From: a virus
Lineage: Duplodnaviria > Caudoviricetes
Length of the DNA stretch: 64,000 nucleotides
Reading direction: 5' to 3' (one strand)
Virus record (IMG/VR): IMGVR_UViG_3300028327_000538
Coordinates: 1 to 64,000 of that record
Each line of letters starts with the position of its first letter. Positions within the stretch are counted from its first letter, which is position 1. Position numbers and translations under genes: made by a program. Shown in pieces: positions 1-64,000 of this stretch. The notes below the pieces were generated by a model. The model searched no databases and was not told the origin of the DNA. It saw only the letters and a program-made list of their open reading frames with translations.

Positions 1-816
1 CGCTTTGTAAGAGCGCATCCCGCCGTAAAAATCATCCTCAGCGGCGTAAAGTCGCGTGAAGAACTCAACGAAAATTTGAGAGGATTTGCGGAGACCAGTA
101 CCGAGCCTGACGAAGAACGCCTTATCCGCGTCGGCAATCATGTCCGCGAGCTTCGCGGTTTTTGCACTGGATGCAATTATTGCGCGGGCTGTCCAGCGAA
201 AATACCTGTTTCTGAAATCATGAAGAAGCGCAACGCGCTGCTCTTTCCCCCCACCGAGGCGTACAACCGAAGCGAACCTGAGCTTGTGCGGAATATCAAG
301 CTCTTTTACTCACACGTCAGCGCAAATGAATGGTTCCCGGACAGCGATGAGAACCCTTGCACGAGGTGCGGACAGTGCGAAGCCAAGTGTACGCAAAAAC
401 TGAAGATAATTGGCGGAATAGCCGATATGTACAACAGGGCGGGTAGTGTGGGCTTCACGCTGGAAGCACGCAGGAAACGCCTTGGCGAACTGCTTGCCGA
501 CAAGGGATTCTCAAAAGTTGGAATTTATCCCAACGGCGGTTTTGCTAATTTAATCGTGGAAATGTATGGCAAATATTTCGGAAAGACAGATTTTGAATGG
601 TTACAGTTTAATAGTGACAAAAAGATGTGGGGCGAGATGTCGGGGGGGCTGCCGGTATATTCGCCAGATGAGATAACGGCTTTGAGGCCGGATATAATAA
701 TAGTCAGTACGTACAAATACGACAATGAGATTTATGAGGGCTTAAAACATTATGAGAACGATGGCATCCATGTTGTCAAGCTGCATCGGGAAACTGATGT
801 GCCTTGGGTATTCTAA
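1..816 (+). CDS. Aldo/keto reductase with C-terminal 4Fe-4S domain (5'-partial)
   Basis: Frame is open from base 1 (RFVRAHPAVKIILSGVKSREELNENL, AKR C-terminal motif); CTGCNYCAGCP and CTRCGQCEAKC ferredoxin motifs. Confidence 0.85.
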   Translation, partial: RFVRAHPAVKIILSGVKSREELNENLRGFAETSTEPDEERLIRVGNHVRELRGFCTGCNYCAGCPAKIPVSEIMKKRNALLFPPTEAYNRSEPELVRNIKLFYSHVSANEWFPDSDENPCTRCGQCEAKCTQKLKIIGGIADMYNRAGSVGFTLEARRKRLGELLADKGFSKVGIYPNGGFANLIVEMYGKYFGKTDFEWLQFNSDKKMWGEMSGGLPVYSPDEITALRPDIIIVSTYKYDNEIYEGLKHYENDGIHVVKLHRETDVPWVF

Positions 817-827
817 GGGATAAAAGG

Positions 828-2165
828 ATGCTGTACGGATTGATTATTGATTTTGGTCAGACCTTTTGTAATTATGGAGACTTGATTCAAAGCGTTGCTA
901 TTGAACGCATATATCAAAAAATGAATATTCCGCCGGAACAAATCGTGCGACTCACAAAAAAGGATTTGTCTTCTTACGATGGCGAACCGATATTGCTTCC
1001 GTTCAGCTACACAATATATTACCTTATCAATTTTGAAACGGGTGAATTGGCGTTATCAGACAGGATTATTCCTATTTTTCTGGGTGTCAGCATTGAATCA
1101 ATTATGATTTATAACTGTATTTTACCAGAGGATTTCGCGGCGACTGGATCGAAATGGATGGGTATTTTCAGAAAGAATGCGCCCGTCGGTTGCCGCGACC
1201 ATTTCACATTGCGATTTATGAAAGAACATGGTATCGCCGCGTATCTCCAGGGTTGCATAACGAATACGCTCCCGCGAAGGGAGAAAGGCGACTACAATAA
1301 AACACTGCTCATTGACTGCCCTCAGAGTATATTGCCACATATACCGCCGGAATTACTCACGAATGCGGAAGTTATGAGCAATGTAGCGCCTATGGGAAGT
1401 TGTTCCGTTGAAGATAACTACCAGCGTGTCATGGCTCGTTACGAATACTACAAGAATAATGCAGCGTTTGTTGTAACATCGCGTTACCATGTTGCTCTCC
1501 CCTGTAACGCGATGGGGATACCCTCTGTCATCGTCAAACCGCAGGTTAGTAAATATTCCGAGGATGTACGCTGGGATGCCCTGCCCCCGCAGGTTCAGAT
1601 GTGCGCGTCTGAGAGAGATTACTGGAATGTGAGATGGCATTCTGAGTATGAGGATTTTCCTGAGTTTAAGGAAACAATACTCAAAATAGCGTCGGCGCGG
1701 ATTATGGAGGCATTTATCCGGCATGACGCGGAAAAAACAGTGAGCGTTTTTTTTGCGCCCCAGTTTGACGTGTACAATAAAACAAGAGAGCAGCATGAAA
1801 GCTATGCAGACCTTTTACGTGCGTATCTACAGCGCCATCACGCACAGGGGCAAGGGAGATTTTATATATGGGGTGCGATGGATATTTTTTGCCGCAGAGA
1901 CCGAGTAGAACTTTCCGAGATAATATTTGAAATAAATCCTGACCTGGAGTTTGCGGGATGGATTGATTCATTCAGGACAGGAACACTGGCAAATAAAAAA
2001 ATTGAAAAAATAAGCGACGTAATTTTAGGAAAAGATGATTTTATCGTTGTCGCGGCGGAAAGCGCGACACATTACGCATCTTCGTACTTTGCCGGGATGG
2101 GCTTAAATGAACGTAATTATCTGCTTTTGGGCAATAGAACACTGGTATTGGATATTGAAAAATGA
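828..2165 (+). CDS. Polysaccharide pyruvyl transferase family protein
   Basis: NYGDLIQ, VGCRD and VVTSRYH motifs; ATG at 828 preferred over TTG at 804. Confidence 0.75.
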   Translation: MLYGLIIDFGQTFCNYGDLIQSVAIERIYQKMNIPPEQIVRLTKKDLSSYDGEPILLPFSYTIYYLINFETGELALSDRIIPIFLGVSIESIMIYNCILPEDFAATGSKWMGIFRKNAPVGCRDHFTLRFMKEHGIAAYLQGCITNTLPRREKGDYNKTLLIDCPQSILPHIPPELLTNAEVMSNVAPMGSCSVEDNYQRVMARYEYYKNNAAFVVTSRYHVALPCNAMGIPSVIVKPQVSKYSEDVRWDALPPQVQMCASERDYWNVRWHSEYEDFPEFKETILKIASARIMEAFIRHDAEKTVSVFFAPQFDVYNKTREQHESYADLLRAYLQRHHAQGQGRFYIWGAMDIFCRRDRVELSEIIFEINPDLEFAGWIDSFRTGTLANKKIEKISDVILGKDDFIVVAAESATHYASSYFAGMGLNERNYLLLGNRTLVLDIEK

Positions 2166-3172
2166 AAGCCAAAAATGTGCAGATGAACGCTACGGACAAG
2201 GTGCCTCTCCATAAACATGTACCACTTAGTACGCCTTTTGTGTTAGCGATTGAACCATCTGGCCTGTGTAATTTAAAATGCGGCTTTTGTGTGCATTCCC
2301 TCCCGATTGAATCTGGGAATGGCGCGCGTGGACATACAAAAATTTTAATGAGTGAAACTATTTTTGAAAAAATCATACTGGATTTGAAAGCATTTGATAA
2401 GCCATTGAAATTGATCTATTTCAGTCAAATAGGTGAACCGCTTTTGAATGCCAGATTGCCGGATATGATAAGGCGGTTTTATACGGAAAAGCTGGCAGAT
2501 AGAACAGCCATTTTTACTAACGCGATACCATTGACGGAAGAAAAATCGCTCGCTATGGTTGACGCGGGTCTATCAAGTATAAAAATATCGGTAAATGGGC
2601 TGTCATCTGAAGATTATTCCAAAAATTGCGGAACACCTATTGACTTTAACAGACTTGTTAGACAGATAACATATTTGTATAATAACCGCAAAAATCTGGT
2701 CATTCAAATAAAAATACTTGATAAACTTTTGAATCATGGGGATGAAAAGCGATTTTACAATATTTTTGGGAACATTTGTGACCAAATCAATGTTGAAAAA
2801 TTATTTCCAATATTTGATGGTGTTGACTACGACAACTTGTATTTCCACGGAGAGACAAAGCCCGTAAGTCGTTTTGAATCCGCGCGAAATGATGTAAAGA
2901 TCTGCGCGCTGCCGTTTTACAGGATGGCGGTCGCGGCTGATGGTATGGTAAGCCTTTGTTATTCCGAATTAGTTGATCGGAATATCATAGACTGTTCCTT
3001 AAAGGAAATCTGGAACGGCGAAAAACGAAAAAGCCTCTTGATAAATCTTTTGCAACAAAAATACGAAGGAATATCAAAGATGTGTGATGTGTGCACTTGC
3101 GGTCACGAGCAAGCTAGTGAACAAGATGACTTGTATCCTCACAGAAATAAAATATTGAGTAGATTGCGGTAA
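2162..3172 (+). CDS. Radical SAM / SPASM-domain protein
   Basis: CNLKCGFC (CxxxCxxC), GEPLL, C-terminal CALPF...DG.VSLC...CDVC. Confidence 0.9.
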   Translation: MKAKNVQMNATDKVPLHKHVPLSTPFVLAIEPSGLCNLKCGFCVHSLPIESGNGARGHTKILMSETIFEKIILDLKAFDKPLKLIYFSQIGEPLLNARLPDMIRRFYTEKLADRTAIFTNAIPLTEEKSLAMVDAGLSSIKISVNGLSSEDYSKNCGTPIDFNRLVRQITYLYNNRKNLVIQIKILDKLLNHGDEKRFYNIFGNICDQINVEKLFPIFDGVDYDNLYFHGETKPVSRFESARNDVKICALPFYRMAVAADGMVSLCYSELVDRNIIDCSLKEIWNGEKRKSLLINLLQQKYEGISKMCDVCTCGHEQASEQDDLYPHRNKILSRLR

Positions 3173-3184
3173 GGGGATAGGAAT

Positions 3185-4252
3185 ATGGGAAAACAGCGGG
3201 TTGTTTTCTGGACTTGTGCGTATAACGCGGAGAAGACAATCTGCCGTGCCATGGAGAGCGTACTGAATCAAACTTGCGCGGATTTTACATATTATTGTCT
3301 GGACAATGGTTCCAGTGATAAAACCGGCGAAATCATCAAGAGCTATGCAGAACAAGATTCAAGAGTTGTCCACCTTTCTGTTCCAGAAAATATCAACCCC
3401 GGCGCCACAGCGATATACTTACCTACTATTCTTTCACATGGTGACGATGGGTATATGGTCTGGCTCAACGCGGATGATGAATACGCTCTGGACTTCCTTG
3501 AGAAAATGTTCGGATTCGTCACCATCAACAATCTTGACGCCGCTGTATGTGGAACAGAGTATGTAACCTCGGACGGCACATCAAGACTTGATACTCCGGC
3601 TAAAACGCTGATTCTTGTGGGTAGCGGGTTTGCGGAGTACCTAACAATTTATTATAAATACATAACGCGCATGTGGGGGGGACTGTATTCGCTAAAGCTT
3701 GTCAAAAAGATGGGACTTCCGACTCACGACAAGTTCTCTGATAAGGGAGGAGCATTTTATGATGTCATGTGTTCGCTAAAAGCGTTTAGCGAATCTGAAC
3801 GCGCCGGAGTTCTCGCCGACTCCCTGCATAAATACTATCATACGCCAGCGCAACTCTCGACCAAATATACGCCTTACTGGTTCTGGTGGGTGAACAAAGC
3901 GCAGGCGCGGCTTCGTGATTTTATTCTGAGTTTTGGTCCTATCAGTAAGGAAAACGAAAATTTCCTGCACACACGTTTCCTGATTTGGCTCAAATACATC
4001 ATGCCGCGATTACAAAACGCTGACGTATCCCTTGAAATCAGAATGAATGATCTGTATGCGATTTTTTCCGATAAAAAAGTGCATGAACTGCTTTCACTTG
4101 ACTGGAGCGCGATTGGAATATATTCGGACAAGGCGGAATTTCTGCGGGAAACTCTTGACTGGGTACTCGCGCAAGCTAAATGTGACGGGACAAATACCGC
4201 TCCGGCGCAAAAACTGATAGACCTGATAAACGGCTGTCTGGATAAAGTATGA
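3185..4252 (+). CDS. Glycosyltransferase family 2
   Basis: AYNAEKTI..AMESVLNQT, DNGSSD, LNADD. Confidence 0.9.
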   Translation: MGKQRVVFWTCAYNAEKTICRAMESVLNQTCADFTYYCLDNGSSDKTGEIIKSYAEQDSRVVHLSVPENINPGATAIYLPTILSHGDDGYMVWLNADDEYALDFLEKMFGFVTINNLDAAVCGTEYVTSDGTSRLDTPAKTLILVGSGFAEYLTIYYKYITRMWGGLYSLKLVKKMGLPTHDKFSDKGGAFYDVMCSLKAFSESERAGVLADSLHKYYHTPAQLSTKYTPYWFWWVNKAQARLRDFILSFGPISKENENFLHTRFLIWLKYIMPRLQNADVSLEIRMNDLYAIFSDKKVHELLSLDWSAIGIYSDKAEFLRETLDWVLAQAKCDGTNTAPAQKLIDLINGCLDKV

Positions 4253-4283
4253 AACTATTACTTATAATTGTACAGGGGAAAAA

Positions 4284-5219
4284 ATGGGTGGAGTAATCAT
4301 TTTTACAGTGGCCTACAATGCCGAAAAAACTATGGCGCGCACTATAGAGAGCGTCTTGTCTCAAACCTGCGGGGATTTTACATACTACGTTGTCAATAAT
4401 GGTTCGCTGGACACAACGGGGACGATAATCAAGGCGTACGCTGACAAGGATCAGAGAATCAAGGTACTGTCTAATGCCGTGAACCATGTCTGGGAACAGG
4501 GAAACAACCTGTCTCACGATATTTTTCCGAAGTACGACGACAGTCACTTTTTCTGTGTGCTGGACGCGGATGATGAGTACAAGCCAGATTTTATTGAAAA
4601 AATGCTGAAGTTTATGCGGGAAAATCAACTGGATATCGCCGCCTGTGGCAATGACTTTATAAGTGTGTCATCGGGAATGACTTTGGGTGTCCGTGGCTTG
4701 GATCGTGATCTTATTTTGGAGGGCGAGTCCTTTGGTACGCAATTTCCTATTTACCACGAATTCATGCGCACTGTTTGGGGTAAGTTCTATTCTCTTCCTG
4801 TGATGCGCGAATATGAGGCGGACAACCCTGAGGGCATTTGGTACGGTAGCGACACTCTCATAACGCAGGGCGCTTTCCGCCGTGCGAGGCGCGTGGGCAT
4901 ATTGGCCGGGTCGCTTCATAAATACTACATAAATCCTCAATCCGTCTCCTATGCTATTATTGATGCCAAGCGGATTCGGGGCGACCGCGTGATGTTTGAC
5001 GCGGCCAAGGAGTTCCTGATTGCAAAGGTTGGTCACGTAAGCCCAGGGAATGAACACTTTTTATACAGTGTCTATCTGAATGCCATTAAGGACACGCTGC
5101 AGGTTCTCCTGAAAGCGGAAATACCAGACGCGGAAAAGATGGAGCATGTTAAATATCTGAAAGTCGAGATGGACGAGATCCAGAGATTCTTTGCGGCTTA
5201 TTCGGGGCCTAAGTCATGA
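4284..5219 (+). CDS. Glycosyltransferase family 2 (paralog of the upstream gene)
   Basis: AYNAEKTM..IESVLSQT, NNGSLD, LDADD; same domain order as 3185..4252. Confidence 0.9.
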   Translation: MGGVIIFTVAYNAEKTMARTIESVLSQTCGDFTYYVVNNGSLDTTGTIIKAYADKDQRIKVLSNAVNHVWEQGNNLSHDIFPKYDDSHFFCVLDADDEYKPDFIEKMLKFMRENQLDIAACGNDFISVSSGMTLGVRGLDRDLILEGESFGTQFPIYHEFMRTVWGKFYSLPVMREYEADNPEGIWYGSDTLITQGAFRRARRVGILAGSLHKYYINPQSVSYAIIDAKRIRGDRVMFDAAKEFLIAKVGHVSPGNEHFLYSVYLNAIKDTLQVLLKAEIPDAEKMEHVKYLKVEMDEIQRFFAAYSGPKS

Positions 5220-5233
5220 GCCGCGGGCTACAA

Positions 5234-5259
5234 TACGTATAAATTGTTGAACTGCTATA
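5234..5259 (-). repeat. IS/MITE-like terminal repeat, copy 1
   Basis: TACGTATAAATTGTTGAACTGCTATA is the reverse complement (24/26) of 6599..6624. Confidence 0.7.
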
Positions 5260-5496
5260 CTTTGCATAAATAGACTTCACGGCTATCCATTTAGCTCAGC
5301 AAGGGTAATACAGCTAGAGCCACTTGTAAAACTTCAGTTTTGCAAGTCAAACGGAGTTGATGGCTGCGCCCAACCAGAGCAGGCTCTGGCGTAAAATATT
5401 GCCAGCAAACAAGTTGTGAAATCAAAGCCAGAGACGGTAGAAGGTCGGGAGCAGACGTACCGCAGAGTTTTTCAAGAAGCTCAATCAAATGTTTTG

Positions 5497-5700
5497 TCAG
5501 ACCGAAACTTTGCTCCTGTCTCTGCAATAAGGGTTTGGAATTGCTTTTGCCCATCTTTCAGGAGTAATTTCGGGACTGTCGGTCAAGTCAATCTCGCTGT
5601 CGGGCATGTTTCTGAATTTTTCCTCCAGTGCCCTAAGTTCTGCCCTGTCTGCTTCTGTAAGCGGGGACAACATCTCTCGTGTGTAGCTAACCATGCTCAT
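5497..5700 (-). CDS. brnA: BrnA-like antitoxin, probably C-terminally truncated
   Basis: Overlaps the brnT stop; PDSEIDLTDSPEITPERW N-domain; the usual C-terminal RHH segment is missing. Confidence 0.6.
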   Translation of the reverse strand: MSMVSYTREMLSPLTEADRAELRALEEKFRNMPDSEIDLTDSPEITPERWAKAIPNPYCRDRSKVSV

Positions 5701-5974
5701 AAAGCCTCCGTTCTTGCTTGGTGGGTGTTCTAGCGTTGATAATCCTTACAATTTCTGTATCGGCCATTTCTAGGTAAGTGTGAGCAACGATTACAAACAA
5801 ACAGCCTTCAACCATGCCGATAATTTGCCAGCGTTCCTCACCATCTACGATTCTATCCTGAACTGTTTTTGCGAGTGGATCATCAAATACCATGATGGCT
5901 CTCTCAAAAGCGATGCCGTGCTTACGGAGGTTGCTTTCTGCCTTTTTTTCATCCCAAACAAATCGGCGATTCAT
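5687..5974 (-). CDS. brnT: BrnT family toxin
   Basis: FVWDEKKAESNLRKHGIAF...EERWQIIG...RIINAR..TKQERRLY; TGaTACAAT 6 nt upstream of ATG 5974. Confidence 0.92.
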   Translation of the reverse strand: MNRRFVWDEKKAESNLRKHGIAFERAIMVFDDPLAKTVQDRIVDGEERWQIIGMVEGCLFVIVAHTYLEMADTEIVRIINARTPTKQERRLYEHG

Positions 5975-6141
5975 ATTCAAATTGTATCACTTGGTATCCA
6001 GTTTGGGTTGTCTTTTATATAGCAATTTTAGATGGCGTAGTCCATTCTCATGACTTCTGAATCCAATTTTATCGATATGTTTCGCATGAATGTATTGCAC
6101 ATTTTGGACTACGAAAACTAAAACTACTATAATGGATATTT

Positions 6142-6183
6142 CTTATACCAATTTGCATTCATCAGAATGCAAATTGGTATAAG
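6142..6183. repeat. Perfect 19-bp inverted repeat (minimal MITE-like remnant or hairpin)
   Basis: CTTATACCAATTTGCATTC-atca-GAATGCAAATTGGTATAAG. Confidence 0.85.
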
Positions 6184-6275
6184 GCGGCGGGAAGCGATAC
6201 CCGCATAATGAAAGTGAATACGGAAAAAGCGGATGTGCTATCATCAGAAACAATAAAGGATGAAGGGGAAGCGAC

Positions 6276-6500
6276 ATGGAAAAAATAATCGCCGTGCGCG
6301 TGGATTATTTGCCAGAAGGTTGCTATCTGGCTACTTCAGATGCCATACAAGGGCTTGTGGCTCAGGGGCGGACCATTGAAGAAACTCTACAAATTGCCCG
6401 TGATGTCGCCAAAAAACTTCTTGAGGCTCAGGAGGGTTTATTGCCCCAACTGCCGGAAGCCAACAGCCGCACAGAATACCAGCTTATAGTCGGCGTATAG
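6276..6500 (+). CDS. hicB: HicB-like antitoxin
   Basis: EGCYLATSDAIQGLVAQGRTIEETLQIARDVAKKLLE; RBS GAAGGGG; followed by hicA. Confidence 0.8.
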   Translation: MEKIIAVRVDYLPEGCYLATSDAIQGLVAQGRTIEETLQIARDVAKKLLEAQEGLLPQLPEANSRTEYQLIVGV

Positions 6501-6501
6501 T

Positions 6502-6603
6502 ATGGGGCGTTTGTCGGGGTTTTCATACGCCCAGATCGTGCGTACACTCAAGCGACTTGGCTTTGAATTTCATCGCCATGCCGCAGGAAGTCATGAAATA
6601 TAG
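6502..6603 (+). pseudogene. hicA: HicA toxin truncated at 33 codons
   Basis: MGRLSGFSYAQIVRTLKRLGFEFHRHAAGSHEI* (GSH motif); stop supplied by the repeat at 6599. Confidence 0.8.
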
Positions 6604-6624
6604 CAGTTCAACTATTTATAGGTA
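6599..6624 (+). repeat. IS/MITE-like terminal repeat, copy 2, interrupting hicA
   Basis: TATAGCAGTTCAACTATTTATAGGTA; inverted match to 5234..5259. Confidence 0.7.
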
Positions 6625-6976
6625 GATCGCACCTACCTTGTAGCATTTACTGGCATTCGTTCTAGGTAATGCGATCTAATGGTTTCAGGTGGTTCCAAGA
6701 CCCCAAATTTCAAGGTCGTTGATTTTATTGCGTTATTTTGATGTCGTTTTGAGAAGAATTTGATCCGTGTCCGAAATATGTCCCAAACACGTTTTGGCCG
6801 CTCACCGTAGCGTCACTGTTCATGCGGAGTTTGATACAATTCTGATGTCCAAAATGCGTGAGAAAATACTATTAATTTTCGCAGGACGCAAATGATAGGT
6901 TTATTGAATGATTATTTTTGGCGAAACCACCAAAACACCCCAAAAAATATTAACCCCAAACGCAAAACAAGGCAAC

Positions 6977-7471
6977 CTAAAACGCCCTGACACCAGGCGC
7001 TAGTGATGAAAAAGTCCAGACGGTGAATTCTGATGACACTATCGCGCCTGTGACAAGCCCAATATTCATGCTGTATTTAAGCTCTTTTTTCTTTTGCTCC
7101 AGCCTGGGGAGGTTCCGATCTATTATCGCTTGGTACATGGGGGCTTTGTCATACTCCTCAAATTGGCCGCCGCCATCGCTGTAGGCCACATGATTGGCGA
7201 TGTTTTTGTTTATCAGCATCTCCAGGCACCTGATAACGGTCATGTCTATTAGCCAGTTCGGAACATAAAATTTGTCCTTTGCCAAATCCATCGCGTAAAT
7301 CGGCGGCGGCGTGGTGTTCCAATCGTCAACGGCCATGTTCAGCGCGACAAGTATCTCGTCATCGCTAAATTCAAAGGAGTTCTTGATCTCGTTGTGGATC
7401 GGGGAGTCGCGCAGAATCGCTCTGACCAGCGTTATGGCAGTGTCTTTGGTGAGCTTATTGGAGTTCGGCAT
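6977..7471 (-). CDS. Putative head-completion/neck protein
   Basis: VRAILRDSP...EFSDDEILVAL...WNTTPPP pattern; last gene of the head operon. Confidence 0.45.
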   Translation of the reverse strand: MPNSNKLTKDTAITLVRAILRDSPIHNEIKNSFEFSDDEILVALNMAVDDWNTTPPPIYAMDLAKDKFYVPNWLIDMTVIRCLEMLINKNIANHVAYSDGGGQFEEYDKAPMYQAIIDRNLPRLEQKKKELKYSMNIGLVTGAIVSSEFTVWTFSSLAPGVRAF

Positions 7472-7937
7472 AGAAAGGCCATTCCATCGCTGGCAATTTA
7501 ACTTTTAAGGTATCGAAAGTTTCGGGGGGTTCAAAGGCAGACAGTTTTTCAAACTGCGCCCACACTTCATCTCTAACCTTTACGCAATATTCAGCCTGCA
7601 TTTTCCATGTGGGGTTGGAGCTTGAGATATAAGTGCAGGCTTCATCAATGCTGTCAAAATCTCGTTCTTTTGCGAAATTGTCGAGCATTTCCTGTGTGCA
7701 TCTCTTATAGTATTCCCACGTCTTTTCGTTGTTGTAGCCATACATCTTTTTGACTTTTTCGAGGTCGTCAGGGGTGTAAATATTGATTTTGTCGTATTGG
7801 AAAATGTTGACCTTGCCCCCCTCTGTTCCCAAAAAGATAGTCCCGCAAGTATTCGGATCAAGCTGGTGGCGAGACAGTATCTCTTCAGCCGCTACGCCAT
7901 TGATGGGGCTGGTCTTATCCCAAATTGTGTATTCCAT
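7455..7937 (-). CDS. Phage tail-fibre-associated/assembly-like protein
   Basis: LDNFAKERDFDSIDEACTY...VRDEVW...LPAMEWP resembles phage fibre chaperone-like families. Confidence 0.5.
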   Translation of the reverse strand: MEYTIWDKTSPINGVAAEEILSRHQLDPNTCGTIFLGTEGGKVNIFQYDKINIYTPDDLEKVKKMYGYNNEKTWEYYKRCTQEMLDNFAKERDFDSIDEACTYISSSNPTWKMQAEYCVKVRDEVWAQFEKLSAFEPPETFDTLKVKLPAMEWPFYAELQ

Positions 7938-7938
7938 T

Positions 7939-8514
7939 TTAATTGTCCTTTCGTAATGCTACCAATTTCTTTTCGGCCCATTTGACAGCCTGGGAAATCG
8001 TGACGGAAGTCGTTGCGCTTCGCCCCTCCATGTCAAAAGTAACTATCTTTACATCCATGCGCTGAGTGGCATTGGGATCGAAGCCGCTGTCGAGCTTTCC
8101 GCGAATTTTCAGTGAATTCCAGCTCGCGTGAATCCAACCCGACCTTGGGTTGGCCGCAGACGCCCCCTCGATCAACAATTGATCATAGACAAAAGTTTCT
8201 GAGGTTAAGAGTTTCAGAAAAGCCTCGAAAATGTTCTCCCCCGGCTTCATTCCCACGTCTATCGCGGACGCGGCCATATGCTGACTTGTGGCCGATGCGC
8301 CGGGTGTAATCGCGTTCAGCTTCGGATTTCTGTATCCACTGTTGATTGTTCTGGGCACGCCACCCAAGATTGCGCGTATTGGCTCAAATACTCTTTCAGC
8401 GCATAGACGTGCACTAGGCATGAGACTTTGTGGAACGGAGTTATCAATCTTATTTTGGATAGCTCTGTTGGAGTAAATAAACTCACTTACAGTGAGATTA
8501 GGTGAGAGATTCAA
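7939..8514 (-). CDS. Peptidase M15A family endolysin
   Basis: INSGYRNPKLN...SQHM..AID...DQLLIE...WIHAS Zn-peptidase motifs. Confidence 0.88.
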   Translation of the reverse strand: MNLSPNLTVSEFIYSNRAIQNKIDNSVPQSLMPSARLCAERVFEPIRAILGGVPRTINSGYRNPKLNAITPGASATSQHMAASAIDVGMKPGENIFEAFLKLLTSETFVYDQLLIEGASAANPRSGWIHASWNSLKIRGKLDSGFDPNATQRMDVKIVTFDMEGRSATTSVTISQAVKWAEKKLVALRKDN

Positions 8515-9134
8515 CGCTTACCTCCCCTGTGTCCGCCACCGCTGTGTCCGCTGTGTCCACCGCCATGCCCCCGTCCGTGCCCATCGCCGCCATGAACACG
8601 TCCACTCTCATGTTTGTGATGCGGCTGTGCTTGTGGCTGCGGTTGAGGAATATCAACTATTTGAGGTGTATGTATTTCCGGCAGATTTCTCAACATGATG
8701 TTGTTGTTCGGGTCGTTGAGGAATCCGCAGGCGACACAGGTAAAGCAGGTGTCTGCTGTTTTGGTCTGGCTCTGTTTGATTGTGAGCAGGTCTTCCGAGA
8801 GGTCTATGGTTTCTCTGCCCTGCGTTTCGGCTGACTTGCGCAATACGAGATGGCGCTTGTCGGGGTCAGAGAGGCGGCGCAGTTTACTGTCAGTGATATT
8901 GCTTTGCGCTTTGCTTGCCGCCACACCCCCAAGAGCAGCCAGACCGGCGGCAATGCTCCAACGCGCAGGCATCTTCAAATTGGGCAATTGCTTACGCAGT
9001 ATCCGCTCGCCCAGCAAGCCTGAAAGGACAGCGCCAGTGCGAAAGGCTCCGCCCTCTTTGGCCTTGCGGGACATGTTTTCTTCCAGTATGCTCTGCATAC
9101 GCTCGGATTCATTGAGTTTACGAAAGCCGATCAT
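8511..9134 (-). CDS. K-x-A motif protein with Gly-rich helices, CxxCxxC and His/Gly tail
   Basis: LRKSAE, QTKTAD; CFTCVAC; HHKHESGRVHGGDGHGRGHGGGH. Confidence 0.6.
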   Translation of the reverse strand: MIGFRKLNESERMQSILEENMSRKAKEGGAFRTGAVLSGLLGERILRKQLPNLKMPARWSIAAGLAALGGVAASKAQSNITDSKLRRLSDPDKRHLVLRKSAETQGRETIDLSEDLLTIKQSQTKTADTCFTCVACGFLNDPNNNIMLRNLPEIHTPQIVDIPQPQPQAQPHHKHESGRVHGGDGHGRGHGGGHSGHSGGGHRGGKR

Positions 9135-10211
9135 TTAGAAGTCCCATTTGATGTCCATTGAGAACGTGCCTAGCCTGTAGTAGTCCGTCCTGTAGATGTT
9201 GTAGGGGATTTTGTTGTTGTAGAGGACGCTCTGCGAAAGCGAGAACCATCCGCCCTGGAGCGCTCCCGTCACTTCCCAGAACTGCGGGAATCCCCAATGG
9301 GCGGGAGCGGCAAACCAGCCGTAGTCTTCGTCAGTTTTCGCCGTGAAAGTATAAATTCGGCGGCTTCTGTCGAAATGCTCATGCTCAAAATTGAAATCAA
9401 AACTTTTCCCGCCGCCCCAAAAAATCATGTGTTGCGCCGAAAATGTGATATTCTTGGATGTGCTCTTCCCGTCAGCGCTAACGGCTGTCAACGTAACCGG
9501 CACCCAATCGCTTTCAATCAAGATGCTCTGTGGCAGCAGAAAAGGGAAACTGCTAACGCTGATGGGGGGACCATTGGAAATGGTGATCTGCACAAGCGCC
9601 GGTTCCTCAGAAAAGGACGCGTCAATCACGATGTTTTTGAGGGATGTGCCGTAGGGTATAGAGGCGTTGGAGCTTGTTGAGCCGCCTGGTATTCCATCGG
9701 CGGATATGACAAATCTTTCGATTGCCACTGAGGACAAATCCTTTTTGAAGGGTATCTGCGGGTCAAAGATGAAAGTGTGCTCGTCAACATAACGGCCAAC
9801 AATTACCGCCCAAATCCCCTCCGGCTCGGCTTTCAGATAGCTGTCGCGCCCCAGCCAGAGAACTCCGTTGCTCTTGGGGAGGGACATGGCGTTGCGGGGG
9901 TCAACATCGCCCAAAGCGCCTACAGTAGGATTTTGAGTCCTGATCTTTTGGGGCAGTTCTTTGGTGATGTTGTACATCAGCCCCTGCTTCATGGCGACGC
10001 GGATGACATCTCCGACTTCGCCGTCCTCAAGAGCCACCGCGTCAACCCAGGGGAGTGTTCTGTTGACTGTGCCCACCCAATTGGAATTGAGTAATTGGGC
10101 GGAATCGCCCATGACTATCAGGCACTGTCCGGCCTTTGCCCTATGGAACAGACGCAGGGTTGATTCGGGATTTCTCATTACAGCCAGCCCCAGGAAAAGA
10201 GACGCCGCCAC
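9135..10211 (-). CDS. Putative virion structural (decoration/fibre) protein
   Basis: 358 aa, beta-rich, inside the head operon; start uncertain. Confidence 0.45.
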   Translation of the reverse strand: MAASLFLGLAVMRNPESTLRLFHRAKAGQCLIVMGDSAQLLNSNWVGTVNRTLPWVDAVALEDGEVGDVIRVAMKQGLMYNITKELPQKIRTQNPTVGALGDVDPRNAMSLPKSNGVLWLGRDSYLKAEPEGIWAVIVGRYVDEHTFIFDPQIPFKKDLSSVAIERFVISADGIPGGSTSSNASIPYGTSLKNIVIDASFSEEPALVQITISNGPPISVSSFPFLLPQSILIESDWVPVTLTAVSADGKSTSKNITFSAQHMIFWGGGKSFDFNFEHEHFDRSRRIYTFTAKTDEDYGWFAAPAHWGFPQFWEVTGALQGGWFSLSQSVLYNNKIPYNIYRTDYYRLGTFSMDIKWDF

Positions 10212-10444
10212 CAGGGTTTGTGCTGGGGAATAAGCGGCTCTATATCCTCTGGATTCTTTCTGGCCCGTTCACTGGCTTTCATAAGCTCGTCATGGGTGAA
10301 CAAAAACGGATCGTTTTGCAGATACGGCCAATCCAGGATGTCGCTCGGCATTTCGGCTGGGCGCAATCTTACCGCGTAATAGTATTCATTGCTGCCGAAT
10401 TTTCGGCCAGCGTTTTTAACTAAATGGTAAATACCATAAGACAT
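10178..10444 (-). CDS. Hypothetical phage protein
   Basis: 88 aa with AAGGA RBS; in operon. Confidence 0.6.
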   Translation of the reverse strand: MSYGIYHLVKNAGRKFGSNEYYYAVRLRPAEMPSDILDWPYLQNDPFLFTHDELMKASERARKNPEDIEPLIPQHKPWWRRLFSWGWL

Positions 10445-10453
10445 GGCGCATCC

Positions 10454-10960
10454 TTATTTGTTCTTGCGTCCCTTGCCCTTTTTAGAAGCAGTCTCGGCGT
10501 CTTCGGATTCTTCAGTTTCTTCGGCGCCGTCTTCTTCGGTTGTAACTTTAGGCAGGGCAAAGTTTTTCTCAAGCTCCAAAAACTTGTCAGTTACATCGCC
10601 GGATGGAGTAATCAAAGCGTTTTGGTTGTCCTCTTCCCACTGGCGCTTTTCTCTCTCGTGCTGTTTTTGCAGTTTTTCTTTATGAGCTTCCGTCGAGTCT
10701 TCGGTGAATTTGGGCTTTTGCGGTTCTTTACCGACCAGCGCCGTTATAGACACCTCGGCTTTACGGGCTAAGGGCATATATTTATAATTTTTCATTGATT
10801 GTTCGTCTGTAAACGTCTTTACCCGATTGGCCTTTTCATAGGTTTGTATTTCCGGCGTCAGCGGCAGAATGCGATATTTACCCTCGCTTAAAAGCTGCCC
10901 TTTAATTATTACGTTTCCATTGATGGCTTTAACGTAAACCATAGTTTCGTTTCTTGGCAT
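10454..10960 (-). CDS. Hypothetical protein downstream of the major capsid gene
   Basis: AGGAG RBS; acidic/basic low-complexity tail. Confidence 0.65.
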   Translation of the reverse strand: MPRNETMVYVKAINGNVIIKGQLLSEGKYRILPLTPEIQTYEKANRVKTFTDEQSMKNYKYMPLARKAEVSITALVGKEPQKPKFTEDSTEAHKEKLQKQHEREKRQWEEDNQNALITPSGDVTDKFLELEKNFALPKVTTEEDGAEETEESEDAETASKKGKGRKNK

Positions 10961-11005
10961 ATTTGCTCCTGTTGTTTAATTAAGTTTAACACATTTTTTT
11001 TAAAT

Positions 11006-11035
11006 AAAAAACGGGATTAAATATAACCCCGTTTC
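11006..11035 (-). terminator. Rho-independent terminator after the major capsid gene
   Basis: Minus strand AAACGGGGTTA-tatt-TAATCCCGTTTTTT. Confidence 0.6.
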
Positions 11036-11056
11036 ACTTTAAATTAGTCGCTTGAA

Positions 11057-12100
11057 TTAGTCTATGAAATCAATTCTTACGACGCTTCTTATGTTGCCTA
11101 TTCCGGCTCCCTGTACTGACCATGCCCACCACTCAAGCTGATTTGTGCGGCGCTTGAATTCCTGCTGAACATCTCTATATATGAAGTTAGAGCCTAAGAA
11201 CTCCGGCGCTGTAATAACGTATATAGAATTAACCGGCCAAGCCGAGCCTTCCGTTCCTTCAGGGTCGTTTTCCGGGGCAGTAACAAAACTGGCCGACATA
11301 TCGTTGTCTTGCGGCTTGATGTCGGGATTGTCTTCGTGCAACGCGCCAGTGCCCTTTCTGGAGTTTATGGAGGTAACAAGTTCCAGCCCCGTAAAGGTCT
11401 TAAATGCGCGAGCAGTCTCAAAAGTAGCGTTGCTTGTGAGGGTGCCCAACTGCATGATGTCGAGCAGCCCAATATCCAGTTGTCGGCTCTCGGTCATGAT
11501 TGCGCGGGTTGCACGTCTGCGGCCATCACTGCCGCCCAATTTTTTATTTCCAGTGCCGTCCAGAATCATTCTTTGGGCCTCAGTAATAATGGCTTTTAAA
11601 TCCTTGGGGACATAACCGGCAATTGTAATAACCTGCCCGGAAAGCAGGGCGGCGGCGTCAAGGATCTTGCGAAAATCCTTGTCAAGGGCTTCCTGGATGT
11701 CCATGATAAAGTTGTTCTCGACTACCTGGCGCACGGGATAGTCCATGGTCGCCATTTCTTCCATAGTGTGCTGGAAGTGCTCGCTCTCGTATTTATTGAA
11801 GTACACTTCATAGCGGGAGCCTTCAAACCACTTGCCTTGACCACGGTTGCGATAGCCCATGGAAAGAGCTTTACTGTCAGGCTCAATATCAATGCGCTTC
11901 AAGGGGTAGAGATCGTTGGTGTTACGTTCAACTTCGCCATCGCCAATAGAGATAGGCGGAATAACGCGATTAAGAACCGACGTCTCACGAAGTCTGTCGC
12001 GCAAAAAGGTCTGCGTGGCGGACGCTGTTTTTACCTGAGCTTCAGGATGGTCTAATATATCCCAGAGCTGTTTTACAAGAATAGAGTTTTCATTTGCCAT
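11057..12100 (-). CDS. Major capsid protein
   Basis: 347 aa from ATG 12100 (AGGGGAAG RBS); follows protease, scaffold-like and decoration genes and precedes a terminator; C-terminal GAGIGNIRSVVRIDF; N-terminal VKTAS site. Confidence 0.75.
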   Translation of the reverse strand: MANENSILVKQLWDILDHPEAQVKTASATQTFLRDRLRETSVLNRVIPPISIGDGEVERNTNDLYPLKRIDIEPDSKALSMGYRNRGQGKWFEGSRYEVYFNKYESEHFQHTMEEMATMDYPVRQVVENNFIMDIQEALDKDFRKILDAAALLSGQVITIAGYVPKDLKAIITEAQRMILDGTGNKKLGGSDGRRRATRAIMTESRQLDIGLLDIMQLGTLTSNATFETARAFKTFTGLELVTSINSRKGTGALHEDNPDIKPQDNDMSASFVTAPENDPEGTEGSAWPVNSIYVITAPEFLGSNFIYRDVQQEFKRRTNQLEWWAWSVQGAGIGNIRSVVRIDFID

Positions 12101-12111
12101 GCTTCTTCCCC

Positions 12112-12504
12112 TTAGATTGTTTTGAAACGGATCATGTCGCCATTGACGGATAGAACAAACCACCTGGCCTTTGTTTCGTCTGTGGTCACAACTAATTTGC
12201 CCCCGTCGGAAATCGCCAGATAGTCGTCGGGTTCCGGTGTGCCCTCATAAACATTGGTCTCGAATTCGCCGTCATTCCATATCGTAGTAATGGTGCCCGA
12301 AGACTGGCGATTCTTTAACTCCCAAACGAATTCGGCCAAACGCTCATCACCAGGGCCAGCAAGTTCATATTTGCCTTTGGATGGCTTAACCAGCATCGCA
12401 AGTGTCAAGCCGTCGATATTCTTAGCCAATGTCCTGGCACAAGTAATCGCGCTGTAAACCCCGTCATGGAACCCCGCTAGAACATTGAAACGAGCTACTG
12501 ACAT
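12112..12504 (-). CDS. Putative capsid decoration/cement protein
   Basis: 130 aa, beta-rich, directly upstream of the capsid gene; AGGAG RBS. Confidence 0.5.
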   Translation of the reverse strand: MSVARFNVLAGFHDGVYSAITCARTLAKNIDGLTLAMLVKPSKGKYELAGPGDERLAEFVWELKNRQSSGTITTIWNDGEFETNVYEGTPEPDDYLAISDGGKLVVTTDETKARWFVLSVNGDMIRFKTI

Positions 12505-12513
12505 TGTGTTCTC

Positions 12514-12804
12514 CTATTTGTAAAAAATTTCTAAAATTTCGGCTTCCGCAGCCATCATTTTTTCAGTGCCGTCTTCTTCGTCAGAAAAAGCCGTTTTAGT
12601 GTAAAAATCGTTGCCAACAGCCTGGCAAAAGCTATGTCGCGCAGACGACTCACCCGCCACTTTCTCAGACTGTTGCTGTTGCTGCTGTGGCGGTTGCTTG
12701 GGTTCGGGCTGATACTGCTGCCCCATCATCTGCTGCCGTTCATCCAGTAACGCCTGAATGACAATGGCGGCGTCTTTTAGCAGTTGGAGTAATTGGGGAT
12801 CCAT
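12514..12804 (-). CDS. Scaffold/internal head-like protein (K-x-A)
   Basis: Gln-rich and acidic; EKVA, TKTA. Confidence 0.55.
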   Translation of the reverse strand: MDPQLLQLLKDAAIVIQALLDERQQMMGQQYQPEPKQPPQQQQQQSEKVAGESSARHSFCQAVGNDFYTKTAFSDEEDGTEKMMAAEAEILEIFYK

Positions 12805-12806
12805 CT

Positions 12807-13112
12807 CTACCTCCCCATCATGCGTAAAAAGGCTTCGGCCTGTTTACCGGCGGCTGTTTTGGAGACACCGTAATTGATATTGATTACGGGGGCGCCAGAG
12901 CCACCCTGAGCGCCGCCGGCAACGGGCGGCTGAGATTCTTCCGAAGGCTCGCCATTGGCTTCCAATACCTCGCGCAACTGGGTCAAGACCCTTTCGGCGG
13001 AAACAGCCAAATCATCCTGCGGGGCTTCGCTGGGCTGCATGGGAGCTTCGCCGTCGGCGGTCTTCATGACTTCCTCGGCTTCGGCCATTATTTTGTCAAA
13101 CCACGTAGTCAT
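12807..13112 (-). CDS. Scaffold/internal head-like protein (K-x-A)
   Basis: Acidic; MKTA, SKTA. Confidence 0.55.
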   Translation of the reverse strand: MTTWFDKIMAEAEEVMKTADGEAPMQPSEAPQDDLAVSAERVLTQLREVLEANGEPSEESQPPVAGGAQGGSGAPVININYGVSKTAAGKQAEAFLRMMGR

Positions 13113-13122
13113 CTAATTCGGC

Positions 13123-13587
13123 CTATTGGATAAAAGACGAAATCGCGCTTTTAAGAGTGTCGCTGGCAGCTTTATCCATCTCTGAATCCTGCTCAATCAG
13201 GGAGAGAGCTATATCGGCGTAACTTTTAGCCAGCTCAGGATTTTGGTTGAGGCCCGATCTGACCAGCTCCACGACCAAATCGCTTCGCCCGTCATTCATG
13301 GCCTGTTCCATCGCCTGATAGATTGTCTGATAATCTCGCGTGGGGTCTGTGGAAGCATCTTCCTCCGCACGAACAGCGGCTTCGTCCACAGTGCCTTCAG
13401 CATTGCCCATTTTTATGAGCATTGTATTAATCGCTTTTTGCGCGGCCTGATGCGCGACCTTTTCCATCATGGGAGTAATAACGGCTGCTATCTTTTCTAT
13501 AAGCTGATCCTGCATATCCGAGGCTTCTTTTATACGATCCTGCTCAGTAATAGCATCAGTAAGTTTCTGATAAGGCTGTTTTTTCAT
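13123..13587 (-). CDS. Scaffold/internal head-like protein (K-x-A)
   Basis: Helical and acidic; IKEA, EKIA, EKVA, DKAA. Confidence 0.55.
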   Translation of the reverse strand: MKKQPYQKLTDAITEQDRIKEASDMQDQLIEKIAAVITPMMEKVAHQAAQKAINTMLIKMGNAEGTVDEAAVRAEEDASTDPTRDYQTIYQAMEQAMNDGRSDLVVELVRSGLNQNPELAKSYADIALSLIEQDSEMDKAASDTLKSAISSFIQ

Positions 13588-13611
13588 TATTAATACTCCG
13601 GTGTTTATTTA

Positions 13612-15072
13612 TTATCTCAATAAAATATTAGGGGCGCAAGTTAAATTTGAATTTGACAGGTATATATCCTTAAAATCCGCGATTTTATTTAAATCCGGCG
13701 CTTCGGATGTCCCCAGGAGAACCTGTCTTAACCCCAGTCCTATGGCCGCGCTCATAACCGGATGCTCCTTGACCTGGTTTCTATATAATAGATACAAACC
13801 GGTAAGAACAGCCCCGACGCCAAGCTCACGATTAAACTCAGCGGAAGTCTTGATAAGTTTTCTCGCTGAATCGTAAATGCGATCCTCAAGGGTATGGATT
13901 GACCGCATGTTTATGGAGTCTTGCCTTATTCTTTCGGCGAGCATTTCAACCTTTTTACTCGCTGATGATGGCGTTGACAGCTCAAAGGTATCGGGGATCT
14001 TTGGATTACTGTCTAAAACAACTTTTGAGCCAATTACTTTTTTCGCTATTTCCTCTTGTTTGAGACATAAAAAAACGAGCGCGGCATATTCGTTTGGCTT
14101 CAATACAATACCCTTGCTGGCGTATGCTCCTAAAATATCCTGGAGATTATGATTAGCCGCCCTGACCATCGTTTTGAGTTCGCCAAATTCTATTGTGTCC
14201 TCCGCATTGGAGACGCGCTCAATAGCGTCCAGCATGTGCTGGGGAATCGCTATTGTCTCCGGTTCCTCCTCGGCCAGCTTGTCGAATCTGCCGATGTCGA
14301 AATAATCAGCCAGGTCGACATTGCCCGCTATCTTCTCCAACTGCATCCCGGCCAGAAACGCCGGGCGCGTCACTTTGGAAATGTCGAAAAATCTTGGGTG
14401 GAGATTAATGGCGGCGACACGCCTGCCATCCGCGAGAATTTTGTTCTTCTGGTACTGCAGGTGATTGCAGTAGCGCAATATGCTCGGAGCTTTGTTCCCG
14501 CAGATGGAGCAGACGTCATAGGGCACCGTGCATCCCATTGAAAATGACAGGGGGGTGTTCCTCGCTATCGCTTCCGCGGTTTCGGGGTCTTTTTTGTTAT
14601 TAACCTCAAGAATAAGAAGTATCGTGCCCATTTTAGGAAACCAAAACGAGTTTCTTACCTTACCAAAGGACGGATCTCGTTCTATCTTGTTCTTGTGATG
14701 ATGAAAAAAATGCGCGTCTTCAAAGGTCTTGTACCTGACTTTTGGTTCGCTTGATTGGTCAAGGCGCTCATCTTTTGACGGTTCATAAGATACGGAACCC
14801 CATTTTGTGCTGCTGTTCTGCTTACCGAGCAACGCGGCGACGGGAAAGTGATCGGCGTTGTTGTTCGCACCCCAAATATCACCGGCGCCCATAGCCGTCA
14901 GAAGCAGATAGCTATGCCCGTCTTTCTTTTTCAGACCTTTTATGGCCTCGTCAACTTCTTTCGGAAATTCCCTCTCATTCGCAACTTTATTAAAAAGAGA
15001 CCTGTCCCTATCCGCCAGGGAGAGTGAGATGCGATCTCTTTCGTTGAGGTTGGTGTCCAAGAGTTTGTACAT
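13612..15072 (-). CDS. Prohead maturation protease with Zn-finger insert
   Basis: NNNADHF, FHHHKN (candidate His), FSMGC (candidate Ser) followed by CSIC...CNH, then FFDISKV; upstream of scaffold and capsid genes. Confidence 0.7.
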   Translation of the reverse strand: MYKLLDTNLNERDRISLSLADRDRSLFNKVANEREFPKEVDEAIKGLKKKDGHSYLLLTAMGAGDIWGANNNADHFPVAALLGKQNSSTKWGSVSYEPSKDERLDQSSEPKVRYKTFEDAHFFHHHKNKIERDPSFGKVRNSFWFPKMGTILLILEVNNKKDPETAEAIARNTPLSFSMGCTVPYDVCSICGNKAPSILRYCNHLQYQKNKILADGRRVAAINLHPRFFDISKVTRPAFLAGMQLEKIAGNVDLADYFDIGRFDKLAEEEPETIAIPQHMLDAIERVSNAEDTIEFGELKTMVRAANHNLQDILGAYASKGIVLKPNEYAALVFLCLKQEEIAKKVIGSKVVLDSNPKIPDTFELSTPSSASKKVEMLAERIRQDSINMRSIHTLEDRIYDSARKLIKTSAEFNRELGVGAVLTGLYLLYRNQVKEHPVMSAAIGLGLRQVLLGTSEAPDLNKIADFKDIYLSNSNLTCAPNILLR

Positions 15073-15147
15073 AGCGTATCTACCAAAAGCGCGTCAAAGA
15101 TCATTTGACGCGCAGTGTGAGTGAGTGATTGGGCTTATAGCGTTTTA

Positions 15148-15885
15148 TTAATTGGCGTTTTTCAGACGATGGATGCCATAACCAGCAGTACCCAGGGCAG
15201 CCGCTGCCGCCGCAATTACACCGGCTTTACCGCCATTGCTACGATTGCCCCACAACGGGCCGACAATTTTATTAACTAAGCGTTTGTTTCCCATCTCTTT
15301 AATTCCAGATGTTATTCGCTTCGTCTCATGGACTTCATTGCTATTTAGTGTACTTAATAAACTATTATATTGTTTATTGGAAAGCTCTCCACTTGCGTGT
15401 CGTCTAGCTAAAGCCTTTGCATCGCTAGAGTAATCCGCCTTCTTCTCCATATAGACCTGATTCACATAGTCTTCGCCAATCTCATCAATAAGTCCGCCGC
15501 AAATCTCAGTGGCGACTTTGATATACTCCGCAAGAACCTCATTTTGAGCAGTTTTATTCATCTCTTCCATATAGCCGGCAATGTCATACAGGTCGCAGGC
15601 CATGTCGGCATAATCAAGGCTGACGTCATATGTCTCAGCCGCCATTTTCCCCAGACCGCCACACATACGCTCACCAATGCCAATCAAATCATTGCCAAGG
15701 GCTACAAGGTGTTCTGAATCAACGCCTTCCTGAGCGGCTTCCTGCGCGTTCTTCAAAAAGTCCTCCCCAATCTCAACAAGCGCCTGACCTTGCTGAACGG
15801 CCTCAAAAATCCCGTTCAATTGCTCTTCAGCGATTTTGTCGTGACCATAATTTTGGTTGATGAGTTGCTCTATTAAAAGCGGCAT
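15148..15885 (-). CDS. K-x-A motif internal virion-like protein
   Basis: DKIA, GKMA, NKTA, IKVA, EKKA; acidic N-part, basic C-part with Ala/Gly helix. Confidence 0.6.
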   Translation of the reverse strand: MPLLIEQLINQNYGHDKIAEEQLNGIFEAVQQGQALVEIGEDFLKNAQEAAQEGVDSEHLVALGNDLIGIGERMCGGLGKMAAETYDVSLDYADMACDLYDIAGYMEEMNKTAQNEVLAEYIKVATEICGGLIDEIGEDYVNQVYMEKKADYSSDAKALARRHASGELSNKQYNSLLSTLNSNEVHETKRITSGIKEMGNKRLVNKIVGPLWGNRSNGGKAGVIAAAAAALGTAGYGIHRLKNAN

Positions 15886-15952
15886 AAGATTCTCCTTGAG
15901 AGTAAAAATTCAACATTGAATTATTAGGTTGTCTTAAATATCATAACATAAT

Positions 15953-17134
15953 TTAACGCTTATGTGCCGAAGAAACTTCAAGTCCACCAGGCCCTTTTAT
16001 TTTGAATTCGTTTTTCGCGCCGCCGCCAATATCGCGCATCATCTTAATGGTGTTGAGATCAATACCGTCAAAGGTATTAAATTGATTCAAAAGAACTGAA
16101 AGAGTATTGGGGTCTTTTGCTAGATCGGGTGCGAAATTTGATATTGTTTCAAAGTAAGAGCGGGATTTTGGATTTGCGGCAATTTCAGGTTCCAATTGCA
16201 TTACGCTTTGAAAATTCTGCTCCATCTCTTTGCGTTCTTTGTTTCTCGTGTAAGCCCCAATTATTTTTTTCGCGCCATAGCTTAATCCGCCAAGAACTGC
16301 CGCGCCAACCAATTTAGGGGCGTGGTCAATGGCGTTTTGCTTGAGACTCTGCACAAAGCTGGTATTAAGAGGGATATTCATGGACGCGCTTTTTATATAC
16401 GTCCCCTTGGGGCCGATTACTCGTCCGGCGTGTTGAAGCGGCTTCCTTTTGATTGTATTGCCTATGGTTTTTGGCGCTGCCCTCATAGTCTGCTCCATAA
16501 AACCATTCAATGTTTTCGGTGGTTCCAGGGCTTTCTTTTCGAGTAGTTTTCTGTCATTGCATAGCTGATTTATGTGCTGGTATACGGGTATAAGTGTTTC
16601 CGCGAGTTTTGTGTTGGTTTTGCCGAGATATTCCAGCGCTTCATCGTAGGTCATGTTGCGGACGCGGGGATCATGCTCGGCGATTTTACGAATCCAGCCG
16701 TCGAATTTTTGCGTCGTGTCACGGAGTTCTTTGTTTATGTCTTTCAGATGCTCCAGGCGCTCATCGTTGGCCGCTTTCTGCATAGACAGTCTTTGATGGT
16801 AAGGGCTGCCGAAGATACCCAGACCCAATGCCCTGGATGGAGCAGGGTGGGGCTGTTGGGACAGACTGGCCGCTTTATCCATAGCAGGTTCGTCGGGCGA
16901 CAGTATTTCCGTGACTTTATTATAATCGGCGACATCAAAAACCTGCTGTCCGGTTCTGCGATAATGCTCAAGATAACAGGCTTTATTGGATTCCTCTATC
17001 AATCGCTGTGTCTGCTCTCTATTGAGATTATTGTCGGACGCGAAATCGGCGATTTTGGTATTTATAGCAGAGGTATCTGCGGCGCATGACACGCCAATCT
17101 CTTTACCGGCTGTAATTAAATCTATATTGGGCAT
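15953..17134 (-). CDS. K-x-A motif virion-associated protein
   Basis: Seven K-x-A sites, Gly/Ala hydrophobic helix, leaderless promoter. Confidence 0.6.
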   Translation of the reverse strand: MPNIDLITAGKEIGVSCAADTSAINTKIADFASDNNLNREQTQRLIEESNKACYLEHYRRTGQQVFDVADYNKVTEILSPDEPAMDKAASLSQQPHPAPSRALGLGIFGSPYHQRLSMQKAANDERLEHLKDINKELRDTTQKFDGWIRKIAEHDPRVRNMTYDEALEYLGKTNTKLAETLIPVYQHINQLCNDRKLLEKKALEPPKTLNGFMEQTMRAAPKTIGNTIKRKPLQHAGRVIGPKGTYIKSASMNIPLNTSFVQSLKQNAIDHAPKLVGAAVLGGLSYGAKKIIGAYTRNKERKEMEQNFQSVMQLEPEIAANPKSRSYFETISNFAPDLAKDPNTLSVLLNQFNTFDGIDLNTIKMMRDIGGGAKNEFKIKGPGGLEVSSAHKR

Positions 17135-17348
17135 ATGGATATTATATCATGTTTATGCTGCCGCGGTCTCGCAAAACGTTCACCACTGCATCTTCTCGCA
17201 CTCTTCCCAAAATTCAGGGTCGAAGCGGAAAAATTCTGGAGTCATTGGCTTAGGTTCTCTGCTTGGCAGTGCTAGTGGCTGAGGTTTGGTATCCAGAATC
17301 TTTTGTATTTCAGTCAGAATCGCATCAAGATCATCTGTAGCCTTGTCT

Positions 17349-18920
17349 TTAATCATTTTTATCTCCCCTCGGATCAAATGTCGTAATCCGCTCGTTGTTG
17401 TTGCACCCAAGATACATCAAATAGGCGTAAAGCAGCGAGTGGAAGCCGTCATCGGGCAGAGCGTGAGTATATATCATTTTACCCGTCTTATCAGAAAAGT
17501 CTTTGCTGATAGCGAGATAGTCCTTGCCGTATTGGGAAAACTCTTCCCATCTGAACGGGACTACATCGCCGTTTGTCAGCTTGTTAAAGAGGTCTGTCAT
17601 GACTTCTGTTCTGTTCGTGCGGTAGGTGCGCTGTTTCTTGTCCCAGGCCATGAAGTCCTTGATGTATTCATGGCGGATACGTGCCAGACGCGGCGGATCT
17701 CCCAGGCGCTCGTTAATTTCCTCGTTCTGCCCCCACCCGAAACCGTAGTCGGCGCCCACCATTCTGACGTTGAACTCTCTGCATTTTTTGACAATGAATT
17801 CCTTGATGTATTTGGGGTCGTTCTCTGAACCGCCGAATCTTTTGCAATAGACTATCCTGAGTTTTTCCGCGATTCTGTCGTGCCAGCAGATTGTCAGGAA
17901 TGTATAGCCTGACGATCCCGTCGTTTCATTTCCCATGCCCCAATCTATTCCAGCGTAATAAGCATGATTTTTAAGTTTTGCCGGAGGCTCCTCCCACATG
18001 GGGCGGGATTCTTCGCATAAGGCTATAAGCTGTTCGCGTGTAAGCGGCTTGACTCCGTAATCGTAAGGCAACCCAAGCACTTCATTAGAGAATCTCGCGG
18101 CGCTGTATGTGCGCTTGTTGCGGAACAGTTCGTCAAAATCAATGTACTGCGAGGGGAGCATCATGTATTGAAGGTGGATCCCCAAAAAGTCCTTTACATC
18201 CGGCTTGGCGGCCACCCAGATACCATCTAATGTATTTATCAGCCTACGACACTTTTCACACCAGATGCCAGGCTTGTCCATAATCATGTTGTCCTCACCA
18301 AGCTGATTCCAATGCGAGCAAGACCTGCACTTGATAAACCAATGGCATTGATTTGTCTGCTCCCAACTCAGATATAGAGTATTGTCACAAGTCTTTGGCG
18401 TTCCGGTGTAGAAAAACTTTTTCCTTGGCTTATGCTGAGAGCAGGTCTCAATGACGGGGACGAAATCCGCGTCAATGTCCTGGTATTCGTCAAAAAGAAT
18501 CAGTTCCGCTGTTACACCGCGAATGGAGTCAGGAGAGTGAAACGTTGAACGAAAGTGCATGTCCGAATAATTGCGGAGGTATTTGTCCTTGACGTTCATG
18601 ATCCCCTTGCGTCCTGGGTGAAAATTGTTTTTCAATAGAGGAGAGGCGAGCAAAATATCGTCTATTTTTTTTCGGCTGTAAATCTCCATTTGCTTGTGCG
18701 TTGGTGTAACATATAGACTTGAATGATAGCTGTTCATACAAGCCTCTGATAAATGGATACCCGACAACATTGTTGACTTCTCAGCCTGGCGGCTCGACAT
18801 CACCAAGGTACGCTTACACTGACTGTTAATAAAATAGAATATATACGGGCGGTCGGTAAAACGCCAGGGCTGCCCCTCAAGGTACATAGTCCGCTGAATA
18901 AAATCTGAACGTGAAATCAT
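17349..18920 (-). CDS. terL: Terminase large subunit
   Basis: SRQAEKST Walker A variant, IRG...ILFDEYQD Walker B, GTPKT motif III, NEVLGLPY, AGIDWG nuclease, DDGFHS; ATG 18920 preferred. Confidence 0.9.
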   Translation of the reverse strand: MISRSDFIQRTMYLEGQPWRFTDRPYIFYFINSQCKRTLVMSSRQAEKSTMLSGIHLSEACMNSYHSSLYVTPTHKQMEIYSRKKIDDILLASPLLKNNFHPGRKGIMNVKDKYLRNYSDMHFRSTFHSPDSIRGVTAELILFDEYQDIDADFVPVIETCSQHKPRKKFFYTGTPKTCDNTLYLSWEQTNQCHWFIKCRSCSHWNQLGEDNMIMDKPGIWCEKCRRLINTLDGIWVAAKPDVKDFLGIHLQYMMLPSQYIDFDELFRNKRTYSAARFSNEVLGLPYDYGVKPLTREQLIALCEESRPMWEEPPAKLKNHAYYAGIDWGMGNETTGSSGYTFLTICWHDRIAEKLRIVYCKRFGGSENDPKYIKEFIVKKCREFNVRMVGADYGFGWGQNEEINERLGDPPRLARIRHEYIKDFMAWDKKQRTYRTNRTEVMTDLFNKLTNGDVVPFRWEEFSQYGKDYLAISKDFSDKTGKMIYTHALPDDGFHSLLYAYLMYLGCNNNERITTFDPRGDKND

Positions 18921-18933
18921 AACTATATGATAG

Positions 18934-18968
18934 CGCAAATTTTAGTGAGTTTTTGTTATAAACAATAT
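18934..18968 (+). promoter_or_regulatory. Bipartite phage promoter-like motif, copy 1
   Basis: CGCAAA-N11-TTTTGTTATAAACAATAT, then hairpin GAGGAATAA-ttg-TTATTCCTC and TAAGGAG RBS. Confidence 0.7.
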
Positions 18969-19014
18969 GGAGAGGAATAATTGTTATTCCTCATTTCTTT
19001 TTAAGGAGAGACAT

Positions 19015-19248
19015 ATGTCTAATTTTATCTTGATTCATAGAGTGACGAGTCATAAAGCGTGTCTACTGAATACGTCTTATATTAAAAAGATAGAGGGCGA
19101 TTTCGATAGTGATAGGAAAGAACGTGGGGTCATCTATTTAGATTCATCATCGAAATCGTACTCTGGCGTTGTAGATGCAGAAGAACGCATAGAAACACGC
19201 GAAACATTTAACGAAATAATCACTAAATTGTCAGGAGGACTGCTATGA
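19015..19248 (+). CDS. Small early-like hypothetical protein
   Basis: ATG 19015 after TAAGGAG. Confidence 0.6.
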   Translation: MSNFILIHRVTSHKACLLNTSYIKKIEGDFDSDRKERGVIYLDSSSKSYSGVVDAEERIETRETFNEIITKLSGGLL

Positions 19249-19442
19249 GCGAAAACCAAGACTATAGCTGGATCTGGGGTATGGCGCAAATCATACCAAA
19301 CGACCACGGATATGATGTCTTCGTGGAGGGAATAGAGAGAGGTGTTTTTATACGGTCAGAACGAGCGCTGAATTTAGCGGAGGTTCTTGAGGAAACAGCA
19401 AAATACCTGCGTAGAAGAACGCCCGATTTAATCTCGGCTTAA
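19245..19442 (+). CDS. Hypothetical protein
   Basis: GGAGG RBS; ATGA overlap with the previous gene. Confidence 0.6.
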   Translation: MSENQDYSWIWGMAQIIPNDHGYDVFVEGIERGVFIRSERALNLAEVLEETAKYLRRRTPDLISA

Positions 19443-19460
19443 AACAAAAAGAGGCGCTCA

Positions 19461-19865
19461 ATGGTTCAAGGTACAATCGTCTTAGTCTCCGAATCAGAGG
19501 AGCGATTCAAATTAGATGAGCCAGTCCGCAAATTACTGTATCAACTCGAACTCGCAGCAAAACAACTGGGTCAGCTTAAACTCATTTTTAATGTACCGTT
19601 AGAGGAACTCAGAAATGCGCTAAACAAACTGACAGTCGCCTATGAAAAAGACTATGGGCATGAGCTACCGTTTTTCCTCAATGAGAGAACACAGACTCTC
19701 GAATGGAAACGACCCGAAAACGGCTACCCGATACCCAAATATGTTTCATACCAGGGGTGTACTGCAAGAGGCGCACATGCCCTGGAACTCATAGAATATT
19801 TGCGAGAAACTCGTCGTCGCTGGTGCTATGCGGGCCAAATAGCCCACCTTTCCAAGCGCCCCTAG
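19461..19865 (+). CDS. Hypothetical protein
   Basis: GAGG RBS; followed by a hairpin. Confidence 0.55.
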   Translation: MVQGTIVLVSESEERFKLDEPVRKLLYQLELAAKQLGQLKLIFNVPLEELRNALNKLTVAYEKDYGHELPFFLNERTQTLEWKRPENGYPIPKYVSYQGCTARGAHALELIEYLRETRRRWCYAGQIAHLSKRP

Positions 19866-19873
19866 TTCCAACA

Positions 19874-19897
19874 AAAGAGGCGTAAGCCTCTTTTTTA
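19874..19897 (+). terminator. Hairpin terminator
   Basis: AAAAGAGGC-gtaa-GCCTCTTTTTT. Confidence 0.7.
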
Positions 19898-19911
19898 ACC
19901 TTTGGAGAAAA

Positions 19912-20559
19912 ATGCAATATACAATCTTCAAAACATACGACAACAACACTCCCGAAGAAGACAAGGCTCTACAAGAATATTGGGAAAGCGACAAACTCGA
20001 CAGACTGCAATCACAATTGGACTTTGATCTTCCAGAGAGACTGGACGATGACACAGTACTGACACTGACAATGGCGCAATGGAGACAGCTACACGAAGCG
20101 TTGGAACAAGAAGATTACGATGAATGGTACGCCGAAGATGAATCTAGTTCCCTTGAATGTGCAAAGGGCAACCTCAAGTCATCAGGTATGAATGAAATCA
20201 AGGGAACTCTGGTCGCGTTTGTGCGTGGGGTGAGATGGAACGGAAGCGGCTCAAGATGGGAAATAAAGAGCAACGAATTAACGTCCATATTCGACTTTGG
20301 CAAAAACGAGGAATCGCTGAATATCTGGTATGACGATGCCGACGAAGAAATAAGATCAATAGGAATACACCACGATGGCAGAAGCAATTACCTCTGGAGA
20401 GAGCTGCCGCAAAACATTGCCCCGGAAGAATTAGAGGAAAAGTTGTATCAGGCCGGCAGCACCGCGAGAGCGGAACAGGTGTTCATGGAGATGACAGTAT
20501 CCATAGGGCCGTACTTTGAAAAGTTGTACGGCTGGAAACAGAAAGCGATTAATCTTTAG
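19912..20559 (+). CDS. Acidic hypothetical phage protein
   Basis: GGAG RBS; WNG..G and HHDGRSNY motifs. Confidence 0.65.
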   Translation: MQYTIFKTYDNNTPEEDKALQEYWESDKLDRLQSQLDFDLPERLDDDTVLTLTMAQWRQLHEALEQEDYDEWYAEDESSSLECAKGNLKSSGMNEIKGTLVAFVRGVRWNGSGSRWEIKSNELTSIFDFGKNEESLNIWYDDADEEIRSIGIHHDGRSNYLWRELPQNIAPEELEEKLYQAGSTARAEQVFMEMTVSIGPYFEKLYGWKQKAINL

Positions 20560-20569
20560 AGGAAAACAT

Positions 20570-21052
20570 ATGCAATTTGTTGATAGTGTTGCAATGCACG
20601 ATCTGGCTACCCGTTACATGGCTGGGAGCGAATGGAACAACATAAACGATTCCGCTGAACAAGACTACAAAAAAGCCGCTCACCTGTATTTCAAAGCAGC
20701 GGAAGCGGGCAATGAACATTCGTTGTACAAACTCGGATGTATGTACCTTGAGTTACCTGACCTGGGGAATCTAACCGAAGGGATGAGTAAAAAAGAACGC
20801 AAAGAAAAAGGACTGGAATGCTGGCTCAAGGCGGCGCAATTGGAACACACATGGGCCATAGAAGACATCGGTTCCTGGTATGCTGCATCAAAAAACGAAG
20901 AGATTTACAATGAGGGCGAAAAGATCGAATGGTATAAAATGGCGATAGAATCCGGGGACATCAAAACAATCTGTTTGTCGGGCTTTAATTTGGATATACA
21001 TCCCAGATGGAATTTATACAAAGACCTGATTGCAAAACCTCTTAATCAATGA
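20570..21052 (+). CDS. Sel1-like repeat protein
   Basis: QDYKKAAHLYFKAAEAGN..SLYKLGCMY; WLKAAQ; ATG 20570 with GAGG. Confidence 0.75.
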   Translation: MQFVDSVAMHDLATRYMAGSEWNNINDSAEQDYKKAAHLYFKAAEAGNEHSLYKLGCMYLELPDLGNLTEGMSKKERKEKGLECWLKAAQLEHTWAIEDIGSWYAASKNEEIYNEGEKIEWYKMAIESGDIKTICLSGFNLDIHPRWNLYKDLIAKPLNQ

Positions 21053-21909
21053 GGCGTTTTAACAACACCATTCAGATCTTCCAATGTGTATGCTATCGGG
21101 TCTTGATATTCCGCCGGCGCCCCCAGAGTTTCAAACAGGCTCTGCATATTGGCTTCCGTGCCGCCGACGCCAAGCAACGTGTGATACTTCTCTATACCCG
21201 CCATCTTTATTTTAGTCCAGCTTTGAATATCTGCGGTTTTGTTTGAGCGTATGGCTCTCGTCAACTGCATGTCAATAATAACAAGAACCTTCTCCATTTC
21301 GGTCAGCGGACATCTCTCGACTGTTCCGTGGTCGGGCAGCTCAAGCAGCATCAGGATATGTTTACGGGAGTTATAGTCCAGGACTTGCTCAAAAACGGTT
21401 TTAAAGACAGTGTCAAACACGTACTTGCCGACCCAGGCGGACGGATCGCCTATCCTTGAGAAATCGGCAAAATACTTCAGATAACACCTGAGCACTTCTT
21501 CGTTCACCTGATCTTTCAGCAGATTGAGGATCGTCGGAGAGGGGCCGGGGTTTCTTCGGTTGTTGAAGACGGAACTCATCGCGAGCGCGTCCACTTTTAC
21601 GCGCATATCCGTATCGTACAAAAATTCGGAGAACGCCTCGCTGTCAATCATTGAGTCAATATCAATGTATCCGGCGTCCCTCAGAAATATTTTGAACTCC
21701 TTGTCAGTCAAGGCAAGGCTATCGTGCACGGCGTCCTGGACTGACATCGCGCCCAACAGCTTTTCGGCTATCGCCAGGTTTGCGGGGCCGTCAATGATGT
21801 AATATGGGAACAGATCAATAAGTATGCGCGAGAAATCGTATTTGTATCTCCTGCTCGCCACGAGCAGATAGGGCAGTAGCGACTTATAGATACAATCCCT
21901 CGATTCCAT
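21046..21909 (-). CDS. Hypothetical phage core protein
   Basis: MESRDCI start at 21909 coupled (TAATG) to the upstream stop; 287 aa. Confidence 0.6.
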   Translation of the reverse strand: MESRDCIYKSLLPYLLVASRRYKYDFSRILIDLFPYYIIDGPANLAIAEKLLGAMSVQDAVHDSLALTDKEFKIFLRDAGYIDIDSMIDSEAFSEFLYDTDMRVKVDALAMSSVFNNRRNPGPSPTILNLLKDQVNEEVLRCYLKYFADFSRIGDPSAWVGKYVFDTVFKTVFEQVLDYNSRKHILMLLELPDHGTVERCPLTEMEKVLVIIDMQLTRAIRSNKTADIQSWTKIKMAGIEKYHTLLGVGGTEANMQSLFETLGAPAEYQDPIAYTLEDLNGVVKTPH

Positions 21910-23597
21910 TACGCCGCCAGAATATTGAGTTTTGTGATGATCATATCCAGGGCGTTGATAGCGTCCAGAAGCTGAGATTCTTCGATCTTGATCTCTTTGC
22001 GGTTCAGTCTCTTCAGGAACAGTATCTGGCAAAGCCTTTCGAGGGTCTTCGCGAAATCGCCGGACAGCAGACACATCTTGCGAATTGTCGCCGGGGTTAC
22101 GGCGTGAATCTCAAGAGCCTGATCAACGCTTGTGGGATCAAGCTCGCTGATGTCCAGGGCTGTTTTCAGCAGGTTGGCGTCTTCGGCTATTTTGGCTATT
22201 TCGGCGGCAAGTTCAACGTCTTCCGCTGAAGCTGTTTTTTCTTGCCTGCCGGGTCTGCCGGTATAGGCGAAGTTGGCGGAGCCTGTGGCTTGCGCCTGCT
22301 GCACAATCTTTTCGGCGTCCATCGTGTTGAGACCGGTCTTGGTCAGTACCATCAGAGCCTTGACTTTGCTCGTGCCGGTAAGCATGTGCTTATCCAGGCC
22401 GGTGACGCCCTTTTCATCGACATCATACACTCCGGTGGGCGAGTAGCGGACAACGATATTCGTTGAGGCCGTGACTTCCATGTCTGGAGTGTTTCTCTCT
22501 CTACCAATTTTCCTCATTCCCAGAATTTGGTAGTAGTCGGGGATTAAGATAGTGTTATCAATGATCTGCATCTTTTTTAATCCCTCGACAGGTTTAATTA
22601 CGACGTTTCCGTCTAAACCGTCACGTATAGCCAGATACGACAGTTGGTTCCCTATGCGGTCAACTGATTTAAGCGTATAAGGCCCACTGACGAGATCGCC
22701 GTGTTTGATAAAGAAGTCGTCTCCAATACCGGGTGTAAAGCCTGATATGTCAGGTCTGCTTTCACCAAGCACCTTGATGTAAAAATTATTAACCCCCATA
22801 TCGTAATAACCATCGGTAGTCAGAGTTACCGGTGAATTATCGTGGAGCTGGAAAGCCTCTCCACGATACTCTGTGCCTCTTGATACGAAATGTCCCCAAT
22901 TCTTATTTGGTTTATAGGACGGCGCGGGGGCGCTTACATTTTCAAGCCTGGTAAAGGGCGGCAAGTCAGATAGAATGACGTAGCCTCTCCGCATCGCCAT
23001 TTTGAGTATTTCGGGGCCATAGGTATGGGCAAACTCAGGTATTGTGCAGGACGCTTCTTTTTCAAACGTGGTGATGGTGACTGGAAGCGCGTTTTGTGAG
23101 TTCACCGTTATTGTTCTAACGCCACCATCATATGTTTCGTGAGGGCCGACACCCTCCAGTAATTCAGGGTGAAGCATGGCGATTTTGAGCAATGTGTCAT
23201 GATGCTTGTCGAGAAAATCCTGCGAGTAGGTTCGCGCAGTCTTAAAAAGCTGCGCTCTATCCTTTTTAGGAACCGACTTAAAGGGCCATGAGCCTTGTTC
23301 GAGAAACTTTATTGTTCTCTCGTTAAGCGGAAGCATCGTTTTTTTGTCGGTATACAAGTCAAGCGGCGACATTTTATAACGGTTAATAACAATCGGAATG
23401 CGATATTTGTTGCTTAAAAGGATATACCCAAGGGCAGTCCCTGTGCTTTCGTCAATCTTGGGGCACTCAAACCGCTCGATCTTACCTCTGAGTCCGGGAT
23501 ACTTCGCCGTCAGCTTTGTTATGGCGATGTCCCCCCACTGTTGTGTGTCAGGAGGCAGAGTAATTTCGGATGTTGAGTTGAAAAGTTCTTTAAGCAT
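21909..23597 (-). CDS. Large K-x-A motif virion-associated protein
   Basis: FKTA, LKIA, EKEA, LKMA, EKTA, AKIA, LKTA; ATG 23597. Confidence 0.65.
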   Translation of the reverse strand: MLKELFNSTSEITLPPDTQQWGDIAITKLTAKYPGLRGKIERFECPKIDESTGTALGYILLSNKYRIPIVINRYKMSPLDLYTDKKTMLPLNERTIKFLEQGSWPFKSVPKKDRAQLFKTARTYSQDFLDKHHDTLLKIAMLHPELLEGVGPHETYDGGVRTITVNSQNALPVTITTFEKEASCTIPEFAHTYGPEILKMAMRRGYVILSDLPPFTRLENVSAPAPSYKPNKNWGHFVSRGTEYRGEAFQLHDNSPVTLTTDGYYDMGVNNFYIKVLGESRPDISGFTPGIGDDFFIKHGDLVSGPYTLKSVDRIGNQLSYLAIRDGLDGNVVIKPVEGLKKMQIIDNTILIPDYYQILGMRKIGRERNTPDMEVTASTNIVVRYSPTGVYDVDEKGVTGLDKHMLTGTSKVKALMVLTKTGLNTMDAEKIVQQAQATGSANFAYTGRPGRQEKTASAEDVELAAEIAKIAEDANLLKTALDISELDPTSVDQALEIHAVTPATIRKMCLLSGDFAKTLERLCQILFLKRLNRKEIKIEESQLLDAINALDMIITKLNILAA

Positions 23598-23623
23598 AAT
23601 TATTACCGCCACGGAAGGTCGTA

Positions 23624-23725
23624 ATGGGAATAGTCGAAATCATAGGAAGTATTGTACTTTTCTTCGTGGTAAGAACACCCGAAGACGAAGAGGCAGTGCG
23701 CTTCTTCCGCAATATCTTCAAATAG
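23624..23725 (+). CDS. 33-aa hydrophobic peptide, copy 1
   Basis: MGIVEIIGSIVLFFVVRTPEDEEAVRFFRNIFK*; GGAAGG RBS; paralog at 39766..39867. Confidence 0.7.
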   Translation: MGIVEIIGSIVLFFVVRTPEDEEAVRFFRNIFK

Positions 23726-23838
23726 CCGTAAAGCTCCCCGCTGTCGTATGATACGCGGGGAGCTAACGGATCTTTTTTATAACTTGCTGGCATATATATG
23801 ATTATAGCATAATGGCTTAAACACAGAAAGGAAGGCGA

Positions 23839-24375
23839 ATGAGCATCAACTTTTTACCGACTCATCATATGGTTGAGGGCGCGATAAATATAAAACTGAT
23901 AAATATTAATCCAGAATACAATACTCTGCCTCTGGAAACGCCTTCAAGATCATATTATATTGAAAAAGAAACTCCTGAAAATCTAACTCCAATGGCGCAA
24001 TGGCTGGCTGACAATGTTCCCAACGCCACAAGGAACAGAGGTTTGTTTACAGTCAAGGTTATTGATGACACGCGGACGCAAGGCGACATCAACAGAGAAC
24101 AGAACGCAAGAACTCGTTGGGGATGGGGCCAGTATTTTAGCACCCCCGAACAGGCTCTTGAATCAACAGAAAAAATGATCAGAGCATATAACCTGGACGC
24201 GGAACCGGCTACAATAAAAGACTTCGACTTTCCTTTATACAATGGAGAGCCGGTAAGCGAATATTGGGAAAAAATCGCAAGCCATCTACAGTCGCAAGGG
24301 ACAACGAGAATTATAATAACAGACCATAATCAGAATAAGGTTTGCTACCCGCCCAGCAGCGAGCAACGCACATGA
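23839..24375 (+). CDS. Hypothetical protein
   Basis: AAGGAAGG RBS; 178 aa. Confidence 0.6.
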   Translation: MSINFLPTHHMVEGAINIKLININPEYNTLPLETPSRSYYIEKETPENLTPMAQWLADNVPNATRNRGLFTVKVIDDTRTQGDINREQNARTRWGWGQYFSTPEQALESTEKMIRAYNLDAEPATIKDFDFPLYNGEPVSEYWEKIASHLQSQGTTRIIITDHNQNKVCYPPSSEQRT

Positions 24376-24581
24376 ACATCAAATCAATCAAATTTGCCAT
24401 TAGGATTTACTGGAAAGAGATATTTGGAGACGATCCGTTTGTTCCTATAGTGATTGGGACTGCGATTGCCGCTACAATTTTAGGTGTAATTCTTTATAGG
24501 CTGTATGGACATCCATTTGACTATATTCTTGTTGGACTAGGTCTATTGGGGCTTGTTTACGCAAAGTGGGGAAAATACTAA
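24372..24581 (+). CDS. Small two-TM membrane protein (paralog of 53463..53687)
   Basis: KSIKFAIRIYWKEIFGD...YGHPFDYI. Confidence 0.7.
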   Translation: MNIKSIKFAIRIYWKEIFGDDPFVPIVIGTAIAATILGVILYRLYGHPFDYILVGLGLLGLVYAKWGKY

Positions 24582-24922
24582 CCGCATATTGTTTGTCGAG
24601 ACGGTTTCAGACTGTTTTCTTCTTCCTCTTCTCGTCGTCTTGCCTCTACAACGCCCTCAGAAAAACGATTACCTAAAGTGGCGGCGATTGTTGGCGGTAT
24701 GCCAACTTTGGCGCCTAACACCACTCCAACGCCAGACGCAAGAATGCCAGCGGCCAATAGAGCGTCTCTACGCTTTTTGCGTTTCTTCGCTTCGGCCATT
24801 TTTACCAAGAAATCGGCTACAACTATCTGTCGATCATATCTCTCAACTACACGTTGAGCCGCTATCTTGAGTAGCTCTCTTTCCCTAGGGCTGAGGTCGG
24901 CAAGTCTGAAACAATTGATCAT
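24578..24922 (-). CDS. K-x-A protein with basic patch and Gly-rich hydrophobic helix (paralog of 53671..54039)
   Basis: RLADLSPRER...VERY...LVKMAEAKKRKK. Confidence 0.7.
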   Translation of the reverse strand: MINCFRLADLSPRERELLKIAAQRVVERYDRQIVVADFLVKMAEAKKRKKRRDALLAAGILASGVGVVLGAKVGIPPTIAATLGNRFSEGVVEARRREEEEENSLKPSRQTICG

Positions 24923-24984
24923 AGATCAATTATCTCACAAAAGAGGCGGCAACGCTTCTTTTTAGCTATTAGAGGCAGTCTTTA

Positions 24985-25296
24985 TCAGCTTCTGCTCGCT
25001 CTTTTGAACATAGCCAAAATCCTGGCCCGGCTCTCATCGTCCTGAGCGGCTTCGCCTTGGCGCACGGCATCAGCAAAACTTTCACCAGGGCCTCTTCTTT
25101 TGTAAAATATGGCGTTCAGAATGTCCTGACCGTTACTAAGCCCCTCTACTATGGAACCTTCACACATCGCGTCCGCAAAGGTCTGGTCGGGGCGTCTGTA
25201 GGGTTTGTTGTCTGCACATCTGTCTCTTGACGCAGCATATCGATCATATCCCTGTTCAATTTGGAGGGCGAGTTCTTCTGGGATTGAATCAGTCAT
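24985..25296 (-). CDS. Hypothetical protein with an internal repeat
   Basis: RRPDQTFADAM / RRGPGESFADAV. Confidence 0.55.
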   Translation of the reverse strand: MTDSIPEELALQIEQGYDRYAASRDRCADNKPYRRPDQTFADAMCEGSIVEGLSNGQDILNAIFYKRRGPGESFADAVRQGEAAQDDESRARILAMFKRASRS

Positions 25297-25495
25297 TTGG
25301 ATGCCTCAAGCGTTCTATTACTCTTTTGTATTGACCATAGACAGATGGCTCGCGCCTGGACGCAAGGAGCTTGTCCAATTTTATTTCTTTGCCGGCATTA
25401 GGAGTGCGACTTTCCACCCATTCCAGATCGCTGGTGCTTTGTTCCAGTTGCTCTATACAGCTAAGAGATTTTATTTCTTCTGGGGTCAAAGTCAT
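25289..25495 (-). CDS. Small hypothetical protein
   Basis: AAGGA RBS; coupled to the next gene. Confidence 0.5.
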   Translation of the reverse strand: MTLTPEEIKSLSCIEQLEQSTSDLEWVESRTPNAGKEIKLDKLLASRREPSVYGQYKRVIERLRHPND

Positions 25496-25940
25496 CTTGT
25501 ATCCTTCAAATTACTTTCTTAAAGTTCAAATCTTTCAAACGAACCACCTATTTCGTTTAGAGCAGAGATAATTTGAGGGTTATTTACCGTCCTACGAAAA
25601 TCTTCAGGTTGCTGTTTGTCGTCGAGCAAATCTTTAATCTTATGCGAATCAAATATTTTAGGGTTTTTGCATATACGATAAATTACAGAAATCGCTAAAC
25701 ATATAGCATACACAAGCACTGCCATATAGAGATAAAAGACAATATCAATAATTCTAATTATCATTTCTCACCGCTCCGCTTTAATTGAAGTGATTTTCGC
25801 AACATTGCAGGGTTACTAATCCTTCGATTTTAGACAAAACTTCTATGACTGAGGCAATTTTCTCATCAACATAGGCATTTACTTTCACACAGACTGTCTT
25901 GTGCATATTTAACTAACACCAATACCATTAGTGTACATCA

Positions 25941-26561
25941 TCACACGTTCAACAAGGCTTCCATTGCTTCGGCATACCTGATCTTAATGTTAGGCTCTAT
26001 TTCCGTTAAATAATTAGCATATGAGGCTGCCTCGTCCTTGGTCATTAAGGGTTTTGTCGTAGGAGCTTCTCGCAGCGCCTCAAATATACTACATAAACTG
26101 AGGGGCTTGCGTTCTGTATCTTCGGAGTCCTCACCAGGGCCATCCCATTCTTTAAGATCATAAGTATAATCAACCAAGTCTTCCCAATCCCAGGCTCCGA
26201 AATAGTCATACACCTTAGCCATAGTCACCATTTCTTGATAGGCGAATAGGTTGAAATCACTGTCTTTTAACTCTCTGGTGAGTTTGAGATTGCCTTCATC
26301 GTCCTTTTTGCATATCCATAAATCCCATTCGGCTTGGTCTGCGGAATTTGCTATGCCCTCGAATAAGTCCAGCACTTTTTCGAGCGCCGGCCCTCGTTTC
26401 ATTGAGAGGTAAGAGTCATCGCTGATCGGAAACCTGTACGTAGCCAAAGCTCGTCTATCCGCCAGATACATCAGCTTCATAAGTTTGGCATGGTGCATTG
26501 AGCCGCCAGCGCGGTAGAGAAAGTAAGCCGCCATCTGTGCTACTTTGCGTACTTTATACAT
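25941..26561 (-). CDS. Panacea-domain (DUF4065/SocA-like) antitoxin
   Basis: AAYFL...KLMKLMYLADR...PISDDSY.SM..GP...EW; GGAGG RBS. Confidence 0.85.
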   Translation of the reverse strand: MYKVRKVAQMAAYFLYRAGGSMHHAKLMKLMYLADRRALATYRFPISDDSYLSMKRGPALEKVLDLFEGIANSADQAEWDLWICKKDDEGNLKLTRELKDSDFNLFAYQEMVTMAKVYDYFGAWDWEDLVDYTYDLKEWDGPGEDSEDTERKPLSLCSIFEALREAPTTKPLMTKDEAASYANYLTEIEPNIKIRYAEAMEALLNV

Positions 26562-26613
26562 TCTCTCCTCCTGTCTAAAACTATTTTATCAGTATGTAGA
26601 GAGGTTTTGAGGC

Positions 26614-27072
26614 TTAAATTATTTTCCCATTACCCGAAACAGCTTTATTCAATCTATCCAACATCATAAAGGTATAAAACATCTGTTTGGGACTGGTGTC
26701 GCGGTAGTAAAGACTATAAACAAACTCTTCCGTGAAACTATCGCTTATTCGTTCTATGTTAATATCCAACAAGCGCATAGCAAGCAAAAACGCAAAATAC
26801 TCATTAACTGTTATATATTTTGTGTGCTTTTGAAACGGTTGAATGGCTATTGGCTTTACTTTTGATAGCCAATAGACCAAAAACGCGGCCTGTTTATGTA
26901 ATTCAGAATTGTCGGAATCATGGAAAGTTTCAAAGCGCTCCAAGTCTTGTGCTAGTGATTCACTTGCAATGTCAACTAGGATAGGAACCATCCGCAAACC
27001 AGAATTTCTATCGCGTGTTCTGAAAATTTCAAACTGGTTGTATATCGTTGCGGCAATACTGGTAGCGTTCAT
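26614..27072 (-). CDS. Hypothetical protein upstream of the Panacea antitoxin (possible toxin)
   Basis: KQAAFLVYWLSKVKP...NEYFAFLL loosely recalls Doc/Fic helices but lacks HPFxDGN. Confidence 0.45.
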   Translation of the reverse strand: MNATSIAATIYNQFEIFRTRDRNSGLRMVPILVDIASESLAQDLERFETFHDSDNSELHKQAAFLVYWLSKVKPIAIQPFQKHTKYITVNEYFAFLLAMRLLDINIERISDSFTEEFVYSLYYRDTSPKQMFYTFMMLDRLNKAVSGNGKII

Positions 27073-27308
27073 TTATTGTCTGTCGAGTGTGGTTTGGACG
27101 CAAAAAGCCTGTTAAATTTTTTTACGCAGGCATCCATAAACTCAGGGGTCATTTCTAGCGACTCACGGGTGAGTTCCTTCCCTTTGTTTGGTCGAGTTTC
27201 CGCTCCCCAATTATTGTAGTCTGGACTTGCCCTCAACTCTTGAATCTCGGCTAAACATTCATCATAACTCTTTGGGTGGTCTTCTGCATCCATTGCCGTA
27301 TACCTCAA
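27069..27308 (-). CDS. Small hypothetical protein
   Basis: Coupled by ATGA overlap to 26614..27072. Confidence 0.5.
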   Translation of the reverse strand: MRYTAMDAEDHPKSYDECLAEIQELRASPDYNNWGAETRPNKGKELTRESLEMTPEFMDACVKKFNRLFASKPHSTDNK

Positions 27309-27467
27309 AATAGGTCAAGAATTATCTTACCCTAGATTTGTTTTTCTCGCCAATTTGTTCTGCTTATCCAATCAAGCATTCCAAATTTTAGCTGTTTGAC
27401 AAGCACAATGCAACAAATACTGCTCTCTATCCTGTGAGAGAACACATTTATGTTACTTCTACAAACA

Positions 27468-30400
27468 TTAATACCTCCCCTCACCGGAATCAGCAAGGTT
27501 TCCCGACACGAATGGGAGTACGGGATTGTAGCCGTGAATGTCGGATTTGTAACCGTAGGCGGCTCCTTCCTGCAGCCCTTTCTTGAGATAGCGGTATCCA
27601 AGGTGCGCGGCCCAATCACGGCTTTTGAGCGGCGCCTGTGTCACTCCCTCAAGGTGCGGCGTGTATGAAATGGGCTGGTGCATGGCTACTATCTTTTTGC
27701 CCTTCAGCTTCTGTATTTCATCCTCGCCAAGCCTCGTGCCCTTTTTGAAACCGGCGACGGGCTTGGCGAGAACCATTCCGTAAGCCTGTTCCGCCTGGAC
27801 GTTGTAGGGCTTCATGGCTTTTTGGTTCCATGTGTTTATCGTTGAGAGCGGGAGGACTTCGTTCATAACGGCTGTCGGGTTTGTTCCGGCGTCTGTTACC
27901 TGACCGAAGCCGGCCATGCCGCGCACTACTGTCTCTATGTTCCTGCGGTCGGTTTTGATGCCGGTGCCCTGATATAACTTTTGAAGCGTGGAGGAGATGA
28001 CATTGAGGCCCTTGTTGACGCCCAGGAGTTGCAGGGCCTGTTTGGGATGCGGCAGACCATGTGACAGCAGAGTTCCCTTTTCAACGGTGTCACCCGGTTT
28101 TACCAGGGGTTCCTTGTCGGTGAAGTGCTTGGTGTTGTCCACGAATATCTCGTATCCGCCCGCCGCGCCCTTGTTCACTTTTGTGACCCTGCCGTTGGTT
28201 GTCGCCATCGCCGCCTGTTGCTTGAATGTCTTGGGGGCTTGCAGGAACGAGGCTATGTCCTCGAATCCGCCGAACACACCGCCGCCGCCTGATGTCGTGC
28301 CGCCAAGGTGGAATGTCTTCATGGCGGCCTGTGTCAGAGGTTCCGATATGGCCTGTGCCGACTGGACGCCGATATTGTGGCCTATCTGGTAGAGGTTGCC
28401 CGTGCTGTCATGCCCCGCGCATTTCCGGCATATACCGTTGGCGGACTGGCAGGTGGCGGGCGACCTGACAATGACGGGCGCTTTTTTCTTAGCTATCTGG
28501 ACTGCCATCTCTTTTGTGATGAGCTTGCACTCCTTTGCGAGATAGCGTCCGGCCAGATACGGGTCGTCCGCCGGAAGTTCCAGCCCCTCTTTTGTCTTGC
28601 AGTCCTCCTGCGAGACAACGATGGACATTGACGTGTTGACTATCTCTTTGTTGAGGGCACCGGGCTTGCTCGTCATCAGTTGTTTGTCCAGTGAGCCTTT
28701 ACGCGCTCCGTAGAGCGTAGTCCAATAATCGGGGAAGCTCATGCCCTGGGCGTAATTCGACAGCACCGGACGTTCTATCGGCTTGCCGTCATGATCCTGC
28801 AAAATACCGGGGGCGTAGAGTATCTGTTTGACCTGCTCCGCCGACCCTCTGGCTCCGCTGGCTGCCATGACCACAAAGTTGTTGGTCTTGTCGTCAAGCG
28901 CCTGGGCTTTCACTTTCGCGTCGGCGGCCACCATCTGAGGAAGTGTCCTGGCTCCTTTGTAAGCCTGCGTGACAACGCCGCGGTCTGCCTCAAGGTCTTT
29001 GAGCGACAGTGAAAAGCCTACGTCCGTGGCGGCCTGGTCTCCGATACCCTTGATGGAAGTAACTATGCGGTTGTAGTATTCGGGGTATTTCTTCGCTATC
29101 TCCTCAAGGCGCTTCTCCACATCGGCCTTTGTGATGCCAGCCTTGAATTTGGATACGCGCTTGGGGAGCAGTTTGTTGATTTTACTGAGGCCGTCCTTGC
29201 TTTGGGACATGAGGTGCAGCCCCAGAATGGCCTCCTGATCAGGTGTGTAGTTGAGCCTGTTGTCTCTGGGGTTATAGAGGTTCTTGCTCGGCATCATTTC
29301 AAAGGCTTCTTTCCGGGCTGCTTCTGTGGCCGGAACATGAAGCGTCGCGGTGTCGCCATCAAAGTCCATGCTGAAGGGTTTGACTATAGTGCCGGGCACT
29401 TCGATTGACAGCCCCTTGGTCAGGGTTGGCTGAAAGCCCATGATGGAAAACTTATGCAGAGACGGCGCACGGTTCATCAATACCGGGCGATCAGACATGG
29501 CTGCTTCCAGGGACTTGCGGCCAATGTCGTCCAGCTCCTCAATATGCTTTTCGGCCTCTTTGTGGGCATAGCCAATGTTTTTGAGGTTCTTCATGGCAAA
29601 GGGCTTGTAGATTGTCTTTGCTATCTTTTCAGGTATTGCTATCTGATCCATGTTCAAATTGTTGTTCAGCACGACGGTTGCGCGTCCGGTGAGGTCGACC
29701 TGCTTTCGGACTACCTTTGACTGGAACATACCGCGCTTGGGGCTGCCCTCGCCGGTGATGATTCTTAGAGCGCCTTTCGCGCCCATCTTGCCTGTCTGCT
29801 CCGAAACCGGAGAGGCGACGCCCTGGATCGCGCCCAAACTCTGATACAGTGTCTGTGTCAGTTCAGGACTTTTAGTTCCGCTCTTGAGGGCTTCATTTGT
29901 CACGCCGAGATCGCGATACAGCATATTGAGCGACGAGACTTCCACGTTGCCGCTGGGAAGCTCGAAAGCCGGTCTGAACTGGGGCGGCATGACGGGGACA
30001 ACGCTTGTCATGTAGGCTTCTTTCGGCTTCATGCCGAGTTCTTCAAGGGCTTTAAGCAGCTTCAGCTCCTTTAGCATCGCTTCTTGTTTTGTCTTTGGGG
30101 CGGTCTTGATGCCCTTTGTGATCTGGTCAATCTTGCCTCTGACGTTGATGCCGGACAGCTTTTCGGATATTGCCTTGTGCCCGTCCTCGTCTTTTATGGC
30201 TTCCTGAAACTGTTTCTCAGTCATGCCAAGCAAGGTCTTTACCGGCGAGGCGAACATTGGGTTCACAATCGGATGCGCCAGTGTAATCTTCGACCACTTC
30301 TGCCCGTTTGAGCCGCCTGTCAGAAAGCGGTCAAAGAGTCCGCCCTTGATGGGGTTGCGTTTGTGGTCTAGCATCTTGAAGTTACGCAGCTCGTTTGTCC

Positions 30401-33392
30401 CCGCGTAATCAAGAGCGTCCTTGTCGGTCATGGGGGCCAGTATGCGCTTTGAGCCGTCCGTCCTTACGTTTACACCGGCGGCGTTAAGCGTGGCCTCAAA
30501 TTTGTTGTATATAAAGGGAACCTGCGGCTTGGGAAGCGGCAGGCCGTTTTCGAGGTTCTGCCAGTAATCCGCGTTCCCGTCGCCGCGGACAGTGGAAATC
30601 TCGCTGACGACATTGCGCTTGCCGTGGGAAAGCAGACTGTACAATGTCAGCGGGTCAACGGCCTTTGAGCCGTCCTCGCCGCCTTTGATTGGCTTGTTGT
30701 CCATGTCATACATTCCGACATCCCTGGCTGACACATTCGCTGTAGCGGTTTTGAACAGCTTCTGTATGACGGGCCTGCCGACAAGCACCTTGCCGTATTC
30801 TTTTTTGGTCACTGGGTCTATGAGCGTCTCGGTGTCTGAGATGCCGTGTTTCTTTAGGTCTGCCTTGACTTTTTCCAGGGACTTCTCGTCAAAGTTTTTG
30901 ACTAGGTAGGGCTTTCCCGTCTTTTCGGCTATCTTGCTCGCGGCGGTCTCAATGAGCTGGCCGGGGGTCATGCGTGTGATTACGCTGGCGGGTGAGATTA
31001 TCACCTCGGTGGACGCGCCGCCGGCTGTCTGGGGCATTTCTTTGTCGGCCACTATCGCGGTTATCACGCCCTTGTTGCCGTGACGCATTGAGAGTTTGTC
31101 GCCGACGATGGCGGGGGATTTGGTCTTTATGCTAACCTTGGCGTTGCTTCTGTTGACCGTGGCGGCGACTACCTCGCCGGGATTGAGCGCCGTCCATGTC
31201 TGCGAGGCGTCCTGGTATGGCTGCACAAGCGACCTGTGGAGGCGGTTGAACATCAGGTCTTCATTCGTGCCTGTGGTCTTTTGCAGCGTGAGAGCTGTCG
31301 GGTCTCCGGGTTCGAGGATAACGCCCGGTTTCGCCAGTCCGTTGTCGTCTATCTTTGCCAACTGCTCTTTTGTGTACTTTGTCGGGTACAGGGACATGAA
31401 CTTTTTCTTGTCTATTATAACGTCCTCGCCGTCTTTGGCGATATGAGTCTGAATCATGTGGTTGGACGTGAGCTTTTTGGCGGCTGTTTCTGAAACAACA
31501 ATGCCGTCCTCGAAATTCAATCCTTTCCAGGGCATGTAGGCCACTCTGAGATTGGAGCCGAGGGCCAGTGTGCCGTTCTTTGTGAAATTGGAATCCGCTA
31601 TCAGCTCGTCCTTTTTGAATTTCTGCCCGACTTGCAGCTTGTCTATGCCCTCGTGTGTTAGATAGGATTTGTTTTGCAGTTCAAAGTCTTTGTAGTAAGG
31701 TATTTTTATGTCGCCTTTGCTTGTAGAGAAGATGATATGTGACTTGCTTATCTGCTTAATGGAACCATTTTCGGGCGCTTTAATAGCAAAGCTGGCGTTT
31801 CCTGAGTTGGCTGTTAAGGATTCGATTGATTTTTCGCCCGCCAGCGAAGTTTGAACCAACGGGGCTTCCCTGTTTTCAAGGGATATTGCCTGGGCTATCT
31901 GCCTTGTAGCCATGCCGAGGCGATTGCCCTGGTCGTGGTGCTGAAGCGGTATAAACTGGCTGGCTATGCCAAAGGCTGAGGCTGTGTCGCGCAGTTGGTG
32001 CGTCACTTTGGCGGCGTCAATCTGCACCTGCTTGCCGCGGTGTATGGCCGTGACCTTGCCTTTGAGTTTCTGCTGGGGCAGTGCTATAACTTTGTCAAAA
32101 GCCTGAAGCGCGGAGAGTTCCTCAACCTTGTTGGTCTTGACGTTCTTGAATTTGGATACAATCTCATTGCCTCTTTTACTGGCGTCAACGGTCATATTGA
32201 GGACAACGCCGATCTTGTTGGACTCCGGCGTGTTCACGGGATCAAGGAAGCCAAGGTGCGTGGGGTGCAGGGCCTGGCTGTCGGGCATTATCGCTTCGGG
32301 ATTCTCTATGCCGCCCTCGCCTGTGATTGTGACCTTATCGTTGCCTTTGAGCATCGCTATTGGGTTTATCTGGCTTGGATTTTCTGAGAGCGCGGCGGAG
32401 TTGAAGAACGAGTTGATTGGTTTGCTGAAATACTGAGACGACACTATTTTTGTCAGGTCGTCGGACTTGCGGAGTCTGCTCGCGAGCTGATGGCGGATAC
32501 CGTTCTGGCTTCTCCTGAGCTTCTCGGTGACAAAATCCGGCGTTGAATGCAGTGTCTTAAATGCCAGGGCGTCGCGGTCGTCGGAGTCCTCTATCTTGCG
32601 GCTCACGTTCAGAACCTTTTCCAGGCCGCGGAGAATGAAACCGCCGTCAAGTCTGTCAAACTTCTTGCCCATCGTTATCTCTGTAACCTTGGGGTCGAGC
32701 TTGGCGTTCTTCATTGCCTCGGAGAGTTCCTGAGCCATTTCAGCGACGGACTTTTGTTCGGCGCCGATTGCGTATGGGTTGACCGAGCGGTAAAATCGCC
32801 TGATTTCATCGGACATCTTGGCGTCCGTCAGCTTTTCGGTATTGGCCTTATAGACATCGGCGCCAAATGTGCGCTTCATCTGCTCGTGCGATACGCCCAG
32901 GGCGGACAGAACCGGTATGGCGTTGATTTTGGCCTGATTCACATTGATGGAGAGGTTCTTTGTCTCAGGGTCTATGCCAAGCCTGATTTGCTTGAATCCG
33001 TCGGGATTGACGTGGGCCTCAATCTCGCCGTTCTGCTTGGTGCGGGAATAGAATCCGGGGCGGAGCCGCAACTGGTTGTTGATTTGATACTGGACGCCCT
33101 GCACCACGTACGTTCCGTCGCCGGTCTGCGTGGGGACCGTCGCCAGCTTCATTGTCTTGGTTTCTGTCTTGCCATTGGCCTGTGTAAATGTGACGTCGCC
33201 CATAATCGCCACGCCATAGGTCTTGTCCAGACGCTTGGCCCTGGAAATGGCGTGGTAATTGGTCGGGTCGGCGTTCTCGGTATTGGATACACGCAGGTTG
33301 GAGACGGTGAGTGTCTTGTCGCCCGATTTAATCGGGAATGTGCTTTTTATCTGGTTGATAACAGAATCAATCAATGGCTGGGTTTGGTTCAT
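27468..33392 (-). CDS. Phage DNA-directed RNA polymerase, fused beta + beta' (probably virion-packaged)
   Basis: beta: TPE..KIG, HHDQGNRLGM, AYMPWKGLNFEDGIVVSE, GDKLSMRHGNKGVI, RMTPGQLIE; beta': GGLFD, VPVMPPQFRP, RKQVDLTGR, NRAPSLH, DFDGD, SGARGS, GARKG, RSPATC..IC..C, AQAISEPLTQAAMKTFH. Confidence 0.97.
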   Translation of the reverse strand: MNQTQPLIDSVINQIKSTFPIKSGDKTLTVSNLRVSNTENADPTNYHAISRAKRLDKTYGVAIMGDVTFTQANGKTETKTMKLATVPTQTGDGTYVVQGVQYQINNQLRLRPGFYSRTKQNGEIEAHVNPDGFKQIRLGIDPETKNLSINVNQAKINAIPVLSALGVSHEQMKRTFGADVYKANTEKLTDAKMSDEIRRFYRSVNPYAIGAEQKSVAEMAQELSEAMKNAKLDPKVTEITMGKKFDRLDGGFILRGLEKVLNVSRKIEDSDDRDALAFKTLHSTPDFVTEKLRRSQNGIRHQLASRLRKSDDLTKIVSSQYFSKPINSFFNSAALSENPSQINPIAMLKGNDKVTITGEGGIENPEAIMPDSQALHPTHLGFLDPVNTPESNKIGVVLNMTVDASKRGNEIVSKFKNVKTNKVEELSALQAFDKVIALPQQKLKGKVTAIHRGKQVQIDAAKVTHQLRDTASAFGIASQFIPLQHHDQGNRLGMATRQIAQAISLENREAPLVQTSLAGEKSIESLTANSGNASFAIKAPENGSIKQISKSHIIFSTSKGDIKIPYYKDFELQNKSYLTHEGIDKLQVGQKFKKDELIADSNFTKNGTLALGSNLRVAYMPWKGLNFEDGIVVSETAAKKLTSNHMIQTHIAKDGEDVIIDKKKFMSLYPTKYTKEQLAKIDDNGLAKPGVILEPGDPTALTLQKTTGTNEDLMFNRLHRSLVQPYQDASQTWTALNPGEVVAATVNRSNAKVSIKTKSPAIVGDKLSMRHGNKGVITAIVADKEMPQTAGGASTEVIISPASVITRMTPGQLIETAASKIAEKTGKPYLVKNFDEKSLEKVKADLKKHGISDTETLIDPVTKKEYGKVLVGRPVIQKLFKTATANVSARDVGMYDMDNKPIKGGEDGSKAVDPLTLYSLLSHGKRNVVSEISTVRGDGNADYWQNLENGLPLPKPQVPFIYNKFEATLNAAGVNVRTDGSKRILAPMTDKDALDYAGTNELRNFKMLDHKRNPIKGGLFDRFLTGGSNGQKWSKITLAHPIVNPMFASPVKTLLGMTEKQFQEAIKDEDGHKAISEKLSGINVRGKIDQITKGIKTAPKTKQEAMLKELKLLKALEELGMKPKEAYMTSVVPVMPPQFRPAFELPSGNVEVSSLNMLYRDLGVTNEALKSGTKSPELTQTLYQSLGAIQGVASPVSEQTGKMGAKGALRIITGEGSPKRGMFQSKVVRKQVDLTGRATVVLNNNLNMDQIAIPEKIAKTIYKPFAMKNLKNIGYAHKEAEKHIEELDDIGRKSLEAAMSDRPVLMNRAPSLHKFSIMGFQPTLTKGLSIEVPGTIVKPFSMDFDGDTATLHVPATEAARKEAFEMMPSKNLYNPRDNRLNYTPDQEAILGLHLMSQSKDGLSKINKLLPKRVSKFKAGITKADVEKRLEEIAKKYPEYYNRIVTSIKGIGDQAATDVGFSLSLKDLEADRGVVTQAYKGARTLPQMVAADAKVKAQALDDKTNNFVVMAASGARGSAEQVKQILYAPGILQDHDGKPIERPVLSNYAQGMSFPDYWTTLYGARKGSLDKQLMTSKPGALNKEIVNTSMSIVVSQEDCKTKEGLELPADDPYLAGRYLAKECKLITKEMAVQIAKKKAPVIVRSPATCQSANGICRKCAGHDSTGNLYQIGHNIGVQSAQAISEPLTQAAMKTFHLGGTTSGGGGVFGGFEDIASFLQAPKTFKQQAAMATTNGRVTKVNKGAAGGYEIFVDNTKHFTDKEPLVKPGDTVEKGTLLSHGLPHPKQALQLLGVNKGLNVISSTLQKLYQGTGIKTDRRNIETVVRGMAGFGQVTDAGTNPTAVMNEVLPLSTINTWNQKAMKPYNVQAEQAYGMVLAKPVAGFKKGTRLGEDEIQKLKGKKIVAMHQPISYTPHLEGVTQAPLKSRDWAAHLGYRYLKKGLQEGAAYGYKSDIHGYNPVLPFVSGNLADSGEGRY

Positions 33393-33429
33393 ATATTAAT
33401 TTTAACACGCATTGATGTATAATATAGTT

Positions 33430-33871
33430 ATGCGCTATCCACAATCAAATCAGTTGCCTATACCTTTAACAGGGGGGGCTTCCAGAGGTCGATTGGGGCA
33501 GAAAGATAGTTTTTGGCAAATATATCCGAGGCGAGGCTGATAACGGATACTTTCCCAAAACATTTGCCGCAGATCAAAGCCGCTCTTGCCCCGTCTTCAA
33601 AGCCCCCGAAAACGGGCTGGTCATGTGTGTCTTCCACAACGACACAGTTAGTAGTTACATATCTTTTTCTTTTTATATAAACAGAGACAAAAACAATTTC
33701 GATTGGCGTGACCGCGTATGCGTCGCGCGCGCGGTTAAATCAGACTCCAAAAGCATATGGATACCAATCAACAAAGACGATGTGTTTAGCGTGGATATAT
33801 TTTCGTCCAACGCGATAACAGTGGACTGGCAACACGCCTTCGCTATGTTTTGGCCGTATAGGACAAGCTGA
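33430..33871 (+). pseudogene. Fibre-tip-like gene frameshifted at a G7 tract (candidate phase-OFF allele)
   Basis: MRYPQSNQLPIPLT-G7(33472-33478), then the +1 frame LPEVDW...DNGYFP...FKAPENGLV...IPINKDD...AFAMFWPYRTS*, homologous to 57613..58167; G6 or G9 restores the frame. Confidence 0.75.
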
Positions 33872-33874
33872 CAC

Positions 33875-33909
33875 CGCAAAAAATAAGGGCGTTTTGTTAT
33901 AAACACTAT
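33875..33909 (+). promoter_or_regulatory. Bipartite phage promoter-like motif, copy 2
   Basis: CGCAAA-N11-TTTTGTTATAAACACTAT. Confidence 0.65.
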
Positions 33910-33976
33910 TATTTTTAGCTATTGCTTGCAGGGGGGCAGTGCGGTAGAATATAAATACATATTAAAAGGAGAAAAT

Positions 33977-34813
33977 GTGATTACGAAGGTTGGAAATATT
34001 CTAAAAATTGCTGATATTTATCAGTTCAACACTAACTCTAGTGATGATTATTTAGAAGGTTATGATAGCTATGGCGGTAGAATATGGAAAAACAATAAAT
34101 ATCATAGCCCGAACTGGTCGCTACTTGCTAAAGAAGACCCAAGCGGCAAAGAATTAAATTTTGAACCGATTGAAAAATTCAAAAAAAACAAAAAAATATA
34201 TAACATGGCATCAAAATTAGTAAATGGCGCGTATTCGCCCTCATATTATGATCGCGTTCACGACGTGTATGCCATTAATTACGATGAGATTCCTCCTGGT
34301 GATACTCCTGTATTAATTAGGCCGTCTAATGATTCATCTAATGCTAAAAGTTCTGTGAAAGGAATAGTAAAAGGCGTTGCTCTAGGAGGGGTTAGCGGGG
34401 CAATTCTTGGCAGAGCGTTGTCCGGCAGTATTCGCGGCGCTGTTAGTGGCGCTGTTTCAGGTAGCATTCTTGGAGGAGGGATAGGCGCTCTCCACAAAAA
34501 AGCCAACGAGTTGTCCCGTAAAGAGCGCAGAGACGCTTTTGAGAGTAAAATATTAAATCCGCAAACGACTAAAGATTACGCAAGAACTTTTGGAATGTTC
34601 GGTGCAGGTATAGGTGCTGGGCAGTCACTCAAGAAGATAATTGAACACCGCAAAGAAATAGGCGAAATGACTCGACATTTACCAGGCGGAAGAAAGGCTG
34701 CTATTGTTGGTCTTGGTATCGACACCCTTGCAAATGCTGCGTTATTAGGCGGTATCGGTGCTGGTGTTGGCGCTGCTACCGGAACATTCATAAACAGAAA
34801 ACGTAAGACCTAA
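33977..34813 (+). CDS. Glycine-zipper cargo-like protein with (M)ITKVGNILKIA leader
   Basis: GTG 33977 after AAAGGAG; several GxxxG helices; HKKA. Confidence 0.7.
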   Translation: MITKVGNILKIADIYQFNTNSSDDYLEGYDSYGGRIWKNNKYHSPNWSLLAKEDPSGKELNFEPIEKFKKNKKIYNMASKLVNGAYSPSYYDRVHDVYAINYDEIPPGDTPVLIRPSNDSSNAKSSVKGIVKGVALGGVSGAILGRALSGSIRGAVSGAVSGSILGGGIGALHKKANELSRKERRDAFESKILNPQTTKDYARTFGMFGAGIGAGQSLKKIIEHRKEIGEMTRHLPGGRKAAIVGLGIDTLANAALLGGIGAGVGAATGTFINRKRKT

Positions 34814-34834
34814 TAATATTTTAAACAGTAAGGA

Positions 34835-36316
34835 TCATTGAGTTGGCAACTTTGCCGCTCTCTGTTCTAAAGCATCTAGCCTGACAACAAGACTTTTGAT
34901 TTCATCAATCTCTTTGTCTGCTATGCCGCTCCACAGTTTTGTGTGTTTATCCAAAATCATCCATTTGAGTGCAGGAACACCATTCCAAACAAGCCCCATC
35001 CAAGCTGGATAGTTGAGGGTAAGCGGGTTCCTGTTACTAGCGATAAACTTACCTGCGTTCACAGCAGCAAATGCGCCATATGCGATTGACAACATCACGC
35101 GAAAACGTGGGTTTAAGTTTAGTGGCAGAGTATCGTTCACTATGGTTTTACAAAAATCAGCATCATAAAAATATAGTTGCTTGGCGGCATATAGAACCCT
35201 CATAAGCACTTCCATAACGGTCACGGGAAAACTCATAGTTACAAAATGCCGAAAATCGTATCCATGAATATACATCCACTCAACTTGTGCGCCAAAAGTT
35301 GAATCGCTAACCGGAACAAATTCGACCATTCTTAGCAAAGACATAAATGGGACTGGTAGTCCCATGCCCCTATTACCCATTGCTGATGGAGCGTTCACAT
35401 CAGAAGCAAGATGTCCTAACATTAACCGCATTTGCGCCCAGGGTGAATTGTAGGGCATAGTTACCGCATCGCTCTTAAACCTCTGTAATTTACCATTATA
35501 CACTGCCGTAAGGGTATTGTTCTTCATATCCAACGGGCCGAATAAAAAGCCTAGTATCGGATCGTGTGAGAGGGCGCGAAGTCTGTGATTGGTGGGGCTA
35601 ACAACCTTACCCGGTGAACCAATTAGATTTTGACTAACTGATGTATCCGCCGATCCAATTTTGAAGCTGTTACTTAATTTGGCTGTCTTATCGGGAGGGA
35701 AGATTGCATTAAACATTTTTTGTGTTGCTTTGTTAAATGGGCCATTAACGGGCGTAGTAAACTTTGTTATGAAAGGCGTTGGCATACCAACGTAAAAAAA
35801 GTCCAATCCCCCGCCAATAATTCCGCATAAACCGGCTATAGCATAGTCATATACGTCCAAACCATAACGAGCATTAAAATCCTCGATAGACTTATCAATA
35901 CCTTGCTTGACAGCAGCAAGATCATCAATAGATAAAATGTCTTCTATCTTTACCTTATTAGGGTAACGTGCCTCAGCTTCAGCCAATATCTTTTCGGGTT
36001 CAATATAACATAACTGAATGCTTTGGCTCATTTCATCATATATTTTTTGTCTGCGTTCTTCTATTAATTTTGGCAATATATTTGTATTTTTGGTCAAGAC
36101 GGCTAATCGAGTCTTTAATTCTTTTATTTCTATGTCAATTTCATCATGAGATGACTCTATAGATTTTTGGCGCTCCTGTAGAAGTCGAATAGCCTTCATC
36201 GTTTTTTGGATTTCGGTATTATTCGACTTCTGTGACTTTTTGTTCTTTTGTTGTGCGTTACTTAAACTGCAACCACAAATTATAGATAGCGTTATGACGG
36301 TTATCAAAAACTTCAT
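34835..36316 (-). CDS. Putative lipoprotein/membrane protein with coiled coil
   Basis: MKFLITVITLSIICGC lipobox-like start; AT-rich moron; HRLRALSHDPILG. Confidence 0.6.
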   Translation of the reverse strand: MKFLITVITLSIICGCSLSNAQQKNKKSQKSNNTEIQKTMKAIRLLQERQKSIESSHDEIDIEIKELKTRLAVLTKNTNILPKLIEERRQKIYDEMSQSIQLCYIEPEKILAEAEARYPNKVKIEDILSIDDLAAVKQGIDKSIEDFNARYGLDVYDYAIAGLCGIIGGGLDFFYVGMPTPFITKFTTPVNGPFNKATQKMFNAIFPPDKTAKLSNSFKIGSADTSVSQNLIGSPGKVVSPTNHRLRALSHDPILGFLFGPLDMKNNTLTAVYNGKLQRFKSDAVTMPYNSPWAQMRLMLGHLASDVNAPSAMGNRGMGLPVPFMSLLRMVEFVPVSDSTFGAQVEWMYIHGYDFRHFVTMSFPVTVMEVLMRVLYAAKQLYFYDADFCKTIVNDTLPLNLNPRFRVMLSIAYGAFAAVNAGKFIASNRNPLTLNYPAWMGLVWNGVPALKWMILDKHTKLWSGIADKEIDEIKSLVVRLDALEQRAAKLPTQ

Positions 36317-36317
36317 A

Positions 36318-37280
36318 TTATTTTTGTGAAATCGCACGAGCTTCTAGCATAAATATTTGTCCTTTCAGGATAGCTATCTCATTTTTATAATATTCCGCAT
36401 TCGCAATTAAACGATCTTGTACGCTATACAACCGTGAAATCGCTACATTTAATGCGGCGGATAGTTTAGCCATTCTCTTCTTATCTTTGTAATAATCGTG
36501 CGCGATGTAAGCTCCACCTCCAAGAACAACAACTGGAATCACTACCACGCCCACGCCAGTTGCCATGCCACCACCAGCAATACTGCCAAGTGTCGCTAAC
36601 CCACTTGTAAGACCTGCGGCGGAAAGTCCATTGACCCCCGCAAACCATAACGCTGTATATGATATTGCTCCGCCTCCAACCAGCCCAGTAATTCCAGCTA
36701 AAGCGGTATCAAGACCAGGGGCAGACCTTTCGAGTTCTTGAAAAATAGCGAGAATCTTTTCGTTAGCCTCCTGAATTTCTGCCGAGACCTGTGCGCTATT
36801 TAGGGTGTCAGTCTTCCCTGATGCTAGAACCTGTAACCTAATCACTGCGGATGAGTTGCCATTCTTAGCCGCCATAGCATAGTATTTCGCTGCTTCTTGG
36901 CGATTTTTCCCTATCCCGTCCCCAAGATCGTACATCAAAGCCAATGAAAATTGTGCGGTCGGATGTCCTTTTTCAGCCGCTTTTTGATACCAGTAGGCAG
37001 CTTTTGGCTTGTTCTGTTGTGTCCCCTCGCCTTTCTCATACATAGCTCCAAGAGTGTACATTGCCATCAAATCGCCGTCTTCCGCGGCAAGCAAGCACTG
37101 TCCAAAGATTTCCTGTGGTGTGGGGTTGGGCGCTTCTTCTCCCTTTGAAGACTGTAGCTGTTCTTTAGTTTCTTTACTTTGTGCGCGAGAGCATCCCCAA
37201 TGACTACCAGCGCAACCAACACAAAGCAATAACGCGATTAGAGTTACAGAAACGCACGACTCAACTTTTCTTTTAGACAT
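36318..37280 (-). CDS. Exported Sel1-repeat protein with C-terminal Gly-rich membrane domain
   Basis: LLCVGC signal; AMYTLGAMYEKGEG..KAAYWYQKAAEKGH..AQFSLALMY; GGAGGAGAGG RBS. Confidence 0.8.
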   Translation of the reverse strand: MSKRKVESCVSVTLIALLLCVGCAGSHWGCSRAQSKETKEQLQSSKGEEAPNPTPQEIFGQCLLAAEDGDLMAMYTLGAMYEKGEGTQQNKPKAAYWYQKAAEKGHPTAQFSLALMYDLGDGIGKNRQEAAKYYAMAAKNGNSSAVIRLQVLASGKTDTLNSAQVSAEIQEANEKILAIFQELERSAPGLDTALAGITGLVGGGAISYTALWFAGVNGLSAAGLTSGLATLGSIAGGGMATGVGVVVIPVVVLGGGAYIAHDYYKDKKRMAKLSAALNVAISRLYSVQDRLIANAEYYKNEIAILKGQIFMLEARAISQK

Positions 37281-37293
37281 ACCTCTCCTCCTT

Positions 37294-37544
37294 ACCAAGA
37301 GACGTACATCCTACCAGAAATGCCTTATGTTTTCTCCCTGGATTGTTTCAGGGCGATCAGGATGGACGAGAGACCGGTCAGGAAAGCGGCGCCGTCGTCC
37401 AGCCATCCGACTACAGGAATGACATCCGGGATAAAGTCTACAGGAGAAACAATATATACCAGGCTGGCTATGGGGATTAAATATCTTGTGACGATTTTAC
37501 GCATGTCTCTCACCAAGAGACGTACATACTACCAGAAATGCCTT
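37294..37544 (-). repeat. 33-bp direct repeat (1 mismatch) flanking the DUF1232 gene; contains an extended -10
   Basis: ACCAAGAGACGTACAT(C/A)CTACCAGAAATGCCTT at 37294-37326 and 37512-37544; minus strand TGgTAG(G/T)AT. Confidence 0.85.
37325..37516 (-). CDS. DUF1232/YkvA family membrane protein
   Basis: YIVSPVDFIPDVIPVVGWLDD signature. Confidence 0.9.
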   Translation of the reverse strand: MVRDMRKIVTRYLIPIASLVYIVSPVDFIPDVIPVVGWLDDGAAFLTGLSSILIALKQSREKT

Positions 37545-37553
37545 GTATTTTCT

Positions 37554-37961
37554 TCACTTCTTTGTCACGAGAGACGCCATTATTGAGTCAATCCACGATT
37601 TAATACGATCTTCCGATTGTTTGAGCATGTCGAGTATTTCTTTTTGTGTTGGGATTTCTTTCATACGGTGTCCAATGCTTTCCAGTTTTGCCGTGAAAGC
37701 CCCGCGCATTTCCTTAATTTCAGAAATCGCTTCGTCGTGCGCTTTTAGCTTATCCCAAAGATCCTTGTTGCGCTTATCATCTCTCGCTTTTATTTCCAGT
37801 ATTTGCATCTCAAAGTGTTTCTTCTGCGCTTCAAGCTGAGACTCAAAGGATGCTTCCATTTTTTCCATAGCGCGTGAGTTAGAATTCCAAATATAGGCGG
37901 CAAATATGCCCAATAGACCAACCGCGCTGTTCATTATCCATTCGGTGTTAATCGTTGACAT
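37554..37961 (-). CDS. Single-TM coiled-coil protein of the lysis cassette
   Basis: N-terminal TM and coiled coil; follows the spanins. Confidence 0.5.
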   Translation of the reverse strand: MSTINTEWIMNSAVGLLGIFAAYIWNSNSRAMEKMEASFESQLEAQKKHFEMQILEIKARDDKRNKDLWDKLKAHDEAISEIKEMRGAFTAKLESIGHRMKEIPTQKEILDMLKQSEDRIKSWIDSIMASLVTKK

Positions 37962-38271
37962 TGTCTCTCCTTTGTTGTGTTTGTGTCTGGTTTAGATACG
38001 CCTTGAGACGTGTTTCCAGATCCAGCCCCCAGGCCGTAAGAAGTTCTCTGTCAGCGAGCAGTATCTTTGCGAGGTCTTGGATTGTGAGTTCTTTAAGGTC
38101 TTTGAGATTCGCGCTTGGCAGAAGCGGGCGCGGGGGTATGGTTGGTTCCGGTGCGGGGACGACTATGTATTCCCGGATTACCAGTGTTTCAGGCTTCGGC
38201 GCGGGAGGGCACGGTTTGACGCAACCGAGAACGCCAATAGCCAAACATATAATAGTTATCACGCTTTTCAT
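37948..38271 (-). CDS. o-spanin (Rz1-like lipoprotein)
   Basis: Lipobox VLGC, Pro-rich mature part, directly after the i-spanin. Confidence 0.7.
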   Translation of the reverse strand: MKSVITIICLAIGVLGCVKPCPPAPKPETLVIREYIVVPAPEPTIPPRPLLPSANLKDLKELTIQDLAKILLADRELLTAWGLDLETRLKAYLNQTQTQQRRDNVND

Positions 38272-38280
38272 ATCTATCCC

Positions 38281-38652
38281 CTAATTGGGCGCCAGACGAT
38301 TGACTACAACTTGAGCTTCGGCAACGGCCCAGGCTATAAACTCTTCCGCGTCGTCTGATACGGGCTTGTCTAAGATTGCCTGCGCGTGCAGTTCGCCTTT
38401 GACGCGATGCGTGGCGGCTATAACGGCGGCGTTTGAGATTGCTTCGGACTGCGATTTGGCGTCGGCTTTTATACTCTCTATCAGTTCGGCTTGAGGAACA
38501 ACGAGGCGGGCCAGTTGGTCTTTTTCGGCCTGTAGTTTCCCAATCTCGGAGTTTAGTCCGGCTATGGTTTTGTCCTGTTTGCTGGTGCGCCGTGCGCTCA
38601 CAACCACAATGGTTATGAGAATGACAATTAGAAGCAGCCATATTTTATTCAT
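38281..38652 (-). CDS. i-spanin (Rz-like)
   Basis: N-terminal TM anchor followed by a coiled coil. Confidence 0.65.
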   Translation of the reverse strand: MNKIWLLLIVILITIVVVSARRTSKQDKTIAGLNSEIGKLQAEKDQLARLVVPQAELIESIKADAKSQSEAISNAAVIAATHRVKGELHAQAILDKPVSDDAEEFIAWAVAEAQVVVNRLAPN

Positions 38653-38891
38653 TTTTTACCCGACTCTGCCAACATAGTAAGCATCCCATTGCATTGCGCT
38701 TTGTATATATCGCGTTCTTCTTTCAGATTTTCGTTTTCTCGCCGCAAACTTATGATTTGAAGCTCAAGCTGCTCTGCTCTTGCTTTTATCTCTTCGAGCG
38801 CCCGCGCTTTAACTAAAAGTTCGCAGACAAATCTGTTGTGTCTGTTACGAAACATCCAAAGGCTATCCATTATCCATCTCAAAAATTTCAT
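38649..38891 (-). CDS. Coiled-coil hypothetical protein
   Basis: Coupled within the lysis operon. Confidence 0.5.
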   Translation of the reverse strand: MKFLRWIMDSLWMFRNRHNRFVCELLVKARALEEIKARAEQLELQIISLRRENENLKEERDIYKAQCNGMLTMLAESGKK

Positions 38892-39256
38892 TGTTCTTTT
38901 GCCTCAGCAAAGTTACCTGCCGTAAGCATTCCAAAAGAGCCAATAATAATAAAAGTAGCAAAATCTCTAAGAGGGCCGTTTATTTCAAACCACAATCCCA
39001 AAATACACAATACAGCCCCCAAAAGAAAAGCGAAGAAAGCAATCATCCGCTTAGTGCTTGGAGCGTTTGGACGTTCACAAAGTCCTCTTAAAACAAATGG
39101 AATAATACCAGGGGGCAAAGAGGGCCATTCTTCTTTAGAGTGAGCCTCCTCTTCTTCTTTAATAATTTCCTTTGGAGGATTATTTAAGGCGTCCTCCAAA
39201 GGCGGAAGAAAGGCGAAATCATCCCCTTCCGTTTTCTTTTTATCCTGGCGTTTCAT
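38888..39256 (-). CDS. Putative holin (2 TM)
   Basis: PSTKRMIAFFAFLLG...two TMDs; first gene of the spanin operon; leaderless promoter. Confidence 0.55.
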   Translation of the reverse strand: MKRQDKKKTEGDDFAFLPPLEDALNNPPKEIIKEEEEAHSKEEWPSLPPGIIPFVLRGLCERPNAPSTKRMIAFFAFLLGAVLCILGLWFEINGPLRDFATFIIIGSFGMLTAGNFAEAKEQ

Positions 39257-39282
39257 ATGGTTTATTATAGCACGGCTATACC

Positions 39283-39317
39283 CGCAAAAACACTGGATAT
39301 TTTGTTATAAACATTAT
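39283..39317 (+). promoter_or_regulatory. Bipartite phage promoter-like motif, copy 3
   Basis: CGCAAA-N11-TTTTGTTATAAACATTAT, then GGGAA..TTCCC hairpin and TAAGGAGG RBS. Confidence 0.7.
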
Positions 39318-39356
39318 GAGGGAATAATAACTTTCCCCATTTTATAAGGAGGTTTT

Positions 39357-39707
39357 ATGCAAAAATCCAATAACGAACTGGTTCACGAGATTGTCCACGA
39401 ATTTGAACAATCCTGCGATAACCTGAATCGCGCTATTGATTTCGCGTTGACGTCGTTTGCCGAGAAGCTCGACGAAATGCACATTGACAGCAATGATGTG
39501 CAGGAAATCAAAAACATTCTGTCCACCCAGACAAGCGCGCTCCTGAAAATCGTCAAACTCGGCGACTACAGCAACGTGCCGGACAGAGAGGAACTGATTG
39601 CGCTGACGACGGAAGCAAAGGGTCTGGCGACATCGTTCAAAGACATGACGCGCTTATGCCGAATCGGCATGAAAGCCCTGGTTCACTTCGTCAAAACGCA
39701 GTTCTGA
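39357..39707 (+). CDS. Monocistronic helical early-like protein
   Basis: Perfect RBS; own promoter motif and terminator. Confidence 0.7.
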   Translation: MQKSNNELVHEIVHEFEQSCDNLNRAIDFALTSFAEKLDEMHIDSNDVQEIKNILSTQTSALLKIVKLGDYSNVPDREELIALTTEAKGLATSFKDMTRLCRIGMKALVHFVKTQF

Positions 39708-39717
39708 AGCAAAACAA

Positions 39718-39745
39718 AGGCCGCCAACATTGGCGGCCTGTTCTG
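39718..39745 (+). terminator. Hairpin terminator
   Basis: AGGCCGCCAA-ca-TTGGCGGCCT followed by GTTCTGTT. Confidence 0.65.
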
Positions 39746-39765
39746 TTGTTCCTAAGAGATTTTGA

Positions 39766-39867
39766 CTATTTGAAGATACTACGGAAGAAGCGCACTGCCT
39801 CTTCGTCTTCGGGTGTTCTTACCACGAAGAAAAGTATTATGCTTCCTACTATTTCGACTATTCCCAT
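39766..39867 (-). CDS. 33-aa hydrophobic peptide, copy 2
   Basis: MGIVEIVGSIILFFVVRTPEDEEAVRFFRSIFK*; GGAG RBS. Confidence 0.7.
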   Translation of the reverse strand: MGIVEIVGSIILFFVVRTPEDEEAVRFFRSIFK

Positions 39868-40149
39868 TTGAGGCTCCACAAAAACAATGGTTGGGAAAGG
39901 ATTTAGCAGCAACTAACTGTAAGTTGCCGCCAAGTATGTAACGGTATATATCTCTTCAGAGTGTTCTTGTCTGTTCCTTCTATTAGTTTTATCTTGTTTC
40001 CTGCGCGACCACAGCCTCTACGGGCTGTCGCTTTACCGGGTCGTCGTTGTCAGCCACGTTACCTCCTGTAAAAAACACATGGTAACAACAATATAGAAAG
40101 GGGGAAGCCCCTTTCTTTTAGCTATAATTAAAACAGAAAGGAAAACTAT

Positions 40150-40635
40150 ATGTTAAGCAACTTGATTGTTATATTACTGATTGTTGGGGCGGCGTCACTT
40201 TTTTATTGGAATGTCGCGCAACCGGTTCTGTTGCGCCCCCATGTCTATCGTTTATCATCTCTACGTGACAGTCTACGTTGGGAGATGATTGAAGGCCGAC
40301 TTGACATAGACGACAAAAACGCCGCGACCCTAAGCCGCATTATTGAAGCAATCACAGCCAATGCTCAAACGATGAGCATATTGCATTTCTTTTGGTTCCG
40401 CTTCGTAAACCGCAATAGGGAGATGCCCGATAATATTAAGCGATACTGCCGCGATGCGCCCGATACAATCAAAAAGCTGAATCGTATCGCAATGGAGACA
40501 TCTATCGCTATTATGTTGATCAACGCTCCTGTGTTCAGCGTAATCTTTTCGACAGCGCTGTTGCGAAAGCGGCTAAAGGCTCTGGGCACTGCTGATGACT
40601 TTGTTGTGCTCTTTAATAATCCAGGAGTTGTTTAG
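40150..40635 (+). CDS. Membrane hypothetical protein
   Basis: N-terminal TM; AAAGGA RBS. Confidence 0.6.
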   Translation: MLSNLIVILLIVGAASLFYWNVAQPVLLRPHVYRLSSLRDSLRWEMIEGRLDIDDKNAATLSRIIEAITANAQTMSILHFFWFRFVNRNREMPDNIKRYCRDAPDTIKKLNRIAMETSIAIMLINAPVFSVIFSTALLRKRLKALGTADDFVVLFNNPGVV

Positions 40636-42777
40636 CGTCTGGTCTTTGGCGGCGTCAACTATTGAAGTCGAAAGCATTCGTTCTCCGGCGGAGCTGTCCA
40701 TTAAGCGCATCAGGTTTTTAATGGGTTCGGTGTCCAATCTCCGGCCCTTTTCATCGCGAGAAAGATCGACATACAGCTCATTGGCTATCCTTATTCCTGA
40801 ATAGTCGGATATTTTCATTATGTTGTAGGCGTCTGGAGGGTTGGGGCCTACGCAACTGTGGAAGATGGCGAAGTCCTCGAAAGATGCTATTTTTCTTTTT
40901 GTGTTTTTTCTGTAATCCTCTTTGAATCTGCTTTTGTATATCTTTGCAATTTCTTCCGCCTGTTTTGTTGGTTTTTTGAAGTCGCCAACCGCCATAATCG
41001 GCTCACTGCCAATCAGAGCCATAGAATAGTCAAGCGAAGTCTTAGCTTGCCCGGTCGGGGAACCAAGTATCGGGTCGTGCGCCAGGGCCGTATTCGTTAT
41101 GTCTTCATGGCAGTAACGCGGATAGCTAAGTTGCAAAACGATTGAATAGCTGCCCTGGGCGCTCCAGGACTTTGAGCAGCTCTCGCACCAGGCCATGATG
41201 TGAGGGCCGCTGTCGCTGATGATAAGAACACTGTGGCCGGGCACAATATCAACCGTTGACGTGACCTGGACTGAAATAGAGCGGTTCTTGAAATAGGATT
41301 GGAGGAATTCATAATTCAGAAGATTTTTAAGTGTGGAGAGTTGTTTTTGGGTTTTCTCAAAATCTTCTGAGGTCGAAAATTTTTTGACTTCGGCTTCTGC
41401 TTTGGCAATGTCTTCTTTCTTCGCGTCTTTTTTTTCTTTTAACGTCTCAAGTCTTTTTTGCGCGGCGATATACTCCGGGAACGAGGCCCTCATGCTGGAC
41501 TCAAGACTGTCAAGCGATTGCTGGTAGGCGGTGTTAAACTGGACGTCAAAATGGCTCGCGCCGTATTCATGTTCGTACGGGGAATATCCGCGATCCGTCC
41601 TCCATAACATATGTTCGCTTTTCGGCGCGGAGAATGAGCGAAAATGTCCGTCCGGGTCGTCGAATTTAGGCCCCACAACCACTGTGGTTGTGAATGGCGC
41701 ATCCACGAATGGAATCCTTACTTTATACCTGTCCCGCGTAGGCTCGCTTAAATAATTGTAGCTCATTGACATGGAGACAACTTGATCCGGGAACAGGATA
41801 TTGCATTTTGGAGGTATGGCTATTATAGACTTTGGTTTTACAAAAAACTCGGCCATGCCGGGGTATTTGCGGTTATTTAAAGCGAGAATGTCTGCTGTGG
41901 CGCTGCCTTTGCTACTGCTCTCATAGTCTTTGGAAGCTCCGAGCGTCATTGGTAGAAATGTGGCTCTCGGAATATTGTAGATGTCGTAATATCCATACGA
42001 AAGCACTCTGAACGCTATATCAAGGTACGAGTTCAGCCCCTGAAGGTCTCCGCAGTTAAGAGCCGTTTCGCCAATAATGTCAAAGGTCTCCTGGGTGTTT
42101 AAGAACTTCTTGGTGAACTCATTCGTGGGCACACCATACAATTTACGATTCAGGCCGTAATTCGTCAGAAACTTTCTGTACCACCAGGGGTTTGCCCGTT
42201 CTGTTTGCTCCAGCAACGGCTTGGCTCCGTCTCTGCTACAGATAAAGCCCTTGCCATTATAGAAGTAACGGTATCCCGTTATGCCGTCGCTTTTTTTGCC
42301 GTACGGCTCGTTGGTCAATACGCACGCGGTCGCCATCCCGACATCGTACGAGTTCTGCTTTACGATCTGGGAGAAGTAATTCGTAAGAACGCCGTCGATC
42401 CTGATATTGAGTGAGGTGTCCATTCCTCTGTTGTCCAGCATTTCAAGCTGAGTGATATAGGCGTCCAACTGTTTGCGCTGGCTCCATATAATTCCGTCTG
42501 TGTAACCGGTAAAATTAAACTGAACGCTTCCGTTGACGTCTTTGCTTTCGCTCTTGGCTACAAGCGCTCCGTCAAACTCCAATTCTGACGGGCTGCTTTC
42601 CGTGTCCTGGCGCCATATCTGGAACTTTGTATAGCGTCTGAGATTGATAATCCACGGAGAATAGGGAATACTTACATCGCATCGCGCCAGTGTGTTAAAT
42701 CCGCTATGCACCTGAAAAGCAATCATAGGGGTTTTAACACCGGCTATGAATAGGTGGAATTTTGGGGTGTGGATCAT
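40573..42777 (-). CDS. Putative baseplate hub/tail protein
   Basis: 734 aa; N-terminal LFIAGVKTP...FDG; C-terminal DIVPGHSVLII..G.H...CSKSWS beta-barrel pattern typical of hub proteins. Confidence 0.5.
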   Translation of the reverse strand: MIHTPKFHLFIAGVKTPMIAFQVHSGFNTLARCDVSIPYSPWIINLRRYTKFQIWRQDTESSPSELEFDGALVAKSESKDVNGSVQFNFTGYTDGIIWSQRKQLDAYITQLEMLDNRGMDTSLNIRIDGVLTNYFSQIVKQNSYDVGMATACVLTNEPYGKKSDGITGYRYFYNGKGFICSRDGAKPLLEQTERANPWWYRKFLTNYGLNRKLYGVPTNEFTKKFLNTQETFDIIGETALNCGDLQGLNSYLDIAFRVLSYGYYDIYNIPRATFLPMTLGASKDYESSSKGSATADILALNNRKYPGMAEFFVKPKSIIAIPPKCNILFPDQVVSMSMSYNYLSEPTRDRYKVRIPFVDAPFTTTVVVGPKFDDPDGHFRSFSAPKSEHMLWRTDRGYSPYEHEYGASHFDVQFNTAYQQSLDSLESSMRASFPEYIAAQKRLETLKEKKDAKKEDIAKAEAEVKKFSTSEDFEKTQKQLSTLKNLLNYEFLQSYFKNRSISVQVTSTVDIVPGHSVLIISDSGPHIMAWCESCSKSWSAQGSYSIVLQLSYPRYCHEDITNTALAHDPILGSPTGQAKTSLDYSMALIGSEPIMAVGDFKKPTKQAEEIAKIYKSRFKEDYRKNTKRKIASFEDFAIFHSCVGPNPPDAYNIMKISDYSGIRIANELYVDLSRDEKGRRLDTEPIKNLMRLMDSSAGERMLSTSIVDAAKDQTLNNSWIIKEHNKVISSAQSL

Positions 42778-43733
42778 AGGTTTTGCTGGAATGTGCGGCC
42801 AATTCTCTTTGCGCCGCCCAGCAGTCTCGAATTTGAATTCGCGAAACTCTGTTTCCAGGTCAGACCGCCGCCAACACCTTTTGCAACGGAATGTCCGTAA
42901 TCAAAAGCGCCCCCCATTATGGCTCCCCGGCCAAAACCCTTGCCGAAAGCCCCTAATCTGGACTCGCCCGGCTGGGCGGTTGCCGCTGAAACTGTTCCGT
43001 CCAGAGCGCCCCATCCCAATGCTGATTTTGCCGACCCGGCAAACAAGCCTTTGTTTTTATACAGGGCTTTGCCTGTCGTCGCTACAGCACCAAGAAGCGA
43101 AGATACTTTGGAAAACGCGGGAAGAGCTTCTTTATAAGTCTGGTTAAGCCGCTGGAATGGAGTGAACTGACCCTTGGGCATCGTAGTTCTTTTGATGTGG
43201 TCCATGTGCGACCCCACTCCCATTGCTCCACCAAACACAGCGCCCCATTTGGCTCCGCTCAACGCGCTCTGCATTTTCTCGCCGCTTGGTGCTGAAATGG
43301 CGTTTATGCCGGCATTAACGCCGGCGTCGACGGCTCCGTGAGCTATGACTTTTTTAGTTACGGGATTTGACCACAATCTAGTTCCAAGCCTCGCCAATTG
43401 GGGAACAAAGGCTTTCTTTTCTATTGACCCTTTCGGGCCAAGCGCTCTATAGGCTAAGGCTCCTCCCAATACACTGGCGCCAACACCTAACATGTATCGA
43501 CCATATCGTTGATGTAGTTTCTTTGGATCATAAGAGAACCCCAAAATGGGCTTTGCGTATGACGTGCCCTTTTCTGTTTGATCGAGTAAATCTCTAATGG
43601 CAAAAGCCGCTGTGCCAGCGGCCAAAGCTGAACCAACATTACGGGCATTGAGTGCGCGATGAGAAGTTTCCTTGACGTTGGACGAGTCACCCAAGCGCTT
43701 GATAGGATCTGGCAACTTCTCTTTGATGGGCAT
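42774..43733 (-). CDS. Glycine-zipper K-x-A cargo-like protein with two internal repeats
   Basis: IEKKAFV; ISAPSGEKMQSALSGAKWGAVFGGAM / ATAQPGESRLGAFGKGFGRGAIMGGAF. Confidence 0.65.
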   Translation of the reverse strand: MPIKEKLPDPIKRLGDSSNVKETSHRALNARNVGSALAAGTAAFAIRDLLDQTEKGTSYAKPILGFSYDPKKLHQRYGRYMLGVGASVLGGALAYRALGPKGSIEKKAFVPQLARLGTRLWSNPVTKKVIAHGAVDAGVNAGINAISAPSGEKMQSALSGAKWGAVFGGAMGVGSHMDHIKRTTMPKGQFTPFQRLNQTYKEALPAFSKVSSLLGAVATTGKALYKNKGLFAGSAKSALGWGALDGTVSAATAQPGESRLGAFGKGFGRGAIMGGAFDYGHSVAKGVGGGLTWKQSFANSNSRLLGGAKRIGRTFQQNL

Positions 43734-44200
43734 TAAATTCTTCCGACAAGGGACTGGGCTTTTTTTGCGAGATTCCTTGAGCTTTGAAGCATGGCAGCGC
43801 TGTTTTGCAGGTTGTCTATTTCGTTTTTAGAGAGCGCTTTTGACACTGTTTCAGCGGTTTTGACTTTACCTAGTCCCAATTTGTTATTAACCTTAGCTGA
43901 TCCCATAGCACCACCGGCGGCTCCGCCAATAACCGCTCCTTTTAATGCACTCTTTATTCTGTGGTCTTTATCGCCAAGAGTACCGCCTATAATCGCTCCC
44001 GGAACGGCTCCTTTAATAACGCCCAAACCAGTACCGCCAATCAATGAGGCGGTTGCTCCTTCCGCTCCCATTCTGGTTAATCCAGCGGCTGAACCAAGAA
44101 CTCCGCGCCTTCCAAGCCAAGCTCCTATTTGTCTAATTAAAGACTCTTTAACAGCGGCTTCTTTTGTTAAGGATAATATATTGCCAACTTTTGTTATCAT
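43733..44200 (-). CDS. Glycine-zipper cargo-like protein with MITKVGNILSLTKEA leader
   Basis: Leader shared with 33977..34813; GAGG RBS. Confidence 0.7.
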   Translation of the reverse strand: MITKVGNILSLTKEAAVKESLIRQIGAWLGRRGVLGSAAGLTRMGAEGATASLIGGTGLGVIKGAVPGAIIGGTLGDKDHRIKSALKGAVIGGAAGGAMGSAKVNNKLGLGKVKTAETVSKALSKNEIDNLQNSAAMLQSSRNLAKKAQSLVGRI

Positions 44201-44232
44201 GATTTACCTCTATTATAAGAATAGCCTAACAA

Positions 44233-45027
44233 CTAAAAAATAGCAACTGTCTCCGGCTTAAAAAATTCCTCTTTTACCGGGCATTCAAAAATCTGGTGGA
44301 ATTCATTGGTGAGCGGGGCAAGGTCTAAGGAGCCGTCCAGGGGGACGTAATAGTAATCATATGGGAGGCTGTTATATAAGATACGGCTTGTTTCGGCTTC
44401 GGCGTTGGTATTGATAAACAGAACAGGGCTGTCCAATCTGTCAAGTACCGGATTGGAATAGTTATGTCCCGCCGAGAGCCTGACTGTGGGCATATCGCGC
44501 ACGGGGGTCTTGTAGGTGACAGTTGCCACGGGGAAGATTTCCGGGTGATACGGGGGCCACTTCACAGAAAACACGTCATTTTGAAGCGCGGGGGTTAATT
44601 CAACCCGCTCATAATTTACCAGGGTCAGGACGCCCGACGGGGTATGCGGGGGTATGGGCGATTCCAGATCGAGCCTGTATATTCCGTTGGCATTGTAAAG
44701 AACGCGCCCCACAGGAATCGCAAAGCCTGCGCTCATCACTGTGAGCGGCACGTCTCGGCGCCCGGAATAGTACTGGTTAAGGAATATCGTTTTTGAGCCG
44801 GGGATGGTATTTATATTGGCAAATATATCCTGAACCCGCCATATATATGCTTTGAGAATTATATTATTGACATCATGGGCGGGGTGTGGAAGAGTGAACG
44901 TATCAGATGTAACCCAAGTCGGACTAACGCTTTGACGTTCAAATAGCTTGCCAATCAAAACCAATCCAAAACCGTTTGAATCGGACGATTCCGGTATAGA
45001 TAACTGTTCCCTTAACGTAATTTCCAT
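44233..45027 (-). CDS. Putative tail/baseplate protein
   Basis: ATG 45027 with TGtTAAAAT 7 nt upstream; beta-rich. Confidence 0.5.
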   Translation of the reverse strand: MEITLREQLSIPESSDSNGFGLVLIGKLFERQSVSPTWVTSDTFTLPHPAHDVNNIILKAYIWRVQDIFANINTIPGSKTIFLNQYYSGRRDVPLTVMSAGFAIPVGRVLYNANGIYRLDLESPIPPHTPSGVLTLVNYERVELTPALQNDVFSVKWPPYHPEIFPVATVTYKTPVRDMPTVRLSAGHNYSNPVLDRLDSPVLFINTNAEAETSRILYNSLPYDYYYVPLDGSLDLAPLTNEFHQIFECPVKEEFFKPETVAIF

Positions 45028-45058
45028 ATAACCCATTTTAACACAAAGGAGTGAAACG

Positions 45059-46708
45059 ATGGAATGTTGTGCCATTGATACTACGGCTGATTATGATATA
45101 GAGGCAGAGACAGTAAATATATGCGACATTTTAGACGTATGCGATGATGTAGAATACACGGTACGCGCAGTTAGAAATATCGTAAAAGAGAGTTTGGGCA
45201 GAAAAGAGGGATTGCGGAATATTTTAAGGGTTGACGCTAATTGGAATGAAGAGCGCCAAGCTGTTATCCTTCCGGCTGACAGCGTAAAAGCTGACAACGC
45301 AGAATTTGACCGCGACTATCGCGATCTAAACAACGTGTTAGAGGCGGCTTTTAAATTCCGTCGCAATAACCTTGACAATGATCATTATGAGGCGATACGT
45401 GAGGTGCTGTCATACAATCGCCGATTAATGCAAGGCGACGAGGAACTCAGTTTTCTTGAAAAATACAATCTAAAGCCCCCCCAAAATGGGCAAAAGGCTT
45501 CTCGTCTTGTCAATAAGATTTTGCGCCACGCTCATTATGACAAAGACAACGCAGAGGCGTATAAAAACATTTTTCCGCTTGTGGCCGACTTGTTAAACAT
45601 AGAAAAGCAAAACGTAGATATTGTCCTTTCAATCAATCCTTACGATTACCTCACAATGTCTCATTATCATCGCAATAGCTGGAAATCGTGTCATGACATA
45701 GAGAGCGGTTCGTATAGAGCTGGGGTTATAGACCTTATGTTAGACAAAACAACGATGGTGCTGTATACCTGTAAAGATTTTTTTAATAATCATTATCCTA
45801 AAATGCTGACAAGGGCGCTAATGTCATACGAAAACGGGATATTATTACAAGGGCGCATCTATCCTGATCGTGAAAATTACCAAGAAAAAACAGCCGCATA
45901 TTACAGATTAATTGTTGGGAAAATCATATCGAATGGACTTGGAGTGACGAACTTTTGGCGTGCGCCCCAAAAAGCCATCTTAAACAATAAGATGATTTGT
46001 AGCCACAAAGATAGTCTGCATTATCCTGATTATCTGCATTTCAACAACTGTTGTATCACAACACATAAAACCTTATTTAATGAGGAGGGGGTTATTAATA
46101 TTGGCTCGGCCCCTCTTTGTCTAAACTGCGAGGATACAGTAACAAACACTGAGAGTTTAACATGCTGCGGTTGTAATGGTAGTTTGAAATGTTGTAAATG
46201 CGACTGTGATCTAGAAGATGATCGAGGGAACTTTATTAATGGAAGTCTTTACTGTAGCAATTGCTCATATTGCTGTGATGATTGCGATAATTGGTTTGTA
46301 GGGAATGGAACTGAAGTATATAGAGGGACAGGGAATTCGATCTGCGTCTGCCCTAAATGTGCGGATAATCATTATTTATGCGACAAATGTGCGCAGCTTT
46401 TTTCTGGAGATCTAACAATAAACTATATAGATGAATATGGTATTAACGAGTGCGTATGTACAGAGTGCTGGGAAGAAATAAGCATAAATTACGAGGAATG
46501 CGGAATATGTCATGAATACAGACACCTTGGTCAACTCACCGAAGTTGGTTTTGTAGATATATGTCCAGATTGTTTGTCCAACGAAATCGCTAATAGGAAC
46601 ATTGCCCTATGTTCTCATTGCAAGCAGTATTTCTCTACAGAAGGAGTAATCGCCGATTTGTGCCCAGACTGCTTTGACAGACATCGCAAAGAGGTCTGTC
46701 ATGAATGA
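45059..46708 (+). CDS. Multi-CxxC Zn-ribbon phage protein
   Basis: LSINPYDYLTMS...SWKSCH...YRAG...GRIYP core plus many CxxC pairs; AAAGGAG RBS. Confidence 0.65.
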   Translation: MECCAIDTTADYDIEAETVNICDILDVCDDVEYTVRAVRNIVKESLGRKEGLRNILRVDANWNEERQAVILPADSVKADNAEFDRDYRDLNNVLEAAFKFRRNNLDNDHYEAIREVLSYNRRLMQGDEELSFLEKYNLKPPQNGQKASRLVNKILRHAHYDKDNAEAYKNIFPLVADLLNIEKQNVDIVLSINPYDYLTMSHYHRNSWKSCHDIESGSYRAGVIDLMLDKTTMVLYTCKDFFNNHYPKMLTRALMSYENGILLQGRIYPDRENYQEKTAAYYRLIVGKIISNGLGVTNFWRAPQKAILNNKMICSHKDSLHYPDYLHFNNCCITTHKTLFNEEGVINIGSAPLCLNCEDTVTNTESLTCCGCNGSLKCCKCDCDLEDDRGNFINGSLYCSNCSYCCDDCDNWFVGNGTEVYRGTGNSICVCPKCADNHYLCDKCAQLFSGDLTINYIDEYGINECVCTECWEEISINYEECGICHEYRHLGQLTEVGFVDICPDCLSNEIANRNIALCSHCKQYFSTEGVIADLCPDCFDRHRKEVCHE

Positions 46709-47639
46709 TAAAATAGTGTCGGCATTCGTTAAATTATGTAAGATGTCTCAACCAAGATTAAAAGAGTATTTGTTTAATATACTTAAAAACAAGGGGTTAG
46801 ACCCGATTGACGCGCCTGGTTATTTATACGCTGAGGGGTCTGTTCCAATACTTTTAACGGCACATCTTGATACCGTTCATAGCCAGACCGTCCAAGATGT
46901 ATGTATAAACCAAAATAACAGCTTGGTTTGGAGTCCACAGGGAATAGGCGGAGACGACCGCTGCGGAGTTTGGATAATCCTCGAAATCCTTAAAACAATC
47001 CCATGTCACGTACTCTTTTGTGAAGACGAAGAAATTGGGCGAAAGGGAGCAATTCAATTTGTCAAAAGCGGGATTTGTCCGTCTGTAGATTTTATTTTTG
47101 CCTCTGACAGACGCGGAGAACGGGACGTTGTGTTCTATGACTGCGATAATCAAGATTTTGAGAGCTGGATCACCACAAACTCTTACTTCAAAACCAATAT
47201 TGGCTCCGTTTCTGACATCTCTGTGCTTGGGCCGAAGTTAAAGACTGCCGCCGCAAACTTCAGTTCCGGGTATTTCTCGGAACACACGCACGCTGAATAT
47301 GTGGACATAGAAATAATGAAGCGTACTGCGTCAGAACTATCTAAATTGATTAAGAACCACAAAATTGGAACTTTTTATCCATATACTGAAACCGTCTACG
47401 CCTATAATGATGAAATCGACACCCTCTGCGAAAAATGTATTAAATGGGACGACTTTTTTCGGGTTTGTAGATGCGATATATATACGGATTGCAACAATTG
47501 CGTGATGTTTGAGGATTGTTTTGACCGCTTTGACGATGATAACGACATCGAACTCTACAAGCCATTAAAAGATGCTTGCGCTGGGTTTAAACCAATTAAA
47601 CAAGGAGGATACAAACTTTGGGATTGCAGAGTCAGATAA
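46701..47639 (+). CDS. M28/M20-like Zn metallopeptidase
   Basis: AHLDTV, GGDDRCGV, EEIG, DRRG, SDIS, GY..EHT..E. Confidence 0.85.
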   Translation: MNDKIVSAFVKLCKMSQPRLKEYLFNILKNKGLDPIDAPGYLYAEGSVPILLTAHLDTVHSQTVQDVCINQNNSLVWSPQGIGGDDRCGVWIILEILKTIPCHVLFCEDEEIGRKGAIQFVKSGICPSVDFIFASDRRGERDVVFYDCDNQDFESWITTNSYFKTNIGSVSDISVLGPKLKTAAANFSSGYFSEHTHAEYVDIEIMKRTASELSKLIKNHKIGTFYPYTETVYAYNDEIDTLCEKCIKWDDFFRVCRCDIYTDCNNCVMFEDCFDRFDDDNDIELYKPLKDACAGFKPIKQGGYKLWDCRVR

Positions 47640-47976
47640 TAAATTGCCCCGAATATCTTGTCAGGAGGAAAATTGAGAAAAGCGCCAGGCAAAGGATATT
47701 TCTTGCAAATCGGCATTAATAAACACAGATTTGGGTATTGCATTGCGAAACCCATATGCAAGAAAGTCATAGAAGCCTACAAAAAAGAAAATTTAAACCC
47801 AGAATACTTTATGGAAGACGCAGGTGCATATAACTGCTTTTGCGAATTAATGGGAATGCCCATAAGAAAGCAAAAGGAAATTAACAATTGGGGAGCAGGT
47901 TCGTTTTTAGCAGTAAAAGACACATATTACGAACTCATGCTGGCAGCCAAATTATAGCAATTTTAGGAGGTGCTGG

Positions 47977-48420
47977 ATGACACATGAAAGAAACAGAATT
48001 GAACGGCTAAAAATCATGGACTCACATATTGAGTCAGAACTAAAGCGAGAAATTATCTGCGATAGCGAATTTGTAGAGTATTGCAAAGAGCTAACTGGAC
48101 CGCCTCAACAAATTATAGATATGCTATCCGGCCAGAAAAATCGCTTAATGCTTGCGTTTCAGGAGCATAAAGAAGAAATTGCCGAACTGAAAATTCAGTT
48201 ACAACTCGCTAATGAGAGAGCCGACGCAAGCCACGAGCGGGAACGCAAGATCGCTGCTATGGCGAGCTGGCTGGTGGAAGTGATCGTTAAGAGTCGAGAT
48301 GTTTGCCTTGAATGCAACATTGAGGACTCTTACTGCGGCTGTGCCTTTGACCGCTGTGGAGAAAAAGACTTTTGGCTTGAACAGGCAACCAAACATACAC
48401 AGGAGCTGACCAATGACTAG
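47977..48420 (+). CDS. Hypothetical coiled-coil/Cys protein
   Basis: AGGAGG RBS. Confidence 0.55.
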   Translation: MTHERNRIERLKIMDSHIESELKREIICDSEFVEYCKELTGPPQQIIDMLSGQKNRLMLAFQEHKEEIAELKIQLQLANERADASHERERKIAAMASWLVEVIVKSRDVCLECNIEDSYCGCAFDRCGEKDFWLEQATKHTQELTND

Positions 48421-49131
48421 CGCTTTAATACGCTTTACTACTGAAGATGATGGTTCGATAGAAATCTCTCTTGCATCTGATCCACCTCTTCCAAAAGATC
48501 CAGACACAAAGATGAGCACCGCTCAAGCCTTTGCGCTCTATACATTTGGGTTTACTCAACTCTATAGCATTGACGATGATTTTAAAAAAGCATACGACCA
48601 GTTAGCTGAAACCGCGAAAGCAAGGAAGGTCGTCACGCTTGCTAATTGGGAGGTGTCCAATGGATAAAGTATGCGATATTGAAAAGTTTACAAAATACAC
48701 GAGATCGCTAGAAAGCGCATTAAAGTTTGCCGAGGCCGCAGACCATTATCTGAAAGACAAAAAACTGACGGTCGAGTCGCCGATGCACACCCCTTTGATC
48801 AGAGACGCGCTAATTCGGGCAATCAGAATATTAAAACATGTTGCTTGTAACATGAGCGCGGATTTAGGCGGTGTAAAGCTGGAAGCGTTGGAAGCCGCAA
48901 AAACACAGACTGCAACACTGACCATCACATCAAATAACGGGGTTATAGAAGTGGTCACAAACTGCCCGGATACAGAGGACAAAAGTGCTCGCGTTATATG
49001 CAATATTATGCGAATCACTGAAGAATTAATTATTTGCATGGATCAGAACAAAAAATTTCAAACAGACGTTTTGGAGTTGCTTAATCAAGCGAGCGAGCGA
49101 ATAAACGTGAGTGTTAGTGGGGGAGGTGCCA

Positions 49132-50430
49132 ATGAAAATCATTAATTTACAAGCCGAGAATTTTAAGAGAATCCAGGCTGTTGATATTACACCAAAGGAC
49201 AATTTGGTCGTGCTGAGCGGCGCGAATGAACAAGGAAAATCAAGTGTTTTAGACGCGATTATGGCCGCTATTTCGGGCGGACGCGGAATAAGGGATATTT
49301 CGGAGCCTATCCGTAAAGGGCAGGAACGCGCCGAAGTCAAACTCGACCTGGGCGATTTAAAAATCAGGCGTGTCTGGCAGGATGGCAAAACACCGCGAAT
49401 AGAGGTTACAAGCGCCGATGGGAAGAAGTATCCAAGTCCACAGGCCATGCTTGACACCTTAACAGGCACGCTGACATTTGACCCGCTGGAATTTGCGCGG
49501 ATGCCGCCCAGGGAGCAACGAGCGACACTCCTGCGGCTTGTTGAATTACCTTTTGATCCCGATGAAAACGACGCAGAGCGCACCGTGCTTGTACAAAAGG
49601 AGACGGCGGCGAAACAGGAAGCGAAGCGCCTGGATCAAAGCGTATCCGCGTTGACGCAAGTGCCAATCGACACGCCGGACGAGGAAATCTCCGCGGCGGA
49701 AATCTACGAGGAGCTGACAAAGGCGCAGGCGGTTGTGGATGAGAATAAGCGTAAGAGATCGGAACTTGAAGAAGCCAAGAACGCATACCGCCAAGCCAAC
49801 GAGGGCATAAAAGATATAAAGCGGCACATAGACGAGCTAAAAAAAGAACTTGAAAATATGGAAGCCGCCCTTGTAAGCAAACGCGAAATCGGGGAGAGAT
49901 TAAAAACCGAGGTTGACGCGCTCATCGACCCCGATACTTCCGAGCTTAAAGCGAAATTGGCATCACTGGACAAAATCAATCGCAACGTCCGGCAAAAGCA
50001 ATCAAACGAACAGACTCTTGAGAATTACAAAGCGGCACAGATTCTCGAAACAGCCGCAAAGAAAGCTGTGGCCGCCCACGACAAAGCCCGCGCCAAAGCT
50101 CTCGCTGAAGCCAAGTTCCCTGTCGATGGGTTAGCGTTCTCCCAGGACGGCGTAACTCTCAACGACCTGCCATTCGCGCAAGCCTCCGAAAGCCAGCGGA
50201 TTATGACTTCCGCGGCGATGGGCATGGCTATGAACCCGGAATTAAAGGTCATGTTTATACGTGACGGCTCAATGCTGGACAGCAAACGAATGGAAGCATT
50301 GTCAAAGATGGCCGAAGAACACGAGTTTCAGATTTGGATCGAGCGTGTGGATGAGTCCGGTGCCGTAGGAATCGTCATCGAGGACGGATTGATACAGGAG
50401 AAAAAACATGCAAGTAGAAGCCTTGATTAA
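49132..50430 (+). CDS. SMC/Rad50-like ABC ATPase
   Basis: GANEQGKSS Walker A, long coiled coil, ASESQR signature, FIRDGSMLD; ATG 49132 after GGAGG. Confidence 0.85.
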   Translation: MKIINLQAENFKRIQAVDITPKDNLVVLSGANEQGKSSVLDAIMAAISGGRGIRDISEPIRKGQERAEVKLDLGDLKIRRVWQDGKTPRIEVTSADGKKYPSPQAMLDTLTGTLTFDPLEFARMPPREQRATLLRLVELPFDPDENDAERTVLVQKETAAKQEAKRLDQSVSALTQVPIDTPDEEISAAEIYEELTKAQAVVDENKRKRSELEEAKNAYRQANEGIKDIKRHIDELKKELENMEAALVSKREIGERLKTEVDALIDPDTSELKAKLASLDKINRNVRQKQSNEQTLENYKAAQILETAAKKAVAAHDKARAKALAEAKFPVDGLAFSQDGVTLNDLPFAQASESQRIMTSAAMGMAMNPELKVMFIRDGSMLDSKRMEALSKMAEEHEFQIWIERVDESGAVGIVIEDGLIQEKKHASRSLD

Positions 50431-50986
50431 CAGTCTGAAGAACACGGACAACCCTACAAGAACAATTGAGATCATCCCTGAAACATTCAAAAAAAGCAGC
50501 GTAGGACTTTACAACGGAAGAAAATACACGGCCTTGTTTAACCCTTTCAACGGCTGTGTGTATTTGGATGACTTGTATGGCGATATAGAAAGAATTACAG
50601 AAGCGGAAGCAGAAGTAGAGCGAACATGCAATCTGAACATAACCAAATCGGTAGTGCTTTGGATTGATCCGTCATCAAACAATGCCTGGGACAGTATTTA
50701 CTGGAACGAGTTCGATACTGTCACTGAAGCGTTGGATTATTTCAAATCGTTAAACCTGGTTTTTTACAGCGACGGATTAGACCGGAAAGATTATATCTAT
50801 CTGGTTTCAATTAACGAAAGAATACCTGGCTCCAAATGGTTCAGGCGAGTTCTGGAAACCCATGACGGAGAAAGGTGGAAAATGGGCAAGCCTGACATAA
50901 AAATTGACAGCTATGGATTGCCAAAAATCACGAGGAGCTTAATTGAACACTTCCAAAGGAGGGGGAATGAGTATCGAAGCCTTTGA
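50408..50986 (+). CDS. Hypothetical phage protein
   Basis: AGGAG RBS; ALFNPFNG..YLDDLYG. Confidence 0.6.
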   Translation: MQVEALINSLKNTDNPTRTIEIIPETFKKSSVGLYNGRKYTALFNPFNGCVYLDDLYGDIERITEAEAEVERTCNLNITKSVVLWIDPSSNNAWDSIYWNEFDTVTEALDYFKSLNLVFYSDGLDRKDYIYLVSINERIPGSKWFRRVLETHDGERWKMGKPDIKIDSYGLPKITRSLIEHFQRRGNEYRSL

Positions 50987-51128
50987 AGAATTGGTCTGCT
51001 CAGACGATATAACATTTTGCCCGATATGCGGTATGCCAAACGAACCAATAGACCAATTGGGGCGTCTGACACATTTTTGTTGCCAAGCCTGTGGCATGTG
51101 GTACAGCCACGACGCAAGGGAGGACTAA

Positions 51129-51479
51129 TTGAAAACACCTGAAGAAATTGAAAGCGCACTAAACCAAATGAACGGAACCGAGTGCTATTATTTGTACACA
51201 AAAGGATTTAAATTAACGGACGGAGTGAAGCTGATGGCCGAACTAACCGGAGGCTTTTGGCTGCTTGATGTAATTATCAGTTACCAGGGAAATGAGAAGC
51301 GCCTTGACCCGGATTTTCAGGTCTGGACTTTGAAAGTTGATGGAGACAAAGCAATAGTCTATGGGAAAAACGATATTGAAAACGTAGTGGTTCAGGAAAT
51401 AGAATACACCGATTTCCCGTTAAAAGAAATCACTGTCTGGGTTGAGGGCGACGTGCTGTTGTTGCCGTCGGAGCGCTGA
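51129..51479 (+). CDS. DUF6876-like protein
   Basis: GTECYY..LTDGVK...WLLD..S.Q...FQVW.L...QEIEYTDFPL...LLLPSE. Confidence 0.75.
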   Translation: MKTPEEIESALNQMNGTECYYLYTKGFKLTDGVKLMAELTGGFWLLDVIISYQGNEKRLDPDFQVWTLKVDGDKAIVYGKNDIENVVVQEIEYTDFPLKEITVWVEGDVLLLPSER

Positions 51480-51487
51480 TAAGGAGG

Positions 51488-52009
51488 TTGCCCATGATTA
51501 TTGTAAATCCAATTATGGGATTAAAATGCCCTTTGTGTAATAGCCCAACACGATTGGTGATGGAAAAGGATGATCGGGGCAACTGGTTTCGTGTTGAATG
51601 CTCTAATTGCAACTGTTCTTCTAATCGCAGGATCGAACTTGATTATAAAGCGATAGAGACTTTTAAAAATGGGGCTTTTGGAAGAAGAGTTGTTCATCCC
51701 TGCGGACATGTCAGATGTTGGGATAACGAACCATACGAAAAACAAATTGCCCATGAAGATCCACAATTAAAAATGTGTCCTGATTGCGAAAGAGAATCTG
51801 CTAAAGCAGAAAGAAAACGAAAATTGAAAATATTTCGGTCTTCCCGCAAACGGCTCATTAATCAATTCGGAACCGACGCAGAAACGGATGTTTTTCTTAA
51901 AGACTGTGGAAGTGTAATCTATTTTTGCTACAGAGCAGGTCCCGATCGAGAACTAATGGAAGTCAGCCGCGAGTTTTACGACGCGTGGGTAAAGGAATTC
52001 GGCAATTGA
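51488..52009 (+). CDS. Zn-ribbon (Lar-like N-terminus) protein
   Basis: LKCPLCNS...VECSNC; AAGGAGG RBS. Confidence 0.55.
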   Translation: MPMIIVNPIMGLKCPLCNSPTRLVMEKDDRGNWFRVECSNCNCSSNRRIELDYKAIETFKNGAFGRRVVHPCGHVRCWDNEPYEKQIAHEDPQLKMCPDCERESAKAERKRKLKIFRSSRKRLINQFGTDAETDVFLKDCGSVIYFCYRAGPDRELMEVSREFYDAWVKEFGN

Positions 52010-52542
52010 ACGACGAAGTAGTGTACATGCGATTGCCGCCGGAACTATTAAAGGAGTTGAGAAATGCAGGTGTCTCTTATACTGGAGAACCCACGAATCC
52101 CAATGGGGAATCTGTGTAGAAGATTTGACAAAGAGCAGGGGCACGTAATCAGCGAATGTCAGTTCTTATATCGCCCCGGCCCAGAAATATGGTGTTGGCT
52201 TTTTGATGCGAGGCTCGGCTATAGCTACAGTAGCTCAGACAAGCGGATCAAGAAATGCCCCAAGTGCTTGGAGCGCACACAAGACTTCAACGTTACAAAA
52301 GTGAGCAAAAAACACGATGTGCCCGACAACAATTCGTGCAGAGAGTTCAACGAAGAAACGGGTGAAGAAATCAGTTCCTGTCGGTACATATTAAACGAAA
52401 GTATCAAAAGGTGCTACTTCTTCAGAGAGCGCCTGGAAGATGGAAACCGCATAAACGACACAGTAAAGTGCAAAAGCTGTGCAGCCAGTTTAAAAGCGGC
52501 AAAAACAGAAAGCGAAGTAATTATTTTTACTGAGGAAGGCAT

Positions 52543-52908
52543 ATGCTCTTAAAAATTACGGAAGAAGAACGGGATATACTCATATCCCTATTGCAGAACA
52601 CGCCTCACAAAGAACTGCTGGAGAACGTATCCAGGGCTGAAGAAACCAACTGGAAAAAACTGGGCGAGATAACCCTGGAAGTTGACAACCATTATTTCGT
52701 TTGGCCTAAAGACGCAAGAGACGCAATCGAGGCTATTTACTGTGCGGAAGATGAATTTCTGGGGGAGCCAACAGAACCATACTTCTGCGGATGTGGTTAC
52801 TACCAGGACGTACATTATGACATGGACGAAGTGGAATATGTAGCTGAAACAGATGGCATATGTGAATCTCCTACAAGAACACCTGAAGAACAAGGACTAG
52901 GCGAATGA
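52543..52908 (+). CDS. Acidic hypothetical protein
   Basis: In operon with overlapping neighbours. Confidence 0.55.
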   Translation: MLLKITEEERDILISLLQNTPHKELLENVSRAEETNWKKLGEITLEVDNHYFVWPKDARDAIEAIYCAEDEFLGEPTEPYFCGCGYYQDVHYDMDEVEYVAETDGICESPTRTPEEQGLGE

Positions 52909-53339
52909 CTACAAAATCACGCCCTGTAAAATACATGCCTCAACACCCCTGGCTTGACAGCATCTTCTTTAACAGACTGTTGCAAGCGCTGGAGAGAGCG
53001 TTTAGCCAAAATACGGAGATACTACCCGAATATGACAAAATCGCCATAACAGATCTCAACTTTCCCTACCACTGGCTCAGAGAAACTGACCGAGCAATTA
53101 GCTTGGTGGTTGACGTTATGTGCGCGAGAGAATCAGAAATTTTCTTCGTAGAGGTAACTGAAAATGGGGATTTCCTTGTGCGAAGTATAGGCCCAAGAAC
53201 AAACCCCTACCGCAATAGAAGCAAGCTGAAACCAATCCACACACATATGAAAAACGAAGAATTTCCCGATAATATAGACTGGTCCGCTCGTAACCACCCA
53301 TGGAACCACTACCTGACAAAAGAGCCTTTGAATGGCTAA
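52905..53339 (+). CDS. Hypothetical protein
   Basis: ATGA overlap with the previous gene. Confidence 0.55.
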   Translation: MTTKSRPVKYMPQHPWLDSIFFNRLLQALERAFSQNTEILPEYDKIAITDLNFPYHWLRETDRAISLVVDVMCARESEIFFVEVTENGDFLVRSIGPRTNPYRNRSKLKPIHTHMKNEEFPDNIDWSARNHPWNHYLTKEPLNG

Positions 53340-53462
53340 AGGACAAAATCTGCGCTGGAAGCTGTTTAAGTTCTGTCGAATACTCTTCAATATATTACTT
53401 ATTGTTGCGATAATATATTTTGCCAAGGACTTTTGGCGCTTGTTTTTGCGCTGGGTATCCTC

Positions 53463-53687
53463 ATGAGTTTCAAATCAATCAAGCTCGCCCTCAAAATATA
53501 TTGGAAAGAAACTTTCGGAGATACAACGCCCACATTTGTCTTTTCATGGGCAATAGGGGCTATAGCTCTTACCGCTATAGCCATTTATTTGATTATAAAA
53601 TACGGCCATCCCTGGGATTACATTTTTGGAGGTATGGCTCTGTTGGGCATGGTATGTGGGACAATTCTTGCTAAGAAAGGTTACTGA
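53463..53687 (+). CDS. Small two-TM membrane protein (paralog of 24372..24581)
   Basis: KSIKLALKIYWKETFGD...YGHPWDYI. Confidence 0.7.
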   Translation: MSFKSIKLALKIYWKETFGDTTPTFVFSWAIGAIALTAIAIYLIIKYGHPWDYIFGGMALLGMVCGTILAKKGY

Positions 53688-54039
53688 TATTTTGACCAGA
53701 TAGCCTGGATATTCTTTTACGCTTTCTTCTTTGCCTTTCGGCTTCAGCATAGCCATCTAAAATGTCATTGCTGGGAATTGTCGCAACTGACACTGGAACC
53801 CCGGTTTTAACCGCATTCGCAATGGTAAATCCGGTTCCAAGCAACCCACTGGTCAAAATTATGGTTTTGCCTAAACCGGCCTTTCGTCTTTTCTCTTCCG
53901 CCAACTTCTCAAAATATCGCTCCACCAGCATCCGCCGGTAGTTCTCCTGTCTGTACCGCTCAACCATGTGTTGAGCGGCCAGCGTGAGGCGGTGTCTTTC
54001 TTCTGGACTGAGATCGGCAAGTCTGCGATGGTTATTCAT
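53671..54039 (-). CDS. K-x-A protein with basic patch and hydrophobic helix (paralog of 24578..24922)
   Basis: RLADLSPEER...VERY...FEKLAEEKRRK. Confidence 0.7.
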   Translation of the reverse strand: MNNHRRLADLSPEERHRLTLAAQHMVERYRQENYRRMLVERYFEKLAEEKRRKAGLGKTIILTSGLLGTGFTIANAVKTGVPVSVATIPSNDILDGYAEAERQRRKRKRISRLSGQNISNLS

Positions 54040-54385
54040 TTTTAGCTATCATCTCTTGCTCACACAAAGAATCGTAAGGGCACTCAAAGTTGCTATCCTC
54101 GTTCAGCGGGCATTGCGGGTCAAGCCGACATTCTTTACGCGCCGCCTCTTTGAGACGCTCCATGAACTGCTCGCTGCTAATAATATGGATGCCTTTGTGT
54201 ATCTGGTATAGCTCAGGGCACACCGGCCCGTTCGACCATGCCTGGAAGTCTTCCTGAAACAGCGGCTTCTCGTCCCAGACCAACGACCATGCCTGGGCGT
54301 AGTAGCAGAGCTTTTGCAGCTTCCAGACGCTCATCGGGCCGAGCTTGTCCAAAAAATACTTCGCTACATGGAATATAGTCGCCAT
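54032..54385 (-). CDS. Panacea-domain (DUF4065) antitoxin with atypical Cys-rich C-terminus
   Basis: VAKYFL...KLQKLCYYAQAW...PLFQEDFQAWSNGPVCPELY. Confidence 0.85.
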   Translation of the reverse strand: MATIFHVAKYFLDKLGPMSVWKLQKLCYYAQAWSLVWDEKPLFQEDFQAWSNGPVCPELYQIHKGIHIISSEQFMERLKEAARKECRLDPQCPLNEDSNFECPYDSLCEQEMIAKNE

Positions 54386-54388
54386 ATA

Positions 54389-56032
54389 TCACCAGTTCAG
54401 TTTCTTAAACTGTATGTCTTCCGGGTTAATAAAGTAGCGGCATGTACGATATGTGGCGCTCAGACCCTCGACGGGTATGGGATATATCTGTCTGGTTGAC
54501 AGGTAGGTGATTGTCGAACCGTCGATATTATCCATGTGCAGGACGGCATATGTGGGGATGCCGCTCTTGCCCTCGCATGTCTCAGTGATTACGCCGTTGT
54601 CGGCGAGTTTGTATGGCAGGTTGTTTCGGTCTTCCCATGTTTCCTCAAACTTGACGGGGACGCCGATTCCATCAAAGAGTTCGTTGAAGCGCAGGTTTGT
54701 CGGTGACGACCATGTGTTTATGCGATTGGCTAGAATTGCTGTCCAGGCTTCTTCATCAAGGCTGCCCTCATACACCACGACGAGCTTTTTAACCTGAACA
54801 GGGATGAAGGATTTGAAGAGCAGGTCGCAGTTCAGCAGGCGCGAGGAGTTTGCCGATTCCTGAATATTCTCCATGTTTGAGTATGTTTTGTATGACAGCG
54901 TGACGGTATTGTCGGTTGCGCGTTCAGTGGTTCTGACGCTGATCCGCAGACGCTCATAGATTGAATACCTGTAGTTCTTGCCCCAGGCTATGTCGGGGAG
55001 TATCTCTACTGAATAGTCAACGTCGCCGTTGGGCTTTTTGGCGAGCTTGCTGTAATCAAGGCCGCCTATGGACGACTTTTCCCAATCAATCAGCACGATT
55101 GGCGTCACCGGGATATTGCCCTCGCACAAGCGCCAGCTACACACGGTGCCGTTGTAATTAATGCCGCTGTATCTGGCAAAATCGAAAGAATAGACGTTGC
55201 CGCCTTTGTCGGTAATGTTGTTTGTCGTAAACTCGGCGTCAACCAGGGGGCTTTTGATGTAGGCGTCTATCCGGCTACCGATGTGCCCCGACCAGCCCCG
55301 CGAGGCCACTGAGATGTCGCGCTGCATTTCGGGGTCTCCGAAGCCGACGGCGAGTATGTCAAAGATGTCGTAGGCACTCTTGTAATTGGCGATTATTGAG
55401 GCGGAATTGACGTCGTTCCTGGTTGAAAGACTGTTTTGAATGGTGGTGAAATACTCTTCGTTGGTTTCGGCTGCGATGGGAGCGGACGAGGCGTTTTCGT
55501 TTCTGACAAAGGCCAGCCCGTTTGCGATGACGCTCGTTTGTGTAACCGCTCCGGCGGGGACGACCCCTGAGCCGTCAAACTTAACAGTAATCTTGGCGGC
55601 ACGATATTCCGCTCCGTCTATGGTCACTTTCGGCATTGAACCGTAAACAAGAATATACTCGCGCAACGGATACCCGACTGCGTTTGAGCTTGTCCGAAAC
55701 GTGTCGGTTGTATTGACGACAATAGGCTCCGCGTTGCCGGACTTAAAGTACATCGAAACCTCAACAGTAACGCTGTTCGCCGTGCGTCTCGGCGGAGCCA
55801 TCAGCATTTTGCCGATGTTGTCCAGTTGTTCCTCGCCGAGCTGACTCGGATCTGAAAACAGCAGGTATCGCTGAATCCACTCCACGACATCCCAGGTGGC
55901 CTTGCTCAGCATGGCGAATGGAAGCACAGACAGGTTGAACGTGGCTGAATTGGGCGAGAGGTCAACATTGGCGAATCTCTCATCGTCCTTGAGCGTGTTT
56001 ACGGCAAATGTAATGGCATCCTCAAATCTCAT
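54389..56032 (-). CDS. Baseplate J-like wedge protein
   Basis: EEQLDNIG, ETNEEY..IQNSLS.R, VGFGDPEMQRD, HIGSRIDAY; follows a gp25-like gene; ATG 56032. Confidence 0.7.
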   Translation of the reverse strand: MRFEDAITFAVNTLKDDERFANVDLSPNSATFNLSVLPFAMLSKATWDVVEWIQRYLLFSDPSQLGEEQLDNIGKMLMAPPRRTANSVTVEVSMYFKSGNAEPIVVNTTDTFRTSSNAVGYPLREYILVYGSMPKVTIDGAEYRAAKITVKFDGSGVVPAGAVTQTSVIANGLAFVRNENASSAPIAAETNEEYFTTIQNSLSTRNDVNSASIIANYKSAYDIFDILAVGFGDPEMQRDISVASRGWSGHIGSRIDAYIKSPLVDAEFTTNNITDKGGNVYSFDFARYSGINYNGTVCSWRLCEGNIPVTPIVLIDWEKSSIGGLDYSKLAKKPNGDVDYSVEILPDIAWGKNYRYSIYERLRISVRTTERATDNTVTLSYKTYSNMENIQESANSSRLLNCDLLFKSFIPVQVKKLVVVYEGSLDEEAWTAILANRINTWSSPTNLRFNELFDGIGVPVKFEETWEDRNNLPYKLADNGVITETCEGKSGIPTYAVLHMDNIDGSTITYLSTRQIYPIPVEGLSATYRTCRYFINPEDIQFKKLNW

Positions 56033-56417
56033 TTGAATCTCCCAGGGGCAGCTTGATATAGCGCACGCCATAGTCAGTCTTAACCGAAATGTTCACGGTT
56101 GCGCGTTTGGACGCGACATTGAAATCAACGGCGCCCAGGACGACATCCTGCAGGTCTGGATGGCTGCCCTTTATCTGCTCGGCAATCATGGACAGGCGGC
56201 TGGACATCTCAACCGAAAACTGCGACTTGTCGCCATAGGTCGTGAGGTCTTCAACGTCGCCACCAAAGAAGCGGCCCCACTCAAAATTTCTGGTGTTTGA
56301 CAGAATGGCGACACAGAGCTGCTGAAGCAGCAGTTCAAAGCCGCTGACTTCTTCGCCAGTCCAGCCAAAGGTGATAAAGCCGTCGTCGGCGATTTTGATA
56401 ATTTTCAGGTCAATCAA
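56022..56417 (-). CDS. gp25/GPW-like baseplate wedge protein
   Basis: VSGFELLLQQL..ILS...FGG; 131 aa directly upstream of the J-like gene. Confidence 0.6.
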   Translation of the reverse strand: MIDLKIIKIADDGFITFGWTGEEVSGFELLLQQLCVAILSNTRNFEWGRFFGGDVEDLTTYGDKSQFSVEMSSRLSMIAEQIKGSHPDLQDVVLGAVDFNVASKRATVNISVKTDYGVRYIKLPLGDSNEI

Positions 56418-56856
56418 ATCCGGTCTCCAACAATTTGGCTAACTCCGCTACCTTGATCAAAAGATTGTTCTTATTCAACTGCGGCGCCAGGCTGTCCTTG
56501 TGCTCGTCCACTTCTTCGGCCCTTCGTAACAGGCTTTCGAGAAACGCTTTGTTGTCTTGCAGGTCTATCTTTGTCGAGACTGTGTAATCAAGGAAATAGT
56601 CGCCGGGCTGTTTGTTGATTTCAGCGATGGTGCGGTTATAGCCTATCTGATCCCAGATGGACGCGGCTATTTCCGTGAGCTGTCCGATGCTGCTGGCGTT
56701 CACAAAGAAATTGGACAGAGCGGAAAAGTCTGTTTTTTCTTCCGGCGTGTTGGGGACGTTGGGAGTTCCCTTCTGGGCTTCCAGTGTGTTCTCGTTCTGC
56801 TCAATGTCCTGGCTGATAAAACTCTGTTCTTCGAGGCTCTTGGTCAGGGGCATCAA
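56410..56856 (-). CDS. Hypothetical tail-region protein
   Basis: Coupled in the baseplate operon. Confidence 0.55.
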   Translation of the reverse strand: MMPLTKSLEEQSFISQDIEQNENTLEAQKGTPNVPNTPEEKTDFSALSNFFVNASSIGQLTEIAASIWDQIGYNRTIAEINKQPGDYFLDYTVSTKIDLQDNKAFLESLLRRAEEVDEHKDSLAPQLNKNNLLIKVAELAKLLETGFD

Positions 56857-57230
56857 AGCACCATGTTTACTGACAGGGAAACGTCGTCAACAGTGTCGCG
56901 CAAGAGTTCCAGTTGATTTTGTATCTGCAACTGAATCGCGTCGCCCCAGAGCTTTGCCTTATATATCACGGCCTCGATGGGCAGGCGGGAGTCGGCAAAG
57001 TGCCCCTCGATTTTTCCGCGCTCAAATAATGCTATATCCGGCCCGGCGTTATGATAGAATGGCGGATACTTTGAATCGTGCGGATCACCAAACATGCCGC
57101 TTACACGAATTTTAATATCTCCGAACTTTTGCAGTTTCGCGTCGTCATCAAGACCTTTCTGAGCCACACGAAAAGTCACGACAACAACACCGTCGTTTAT
57201 TGTTTGAGAACGCTGTATAATTGTGGACAT
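56853..57230 (-). CDS. Hypothetical tail-region protein
   Basis: First gene of the baseplate operon; TGcTATAAT upstream; ATG 57230. Confidence 0.55.
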   Translation of the reverse strand: MSTIIQRSQTINDGVVVVTFRVAQKGLDDDAKLQKFGDIKIRVSGMFGDPHDSKYPPFYHNAGPDIALFERGKIEGHFADSRLPIEAVIYKAKLWGDAIQLQIQNQLELLRDTVDDVSLSVNMVL

Positions 57231-57287
57231 ATTAGCCTCAAACAATTATAGCATAATATCCAACACTCTTATACTAAAGGAGAATCA

Positions 57288-57620
57288 ATGATCCCATCAT
57301 CCATGACAACACCAATATTATTGTTCGCTCATTGTGTATGCGACTTTTCGTTGCAAACAGAATGGATGGCTAAAAACAAAAAAGAACCTAACATTATAGG
57401 ATCCATCGCTCTTATAGCTCATTGTTTCATTTGGGCCGGGGGGATCTCGCTGGCGCTAATCTATCTGAATATGTTTGAGCCTTGGAAATGGTACATGCTT
57501 TACATTGGACATTGGTTAATTGACGCATGGAAAGTGAACCAAACTTCTATTGAGCCAAAGAAGTCATTTGCGATAGATCAGGCGCTGCACGTATTGCAGT
57601 TGTCGATTTGTCTTACATAG
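57288..57620 (+). CDS. DUF3307 membrane protein
   Basis: AHCVCDFSLQT.WMAKNK...AH...HWLID.WK...DQALH. Confidence 0.85.
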   Translation: MIPSSMTTPILLFAHCVCDFSLQTEWMAKNKKEPNIIGSIALIAHCFIWAGGISLALIYLNMFEPWKWYMLYIGHWLIDAWKVNQTSIEPKKSFAIDQALHVLQLSICLT

Positions 57621-58167
57621 TCTTTTTGTAGGGTTGAAATGTAGCCCAGGCTTCGTAGAACTTAAATGTTTGGGTTGCGTCCGTCCAGATGCGACAAGTA
57701 ATTTCTTCGCCCTTATTGACCGGCACTAGTGTCATCTGCCACTTGTTTTGAATCATTGTTCCTAAACCATTAACTAGAGTGTTATTGGAAACATCGCCAG
57801 TCCATATCCAAAGATTCATGGCGTTAATGTTAGTCCCTTGATCTGCATACCACCAAACTCTGACTATGCCATTATCCGGCGCTGTATATGCTGAGCCGGT
57901 TACGGTAGCATTTTTAACCAGGCTCGATGGGAAGAAACCGTTATTCGTGTTGTCGGATCTGCGTTGTCTTCCGATCCATTCAGTCTTGTCTCGATCCAGA
58001 CTCCCGTCAATCCCGCCTTTGGGAACCGCGAAATTCAGGTAATACCCGTCGTCTCTTGTTTCAACTGTTACGTCCGCCGGCTCTCCCGCTCCCAATGTCG
58101 TCACGTTTCCTATCTTAATAGGGGGGGGGGGGCTGCCAGGTAATTGATTGGACTGAGGGTATCTCAT
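57613..58167 (-). CDS. Short fibre/receptor-binding-like protein with an in-frame C12 tract
   Basis: MRYPQSNQLP, C12 (plus-strand G12 at 58121-58132), IGNVTTL..GEPA.V...LNFAVPKG fibre knob, YTAPDNG...VPVNKGE tip domain. Confidence 0.7.
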   Translation of the reverse strand: MRYPQSNQLPGSPPPPIKIGNVTTLGAGEPADVTVETRDDGYYLNFAVPKGGIDGSLDRDKTEWIGRQRRSDNTNNGFFPSSLVKNATVTGSAYTAPDNGIVRVWWYADQGTNINAMNLWIWTGDVSNNTLVNGLGTMIQNKWQMTLVPVNKGEEITCRIWTDATQTFKFYEAWATFQPYKKTM

Positions 58168-59008
58168 GTGTTATATTTTATCATAAATATATGGAGGAGA
58201 ATATGTCAAACATAGACATAGATGAAGCTAAAGCTATTATTGAGGCTCTTGCTAAGATCTCACGTAAAAAAAGTGGTATCAGAAAATTGATGCTTACCTA
58301 CTTTTGGCGATTGTTTCTTTACTGATTTCGGTTACGGCGTTTCTTGTGGCTCTTCGTAACGCTGGGTTGATATAAATAACCAGTCGCAAAACAAATATGT
58401 AGTAGTAGGGTTAGTAAACGAAAAAGTTAAATGGTTTGCACATGCAACAGGGAAAGTTCTTAGCGAAAGACCCCAAAGAGGCGCCTGCATGAAAACCATC
58501 AGCGCCGCAGAGAAGCGATGGGAATACATAATGCAAGAAAGAAACAGCGGAATGGACTATTCACCAGACGGCGACTACAACAACGGGCCAACAATAACAT
58601 GGAAAATAGCCAAAATACTACCGCAAACAAGAAAAGAATTTGCCTACGAAATCATTTCAAGGATGCCCAATGGTTATTAGATGTGAGTTTTGTGGTATTG
58701 AGATTACAGATTCTGTATTAAATAAGAATTCTCCAGATTCTAACCTTTATGTATGTAAGGTATGCTTTAATAAGAAAATAACAGTTGAGACACTAAAGCG
58801 GAGGTTGAAAGATGTCTAAGTGTATACGCTGTAACAGCAATGCCATAAATCCTAATCTTCATGGCAGAGAGTCTGATGTCGATCTTGATTTGTGTGATGT
58901 GTGTTATTGGAGAAAAAGGGCGGAAGATTGTTCTTATGCGCTTGAAAAGTGTAATGATCAATTAGATTATTGGAGGAGTCTATCAAGACGGTATGCCAGG
59001 AACTTGAT

Positions 59009-59230
59009 ATGATTGTAGGTGATAGCCGATATAGAGATGGTATTCTTTCTGATGAGAATTTACTATGTGATTGGGAAGCAGATATTTTTGCCAGGGCATT
59101 TCTAATGCCTTCTAATAGAGTAAGGAAGTTTGTTGAAAAGAATGGTATTGATGTATTCCAAATTGCTAGTTATTTTAAAGTTCCTGTAGGCATAGCGTCT
59201 GAGAGATTGAAAGAATTGGGGTTACTGTAA
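59009..59230 (+). CDS. ImmA/IrrE-like C-terminal fragment
   Basis: EADIFARAFLMP...IASYFKVP..ASERLKEL; no HExxH. Confidence 0.55.
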   Translation: MIVGDSRYRDGILSDENLLCDWEADIFARAFLMPSNRVRKFVEKNGIDVFQIASYFKVPVGIASERLKELGLL

Positions 59231-59398
59231 AGTGTATAATATTAAAAACGGAGAAAAACATGTCGAACATTGATGAAATAATTGAGCGTTTCAGGAAGTC
59301 CCTTGAAGAATCTATAAAGAGGAAGGGCCGCCTTCATTGGTTTTTTGAAGTGTCTTACAAGAACAAAATGGAATGTTCTTCCCCAACTTCTGATAAAT

Positions 59399-59965
59399 TT
59401 AAGGGGGTGTCTCATGGTATATAACATTGCAAACAGGACATTGAAGCCACCAGCCACAATATTCCGTTTCAACTGGAATCAGTATGGCTTTTCTTATGCC
59501 GTTTTTGGTATCGTCGAAACATGGTTGGCAAAGATAGTGAAGTTCCTTCCGATTTTCCACGCTAGGTTGATACGCATAAACAGTCGTCCCGTTGGGGAGT
59601 TTCTTCAGCCTGTAATTCGATCTATCAGTCACAATTGCGTTAAGCTCAGTTTCTTTCTGGGTGATCTTTGCACTTTTTGCATTAAGCGCCAAATATTGCT
59701 CTTGCACCGTAAGGCTGGCGCTACGCAACTCCAAAAACCTTTGCTCTAGCTCATTTGCCGCCGCAGCTAATTTTTTCTTATTATTAGCAGACACTGCCGC
59801 CTTAATCAACGAAACCGACTCTTTGACGGCGGCGATAGCCGCTGTCAAAGTCTCTATGTTAAGCAAATCGCTCATTCCTTGCATCCTAGGCAATACCCAA
59901 GCATACCGTACTTTGGGTATTGCCTTTTTTACTTTTATGTCTAAACTATCCCTCTTAGGAGTCAT
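59399..59965 (-). CDS. Coiled-coil + Zn-ribbon hypothetical protein
   Basis: HYLCQPCF...LQCPVC; true start probably downstream (MSDLLN). Confidence 0.6.
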   Translation of the reverse strand: MTPKRDSLDIKVKKAIPKVRYAWVLPRMQGMSDLLNIETLTAAIAAVKESVSLIKAAVSANNKKKLAAAANELEQRFLELRSASLTVQEQYLALNAKSAKITQKETELNAIVTDRSNYRLKKLPNGTTVYAYQPSVENRKELHYLCQPCFDDTKNGIRKAILIPVETEYCGWWLQCPVCNVIYHETPP

Positions 59966-59967
59966 CT

Positions 59968-61284
59968 ATGAAATTCCATGCAATCTTCCTCGCTCTGTTG
60001 CTTCCGCTGGTTTCGTGCGGAAGTGGCGATAAGAATGAACCTGTAGTAACTCCGACGAGTATTACATTGGACAAAACGAATATCGTGCTTGCACCGCGTC
60101 ATATTACAACGCTCACTGCCACTGTTATCCCATACAACACAGCAACATGGACAAGCAACAACCCAGAAGTGGTTACAGTGAATGCAGCGGGGCAACTTAC
60201 AGCGGTATCAAAAGGAACATGCGATATTATTGTTACAGCTAAAGAAGGTAGAGCGGAGTGTAAAGTGATTGTGCCTGGGGGGTCGCCTGATTTTAATTGG
60301 TTGGCTGTGGGAGAGGATCAGGGGCAAGCTGTCATCTGGACAGACAAAGGGGCGCATAACCTTGGGAGCGGCGTGGCAAAATCAATCTCCAAATCCAACG
60401 ATGGCACATTATTTGTAGCTGGAGAATCAAATGATATTCCGGTGATTTGGGTGGGCAACAACTTTGAAAAGCAACCGTTAAGTAATGCTAAAGGCAAAGC
60501 AAACTTTTCTTATATCTCCAACAACGACCTGTATATTGCGGGGCAAACAAATCAACAGGCAGTATATTGGAAGAATGGGGGAGAGGTTGTATTGTCTAGT
60601 CCGTCTTCGGGCCATGTGTTACTAAATTCAGAAGCTACATCTATAACAATAACTCCAGAAGGTGTATATGTAGTCGGTTCAGGCGAATTCAGTCGTTTGC
60701 TTGACTATGTGCCAGAAACAGGCAAGATACAAACTGCCCAGAGATGGCTCCCTGGGATTACATACGCCCTCACAACATATGCTTCAATGCCTAACGGCGA
60801 AGTTGTAGAAACCATAATGTATAAAATCAGAAGTATCAATGATGGCTCTATTATTTCATTGTATAATTACTATGACATACATAAAACAAACCGCTATACA
60901 ACTTTAAAGAGTGTACGAGGAGATAACCTCAGTGGTGTTGAAGCAAGAATAGACTACAATAGAGACGACATTTGGGGGTATGATCTAACCCCTTACGGAG
61001 ATTTCAAAACCGTAGCATCCAGAGACAACACTGTTTTGGTCGCTACAAATATTGGGGTTTATAAAGTAACTCAAGTGCCAAATAAAGCATATGTTCAGCT
61101 TTATGGGGGATTTGACACGTCCCTGTTCCAATCAACTCTATTGCCTGGCTACGGCTATTCAAGAGTGGTCAGATTATTGGGTAATGATATTTATGCGGCT
61201 GGCAAAAACATCATCTACAAGAACGGAGCTATCCTAAATACATTAAGCCCCACTGCCGAGATTTACTCTTTGTTAGTCCAATAA
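59968..61284 (+). CDS. Lipoprotein with Big_2 Ig-like domain and beta-propeller-like repeats
   Basis: LVSC lipobox; TWTSNNPEVVTVNAAGQLTAVSKG; repeated YIAG...AVYWKNG. Confidence 0.8.
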   Translation: MKFHAIFLALLLPLVSCGSGDKNEPVVTPTSITLDKTNIVLAPRHITTLTATVIPYNTATWTSNNPEVVTVNAAGQLTAVSKGTCDIIVTAKEGRAECKVIVPGGSPDFNWLAVGEDQGQAVIWTDKGAHNLGSGVAKSISKSNDGTLFVAGESNDIPVIWVGNNFEKQPLSNAKGKANFSYISNNDLYIAGQTNQQAVYWKNGGEVVLSSPSSGHVLLNSEATSITITPEGVYVVGSGEFSRLLDYVPETGKIQTAQRWLPGITYALTTYASMPNGEVVETIMYKIRSINDGSIISLYNYYDIHKTNRYTTLKSVRGDNLSGVEARIDYNRDDIWGYDLTPYGDFKTVASRDNTVLVATNIGVYKVTQVPNKAYVQLYGGFDTSLFQSTLLPGYGYSRVVRLLGNDIYAAGKNIIYKNGAILNTLSPTAEIYSLLVQ

Positions 61285-61686
61285 CTACCTAAACACCCGC
61301 CAGTTCCCATATAGCACTGATTCTTCCAGGCCGGCGAGAACTTCTTCCATTGAAGCACCGGATCTTTCGGTTGAGGTAAATTTAATGCCCATTTCTTTTT
61401 TCAAGTGGGTTATCTTATCTTCAGTTGTAATAAGGGAAAGGAGGCGGTTTGAATAATACTGTGGGAACTGCGCGGAGTCGGTAATTTCGCTCAGTTGCGG
61501 AGCCTCTTTGTGCTTATCTGCATAGTCTTGATTGCATTTGTCACAGTCGTATGGGGTTGTATCGTCAACATAAACCACCAGCGGACCTCCAGGATATTCG
61601 GGTTTGGGGCCATACGGACACTCATACTTGTCATCCCAATCCAACGGGCACAAATCATCATGAAAAGTTTTGTTCATTTCTTCCAT
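61285..61686 (-). CDS. Hypothetical Cys-containing protein
   Basis: CPLDWDDKYECPY...CDKC. Confidence 0.55.
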   Translation of the reverse strand: MEEMNKTFHDDLCPLDWDDKYECPYGPKPEYPGGPLVVYVDDTTPYDCDKCNQDYADKHKEAPQLSEITDSAQFPQYYSNRLLSLITTEDKITHLKKEMGIKFTSTERSGASMEEVLAGLEESVLYGNWRVFR

Positions 61687-61738
61687 CCTTGGGGATATGA
61701 TAATATGTTATGATAACATTTTTTATAAGGAGTTTTAT

Positions 61739-62176
61739 ATGAGTAATAAAATTATGAAGCGCTATGCTCTGGTCGCAATCTTTTTTGTGTTTATCATAAT
61801 CGCTTCTCGCTTTTACCCCACCAACATCTCTTTAATAATTCTTTCCACTGCAACGGCTATTCCATTTACTATTATGAATATAGCTCTGTTACGGAATATC
61901 TTCAGGGAAATATCGGCACGCAGAATTTTTGTCAAGCGTATAGAATCTCTTTCTGTTTATGAGAGGGAGATATTAGATACCTACATCAAAAACCAAACAT
62001 GGTCGCTTTCTTATGTGAATCTTTCCCCTAATTTAACAAGGCTTATTGATGAAGGTATTTTGAAGCGTCTCGTTATGCCTTCCAAAGACATTGTGATAAG
62101 CGTTTCCGAGGCGACTATAGAATACTTCAGAGAATACGAGCGAGCGTCATTTGATCGCGTTACGGGAAAGGAATAA
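61739..62176 (+). CDS. Membrane protein, superinfection-exclusion-B-like
   Basis: Two TMDs, then IESLSVYEREIL...LIDEGIL winged-helix-like tail; TAAGGAG RBS. Confidence 0.45.
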   Translation: MSNKIMKRYALVAIFFVFIIIASRFYPTNISLIILSTATAIPFTIMNIALLRNIFREISARRIFVKRIESLSVYEREILDTYIKNQTWSLSYVNLSPNLTRLIDEGILKRLVMPSKDIVISVSEATIEYFREYERASFDRVTGKE

Positions 62177-62789
62177 AAGGCGATGTCTTTACCGCCTCGG
62201 CCTTTGAGCTAGAACTTCTAAAATCAACTATACAATTCCGATCTGCATTTTCCCAATACTGTTTTTTATGCAGAGGATTTTTGCTTTCTGTATTAACTAT
62301 CACAAGTTTCTGTCCAACTACGGAAACTGTATACGGTCTTGTTTTCATCTGATACGAACGTGCCGCTGTTTTACTCTTTGCGAAAAGCCTGCGGAATAGT
62401 TCGCGTATACTCATGTGAACCTCTCAACCTTTCGGTTAAAACAATCAACTTCAGAATAACAGCAACAAAATTAAGTGCCAACTAAAATGAAAACGTTCCT
62501 TTAAATCCTCGACACTGTTTGTTCGTACAGCACTGTATCCCCCTCCGGGTTCATCACGCGGATGATGTCATAAAAGTCAACCTGAAACGTGGCGTTGTCG
62601 CGGTTGTTGCCTGGTAGCGTGCAGATGAACTTCTTGTCCGCGTAGCCGACAAACAGCGCGTCCAGTATTGACGGGGATTTTATATACGCGTAATTCAGCG
62701 GCTTGAGCGTTATTATTGAGTTCAGTTGCAGGTTCTCGGCCAGGGCTTTTTCCGAGTTGTATGGGAATCTGTTGTCGAATAGCATGTCA

Positions 62790-63584
62790 TCACCATGTGT
62801 CAAGCGGTCTGCGTTCAACGACGGCCAACTGCAAACTGAACTGCGCCACCAGGTCGTTGCCCGCCTGGATTGAGAGCGCGAAATTTACAGGGTAGCCGCG
62901 ATAGAGCGCGTTGTTGCAGTAGAACTCGGCTATCCAGTTATTCTCGGCCAGCTTGGTTCCCCTCATGTAGTTTTCCCAGAGGTAAATCATGTTGGTCGTC
63001 CAGGGGTTCTCAATGGAGTTCTTCAGCATCCCGCTGATGGGGAGCATCTTGAGCCTGTCGCCAAAGAAGTTTATAACCGGCTTCTCAGATGTCTCGCTTA
63101 TTTGAACCCGCTCCTGGAAAGTGTCGTTGATGCCTGTGAGTATGAACTGCTTGAAGCGGTTATGATGGCTGGACGTGCCTGTGGTCATACCGGAATAACC
63201 CGCGCCCCGCTCAAGCTCGGTTCGGCTGAGCAAACTCGGAAAGACGACCTTCCCCTTGTCGTCATTCCGCACTATGCGTAAATAACTGATGCGCGGGGCG
63301 TCATCGCTGTCGTACGGACTGTCCGGCATGAGGTAACGAGCGCGGTTGTCGTCGTATTCGGCGGTGTCGAAAGAGCTTTTCCGCGGCAGCATGGAGTTTA
63401 TATCCGGGATGACCATAGCATTCGGCAACCCGGATATATAATCGCTCATGTCAGTTACCGGCATCTTCGGCGGCAACATGGAGTTTATATCAGGGATAAC
63501 CTTCGGCACCCTTGATATATAATCGCTCATGTCAGTCACCGGCGGACTGAGCCGCGATTCCATTAACGATTTAGGTTCGGGCAT
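62790..63584 (-). CDS. Tail/baseplate-associated protein with N-terminal tandem repeat
   Basis: FILTGI...QERVQI..T...FFGDR...ISGML...YRGY pattern. Confidence 0.55.
   Translation of the reverse strand: MPEPKSLMESRLSPPVTDMSDYISRVPKVIPDINSMLPPKMPVTDMSDYISGLPNAMVIPDINSMLPRKSSFDTAEYDDNRARYLMPDSPYDSDDAPRISYLRIVRNDDKGKVVFPSLLSRTELERGAGYSGMTTGTSSHHNRFKQFILTGINDTFQERVQISETSEKPVINFFGDRLKMLPISGMLKNSIENPWTTNMIYLWENYMRGTKLAENNWIAEFYCNNALYRGYPVNFALSIQAGNDLVAQFSLQLAVVERRPLDTW
63383..63543 (-). repeat. Two-copy in-frame tandem repeat (unit ~27 aa)
   Basis: PVTDMSDYISRVPKVIPDINSMLP / PVTDMSDYISGLPNAMVIPDINSMLP. Confidence 0.85.
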
Positions 63585-63940
63585 TAAGATGTCTCTCTTC
63601 TCCCGTTATTGTTGCTGAGAAGTTTGCTGCCCAAATAAAGACCGCCGCCTATAAGTCCGGCCTTACCCAAAGGAGTTTTCCAAGTTTTGGATAGCCAGCC
63701 CTCTGCGGCAGCCGGAGCAGCCGGAGCAGGCGGAGCAGCTTTAGGCTTGAGGACTAACTTCCCATAACGCTTTCCATTCTTAGTGACAGATTTAGCGGCA
63801 GCGGCAGGAGCAGGAGCAGGAGCTTGGGCAGCGGCAGGGTTGCTTTGTGTAGTATTCACGATAACACCTCCGCCTCTTTTCCCTTGTGGCAAATCATTTT
63901 TTAATCTGGAAGGAGCTTTTGGCTGTTCAATTCCAAACAT
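63584..63940 (-). CDS. Ala/Pro-rich protein with C-terminal Gly helix (may begin upstream)
   Basis: APAPAPAAAA linkers; GKAGLIGGGLYLG. Confidence 0.55.
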   Translation of the reverse strand: MFGIEQPKAPSRLKNDLPQGKRGGGVIVNTTQSNPAAAQAPAPAPAAAAKSVTKNGKRYGKLVLKPKAAPPAPAAPAAAEGWLSKTWKTPLGKAGLIGGGLYLGSKLLSNNNGRRETS

Positions 63941-64000
63941 AGATGTTCTATTGGGTTGAGTTCCCAGCGATCTGGTTGCTCGGTCGGCGCTTGCCCAGCC

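Follow-up and report, generated by a model that had tools for sequence, protein, structure and literature searches.

Our results support a model in which the protein encoded at 13612-15072, a prohead serine protease that folds like assemblin and T4 gp21, recognises the motif [L/M/F/I]-x-K-x-A in the proteins of a phage head module, and as an account of all the data taken together we consider this model likely. The motif is very probably the cutting signal of the adjacent protease, because it is dense in the head proteins that flank the protease gene and has been kept in dozens of distant relatives. This signal is distinct from the prohead rule of T4 and phiKZ-like phages, which is to cut after Glu. 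What we observed directly, in the window (the 64,000-nucleotide stretch of viral DNA analysed here), the contig that carries it and related genomes, is the motif with its enrichment and conservation, together with two modelled folds.

Results

The motif is concentrated in the head block

Occurrences of [LIMFVY]-x-K-x-A (h-x-K-x-A) were counted against composition-matched expectations over the 154 ORFs of the 96-kb contig. The six genes of the head block at 12514-17134 contain 21 copies where 3.1 are expected (p 2e-11), and 29 copies of K-x-A where 10.8 are expected. In a blind scan of 400 X-x-Y pairs across all gene blocks of the contig, K-x-A in this block ranked first. As a positive control, the same scan of T4 gp67/68/21/22 placed I-x-E and L-x-E, the known gp21 motif, in the top two positions. 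The genes of the head module are as follows.

17349..18938, minus strand: large terminase, at the upstream edge of the head module (PHROG 675, E 7e-59; Pfam GpA_ATPase)
15953..17134, minus strand: head-block protein of 393 aa with seven K-x-A between residues 27 and 250 (3.0 expected)
15148..15885, minus strand: head-block protein of 245 aa with seven K-x-A (1.75 expected)
13612..15072, minus strand: prohead (head-maturation) protease of 486 aa (PHROG 18299, AF2 fold, gene position)
13123..13587, minus strand: head-block protein of 154 aa with five K-x-A (1.46 expected), directly after the protease
12807..13112, minus strand: head-block protein of 101 aa with three K-x-A (0.57 expected), position +2
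12514..12804, minus strand: head-block protein of 96 aa with three K-x-A (0.60 expected), position +3
11057..12163, minus strand: major capsid protein, HK97 fold (AF2, Foldseek, homology to Arash gp226)

This order (large terminase, two ORFs, protease, four ORFs, HK97-fold capsid protein) is syntenic in relatives. The window's large terminase contains no K-x-A.

Across the rest of the contig h-x-K-x-A is at background (46 observed, 42.8 expected), K-x-A occurs 121 times against 129 expected, and K-x-L, K-x-I and E-x-L are slightly enriched throughout the genome. The initial annotation had called the motif pervasive and had listed instances in thirteen ORFs. Every listed instance is present in its ORF, and its site counts needed adjustment: 13123 has five K-x-A rather than four, and the five given for 15148 are those with a hydrophobic residue at K-2 among seven in all. 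The reach claimed for the motif did not hold, as ORFs 8511, 42774, 53671 and 33977, each taken singly, carry h-x-K-x-A at background. Enrichment over composition is borne out for the head block and for ORF 21909 (below) but not for the thirteen ORFs as a set, which were picked post hoc; best-13 picks for any motif reach comparable z-scores, and under such picking K-x-A ranks about 40th. ORFs 24578 (2 h-x-K-x-A sites, 0.29 expected, p 0.035) and 43733 (3 sites, 0.58 expected, p 0.021) are only nominally enriched, because neither p value would survive correction for 154 ORFs. The stretch at 53.6-56.9 kb, which includes 53671, adjoins a baseplate-J-like gene and therefore belongs to the tail, not the head. 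We therefore take the motif to be genuine and under selection, with a reach that falls short of pervasive.

The motif is conserved around the protease gene in relatives

We repeated the counts in 57 non-redundant related loci whose proteases are <80% identical to each other. Pooled over these loci, K-x-A ranked first among 400 pairs (z = 33.6), with L-x-K, M-x-K and F-x-K the next most enriched. By gene position relative to the protease, enrichment was highest at +1 (186 sites, 23 expected; 8.1x) and reached 6.1x at +2, 7.3x at +3, 6.8x at -2 and 4.25x in the protease itself; it dropped to about 1 at positions +7 to +9 and on the opposite strand, and was 1.10x in distant ORFs. Close to the protease, [LIMF]-x-K-x-A was enriched 7.3x, whereas variants with Lys changed to Arg (1.33x) or Ala changed to Ser (0.98x) or Gly (0.93x) were not enriched, and the h-x-E-x pattern of a Glu rule stood at 0.8-1.25x whatever the residue that followed. 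The residue after K-x-A is biased to S/E/A, and acidic residues often lie just before the motif. In a complete 168-kb relative (G001), the same blind scan again ranked head-block K-x-A first.

Individual sites are also retained. Between the window phage and a relative, L098, 18 of 23 sites are kept in place, as opposed to 33 of 76 non-site lysines (p 0.004), and by this comparison K-x-A sites are held by purifying selection. All seven sites of 15953..17134 are kept in L098 at 54% identity, and its orthologues in L002, L004, L006 and L007 have 7-11 sites, which makes this protein a candidate scaffold/core or internal protein cut into 24-60-aa pieces. In 15148..15885 (41% identity) five of the seven sites are kept, and they are the only conserved lysines there. 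Outside the block, one further protein stands out:

21909..23612, minus strand: conserved protein of 567 aa with seven K-x-A, six of them hydrophobic at K-2

Here h-x-K-x-A occurs six times where 0.93 are expected (p 4e-4), and nine times where 1.3 are expected in the G001 orthologue, which is 23% identical. K143-x-A145 and K483-x-A485 are invariant in our alignment (A5), and the protein is weakly similar to the virion protein gp218 of Salmonella phage Arash. It is a probable additional substrate of the protease.

The protease family comprises 2,617 clusters at 50% identity in metagenomes, and its cultured members include Arash and the Vibrio phages D181, D148 and D69. The published description of Arash mentions neither a protease nor processing, and no peptides are given in its supplement; the records of the cultured phages that we examined likewise annotate neither.

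The protease carries sites at its own domain borders

PHROG 18299, 'head maturation protease', is the sole curated match of the 13612..15072 protein (E 3.7e-9), which has no Pfam-A family at E<=0.01 and no NCBIfam family. In its AF2 model (pLDDT 79.8), a catalytic domain at ~35-250 is followed by a disordered linker at 251-271 and a helical C-terminal domain at 278-452. In a wide VIA-align search of 48,161 chains, the top two matches were T4 gp21 (5jbl; Z 9.4, 128 residues aligned, rmsd 2.9) and varicella-zoster virus (VZV) protease (1vzv; Z 9.0), and the assemblins of KSHV and HCMV reached Z 7.0 and 6.5; Foldseek alone gave weak matches (E about 1). As modelled, the catalytic domain has the assemblin/T4 gp21 fold. 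A profile comparison with T4 gp21 was not significant (hhalign, E 0.56); its alignment places S178 opposite gp21 S140. H126 is present in 151 of 151 family sequences and S178 in 150, the remaining one being gapped there. The serine of an FSMG motif, which is S178, had been put forward as the nucleophile; its conservation is consistent with this role without proving it, and we treat S178 as a candidate, catalytic residues being assigned here from conservation alone. The catalytic domain additionally has a conserved Cys/His cluster (C188, C191, C202, H204) as an insertion.

The protease itself contains four copies of the motif:

14980..14988, minus strand: site 1, F-N-K29-V-A31, where the low-confidence N-terminus gives way to the ordered domain
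14326..14334, minus strand: site 2, L-E-K247-I-A249, directly past the last strand of the catalytic domain
14272..14280, minus strand: site 3, F-D-K265-L-A267, at the far end of the disordered linker
13678..13686, minus strand: site 4, L-N-K463-I-A465, in the disordered C-terminal tail

Over 150 cluster representatives, sites 1-3 are near-invariant, and all three fall at order/disorder borders of the AF2 model. Among 151 representatives, site 1 has Lys in 129, Ala in 133 and a hydrophobic residue at K-2 in ~121; its flanks are variable and indel-rich, and its Lys and Ala are invariant in a six-sequence alignment (A2). Site 2 (Lys in 143/151, Ala in 138/151, mostly followed by Ser) forms part of a conserved L-x-K-[VIL]-A-S at residues 245-250; the ordered domain extends through A249, pLDDT collapses from residue 251, and we regard this site as a candidate release (autocleavage) site. 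Site 3 has Lys in 130/151 and Ala or Ser in 129/151, then D/E, then I/L/M. Site 4 is kept in L098, whose protease is 63% identical, but not family-wide.

The capsid protein and short leaders

By its AF2 model (pLDDT 78.6), the product of 11057..12163 is an HK97-fold capsid protein: Foldseek against the PDB returned 287 matches at E<=1e-3, including the HK97 prohead and head and many phage capsids, and gp226, the major capsid protein of Arash, is a homologue (E 1e-19). Translation probably starts at M22 (nt 12100), which gives a predicted propeptide of ~26 aa up to the following site:

12023..12031, minus strand: capsid N-terminal site V-K45-T-A47, then S, identified by conservation

K45 and A47 are invariant within an otherwise variable stretch, and 47 of 49 related capsid proteins have K-x-A 6-9 residues ahead of a conserved F-[IV]-R-x-K-L-R-E. 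The N-terminal 60 aa of the related proteins contain 38 sites where 4.9 are expected, as opposed to 17 in the body where 22 are expected. Counting against cleavage, the site falls within a confidently predicted N-arm helix rather than an obviously exposed loop. In distant homologues the pattern is not seen on the capsid proteins: phage G gp27 is without any K-x-A, and the Cali protein is ambiguous.

Two proteins beyond the head block share an N-terminus that leads into the motif:

43733..44200, minus strand: Gly-rich protein of 155 aa with the N-terminus M-I-T-K-V-G-N-I-L, then T-K-E-A
33977..34813, plus strand: protein with a GTG start at 33977 and the N-terminus M/V-I-T-K-V-G-N-I-L, running into K-I-A at nt 34001-34009

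The nine residues are common to both and their DNA differs synonymously; the N-terminus of the 43733 protein is a possible leader or propeptide. In G001, 16 of 267 ORFs begin with M-h-x-K-x-A, ten of them with exactly M-I-I-K-L-A and the others with close variants; these starts differ by synonymous codons, and conservation does not extend into the upstream DNA. In a sister clade, small ORFs just upstream of the protease begin with M-S-[LI]-[IV]-K-L-A. The exact M-I-I-K-L-A-type leader is absent from the window phage.

Discussion

From these observations we infer cleavage, the scissile bond and an order of events. In our model, the helical C-terminal domain would build the protease into the prohead, where the enzyme would free its own catalytic domain by cuts at residues 29-31, 247-249 and 265-267, sites that flank this domain and its disordered linker. 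It would then take a ~26-residue propeptide off the HK97-fold capsid protein at V-K-T-A↓S, and would reduce the products of 12514, 12807, 13123, 15148, 15953 and probably 21909 to short peptides or trim them to mature forms. T4 gp21 likewise processes gp22, gp67, gp68 and internal proteins. The initial annotation had envisaged polyproteins; the pattern instead looks like T4-style degradation of scaffold/core proteins together with removal of short N-terminal propeptides, which fits better. Its proposal that the specificity is K-x-A rather than Glu at P1 gains from the enrichment, its replication in 57 loci, the conservation and positions of sites and the T4 control, cleavage as such being deduced from these sequence patterns.

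The bond most likely to be cut, by analogy with known enzymes, is the one after Ala, with Lys at P3, Ala at P1, S/E/A at P1' and a hydrophobic residue at P5. We favour this assignment because it mirrors the P3-x-P1 layout of T4, phiKZ and SPN3US and the Ala-P1 rule of assemblin. The cleavage motif of T4 gp21 is L/I-x-E (PMC5694885), SPN3US gp245 has A-x-E at P3-P2-P1 and favours Ser at P1' (PMC10052503), and pseudorabies virus sites are Y-L-Q-A↓T and V-Q-A↓S (PMC4498786). Similarly to T4 gp21, phiKZ gp175 (S/A/G-x-E) and SPN3US gp245, the protease described here has the T4 gp21 fold, is encoded upstream of the capsid gene in the head module, and is associated with a short P3-x-P1 motif repeated in core/scaffold neighbours, at the capsid N-terminus and after its own catalytic domain; moreover, the same enrichment statistic picks up the T4 motif or this one. 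In contrast to those systems, the motif here is not x-E but K-x-A, hydrophobic at K-2, and unlike gp21-type enzymes the protein is much longer (486 aa), with a helical C-terminal domain and the Cys/His cluster. Its similarity to herpesvirus assemblin (UL26-type) lies in the fold, in the predicted layout of an N-terminal protease domain, a conserved Ala-ending site, a linker and a C-terminal assembly-type domain, and in the predicted Ala at P1 with Ser common at P1'. It differs in requiring Lys at P3 and a hydrophobic residue at P5, in having many substrates and not one scaffold, in the setting of a bacteriophage with an HK97-type capsid protein of ~305-347 aa, and in that a Ser-His-His triad is only a candidate here. 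The leaders, like T4 capsid-targeting sequences and those of SPN3US gp53/gp54, are short N-terminal peptides common to unrelated proteins that end in the protease motif; unlike those, they measure 6-7 residues in relatives, the window phage lacks the exact form, and a targeting role is putative.

The same motif could instead be cut after Lys (h-x-K↓x-A), as a charge-reversed analogue of T4 h-x-E↓ that resembles the cut after Lys in the HK97 capsid protein. The hydrophobic-x-K spacing equals that of T4 L/I-x-E, and L-x-K, M-x-K and F-x-K rank next below K-x-A in enrichment; we nevertheless judge this unlikely, if worth serious attention. Ala is as strictly required as Lys, neither its Ser nor its Gly variant being enriched, and therefore suits P1 better than P2'; the S/E/A bias after Ala resembles the P1' Ser of SPN3US gp245 and the Ala↓Ser/Thr sites of assemblin, and the ordered protease domain continues through A249. 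Alternatively, the motif may be selected yet uncut, as a docking or assembly element (capsid targeting, scaffold or protease binding, helix capping) that stays intact in mature proteins. The predicted helix at the capsid site fits such a role, and M-I-I-K-L-A and M-S-L-I-K-L-A could be targeting tags per se. We find this decidedly improbable, as sites lie at both ends of the catalytic domain and of the linker, where a release site is expected and where herpesvirus UL26 (PMC4498786) and the autocleavage of phiKZ and SPN3US have theirs. In addition, a small protein can carry as many as 7-11 copies at intervals of 12-60 residues, in keeping with scaffold degradation in T4; applied to T4, this same statistic retrieves a true cleavage motif; and targeting does not preclude cleavage, given that the capsid-targeting sequences of T4 serve both purposes.

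A host or other protease might do the cutting, for example a Prp-like enzyme trimming N-terminal leaders that end in Ala. In Staphylococcus phage 80alpha, capsid and scaffold leaders are reportedly removed after Ala by host Prp, and the leaders found here are short and N-terminal. Such an origin is very improbable: the motif co-occurs with this protease family at 57 loci, peaks in the flanking genes, marks the protease's own domain borders and is unlike the Prp motif, and the cultured relative Arash infects Salmonella, which to our knowledge is without the L27-leader/Prp system. Finally, we tested and reject, as having next to no chance of being correct, an artefact of Lys- and Ala-rich helical proteins. 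The listing of ORFs after the motif had been seen, the similar z-scores that best-13 picking yields for many motifs and the mild genome-wide enrichment of K-x-L, K-x-I and E-x-L would fit it; against it stand the composition-matched expectations, the first rank of K-x-A in blind block scans of two genomes, its replication over 57 loci, the unenriched K-to-R and A-to-S/G variants and the conservation of sites in place.

We know of only a few phage groups in which prohead-protease specificity has been determined experimentally. To these our analysis adds, for a known kind of enzyme, a statistically strong prediction of another rule, with Lys at P3 and Ala at P1, in a protease family with thousands of metagenomic cluster representatives. 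If confirmed, the rule would let annotators predict where mature capsid proteins begin and which proteins are scaffold/core or packaged internal ones; with an Ala specificity like that of assemblin, the phage protease would be relevant to the common origin of maturation proteases in phages and herpesviruses; and a short, testable tag for loading proteins into capsids would be on offer. More tentatively, and aware that this wider proposal may well prove wrong, we suggest that a very large and for the most part uncultured clade of RNAP-carrying myophages uses an assemblin-fold protease with herpesvirus-like Ala at P1, for which h-x-K-x-A would be both the cut site and, as M-I-I-K-L-A or M-S-L-I-K-L-A, a portable N-terminal capsid-loading tag of 6-7 residues. 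If the portable-tag reading is true, the packaged cargo proteome of any member of the clade would be readable from sequence alone.

Results

A head module with a prohead protease

The window covers the first 64 kb of an IMG/VR viral contig of 96,165 bp (completeness ~58% by CheckV). On its minus strand is the head module, which runs, with ORFs named by left coordinate, from the terminase through 15953, 15148, the protease, 13123, 12807, 12514 and 12112 to the capsid protein.

Features of the head module
17349-18938 (-), large terminase (PHROG 675, E 7e-59)
15953-17134 (-), ORF upstream of the protease, from head module order
15148-15885 (-), ORF upstream of the protease, from head module order
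13612-15072 (-), 486-aa protease (PHROG 18299 'head maturation protease', E 3.7e-9)
13123, 12807, 12514 and 12112 (-), ORFs between the protease and the capsid protein, from head module order
11057-12163 (-), major capsid protein, from homology to Arash and an HK97-fold model

The 11057-12163 protein is a homologue (E 1e-19) of the major capsid protein of the cultured Salmonella phage Arash, which is annotated as such and abundant. The AlphaFold model of the window protein (pLDDT 78.6) matches HK97-fold capsids in the PDB 287 times at E<=1e-3, and comparison with aligned relatives points to M22 as the likely true start. It also carries an acidic insertion of ~40 residues (about 268-312) that no close relative has and that is modelled at pLDDT <50. 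Pfam, PHROG and NCBIfam gave no family match for the capsid protein, the candidate substrates, 21909 or 54389, and the head region had no megablast match among cultured phages. Just downstream of the head genes, 7939-8514 (-) encodes a Peptidase_M15_3 domain (E 2.8e-10) and is likely an endolysin or cell-wall hydrolase.

K-x-A is enriched around the protease gene

The initial annotation had described K-x-A as pervasive, and every instance that it listed is present. Pooled over its 13 ORFs, K-x-A occurs 51 times vs 23 expected (z 6.4); we rejected this set as an enrichment test, since it was chosen after the motif had been seen and any X-x-Y motif of the 400 reaches a similar z when its own best 13 ORFs are picked. 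We therefore ran tests independent of that choice. We scanned blindly every run of 4-10 adjacent genes on the 96-kb contig for each of the 400 X-x-Y motifs, and K-x-A in the six-gene block 12514-17134 came out as the best single result (29 vs 10.8 expected, p 3.6e-6), the next other motif being 20-fold weaker. With a hydrophobic residue two before Lys (h-x-K-x-A; h, [LIMFVY]) the composition-matched enrichment is sharper, with 21 sites vs 3.1 expected in this block (p 2e-11) and 46 vs 42.8 in the contig's other 148 ORFs. Outside the block 21909-23612 alone stands out (6 vs 0.93); 24578 (2 vs 0.29) and 43733 (3 vs 0.58) are nominally enriched, and 8511, 42774, 53671 and 33977 are each at background. 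The observation is thus real but confined to the head module and a few other proteins.

As substrates we rejected 8511, 42774 and 53671, in which the motif is at background, and also the baseplate neighbourhood: the region around 53671 is tail, because the neighbouring 54389-56071 resembles a baseplate J protein. The latter (-) is probably baseplate J-like from ESM Atlas features and structure neighbours; its orthologue in G001, a complete relative of 168,567 bp, is 30% identical, and tblastn against phages found no match. For 21909, tblastn against phages likewise gave no match and the Atlas no usable one; only two close homologues were found in a large protein database, and two sites are invariant in this family at 23-61% identity.

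The enrichment recurs across relatives. In G001 (protease 37% identical), the blind scan again puts head-block K-x-A first (39 vs 18.2), with 29 h-x-K-x-A sites vs 5.4 expected. In a 50%-identity library the protease family has 2,617 cluster representatives (E<=1e-3). A locus search with a 20-sequence protease alignment collected 80 IMG/VR loci, of which 57 with protease pairs <80% identical were kept. K-x-A tops the 400 pairs pooled over these loci (1436 vs 608, z = 33.6), followed by L-x-K, M-x-K and F-x-K, and stands at 1.10x in ORFs distant from the protease.

Occurrence of h-x-K-x-A by gene position relative to the protease (57 loci)
Position -2: 215 observed, 31 expected, 6.8x
Protease itself: 301 observed, 71 expected, 4.25x
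Position +1: 186 observed, 23 expected, 8.1x
Position +2: 130 observed, 21 expected, 6.1x
Position +3: 131 observed, 18 expected, 7.3x
Positions +7 to +9: 0.4-1.0x
Opposite strand: about 1x or less

The logo of the pooled sites reads [D/E]-[D/E]-[L/M/F/I]-E-K-[T/V/I/L/Q]-A, then [S/E/A]-[E/D]. The requirement for Lys and Ala is strict: [LIMF]-x-K-x-A is enriched 7.3x, and the variants K-to-R, A-to-S and A-to-G stand at 1.33x, 0.98x and 0.93x, respectively. T4-like h-x-E motifs are not enriched in the related loci (about 1x). Extension of the pattern to the most distant homologues, gp19 of phage G and gp93 of cluster C mycobacteriophages, is not supported: K-x-A is absent from the capsid protein of phage G, and the gp93/gp95 region of Mycobacterium phage Cali shows no clear pattern. 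Cali gp93 (1286 aa, annotated 'tape measure') has the domain of the protease family in its N-terminal part, and only gp94 separates its gene from that of the major head protein, which lies downstream; it is probably a misannotated protease-scaffold fusion.

Sites are conserved and lie near N-termini and domain borders

The capsid-protein alignment shows no variation at K45 and A47, which lie inside a variable stretch, and 47/49 related capsid proteins have K-x-A 6-9 residues before a conserved F-[IV]-R-x-K-L-R-E. Their first 60 residues hold 38 sites vs 4.9 expected, and the body 17 vs 22. In Arash the motif reads L-V-K-E-A29 in the capsid protein gp226 and L-E-K-V-A near residue 222 in the protease gp222. 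Three protease sites are near-invariant among 150 mutually diverged representatives, with K29 in 129/151 and A31 in 133/151, K247 in 143/151 and A249 in 138/151, and K265 in 130/151 with A or S at 267 in 129/151. Between the window and L098, a closer relative (33-64% identity per protein), 18/23 sites are kept in place vs 33/76 other lysines (Fisher p 0.004), and the only lysines of ORF 15148 conserved in L098 are site lysines.

In all six head-block proteins (12514-17134), and in the capsid protein, a site comes within 8-31 residues of the N-terminus. In G001, 16/267 ORFs start with M-h-x-K-x-A; ten have exactly M-I-I-K-L-A, and the others have M-I-A-K-L-A, M-I-V-K-L-A, M-L-G-K-L-A, M-L-V-K-I-A or M-I-M-K-F-A. 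These leaders use different synonymous codons and have unrelated DNA upstream, which places the constraint on the peptide. Two leader ORFs lie just upstream of the protease and 13/16 in one run at 43.7-53.9 kb; the genes of this run are mostly small and adjoin the baseplate-J-like orthologue, and their products may be packaged internal proteins whose genes lie among those for the tail. In a sister clade, small ORFs upstream of the protease begin M-S-[LI]-[IV]-K-L-A; the window's contig has leaders of neither type. Two unrelated window proteins, 33977 (+) and 43733 (-), have in common M/V-I-T-K-V-G-N-I-L followed by K-x-A. Other shared N-termini are R-L-A-D-L-S-P at residues 5-11 of the otherwise different 24578-24922 and 53671-54039, and M-R-Y-P-Q-S-N-Q in three or four proteins, including 57613-58167 and, on the contig, 69055-69852.

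The AlphaFold model of the protease (pLDDT 79.8) is ordered at ~35-250, followed by a disordered linker (251-271) and a helical C-terminal domain (278-452), and all three conserved sites fall exactly at its order/disorder borders. A PDB sequence search found no match and Foldseek against the PDB weak matches only; a wide VIA-align search of 48,161 PDB representatives ranked T4 gp21 (Z 9.4) and VZV protease (Z 9.0) first, with KSHV protease at Z 7.0 and HCMV protease at Z 6.5. Across the family H126 never varies and S178 occurs in 150/151, the latter aligning with gp21 S140 in a non-significant profile alignment. Short natural proteases that possibly end at the cut site look fragment-like. A cluster of C188, C191, C202 and H204 (C-x-x-C ... 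C-x-H), (nearly) invariant in the protease family, is inserted in the assemblin-type domain and may bind zinc; we know of no comparable cluster in T4 gp21 or assemblins.

Other features of the window

In the 1974-aa product of 27468-33392 (-), Pfam places RNA polymerase Rpb2 (beta) domains ahead of Rpb1 (beta') domains on a single polypeptide. The orthologue in G001 shares 47% identity with it, and in Arash beta and beta' are separate and abundant in virions. The window protein has only 2 h-x-K-x-A sites, with no enrichment. At the contig end, on the strand opposite to the head module, 1-5219 (+) encodes a polysaccharide pyruvyl transferase, a radical SAM/SPASM protein and two family-2 glycosyltransferases, which could be host-like or auxiliary genes, or mark an assembly or prophage junction.

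Discussion

We propose that h-x-K-x-A is probably the recognition motif of the 13612-15072 prohead protease, with cleavage itself predicted. The protease would free its own catalytic domain, trim the capsid protein, and degrade or trim neighbouring core proteins. The initial annotation had named this enzyme as recognizing K-x-A, and enrichment, conservation and fold make this the best explanation; its description of the motif as pervasive and of the ORFs as polyproteins we have dropped. The same scan applied to T4 gp67, gp68, gp21 and gp22 ranks I-x-E (15 vs 5.9) and L-x-E (16 vs 7.0) as the top two pairs, with no signal in other T4 structural proteins. I/L-x-E is the experimentally established gp21 motif (PMC5694885), and thus enrichment beside a protease gene reports the cleavage motif in a known case.

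Chance as the source of the pattern is excluded, given the blind scans and the recurrence of the signal in 57 loci. Less probably, the conserved motif is a binding element that is not cut or, very improbably, a site cut by a host protease; the motif is concentrated in the protease and its neighbours, and its sites in the enzyme lie at domain borders. Cleavage might also follow the Lys. If the sites are cleaved at all, we lean towards a cut after Ala, because Ala is required as strictly as Lys, because the next residue is S/E/A, and because the P3-x-P1 layout with Ser at P1' parallels SPN3US gp245 (PMC10052503) and the Ala-ending sites of assemblins (PMC4498786). The N-terminal leaders are similar to the capsid-targeting sequences of T4 and to the leaders that gp53 and gp54 of SPN3US have in common.

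Our literature search found no paper mentioning a K-x-A cleavage motif; its single match concerned enolases. The Arash paper and published proteome contain no protease, cleavage or peptide-level data, and the phage G megaphage paper names gp19 as maturation protease, its cleavage sites not being given. Recognition of h-x-K-x-A is thus a predicted new specificity for a known kind of enzyme, one that is directly testable in a cultured phage.

Follow-up and report, generated by a model that had tools for sequence, protein, structure and literature searches.

Does the bipartite motif CGCAAA-N11-TTTTGTTATAAACAnTAT, which recurs with fixed spacing ahead of plus-strand genes of this phage, act as a promoter, and which transcription machinery would read it? 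The window analyzed here covers 64 kb, starting at the first nucleotide, of an IMG/VR virus record of 96,165 bp with a CheckV completeness of 58%. A pattern search of the window returned three exact plus-strand matches (Table 1), vs none in 100 dinucleotide-preserving shuffles, thereby confirming the original prediction of three intergenic copies with identical spacing. Beyond the window, the record has two additional plus-strand copies, each with one mismatch, at 77580 and 80754. All five copies of the 96-kb contig, hereafter class A sites, are intergenic and co-oriented with the plus-strand genes that they were proposed to head, the distance from their TG to the next start codon on that strand being about 53-82 nt.

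Table 1. Positions of the class A copies and of neighboring features, counted from the first nucleotide of the window.
Feature	Position	Strand	Remarks
Leaderless start of the large terminase gene, divergent	18920-18932	-	ATG 18920 in frame with ORF 17349-18938
Candidate class A promoter, copy 1	18934-18968	+	Exact match; matrix score 38.3 bits; intergenic
Parts of copy 1	CGCAAA 18934-18939; TG 18954-18955; TATAAA 18957-18962; predicted start G18969	+	
Predicted 5' transcript end with 9-bp stem-loop 18972-18992	18969-18992	+	RNAfold -10.0 kcal/mol, z -3.4
Five-small-gene unit behind copy 1	19015-21052	+	All ORFans; last with one weak Sel1-like repeat
Single-chain beta-beta' RNA polymerase (RNAP), 1974 aa, candidate reader of the motif	27468-33392	-	Pfam Rpb2_6, Rpb1_1, Rpb1_2, Rpb1_4, Rpb1_5
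Candidate class A promoter, copy 2	33875-33909	+	Exact match; matrix score 23.2 bits
Parts of copy 2	TG 33895-33896; TATAAA 33898-33903	+	
Single gene behind copy 2	33977-34813	+	Glycine-zipper-like protein, function not assigned
Divergent leaderless promoter TGCTATAAT-N7-ATG of gene 38888-39256	39254-39272	-	Back to back with copy 3
Candidate class A promoter, copy 3	39283-39317	+	Exact match; matrix score 36.1 bits
Parts of copy 3	TG 39303-39304; TATAAA 39306-39311; predicted start G39318	+	
Predicted 5' stem-loop of transcript 3, 39320-39337	39318-39337	+	By folding
Small genes behind copy 3	39357-39871	+	Unit ends at terminator 40098-40114
Intrinsic terminator of the preceding unit	40098-40114	+	7-bp stem, 4 G-C pairs, T-rich tail; then TTTTAGCTATAAT

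As in bacterial extended -10 promoters (TGnTATAAT), which need no -35 box, one base separates the TG from the TATAA-N hexamer downstream, CGCAAA is positioned exactly 17 bp upstream of this hexamer in a sigma-70-type geometry, and transcription would start 7-8 nt downstream. The 17-bp spacer is found in every copy, the TG is invariant, and the distance from GCA to TG is identical in 32 of the 33 seed sites. Unlike in those promoters, the -35-position box reads CGCAAA or GGCAAA in this phage, and across three genomes 35 sites have yGCAAA. This box is never TTGACA, with which it shares 2/6 positions, TTGACA being the general sigma-70 consensus, from which the preferences of the actual host may differ. 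Four copies have TATAAA as their hexamer and the fifth has TATAAG, with the A at position 2 present and T-7 absent in 5/5. Conservation amounts to about 40 bits, including the T tract of the spacer and the start region, which is far above that of host promoters, and the element follows the phage lineage, not the host. Class A sites are missing from the output of a strict sigma-70 scan, whose sigma-70-like matches are at chance level. The earlier statement that the motif does not fit a -35/-10 consensus is thus right for the letters, given this omission, and wrong for the geometry, which is that of an extended -10 element with 17-bp spacing. The proposed layout comprises a yGCAAA(A) box at the -35 position, a spacer of 17 bp with a T tract at its end, and an extended -10 of the form TG-T-TATAA(T/A/G); the predicted start mostly falls on the G within a conserved (T)ATG.

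Copies 1 and 3 are each followed by a hairpin and then by a ribosome-binding site, as originally predicted (AAGGAG and ATG 19015; AAGGAGG and ATG 39357). In copy 1, CGCAAA is followed by a variable 11-nt spacer and the T tract, and 61 nt separate the TG from its ATG. A 47-nt stretch at copy 3, spacer included, is 94% identical to a copy on the metagenome contig L249 with unrelated flanks. Copy 2 has neither the ATG/G start context nor an in-register hairpin; on its 3' side lie TTTTTAGCTAT and, at 33945-33950, TAGAAT as a possible second -10. At most sites the stem-loop begins within the first four nucleotides (+1 to +4) of the transcript as predicted, thereby fixing the register of the start site; the stem sequences differ between sites (mean folding z -1.5; 54% below -1.5). 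The RNA would then carry a stem-loop first and a Shine-Dalgarno site next, within a typical 5' UTR of 38-41 nt, and the stem-loop presumably stabilizes the transcript or marks it for regulation. The sequence ahead of 40150, described earlier as a degenerate copy of the motif with a hairpin, is no class A site: it scores less than 8 bits on the 40-bit matrix built from 32 copies, and consists of an ordinary terminator followed on its 3' side by a different -10 element, TTAGCTATAAT.

The matrix of about 40 bits, built from 32 fixed-spacing sites, finds 18-19 sites in the related phage genome G002 (157 kb, complete, 32% G+C), 12 in the relative G001, 3 in L091 and 3-4 variants in G003, but none in 70 loci of the group whose RNAPs are 30-38% identical. 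The G+C content of the two motif-rich relatives is 32% vs 46% in this phage. Sites are intergenic in 5/5 cases here and in 11/12 and 16/18 cases elsewhere (binomial P 3e-5 to 6e-13), and lie on the strand opposite the RNAP gene in 5/5 cases here, 18-19/19 in G002 and 12/12 in G001. The last base of the -10 hexamer is T in G001 (11/12) and G002 (17/18), so that 28 of their 30 sites show TATAAT in a perfect TGnTATAAT extended -10, whereas this phage (5/5), L258 and the Arash group have A or G, and G003 has G (3-4 sites). This -7 base is constant within each phage and variable between phages, which is not what reading of T-7 by a host sigma-A would predict. Where the copies lie and how they are oriented, their conservation in relatives and the 5' stem-loop that keeps register with the predicted start strongly support the candidate promoter, and these sequence data make it very probable that the motif is a promoter common to a clade of uncultured large phages encoding a single-chain beta-beta' RNAP.

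The homologues of this RNAP form a family of about 2000-aa proteins encoded on phage contigs of 100-215 kb. Its gene starts without a leader (TGTTAAAAT-N6-ATG at 33392) under the same promoter type as the structural genes, the leaderless TGnTATAAT class heading RNAP, sigma and structural genes. The large terminase gene, identified by terminase family matches, has a -10 element, TATCAT (18927-18932), that abuts the CGCAAA box of copy 1. No other conserved class of promoters came to light that might belong to the fused RNAP. The genes driven by the motif in this phage have no homologues in relatives, whereas structural and RNAP genes do; the unit behind copy 1 in particular has none in three related genomes. 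The driven genes with family matches are Rha/ANT-like and RNA-ligase-like. The cassettes headed by class A sites would consist of small, non-structural genes that evolve fast and are all encoded on the other strand from the RNAP and structural genes; most likely they are early genes.

A candidate for the recognition of class A sites is found in the three close relatives examined. G001, G002 and G003 each encode a protein similar to gp10 of Salmonella phage Arash with a Pfam Sigma70_r3 match; in G002 its gene opens the RNAP operon, and in G001 and G003 it shows linkage to that of the RNAP. The part of RpoD to which the G002 protein aligns is regions 2.4-3.1. In the 96-kb record, no sigma-like gene was found with Pfam r2/r3/r4, tblastn and a custom HMM, and the sigma slot of the relatives, upstream of 56853-57230, is differently occupied; as the record is only 58% complete, this is absence of evidence. 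In our model, the probable reader is this phage sigma-70-family factor of about 223 aa, encoded in the RNAP operon of close relatives. The -10/TG and the GCAAA box could be recognized by its conserved region 2.4-3.1 together with a helix-turn-helix-like tail at the C terminus, and the factor most likely programs the phage's own fused RNAP.

The cultured phage Arash (OQ632216.1) and the related Vibrio phages D69/D148/D181 are large phages with bacterial-type RNAP. The Arash RNAP is homologous to the one described here (30-31% identity over most of its length), and its gp10 sigma-70-family factor is homologous to that of the relatives of this clade; however, the annotation of Arash splits the RNAP into two genes, beta and beta', and its host and G+C content (53%) differ. 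Arash virions contain RNAP beta, beta' and a sigma factor (PMC10585845), in a paper in which the word "promoter" occurs 0 times (PMC10585845). A simpler form of the motif, TGGTATAAG, gives 31 matches in 70 distant fused-RNAP loci, 31/31 opposite the RNAP gene, and 20 reverse-strand matches in Arash with none on the forward strand (control word 2+2). In the first 66 kb of Arash, these sites precede non-structural genes and tRNAs. Both phages share a strongly strand-biased TG-n-TATAA-G-type motif ahead of non-structural genes and opposite the RNAP gene, but the Arash motif is TGGTATAAGTA, and no conserved GCAAA box is seen there. Judged from sequence comparison, the motif of this phage is a clade-specific bipartite derivative of the Arash-type motif.

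In jumbo phages with virion multisubunit RNAPs, such as phiKZ and AR9, bioinformatic searches upstream of early operons yield a conserved AT-rich motif centered near -10, which proved to be the early promoter wherever it was tested (PMC7598289). The element described here is likewise an AT-rich, -10-centered motif of RNAP-encoding phages that is recognizable from sequence. In phiKZ, late transcription starts at the G of TATG; here, too, the predicted +1 is the G of a (T)ATG at the end of the motif. The promoters of phiKZ and AR9 are devoid of the -35 box, the 17-bp spacing and the TG extension that are all present here. Their enzymes consist of four or five polypeptides, very divergent from bacterial RNAP and without a sigma-70 homologue, whereas the RNAP described here matches bacterial Pfam domains directly and the relatives carry a true sigma-70-family protein.

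The original prediction made the phage's own machinery the reader. The evidence for this part of the claim is indirect: the element is kept across widely differing G+C contents, its box is GCAAA and not TTGACA, its -7 base varies by phage, TGGTATAAG recurs in distant fused-RNAP phages, and a sigma-70-family protein is encoded in the RNAP operon of relatives. On balance, we consider it somewhat more probable than not that a factor encoded by the phage, and not the main sigma of the host, mediates the reading of class A sites. Reading by the host, in which the primary sigma holoenzyme would use the extended -10 and the T tract and GCAAA would be phage-optimized upstream elements of a strong early promoter, comparable to the highly conserved ones of T4, appears unlikely. 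Its corollary is that the phage RNAP reads another class, for instance the leaderless TGnTATAAT. The perfect TG-n-TATAAT of G001 and G002 could probably be used by any primary sigma, and the phage sigma, which resembles RpoD regions 2.4-3.1 and has RpoD itself as its best similarity, might prefer the leaderless class instead. Against this, primary sigmas bind T-7 in a pocket, whereas the hexamers of this phage, G003, L258 and the Arash group end in A or G; GCAAA is kept in 35/35 sites of three genomes where TTGACA would suit a host sigma better; and the distribution of the motif follows that of the phage RNAP/sigma lineage over a G+C range of 32-53% and at least one known host, Salmonella. If class A were read by the host, and the phage RNAP read the class ahead of its own gene, the virion or host read-through would still be needed as the source of the first RNAP molecules.

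A phage sigma or activator could also redirect the host core RNAP to the motif, leaving the fused RNAP with another task. SPO1 gp28 and the "sigma appropriation" of T4 MotA/AsiA, in which a box replaces the -35 element, are precedents, and the non-consensus box at the -35 position next to a sigma-70-like -10 recalls T4 middle promoters (MotA box at -30), although box sequence and position differ and this phage group has its own RNAP. The sigma-70-family protein of the relatives could in principle bind either core. Nevertheless, its gene heads or accompanies that of the phage RNAP in all three relatives, the Arash sigma is packaged together with RNAP, no PF09114 or PF09010 match (MotA/AsiA) occurs in the incomplete 96-kb record, and no other conserved promoter class was found for the fused RNAP, which makes this scenario rather improbable. 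It is most improbable that the motif is not a conventional promoter at all, but a repressor operator, a recombinase or packaging site, or a DNA-hairpin promoter of the N4 type. In N4, a virion RNAP transcribes early genes and host RNAP late ones, the former being a single-subunit RNAP of the T7 type, which recognizes hairpins in the DNA with a 5-7 bp stem and a 3-nt loop. TTGTTATAAACAA is indeed near-palindromic in this phage, and GCAAAA and TTTTGT are partly complementary, but the palindrome is lost in relatives, which have TTGTTATAATATAT. Unlike in N4, the element forms no stable DNA hairpin, single-stranded DNA folding at -0.2 to -1.7 kcal/mol (z -0.8 to +0.6) being no better than in shuffles. 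Furthermore, orientation is strictly tied to the downstream gene, the stem-loop keeps a fixed register, and about 18 copies per genome before separate cassettes are unlike a recombination or packaging site.

By analogy with Arash, RNAP may enter with the DNA and fire class A promoters first. That the RNAP is "injected", as originally proposed, is an analogy only, drawn from virion proteomics of Arash (PMC10585845), a relative with an RNAP of 31% identity, and from the promoter type common to RNAP and structural genes. Possibly as in N4, a delivered enzyme would read the early genes, while the RNAP gene is expressed with late, structural genes. The "two-polymerase program" put forward at the outset is one of several possible models.

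More tentatively, the clade may possess a self-contained bacterial-style machine, in which an alpha-less single-chain beta-beta' core and its own sigma, drifted from the universal T-7 rule of -10 recognition, are packaged as a holoenzyme. If this were true, the sigma gene of this genome would lie in the missing 40%, or a non-homologous replacement would be used. The -7 base (T/A/G) and the -35 box (GCAAA/none) would co-vary with the sub-clade, each sub-clade would have a "private" promoter that host RNAP reads poorly, and the packaged holoenzyme would start infection from class A promoters.

The bipartite motif called class A here is very probably a promoter. A pattern search of the window returned its exact form, CGCAAA-N11-TTTTGTTATAAACAnTAT, at three positions, all on the plus strand, and 0 of 100 dinucleotide-preserving shuffles contained a match, in agreement with the original prediction of three intergenic plus-strand copies with fixed spacing. 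Two further copies lie in the rest of the 96,165-bp record, which has a completeness rating of 58% and of which the window is the first 64 kb. All five are intergenic, with a plus-strand start codon 53-82 nt downstream. The hairpin and ribosome-binding site expected behind two copies are also present, AAGGAG(G) and ATG following the hairpins of copies 1 and 3. The "degenerate version" put forward before position 40150 is no copy, as it scores below 8 bits on a 40-bit matrix of the motif; the hairpin at 40098-40114, given its G+C-rich stem and T run, is the intrinsic terminator of the preceding unit, after which comes TTAGCTATAAT.

Coordinates of class A copies and neighboring features in this phage
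Feature	Position	Strand	Remarks
Class A copy 1	18934	+	exact match; hairpin 18972-18992
Class A copy 2	33875	+	exact match
Class A copy 3	39283	+	exact match; hairpin 39320-39337
Class A copy 4	record 77580	+	GGCAAA...TATAAG, one core mismatch; beyond window
Class A copy 5	record 80754	+	...TATAAATA, one core mismatch; beyond window
Single-chain beta-beta' RNA polymerase (RNAP) gene	27468-33392	-	1974 aa; direct Pfam matches to Rpb2 domains 3, 6 and Rpb1 domains 1, 2, 4, 5
Terminase gene	17349-18938	-	class B leaderless ATG 18920
Class B starts	33392, 18920, 39256, 17134, 58167, 45027, 5974	-	all with T at last hexamer position
Four identical elements	record 75122-75174, 76068-76122, 76658-76709, 77528-77576 (L164:11122-13576)	alternating	beyond window
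Defence/exclusion-type cargo	25941-26561; record 72989-73907	-	

The anatomy of the motif is that of a bacterial promoter with unusual letters. The downstream half, TTTTGTTATAAA, includes TG-T-TATAAA, an extended -10 element that ends in A (in one copy in G) and not in T, and the CGCAAA box lies exactly 17 bp upstream of this hexamer, the canonical -35 position, while matching TTGACA at only 2 of 6 bases. A strict sigma-70 scan did not list the class A sites, and sigma-70-like matches in class A regions were at chance level (18 vs 14.2 +/- 3.5; 5 vs 5.3 +/- 2.1). The earlier statement that the motif does not fit a -35/-10 arrangement therefore holds for its letters, but not for its geometry. 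The G of a conserved (T)ATG occupies the predicted start position, 7-8 nt past the hexamer. When 36 nt from this predicted start were folded, a stem-loop beginning at +1 to +4 of the predicted transcript was found in most of 35 sites (mean z -1.5; z below -1.5 in 54% of sites), the 5' stems differing in sequence and the typical class A UTR measuring 38-41 nt. The fixed register of this stem-loop with the -10 element supports the start-site assignment. We infer that it serves as a 5'-end stabiliser; a role as attenuator is possible, since some stems are followed by U-rich runs. A shifted register, with TTGTTA as -35 and the hairpin AATAAT as -10, was rejected, its spacing varying from 15 to 17 bp among copies and its -10 being absent in relatives. 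The conserved ATG was likewise rejected as a general leaderless start: it opens a 3-codon ORF at copy 3, is out of frame at copy 4, and is in frame only at copy 1. There, the ATG at the predicted transcript start (18967-19248, +) would give a product of 93 aa, vs 77 aa from the SD-led ATG at 19015, which makes a leaderless long form possible for this gene alone.

Near-identical DNA to this phage was found neither in GenBank phages nor in PLSDB plasmids, and a scan of IMG/VR for the exact motif gave 84 scattered single matches, which are chance occurrences in AT-rich DNA, and no record with several. RNAP homology yielded three related phage records, namely G001 (113 kb; RNAP 59% identical), G002 (157 kb, complete with terminal repeats; 58%) and G003 (169 kb; 48%), all with a G+C content of about 32%, vs 46% in this phage. 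In G002 and G001, the top-ranking intergenic k-mers read TTTTGTTATAATAT, and their sites show the same bipartite element, yGCAAAA-N-TTTTGTTATAATATATATGGAG, with an identical GCA-to-TG distance in 32 of 33 seed sites. A matrix of about 40 bits built from sites of this type detected, at 12 bits or more, 19 sites in G002 (all minus), 12 in G001 (all plus), five in this phage (plus strand, besides one weak minus-strand match of 15.1 bits), three in L091, three to four variants in G003, and one borderline match among 70 loci of the RNAP group at 30-38% identity. Intergenic placement was far above chance (P from 3e-5 to 6e-13), and in each genome class A stands on the strand opposite the RNAP gene.

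A pattern scan of metagenomes gave single matches only and added L249 and L258/L322. L258 (40% G+C) is a further clade member that also carries a TATAAA hexamer. In L249 (44% G+C; metagenome contig Ga0268262_10000259, 71.5 kb), a cassette at 511-557 is 94% identical to copy 3, the match covering the "variable" spacer AACACTGGA-AT and the hairpin arm. The flanks of the two cassettes have no detectable nucleotide similarity, so that an exchange of promoter cassettes among members of the clade is possible.

The element extends beyond this clade in reduced form. The cultured relatives found by tblastn against GenBank phages, at about 30% RNAP identity, are the Vibrio phages D69/D148/D181 and the Salmonella phage Arash. 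Apart from tRNA words, the most frequent repeat word within the first 66 kb of Arash is GGTATAAGTA, with copies reading TGGTATAAGTAnnTGTA before minus-strand non-structural genes and tRNAs; the Arash sites correspond to TGGTATAAGTA. Genome-wide, Arash has 20 reverse-strand and no forward-strand matches to the motif (2+2 for a control word), its RNAP gene being forward. The 70 distant fused-RNAP loci contain 31 occurrences of TGGTATAAG, all of them opposite in strand to the RNAP gene, against a median of 8 for permuted words. On these counts, a TG-n-TATAA-G element characterises the RNAP lineage as a whole, whatever the host and from 31 to 53% G+C, and class A is one clade's bipartite version of it. 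The paper describing Arash makes no mention of promoters (PMC10585845), and a literature search with the motif string found no published description of class A.

Class A faces a second type of promoter. Many minus-strand genes, including those for RNAP and terminase and others on the structural side, are leaderless behind a TGnTATAAT-type extended -10 element (class B), of the form TGnTA(T/A)AAT followed after 6-7 nt by ATG; the RNAP gene starts with TGTTAAAAT-N6-ATG. Other structural-type genes are also on the minus strand, and the two classes often stand back to back, as at 18920/18934 and 39256/39283. The five class A units encode small proteins, mostly without a family match, the exceptions being a weak Sel1-like repeat, glycine-zipper hints, a Rha/ANT protein and, at a greater distance within the fifth unit, an RNA ligase. 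No homologues of class A-driven genes were found in G001-G003, where the structural and RNAP genes do have them. The class A sites of G002 cluster among genes of 50-130 aa, often each behind its own terminator, which gives the region the look of an early region.

Several further features were recorded along the sequence. Three paralogues starting with MRYPQSNQLP (33430, +; 58167, -; record ~69080, +) have homopolymer tracts near the start and leaderless promoters, the first stopping just before copy 2. The tail TTTT-TAGCTAT repeatedly follows T-run stem-loops (24962, 33915, 40118, 54042), as it does at many places in G002 (e.g. L179/L180), at 32% G+C, where it often lies directly 5' of the class A GCAAAA box; it could be a terminator tail peculiar to the lineage, or else an upstream element of the promoter. 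Four 100%-identical elements of 45-53 nt (CCTCCTCC...CACCGTAGGAGGTGGTGGGGGGG GTG), within each of which lie a ribosome-binding site, G7 tract and GTG start codon, look like invertible or phase-variable gene starts. The last of them adjoins class A copy 4 and accounts for the GGCAAA box of that copy. A long low-complexity tract (AT repeats, T runs of 19-26, CT repeats; record ~80140-80250, L164:16140-16250) lies upstream of gene 79810-80136 (-), within the 710-bp gap that also holds copy 5. The cargo of defence or exclusion type comprises a SocA/Panacea antitoxin-like protein and two adjacent SieB-like superinfection-exclusion proteins.

Reading of class A through a phage-encoded specificity with the phage RNAP is favored, with moderate confidence. 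In purified Arash virions, RNAP beta ranked first among all proteins by spectra, and beta' and the sigma factor gp10 were also present (PMC10585845). Gp10 belongs, as a divergent member, to the sigma-70 family (matches to Pfam r3 and, weakly, to r2), and a homologue of about 223 aa is encoded in each of G001, G002 and G003. The G002 gene is the first of the operon containing the RNAP gene and starts with a class B promoter, TGTTATCAT-N7-ATG; its product aligns with RpoD regions 2.4-3.1. A C-terminal PYEVSRLK segment conserved in the alignment of the three sigmas looks, from its sequence, like a region-4 recognition helix, and these features fit an element with TG, -10 and -35 box at 17-bp spacing. 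No sigma gene was found in the 96 kb of this 58%-complete record by Pfam r2/r3/r4 models, tblastn with the relatives' sigmas and Arash gp10, or a custom HMM run over all six-frame ORFs, the single weak r4 match belonging to a SieB-like protein; here lies the chief gap in the case for a phage-encoded reading. In the relatives, the sigma-like gene lies directly upstream of the orthologue of 56853-57230 (-); here the syntenic slot lacks it and is occupied by a small divergent gene (57288-57620) and by one containing a C12 tract (57613-58167). Since the replication module of the relatives is likewise absent from the record, the sigma gene may be in the unsampled 40% of the genome.

The main rival explanation, in which host sigma-A reads class A, draws on the perfect TGnTATAAT of G001 and G002, but runs against the variation at -7, a -35 box that never varies and is not the consensus, and the occurrence of the motif throughout the lineage. 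The last hexamer base is T in 11 of 12 G001 and 17 of 18 G002 sites, A or G in all five copies of this phage, and G in G003, uniform within a phage and different between phages. Primary sigma factors have a pocket that binds T-7 (PMC7598289), so that fixing A or G would be unexpected for a phage tuning its promoters to a host sigma. A search for the host among GTDB contigs turned up only cellular rpoBC genes and two phage-like contigs in bins, and gave no clue to its identity. A second rival would place a phage sigma on the host core. For appropriation of the MotA/AsiA kind, no homologue of either protein was found in the 58%-complete record; for an N4-type DNA hairpin promoter, the class A element showed no stable fold; and an operator or recombination site is contradicted by a dyad that is not conserved and a strict orientation. 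The RNAP gene, and the sigma gene of G002, stand behind class B and never behind class A. The enzyme could arrive with the virion and read class A first, as originally proposed, in a programme resembling that of N4; host RNAP could read class B, after which the newly made phage enzyme would read class A; or one phage holoenzyme could serve both. In each of these cases, class A falls to phage machinery.

Most of what is known about multisubunit RNA polymerases encoded by phages comes from jumbo phages of the phiKZ/AR9 type, whose enzymes have diverged strongly and work without sigma. The present lineage has a nearly bacterial beta-beta' core in one chain, to which the relatives add a true sigma-70-family factor. 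This RNAP family is large, with proteins of about 2000 aa on phage contigs of 100-215 kb. Class A is a candidate promoter for this lineage's RNAP, one in which the -35, spacer, TG, -10 and start elements are clearly recognisable and the key position -7 varies naturally. The motif thereby makes testable how a minimal bacterial-type holoenzyme without alpha finds promoters, how sigma specificity evolves at -7, and whether the phage's early programme runs independently of the host polymerase, and it offers a practical means of marking early-gene cassettes in uncultured phages of a group that is abundant but unstudied.

Follow-up and report, generated by a model that had tools for sequence, protein, structure and literature searches.

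A gene of 33 codons occurs twice, in inverted orientation, in the genome of an uncultured termite-gut virus of the Caudoviricetes (IMG/VR record IMGVR_UViG_3300028327_000538, 96,165 bp, of which positions 1 to 64,000 form the 64,000-nt window analyzed here). Judged from its sequence, the gene is most likely real, and its product a small helical protein of membrane type that belongs to a new orphan family. The original prediction had proposed a duplicated protein gene kept by selection, with a type I toxin-like or membrane-regulatory product. The first part is supported by the coincidence of the repeat with the limits of the open reading frame (ORF), the best score of the sense frame, a Shine-Dalgarno (SD) core and a terminator at each copy, gene-like codons, and an outside homolog of the same length. 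For the toxin part, the likeness is one of size and hydrophobicity, and nothing shows a toxin role of the peptide.

The repeat and its two reading frames

A repeat search of the window revealed an inverted repeat of 103 nt, with arms at 23623-23725 (plus strand) and 39766-39868 (minus strand) that are 93% identical and lie 16 kb apart, enclosing a segment that carries the RNA polymerase (RNAP) gene. The similarity extends from 1 nt before the ATG to the TAG of an ORF, and the aligned flanks beyond show random identity, in agreement with the predicted duplication of 102 bp from ATG to TAG. Translation of both copies gives 33 residues from 33 codons each:

23624..23725, plus strand: copy 1 of the 33-codon ORF, protein P0001, ATG to TAG (repeat, translation, codon score +7.6)
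39766..39867, minus strand: copy 2 of the 33-codon ORF, protein P0002, ATG to TAG (repeat, translation, codon usage)

Local blastn and tblastn searches, the latter proposed earlier for finding further copies, detected these two copies only in the whole 96,165-bp record; one outside homolog was found in a protein collection (see below). Among random 103-nt windows of the genome, 76 of 192,124 (about 4e-4) were spanned to within 2 nt by an ATG-to-stop ORF. The proteins adjoining copy 1 are not paralogs of those adjoining copy 2. Both 33-aa ORFs were called by public gene callers on other contigs, including the exact P0002 protein on a separate 10.6-kb JGI contig, whereas the antisense ORFs were never called; the gene calls of the 96-kb record apparently lack the peptides (calls are listed for the shorter contigs only). 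Three DNA runs from termite gut yielded contigs without any variant of either copy, at a low depth of about 3-5x; a look-up of sequencing runs with this phage listed no RNA run.

As originally described, the copies differ at seven positions (ORF nt 18, 19, 27, 30, 31, 87, and 89), with four synonymous changes and three conservative replacements (I/V, V/I, and N/S), and a central stretch of 55 nt is free of any change. The ratio of synonymous to nonsynonymous changes is best in the sense frame, the sole frame of the six with four synonymous and three nonsynonymous changes, for which dN/dS is 0.18 (one-sided P 0.043, a weak test with only seven differences). The substitution pattern does not fully separate the two strands because the antisense frame whose third positions fall on those of the sense frame has no internal stop in either copy and likewise has three amino acid changes. 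The codon-usage log-odds of the copies are +7.6 and +7.2, compared with 7.2 +/- 5.2 in true-frame windows of the phage's genes; the codon usage of both copies is typical of this phage.

Expression signals and the promoter facing copy 1

The following signals and genes surround the two copies:

23613..23618, plus strand: SD-like GGAAGG, 5 nt before the copy 1 ATG
39874..39877, minus strand: SD-like GGAG, 6 nt before the copy 2 ATG
23573..23600, plus strand: candidate sigma-70-type promoter of copy 1, TTGAGT-16-CATAAT, 9/12 (consensus match only)
23726..23778, plus strand: terminator-like hairpin directly 3' of the copy 1 stop, core stem 23732-23764, then T6 (23773-23778)
39708..39739, minus strand: intrinsic terminator 3' of copy 2, 9-bp GC-rich stem and T-run
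39903..39933, minus strand: 12-bp stem-loop in the 5' region of copy 2 (fold)
40095..40116, minus strand: terminator of the upstream 734-aa operon, separating the operon from the copy 2 unit
23791..23809, minus strand: extended -10 promoter TGCTATAAT (23809-23801), 7 nt, ATG 23793-23791; leaderless start facing copy 1
23590..23793, minus strand: 67-codon ORF antisense to copy 1, starting at the leaderless extended -10 promoter
21909..23597, minus strand: 562-aa gene, divergent from copy 1, whose mRNA would carry copy 1 in antisense

The ribosome-binding sites claimed for both copies are moderately supported: a 4-nt SD core precedes each ATG by 5-6 nt, but such a core is also found at 17% of random positions in the genome, compared with 47% of long-ORF starts. 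The candidate promoter of copy 1 shares sequence with the start codon of the 562-aa gene, which runs divergently. The terminator-like hairpin of copy 1 was absent from a simple terminator scan, given its long loop, but is present in the fold, and the whole copy 1 unit including this hairpin folds with a z-score of -3.8. The terminator of copy 2 is bidirectional and common to the convergent 116-aa gene, and the stem-loop expected upstream of copy 2 was confirmed. The SD cores and terminator hairpins of both copies sit in the non-homologous flanks. On these predicted signals, each copy forms a small unit of its own for transcription and translation, independent of the other, with its own SD, ORF, and terminator; only the ORF is common to both.

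The minus-strand promoter placed near 23801 by the original prediction was identified as TGCTATAAT. The genome contains seven sites of the form TGNTANAAT-N6/7-ATG, this one included, and each of the remaining six precedes an ORF (95 to 1974 aa), in one case the RNAP gene. As described, copy 1 would lie antisense within the transcript from this promoter. The same promoter would also serve the 562-aa gene, the start of which is ATG 23597 in public gene calls and is overlapped by the stop of the 67-codon ORF. The latter may act as the 5' leader of the 562-aa mRNA or as an upstream ORF with a leaderless start; it had no counterpart in a collection of 15 billion proteins and no PHROG match.

Predicted structure and the outside homolog

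AlphaFold2 predicted helices at residues 3-17 and 22-32 (mean pLDDT 80), that is, a fold in which a hydrophobic helix and an acidic turn would be followed by an amphipathic helix (22-32). The best 15-mer has a Kyte-Doolittle score of 2.6, with 11-12 of its 15 residues being I, V, L, F, C, M, or A, the best 19-mer scores 1.7-1.8, and the hydrophobic moment of helix 2 is 0.86-0.89. With only about 15 residues, the hydrophobic helix is short for a bilayer span. A homo-oligomer prediction with four copies scored 0.02. Both copies agree with the earlier description, in which an acidic linker joins a hydrophobic N-terminal half to an amphipathic tail. The tail is basic in both as well, but the outside homolog does not conserve the basic residues R17, R26, R29, and K33.

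This homolog, P0005, was the only one that an exhaustive profile search recovered among 1.84 billion proteins (E 9.8e-5). This singleton, available as a protein sequence only, stems from a metagenome contig, and its gapless alignment with the peptides comprises 18-20 identical residues of 33 (55-61%), with a composition-matched chance of 8e-14 per alignment. Met13 of P0005 aligns with Met1 of the peptides and the C-terminus is the same, so that the length and frame of the ORF are kept, at the protein level, in an independent relative. Conserved are helix 1 and the hydrophobic face of helix 2 (A24, V/M25, F27, F28, I31, and F32), whereas the polar face varies.

The peptides had no match in Pfam and NCBIfam (at E<=10), PHROGs, or PADLOC, nor in a PDB sequence search; in the ESM Atlas, the best score was 0.75 for an unnamed cluster and no named cluster was matched, a result of no use. 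No matches came from megablast of the region or from a tblastn comparison of the peptides with GenBank phages. Scans of viral, metagenome, and genome contigs with degenerate DNA patterns yielded only chance matches inside unrelated ORFs; the pattern for the metagenome contigs demanded Pro19 and a basic residue, which excluded P0005. One match in a viral contig, L001, is a Panacea-domain protein and an unrelated chance match; the window's own Panacea protein has no similar motif. A Sel1-repeat protein from the profile search (P0004) was rejected as a resemblance in a repeated 11-residue motif, and the peptide has no match among the Sel1 proteins of the phage itself. Word-based searches with P0005, the three-sequence alignment, and the 116-aa neighbor added nothing new. 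With neighboring proteins and the RNAP as queries, no close relatives of the phage were found in IMG/VR, and the best phage RNAP match was 30% identical.

Function and alternative readings

We consider it probable, though far from secure, that both copies are genuine, translated genes for a membrane-sited protein of 33 residues that founds a new orphan family, and that the identity of the ORFs results from selection and gene conversion. The protein would fold as a helix-turn-helix hairpin, with the short, very hydrophobic N-terminal helix (residues 2-16) in the cytoplasmic membrane of the host and the acidic turn and strongly amphipathic C-terminal helix at the membrane surface, and it may perturb the membrane or tune a membrane protein during infection. 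The ORF-limited identity with its change-free stretch of 55 nt would reflect purifying selection on the protein together with gene conversion between the paralogs, that is, concerted evolution. The two loci could provide the phage with two regulatory inputs: copy 1 faces the leaderless extended -10 promoter about 187 nt away, and its predicted mRNA would be fully complementary to the leader of the 562-aa operon because of this facing promoter, whereas copy 2 would be a stand-alone unit behind an operon terminator.

AcrZ, MgrB, MgtS, KdpF, and SgrT exemplify the bacterial small membrane regulatory proteins. With such regulators and with the small proteins of microbiomes (PMC11364881; bioRxiv 10.1101/494179), the peptide shares a single short hydrophobic helix, a size of about 30-50 aa, a narrow taxonomic range, and the fact that standard annotation misses it. 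Unlike them, it has a strongly amphipathic second helix and is encoded twice by a phage, and there is no homology. The genes tufA and tufB are paralogs kept alike by gene conversion; as in the peptide pair, near-identity is confined to the coding sequence, the flanks are unrelated, and the orientation is inverted. However, the scale differs (102 nt versus 1.2 kb), and conversion of the peptide genes is deduced from the 55-nt change-free core.

Of the two options in the original prediction, a membrane-regulatory microprotein is more likely than a type I toxin-like peptide. It is unlikely that the locus is a type I toxin-antitoxin-like module, in which the translation of a membrane-depolarising toxin would be repressed by the leaderless antisense transcript from 23809 across copy 1, a transcript that shows 93% complementarity to the copy 2 mRNA as well. 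Type I toxins (Fst/Ldr, Hok, TisB, Ibs, ZorO, SprA1, and others) resemble the peptide in having fewer than 50 aa and a charged or aromatic tail behind a hydrophobic helix, and they are often multicopy with an overlapping antisense transcript, as is predicted at copy 1 from the well-supported face-to-face promoter. The protein criteria of Fozo et al. are fewer than 70 aa and a transmembrane (TM)-like stretch with at least 10 of 15 residues being I, V, L, F, C, M, or A (PMC2887945); the peptide agrees with them in size, TM-like stretch (11-12 of 15), and polar/aromatic C-terminus, and its copy number exceeds one. However, it shows no sequence homology to these toxins: toxin models of Pfam and NCBIfam (Fst/Ldr, Hok, TisB, Ibs, ShoB, and others) gave zero matches at E<=10, and PADLOC none. 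Duplicated type I loci have UTRs and the sRNA gene in common (PMC2887945), whereas here the duplication is inverted, 16 kb apart, and ORF-limited, so that it reaches no UTR, antisense RNA gene, or common antitoxin RNA. As for the proposed search for an antisense RNA, no such gene is borne on the repeat, no Rfam antitoxin RNA family was matched, no dedicated antisense sRNA is conserved with the gene, the only predicted antisense transcript, at copy 1, is the 562-aa operon mRNA, and copy 2 lacks an antisense promoter. The leader of copy 1 would be only about 17 nt long, with no long SD-sequestering fold. The spacing is also much tighter than the at least 400 nt upstream and at least 250 nt downstream of Fozo et al. 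(PMC2887945), with 26 nt to the divergent ATG 23597 and 113 nt to the next gene at copy 1, and 58 nt to the stop of the convergent gene at copy 2. The phage, moreover, has its own RNAP, and the basic tail varies in P0005.

We also regard it as unlikely that the conserved unit acts as RNA with an incidental ORF, either by pairing of the copy 2 RNA with the 562-aa mRNA leader over 103 nt for mutual regulation or as a structured element of two hairpins. Because the copies are inverted, transcripts that run in the same direction are complementary; both copies are predicted to form two hairpins and an outer stem (with a G-C to A-U double change at pair 31/87), and the 55-nt center has no synonymous change as opposed to four changes in about nine outer synonymous sites (longest-run P 0.027). 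This central identity could reflect the hairpins, in which Phe codons pair with Glu codons (UUCUUC/GAAGA). However, fold z-scores are only -1.9 to -2.3, two of the five outer-stem changes break pairs, and the Rfam matches at E<=10 were all terminator-type noise, with none at the gathering score. An RNA would give no reason for limits of identity at ATG and TAG, and P0005, which was found as a protein, keeps the hydrophobic face and varies on the polar one.

A functionless scar of recent duplication or recombination, or a pair of recombination sites that invert the RNAP-bearing segment, is quite improbable. The inverted arms flank 16 kb and the 55-nt perfect stretch permits homologous recombination, but the ORF-exact limits, the functional flanks, and P0005 argue against this, and the outer ends lack a target-site duplication. 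No inversion joint was seen in the contigs of the three runs (weak evidence at about 3-5x), and no recombinase was recognised among the segment proteins scanned.

It is highly improbable that the selected frame lies on the other strand, with the repeat as the C-terminal part of the leaderless 67-aa ORF (23793..23590) and of a 71-aa ORF (39656..39871): this frame is open in both copies with only three amino acid changes, the 67-aa ORF starts 7 nt after TGCTATAAT, as do six confirmed genes, and its stop overlaps the start codon of the 562-aa gene, which has no SD, as would suit translational coupling, but the 71-aa ORF starts without an SD inside the 116-aa gene and crosses a terminator, codon scores are -2.3 and -2.6, the products are of low complexity and rich in K, S, and T, the similarity ends at the sense start and stop and at no antisense landmark, and the ORFs have neither gene calls nor a homolog. 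A leader-peptide attenuator (e.g., pheL), to which the small Phe-rich ORF directly followed by a terminator, with a downstream gene at copy 1, bears some likeness, is disfavored by the convergent gene that alone lies downstream of copy 2, by terminators that are unrelated between the copies and offer no common antiterminator alternative, and by Rfam Phe_leader matches at the copy 2 terminator far below the gathering score (21 bits versus 55); the Phe codons are also not in a run.

Returning to the two probable genes, their ORF is below the usual cut-offs but can be argued, on sequence evidence alone, to be real from ORF-exact paralogs, independent signals, and one homolog. It is a very doubtful extension that the loci form a sense/antisense circuit, in which the peptide-coding copy 2 mRNA would serve as a trans-acting antisense RNA of 103 nt against the leaderless 562-aa operon leader, itself the cis-antisense of copy 1, so that the peptide and operon outputs repress each other and time infection; if true, a phage that encodes its own single-chain RNA polymerase would possess a pair of mRNAs with dual function. 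The peptide is of modest practical value, as a candidate for simple tests and as a marker by which relatives of the phage could be recognised. Most small phage proteins lack annotation, and several of those studied act on host membranes or host enzymes. The peptide pair would be a compact case of concerted evolution combined with face-to-face transcription involving a leaderless promoter, in an uncultured phage lineage with a fused beta-beta' RNA polymerase.

The inverted repeat and its reading frame

The repeat itself is real: its two 103-nt arms (23623-23725 and 39766-39868) are 93% complementary, are separated by 16,040 nt, and contain two copies of a 33-codon ORF, copy 1 at 23624..23725 (+) (protein P0001) and copy 2 at 39766..39867 (-) (protein P0002). 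When the copies were aligned with 60-nt flanks, identity was random until 1 nt 5' of the ATG and again right after the TAG. An ATG-to-stop ORF spans just 76 of the 192,124 103-nt windows of this genome within 2 nt at each end (4e-4). Each copy translates to 33 residues, and the seven differences between them (ORF positions 18, 19, 27, 30, 31, 87 and 89) are four synonymous and three conservative ones (I/V, V/I, N/S). Repeat search, flank alignment and translation thus bear out the inverted ATG-to-TAG duplication described in the original prediction. The tblastn search proposed there, and a blastn search, revealed no copies beyond these two in the whole 96,165-bp record.

Other old paralog pairs are present in the genome, including small proteins with a TM-like segment encoded at 24578-24922 (-) and 53671-54039 (-), which are 36-39% identical; none of them comes close to the similarity of the peptide pair. 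A second short inverted similarity lies outside the window, at 75680-77124, where two divergent neighbouring ORFs have in common a 17-residue stretch that is 94% identical.

In the sense frame, dN/dS was 0.18 (21 synonymous and 78 nonsynonymous sites, seven changes in all), with P = 0.043 for at least four synonymous changes among seven, and the synonymous/nonsynonymous ratio was the best among the six frames. A codon-usage log-odds score trained on the long ORFs of the phage yielded +7.6 for copy 1 and +7.2 for copy 2, compared to 7.2 +/- 5.2 for true-frame windows of real genes. Each copy is also accompanied by expression signals:

5 nt before the copy 1 ATG: Shine-Dalgarno-like GGAAGG
23726-23769, 3' of copy 1: strong hairpin followed by T6 (predicted fold)
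6 nt before the copy 2 ATG: Shine-Dalgarno-like GGAG
39739-39718 (-): canonical terminator, copy 2

These signals are located in non-homologous flanks and are therefore independent at the two loci. In this genome, a Shine-Dalgarno core of at least 4 nt precedes 47% of the long-ORF starts versus 17% of random sites, so that the predicted ribosome-binding sites at both copies are moderately supported. The repeat very probably represents a real gene. Between an operon terminator (40116-40095) and copy 2 there is also a 22-codon ORF with a GTG start and a strong AGGAGGT Shine-Dalgarno motif (39989-40057 (-)).

The opposite strand and the RNA level

On the antisense strand, two frames run through the repeat without a stop. 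In one of them, the third positions coincide with those of the sense frame:

23590..23793 (-): antisense ORF of 67 aa at copy 1
39656..39871 (+): antisense ORF of 71 aa at copy 2

In this wobble-sharing frame only three amino-acid changes separate the copies, and therefore the substitution pattern alone cannot pick the strand. The exact reverse-complement frame has a codon score as high as the sense frame, since Phe codons read as Glu codons on the opposite strand and vice versa, yet it would incur five mostly radical amino-acid changes. Four observations assign the selected feature to the sense strand. The antisense product has low complexity, a codon score of -2.3 and no entry in any protein collection, and the limits of similarity coincide with the sense start and stop. 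The copy 2 antisense ORF is not credible, as it starts within the 116-aa convergent neighbour gene, which is led by a Shine-Dalgarno motif, has no such motif of its own, and crosses the shared terminator.

At copy 1, antisense transcription was considered on the basis of a promoter motif. Among the 19 occurrences of TGNTANAAT in the genome, seven have an ATG at +6 or +7, with about 0.6 expected by chance:

5989, 17149, 23809, 33407, 39272, 45043 and 58183 (all -): extended -10 motifs TGNTANAAT
27468-33392 (-): single-chain beta-beta' RNA polymerase (RNAP) of 1974 aa, one ORF joining the Rpb2 (beta) and Rpb1 (beta') domains

Six of the seven ATGs are the start codons of ORFs between 95 and 1974 aa long, the RNAP gene included; a 393-aa structural gene is also headed by such a leaderless start, as are others. 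The seventh site, TGCTATAAT at 23809-23801, is followed by ATG 23793. Because it resembles the six ORF-heading sites, a leaderless transcript running antisense through copy 1 is likely, in agreement with the earlier proposal that this copy lies antisense within the transcript predicted from the 23801 promoter. The stop of the 67-aa ORF overlaps ATG 23597 of the divergent 562-aa gene (21909..23597 (-)), which is the start in public gene calls and has no Shine-Dalgarno motif; the leaderless transcript may be translated and feed ribosomes to this gene. Another motif, CGCAAA-N13-TTGTTATAAA, occurs three times (18934-18962, 33875-33903 and 39283-39311 (+); 0 expected in shuffles), each time upstream of a plus-strand gene, and is thus a candidate phage-specific promoter or operator.

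For the ORF RNA of both copies, a fold of two hairpins within an outer stem was predicted (z-scores -2.3 and -1.9). The outer stem holds five of the seven differences, which amount to one G-C to A-U double change, one wobble pair and two broken pairs. The central 55 nt contain no change (P 0.027) despite about 12 synonymous sites; the outer codons contain four changes in about nine. From this distribution we infer that the change-free core would be a gene-conversion tract. Alternatively, it may have been kept by a structural or pairing constraint; the inverted arrangement makes the copy 2 mRNA 93% complementary to the leader predicted for the mRNA of the 562-aa gene.

Relatives and predicted structure of the peptide

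An exhaustive profile search with the peptides across 1.84 billion representative proteins returned two matches besides the query's own cluster. One, a Sel1-repeat protein, was rejected because its match rests solely on a repeated 11-residue motif. The phage's own Sel1-repeat proteins, encoded at 36318-37298 (-) and 20516-21052 (+), gave no match to the peptide; the larger resembles a lipoprotein at its N-terminus, and its C-terminal part is Gly-rich and hydrophobic. The other match, P0005 (E 9.8e-5), is a singleton of 45 aa encoded on a JGI contig of 1,408 nt. By BLASTP, its residues 13-45 align without gaps with residues 1-33 of both copies (18/33 and 20/33 identities; 8e-14 per alignment for 20/33 by composition-matched chance), so that Met13 aligns with Met1 and the C-terminal ends coincide. 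Its 12 extra N-terminal residues end in a pattern similar to that obtained when the 5' region of copy 2 is translated in frame, GGAG codon included, which hints at Met13 as the true start. DNA pattern scans of viral, metagenome and genome contigs, protein word searches and tblastn against GenBank phages found no further members, the metagenome-contig pattern demanding Pro19 and a basic residue and thus leaving P0005 itself outside. The family has three known members only.

Invariant in all three are M1, G2, I3, V4, I6, S9, L12, F13, F14, V15, E20, D21, E23, A24, F27, F28, I31 and F32, and AlphaFold2 predicted a helix (3-17), a turn (18-21) and a second helix (22-32) with a mean pLDDT of 80. 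Residues 2-16 reach a 15-mer Kyte-Doolittle score of 2.6, with 11-12 of the 15 residues from the IVLFCMA set. In P0005 the first helix and the acidic turn are retained, as is the hydrophobic face of helix 2; R17, T18, P19, R26, R29 and K33 are changed. Accordingly, of the hydrophobic N-half, acidic linker and amphipathic basic tail proposed originally, the first two recur in P0005, whereas the basic tail is no family feature. The hydrophobic moment of helix 2 is 0.86-0.89 in the two copies versus 0.53 in P0005, and the net charge is -1 versus -5 in the P0005 core. Together, these properties fit a short, presumably membrane-embedded helix followed by a surface amphipathic helix, the 15-residue span being short for a bilayer.

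Genomic setting and comparison with known systems

The virus record is a single one of 96,165 bp with 46% G+C, and the sequence is present in two termite-gut metagenome DNA runs from two studies. The large terminase subunit is encoded at 17349-18938, and the nearest phage relatives of the RNA polymerase, from Vibrio phages of about 187 kb, are only about 30% identical. Public contigs from two termite-gut runs contain a substitution cluster in a 152-aa gene (26687-26905), and one public contig omits 104 nt (26738-26843) in this region; both are strain variation. A SocA/Panacea-domain protein (25941-26561 (-); Pfam E 3e-18), with the antitoxin-type domain of PanAT pairs, is encoded in a group of small unknown genes; the product of one of these (25519-25764) is TM-like at its N-terminus.

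Searches for type I toxins have used small size, a TM-like stretch and a polar or aromatic C-terminus as protein criteria (PMC2887945), and at this level the peptide resembles them. However, its loci differ from type I systems in system-level criteria: Pfam and NCBIfam models revealed no homology to any type I toxin family, flank alignment and Rfam no antitoxin RNA conserved with the gene, the locus is not isolated from neighbouring genes, and the copy 1 leader is short. Thus, the proposed likeness holds for size, TM-like stretch and C-terminus and stops there; the sequence does not establish the peptide as a type I toxin. Copy 2 does not fit a leader peptide, and contigs of three termite-gut DNA runs, at about 3-5x depth, showed no inversion joint that would point to an invertible segment. 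Small-protein catalogues indicate that genes of this kind abound and have for the most part not been studied (PMC11364881; bioRxiv 10.1101/494179). The peptide is best described as a new orphan family of small phage proteins, with two paralogs here, that are probably membrane-associated and of putative function.
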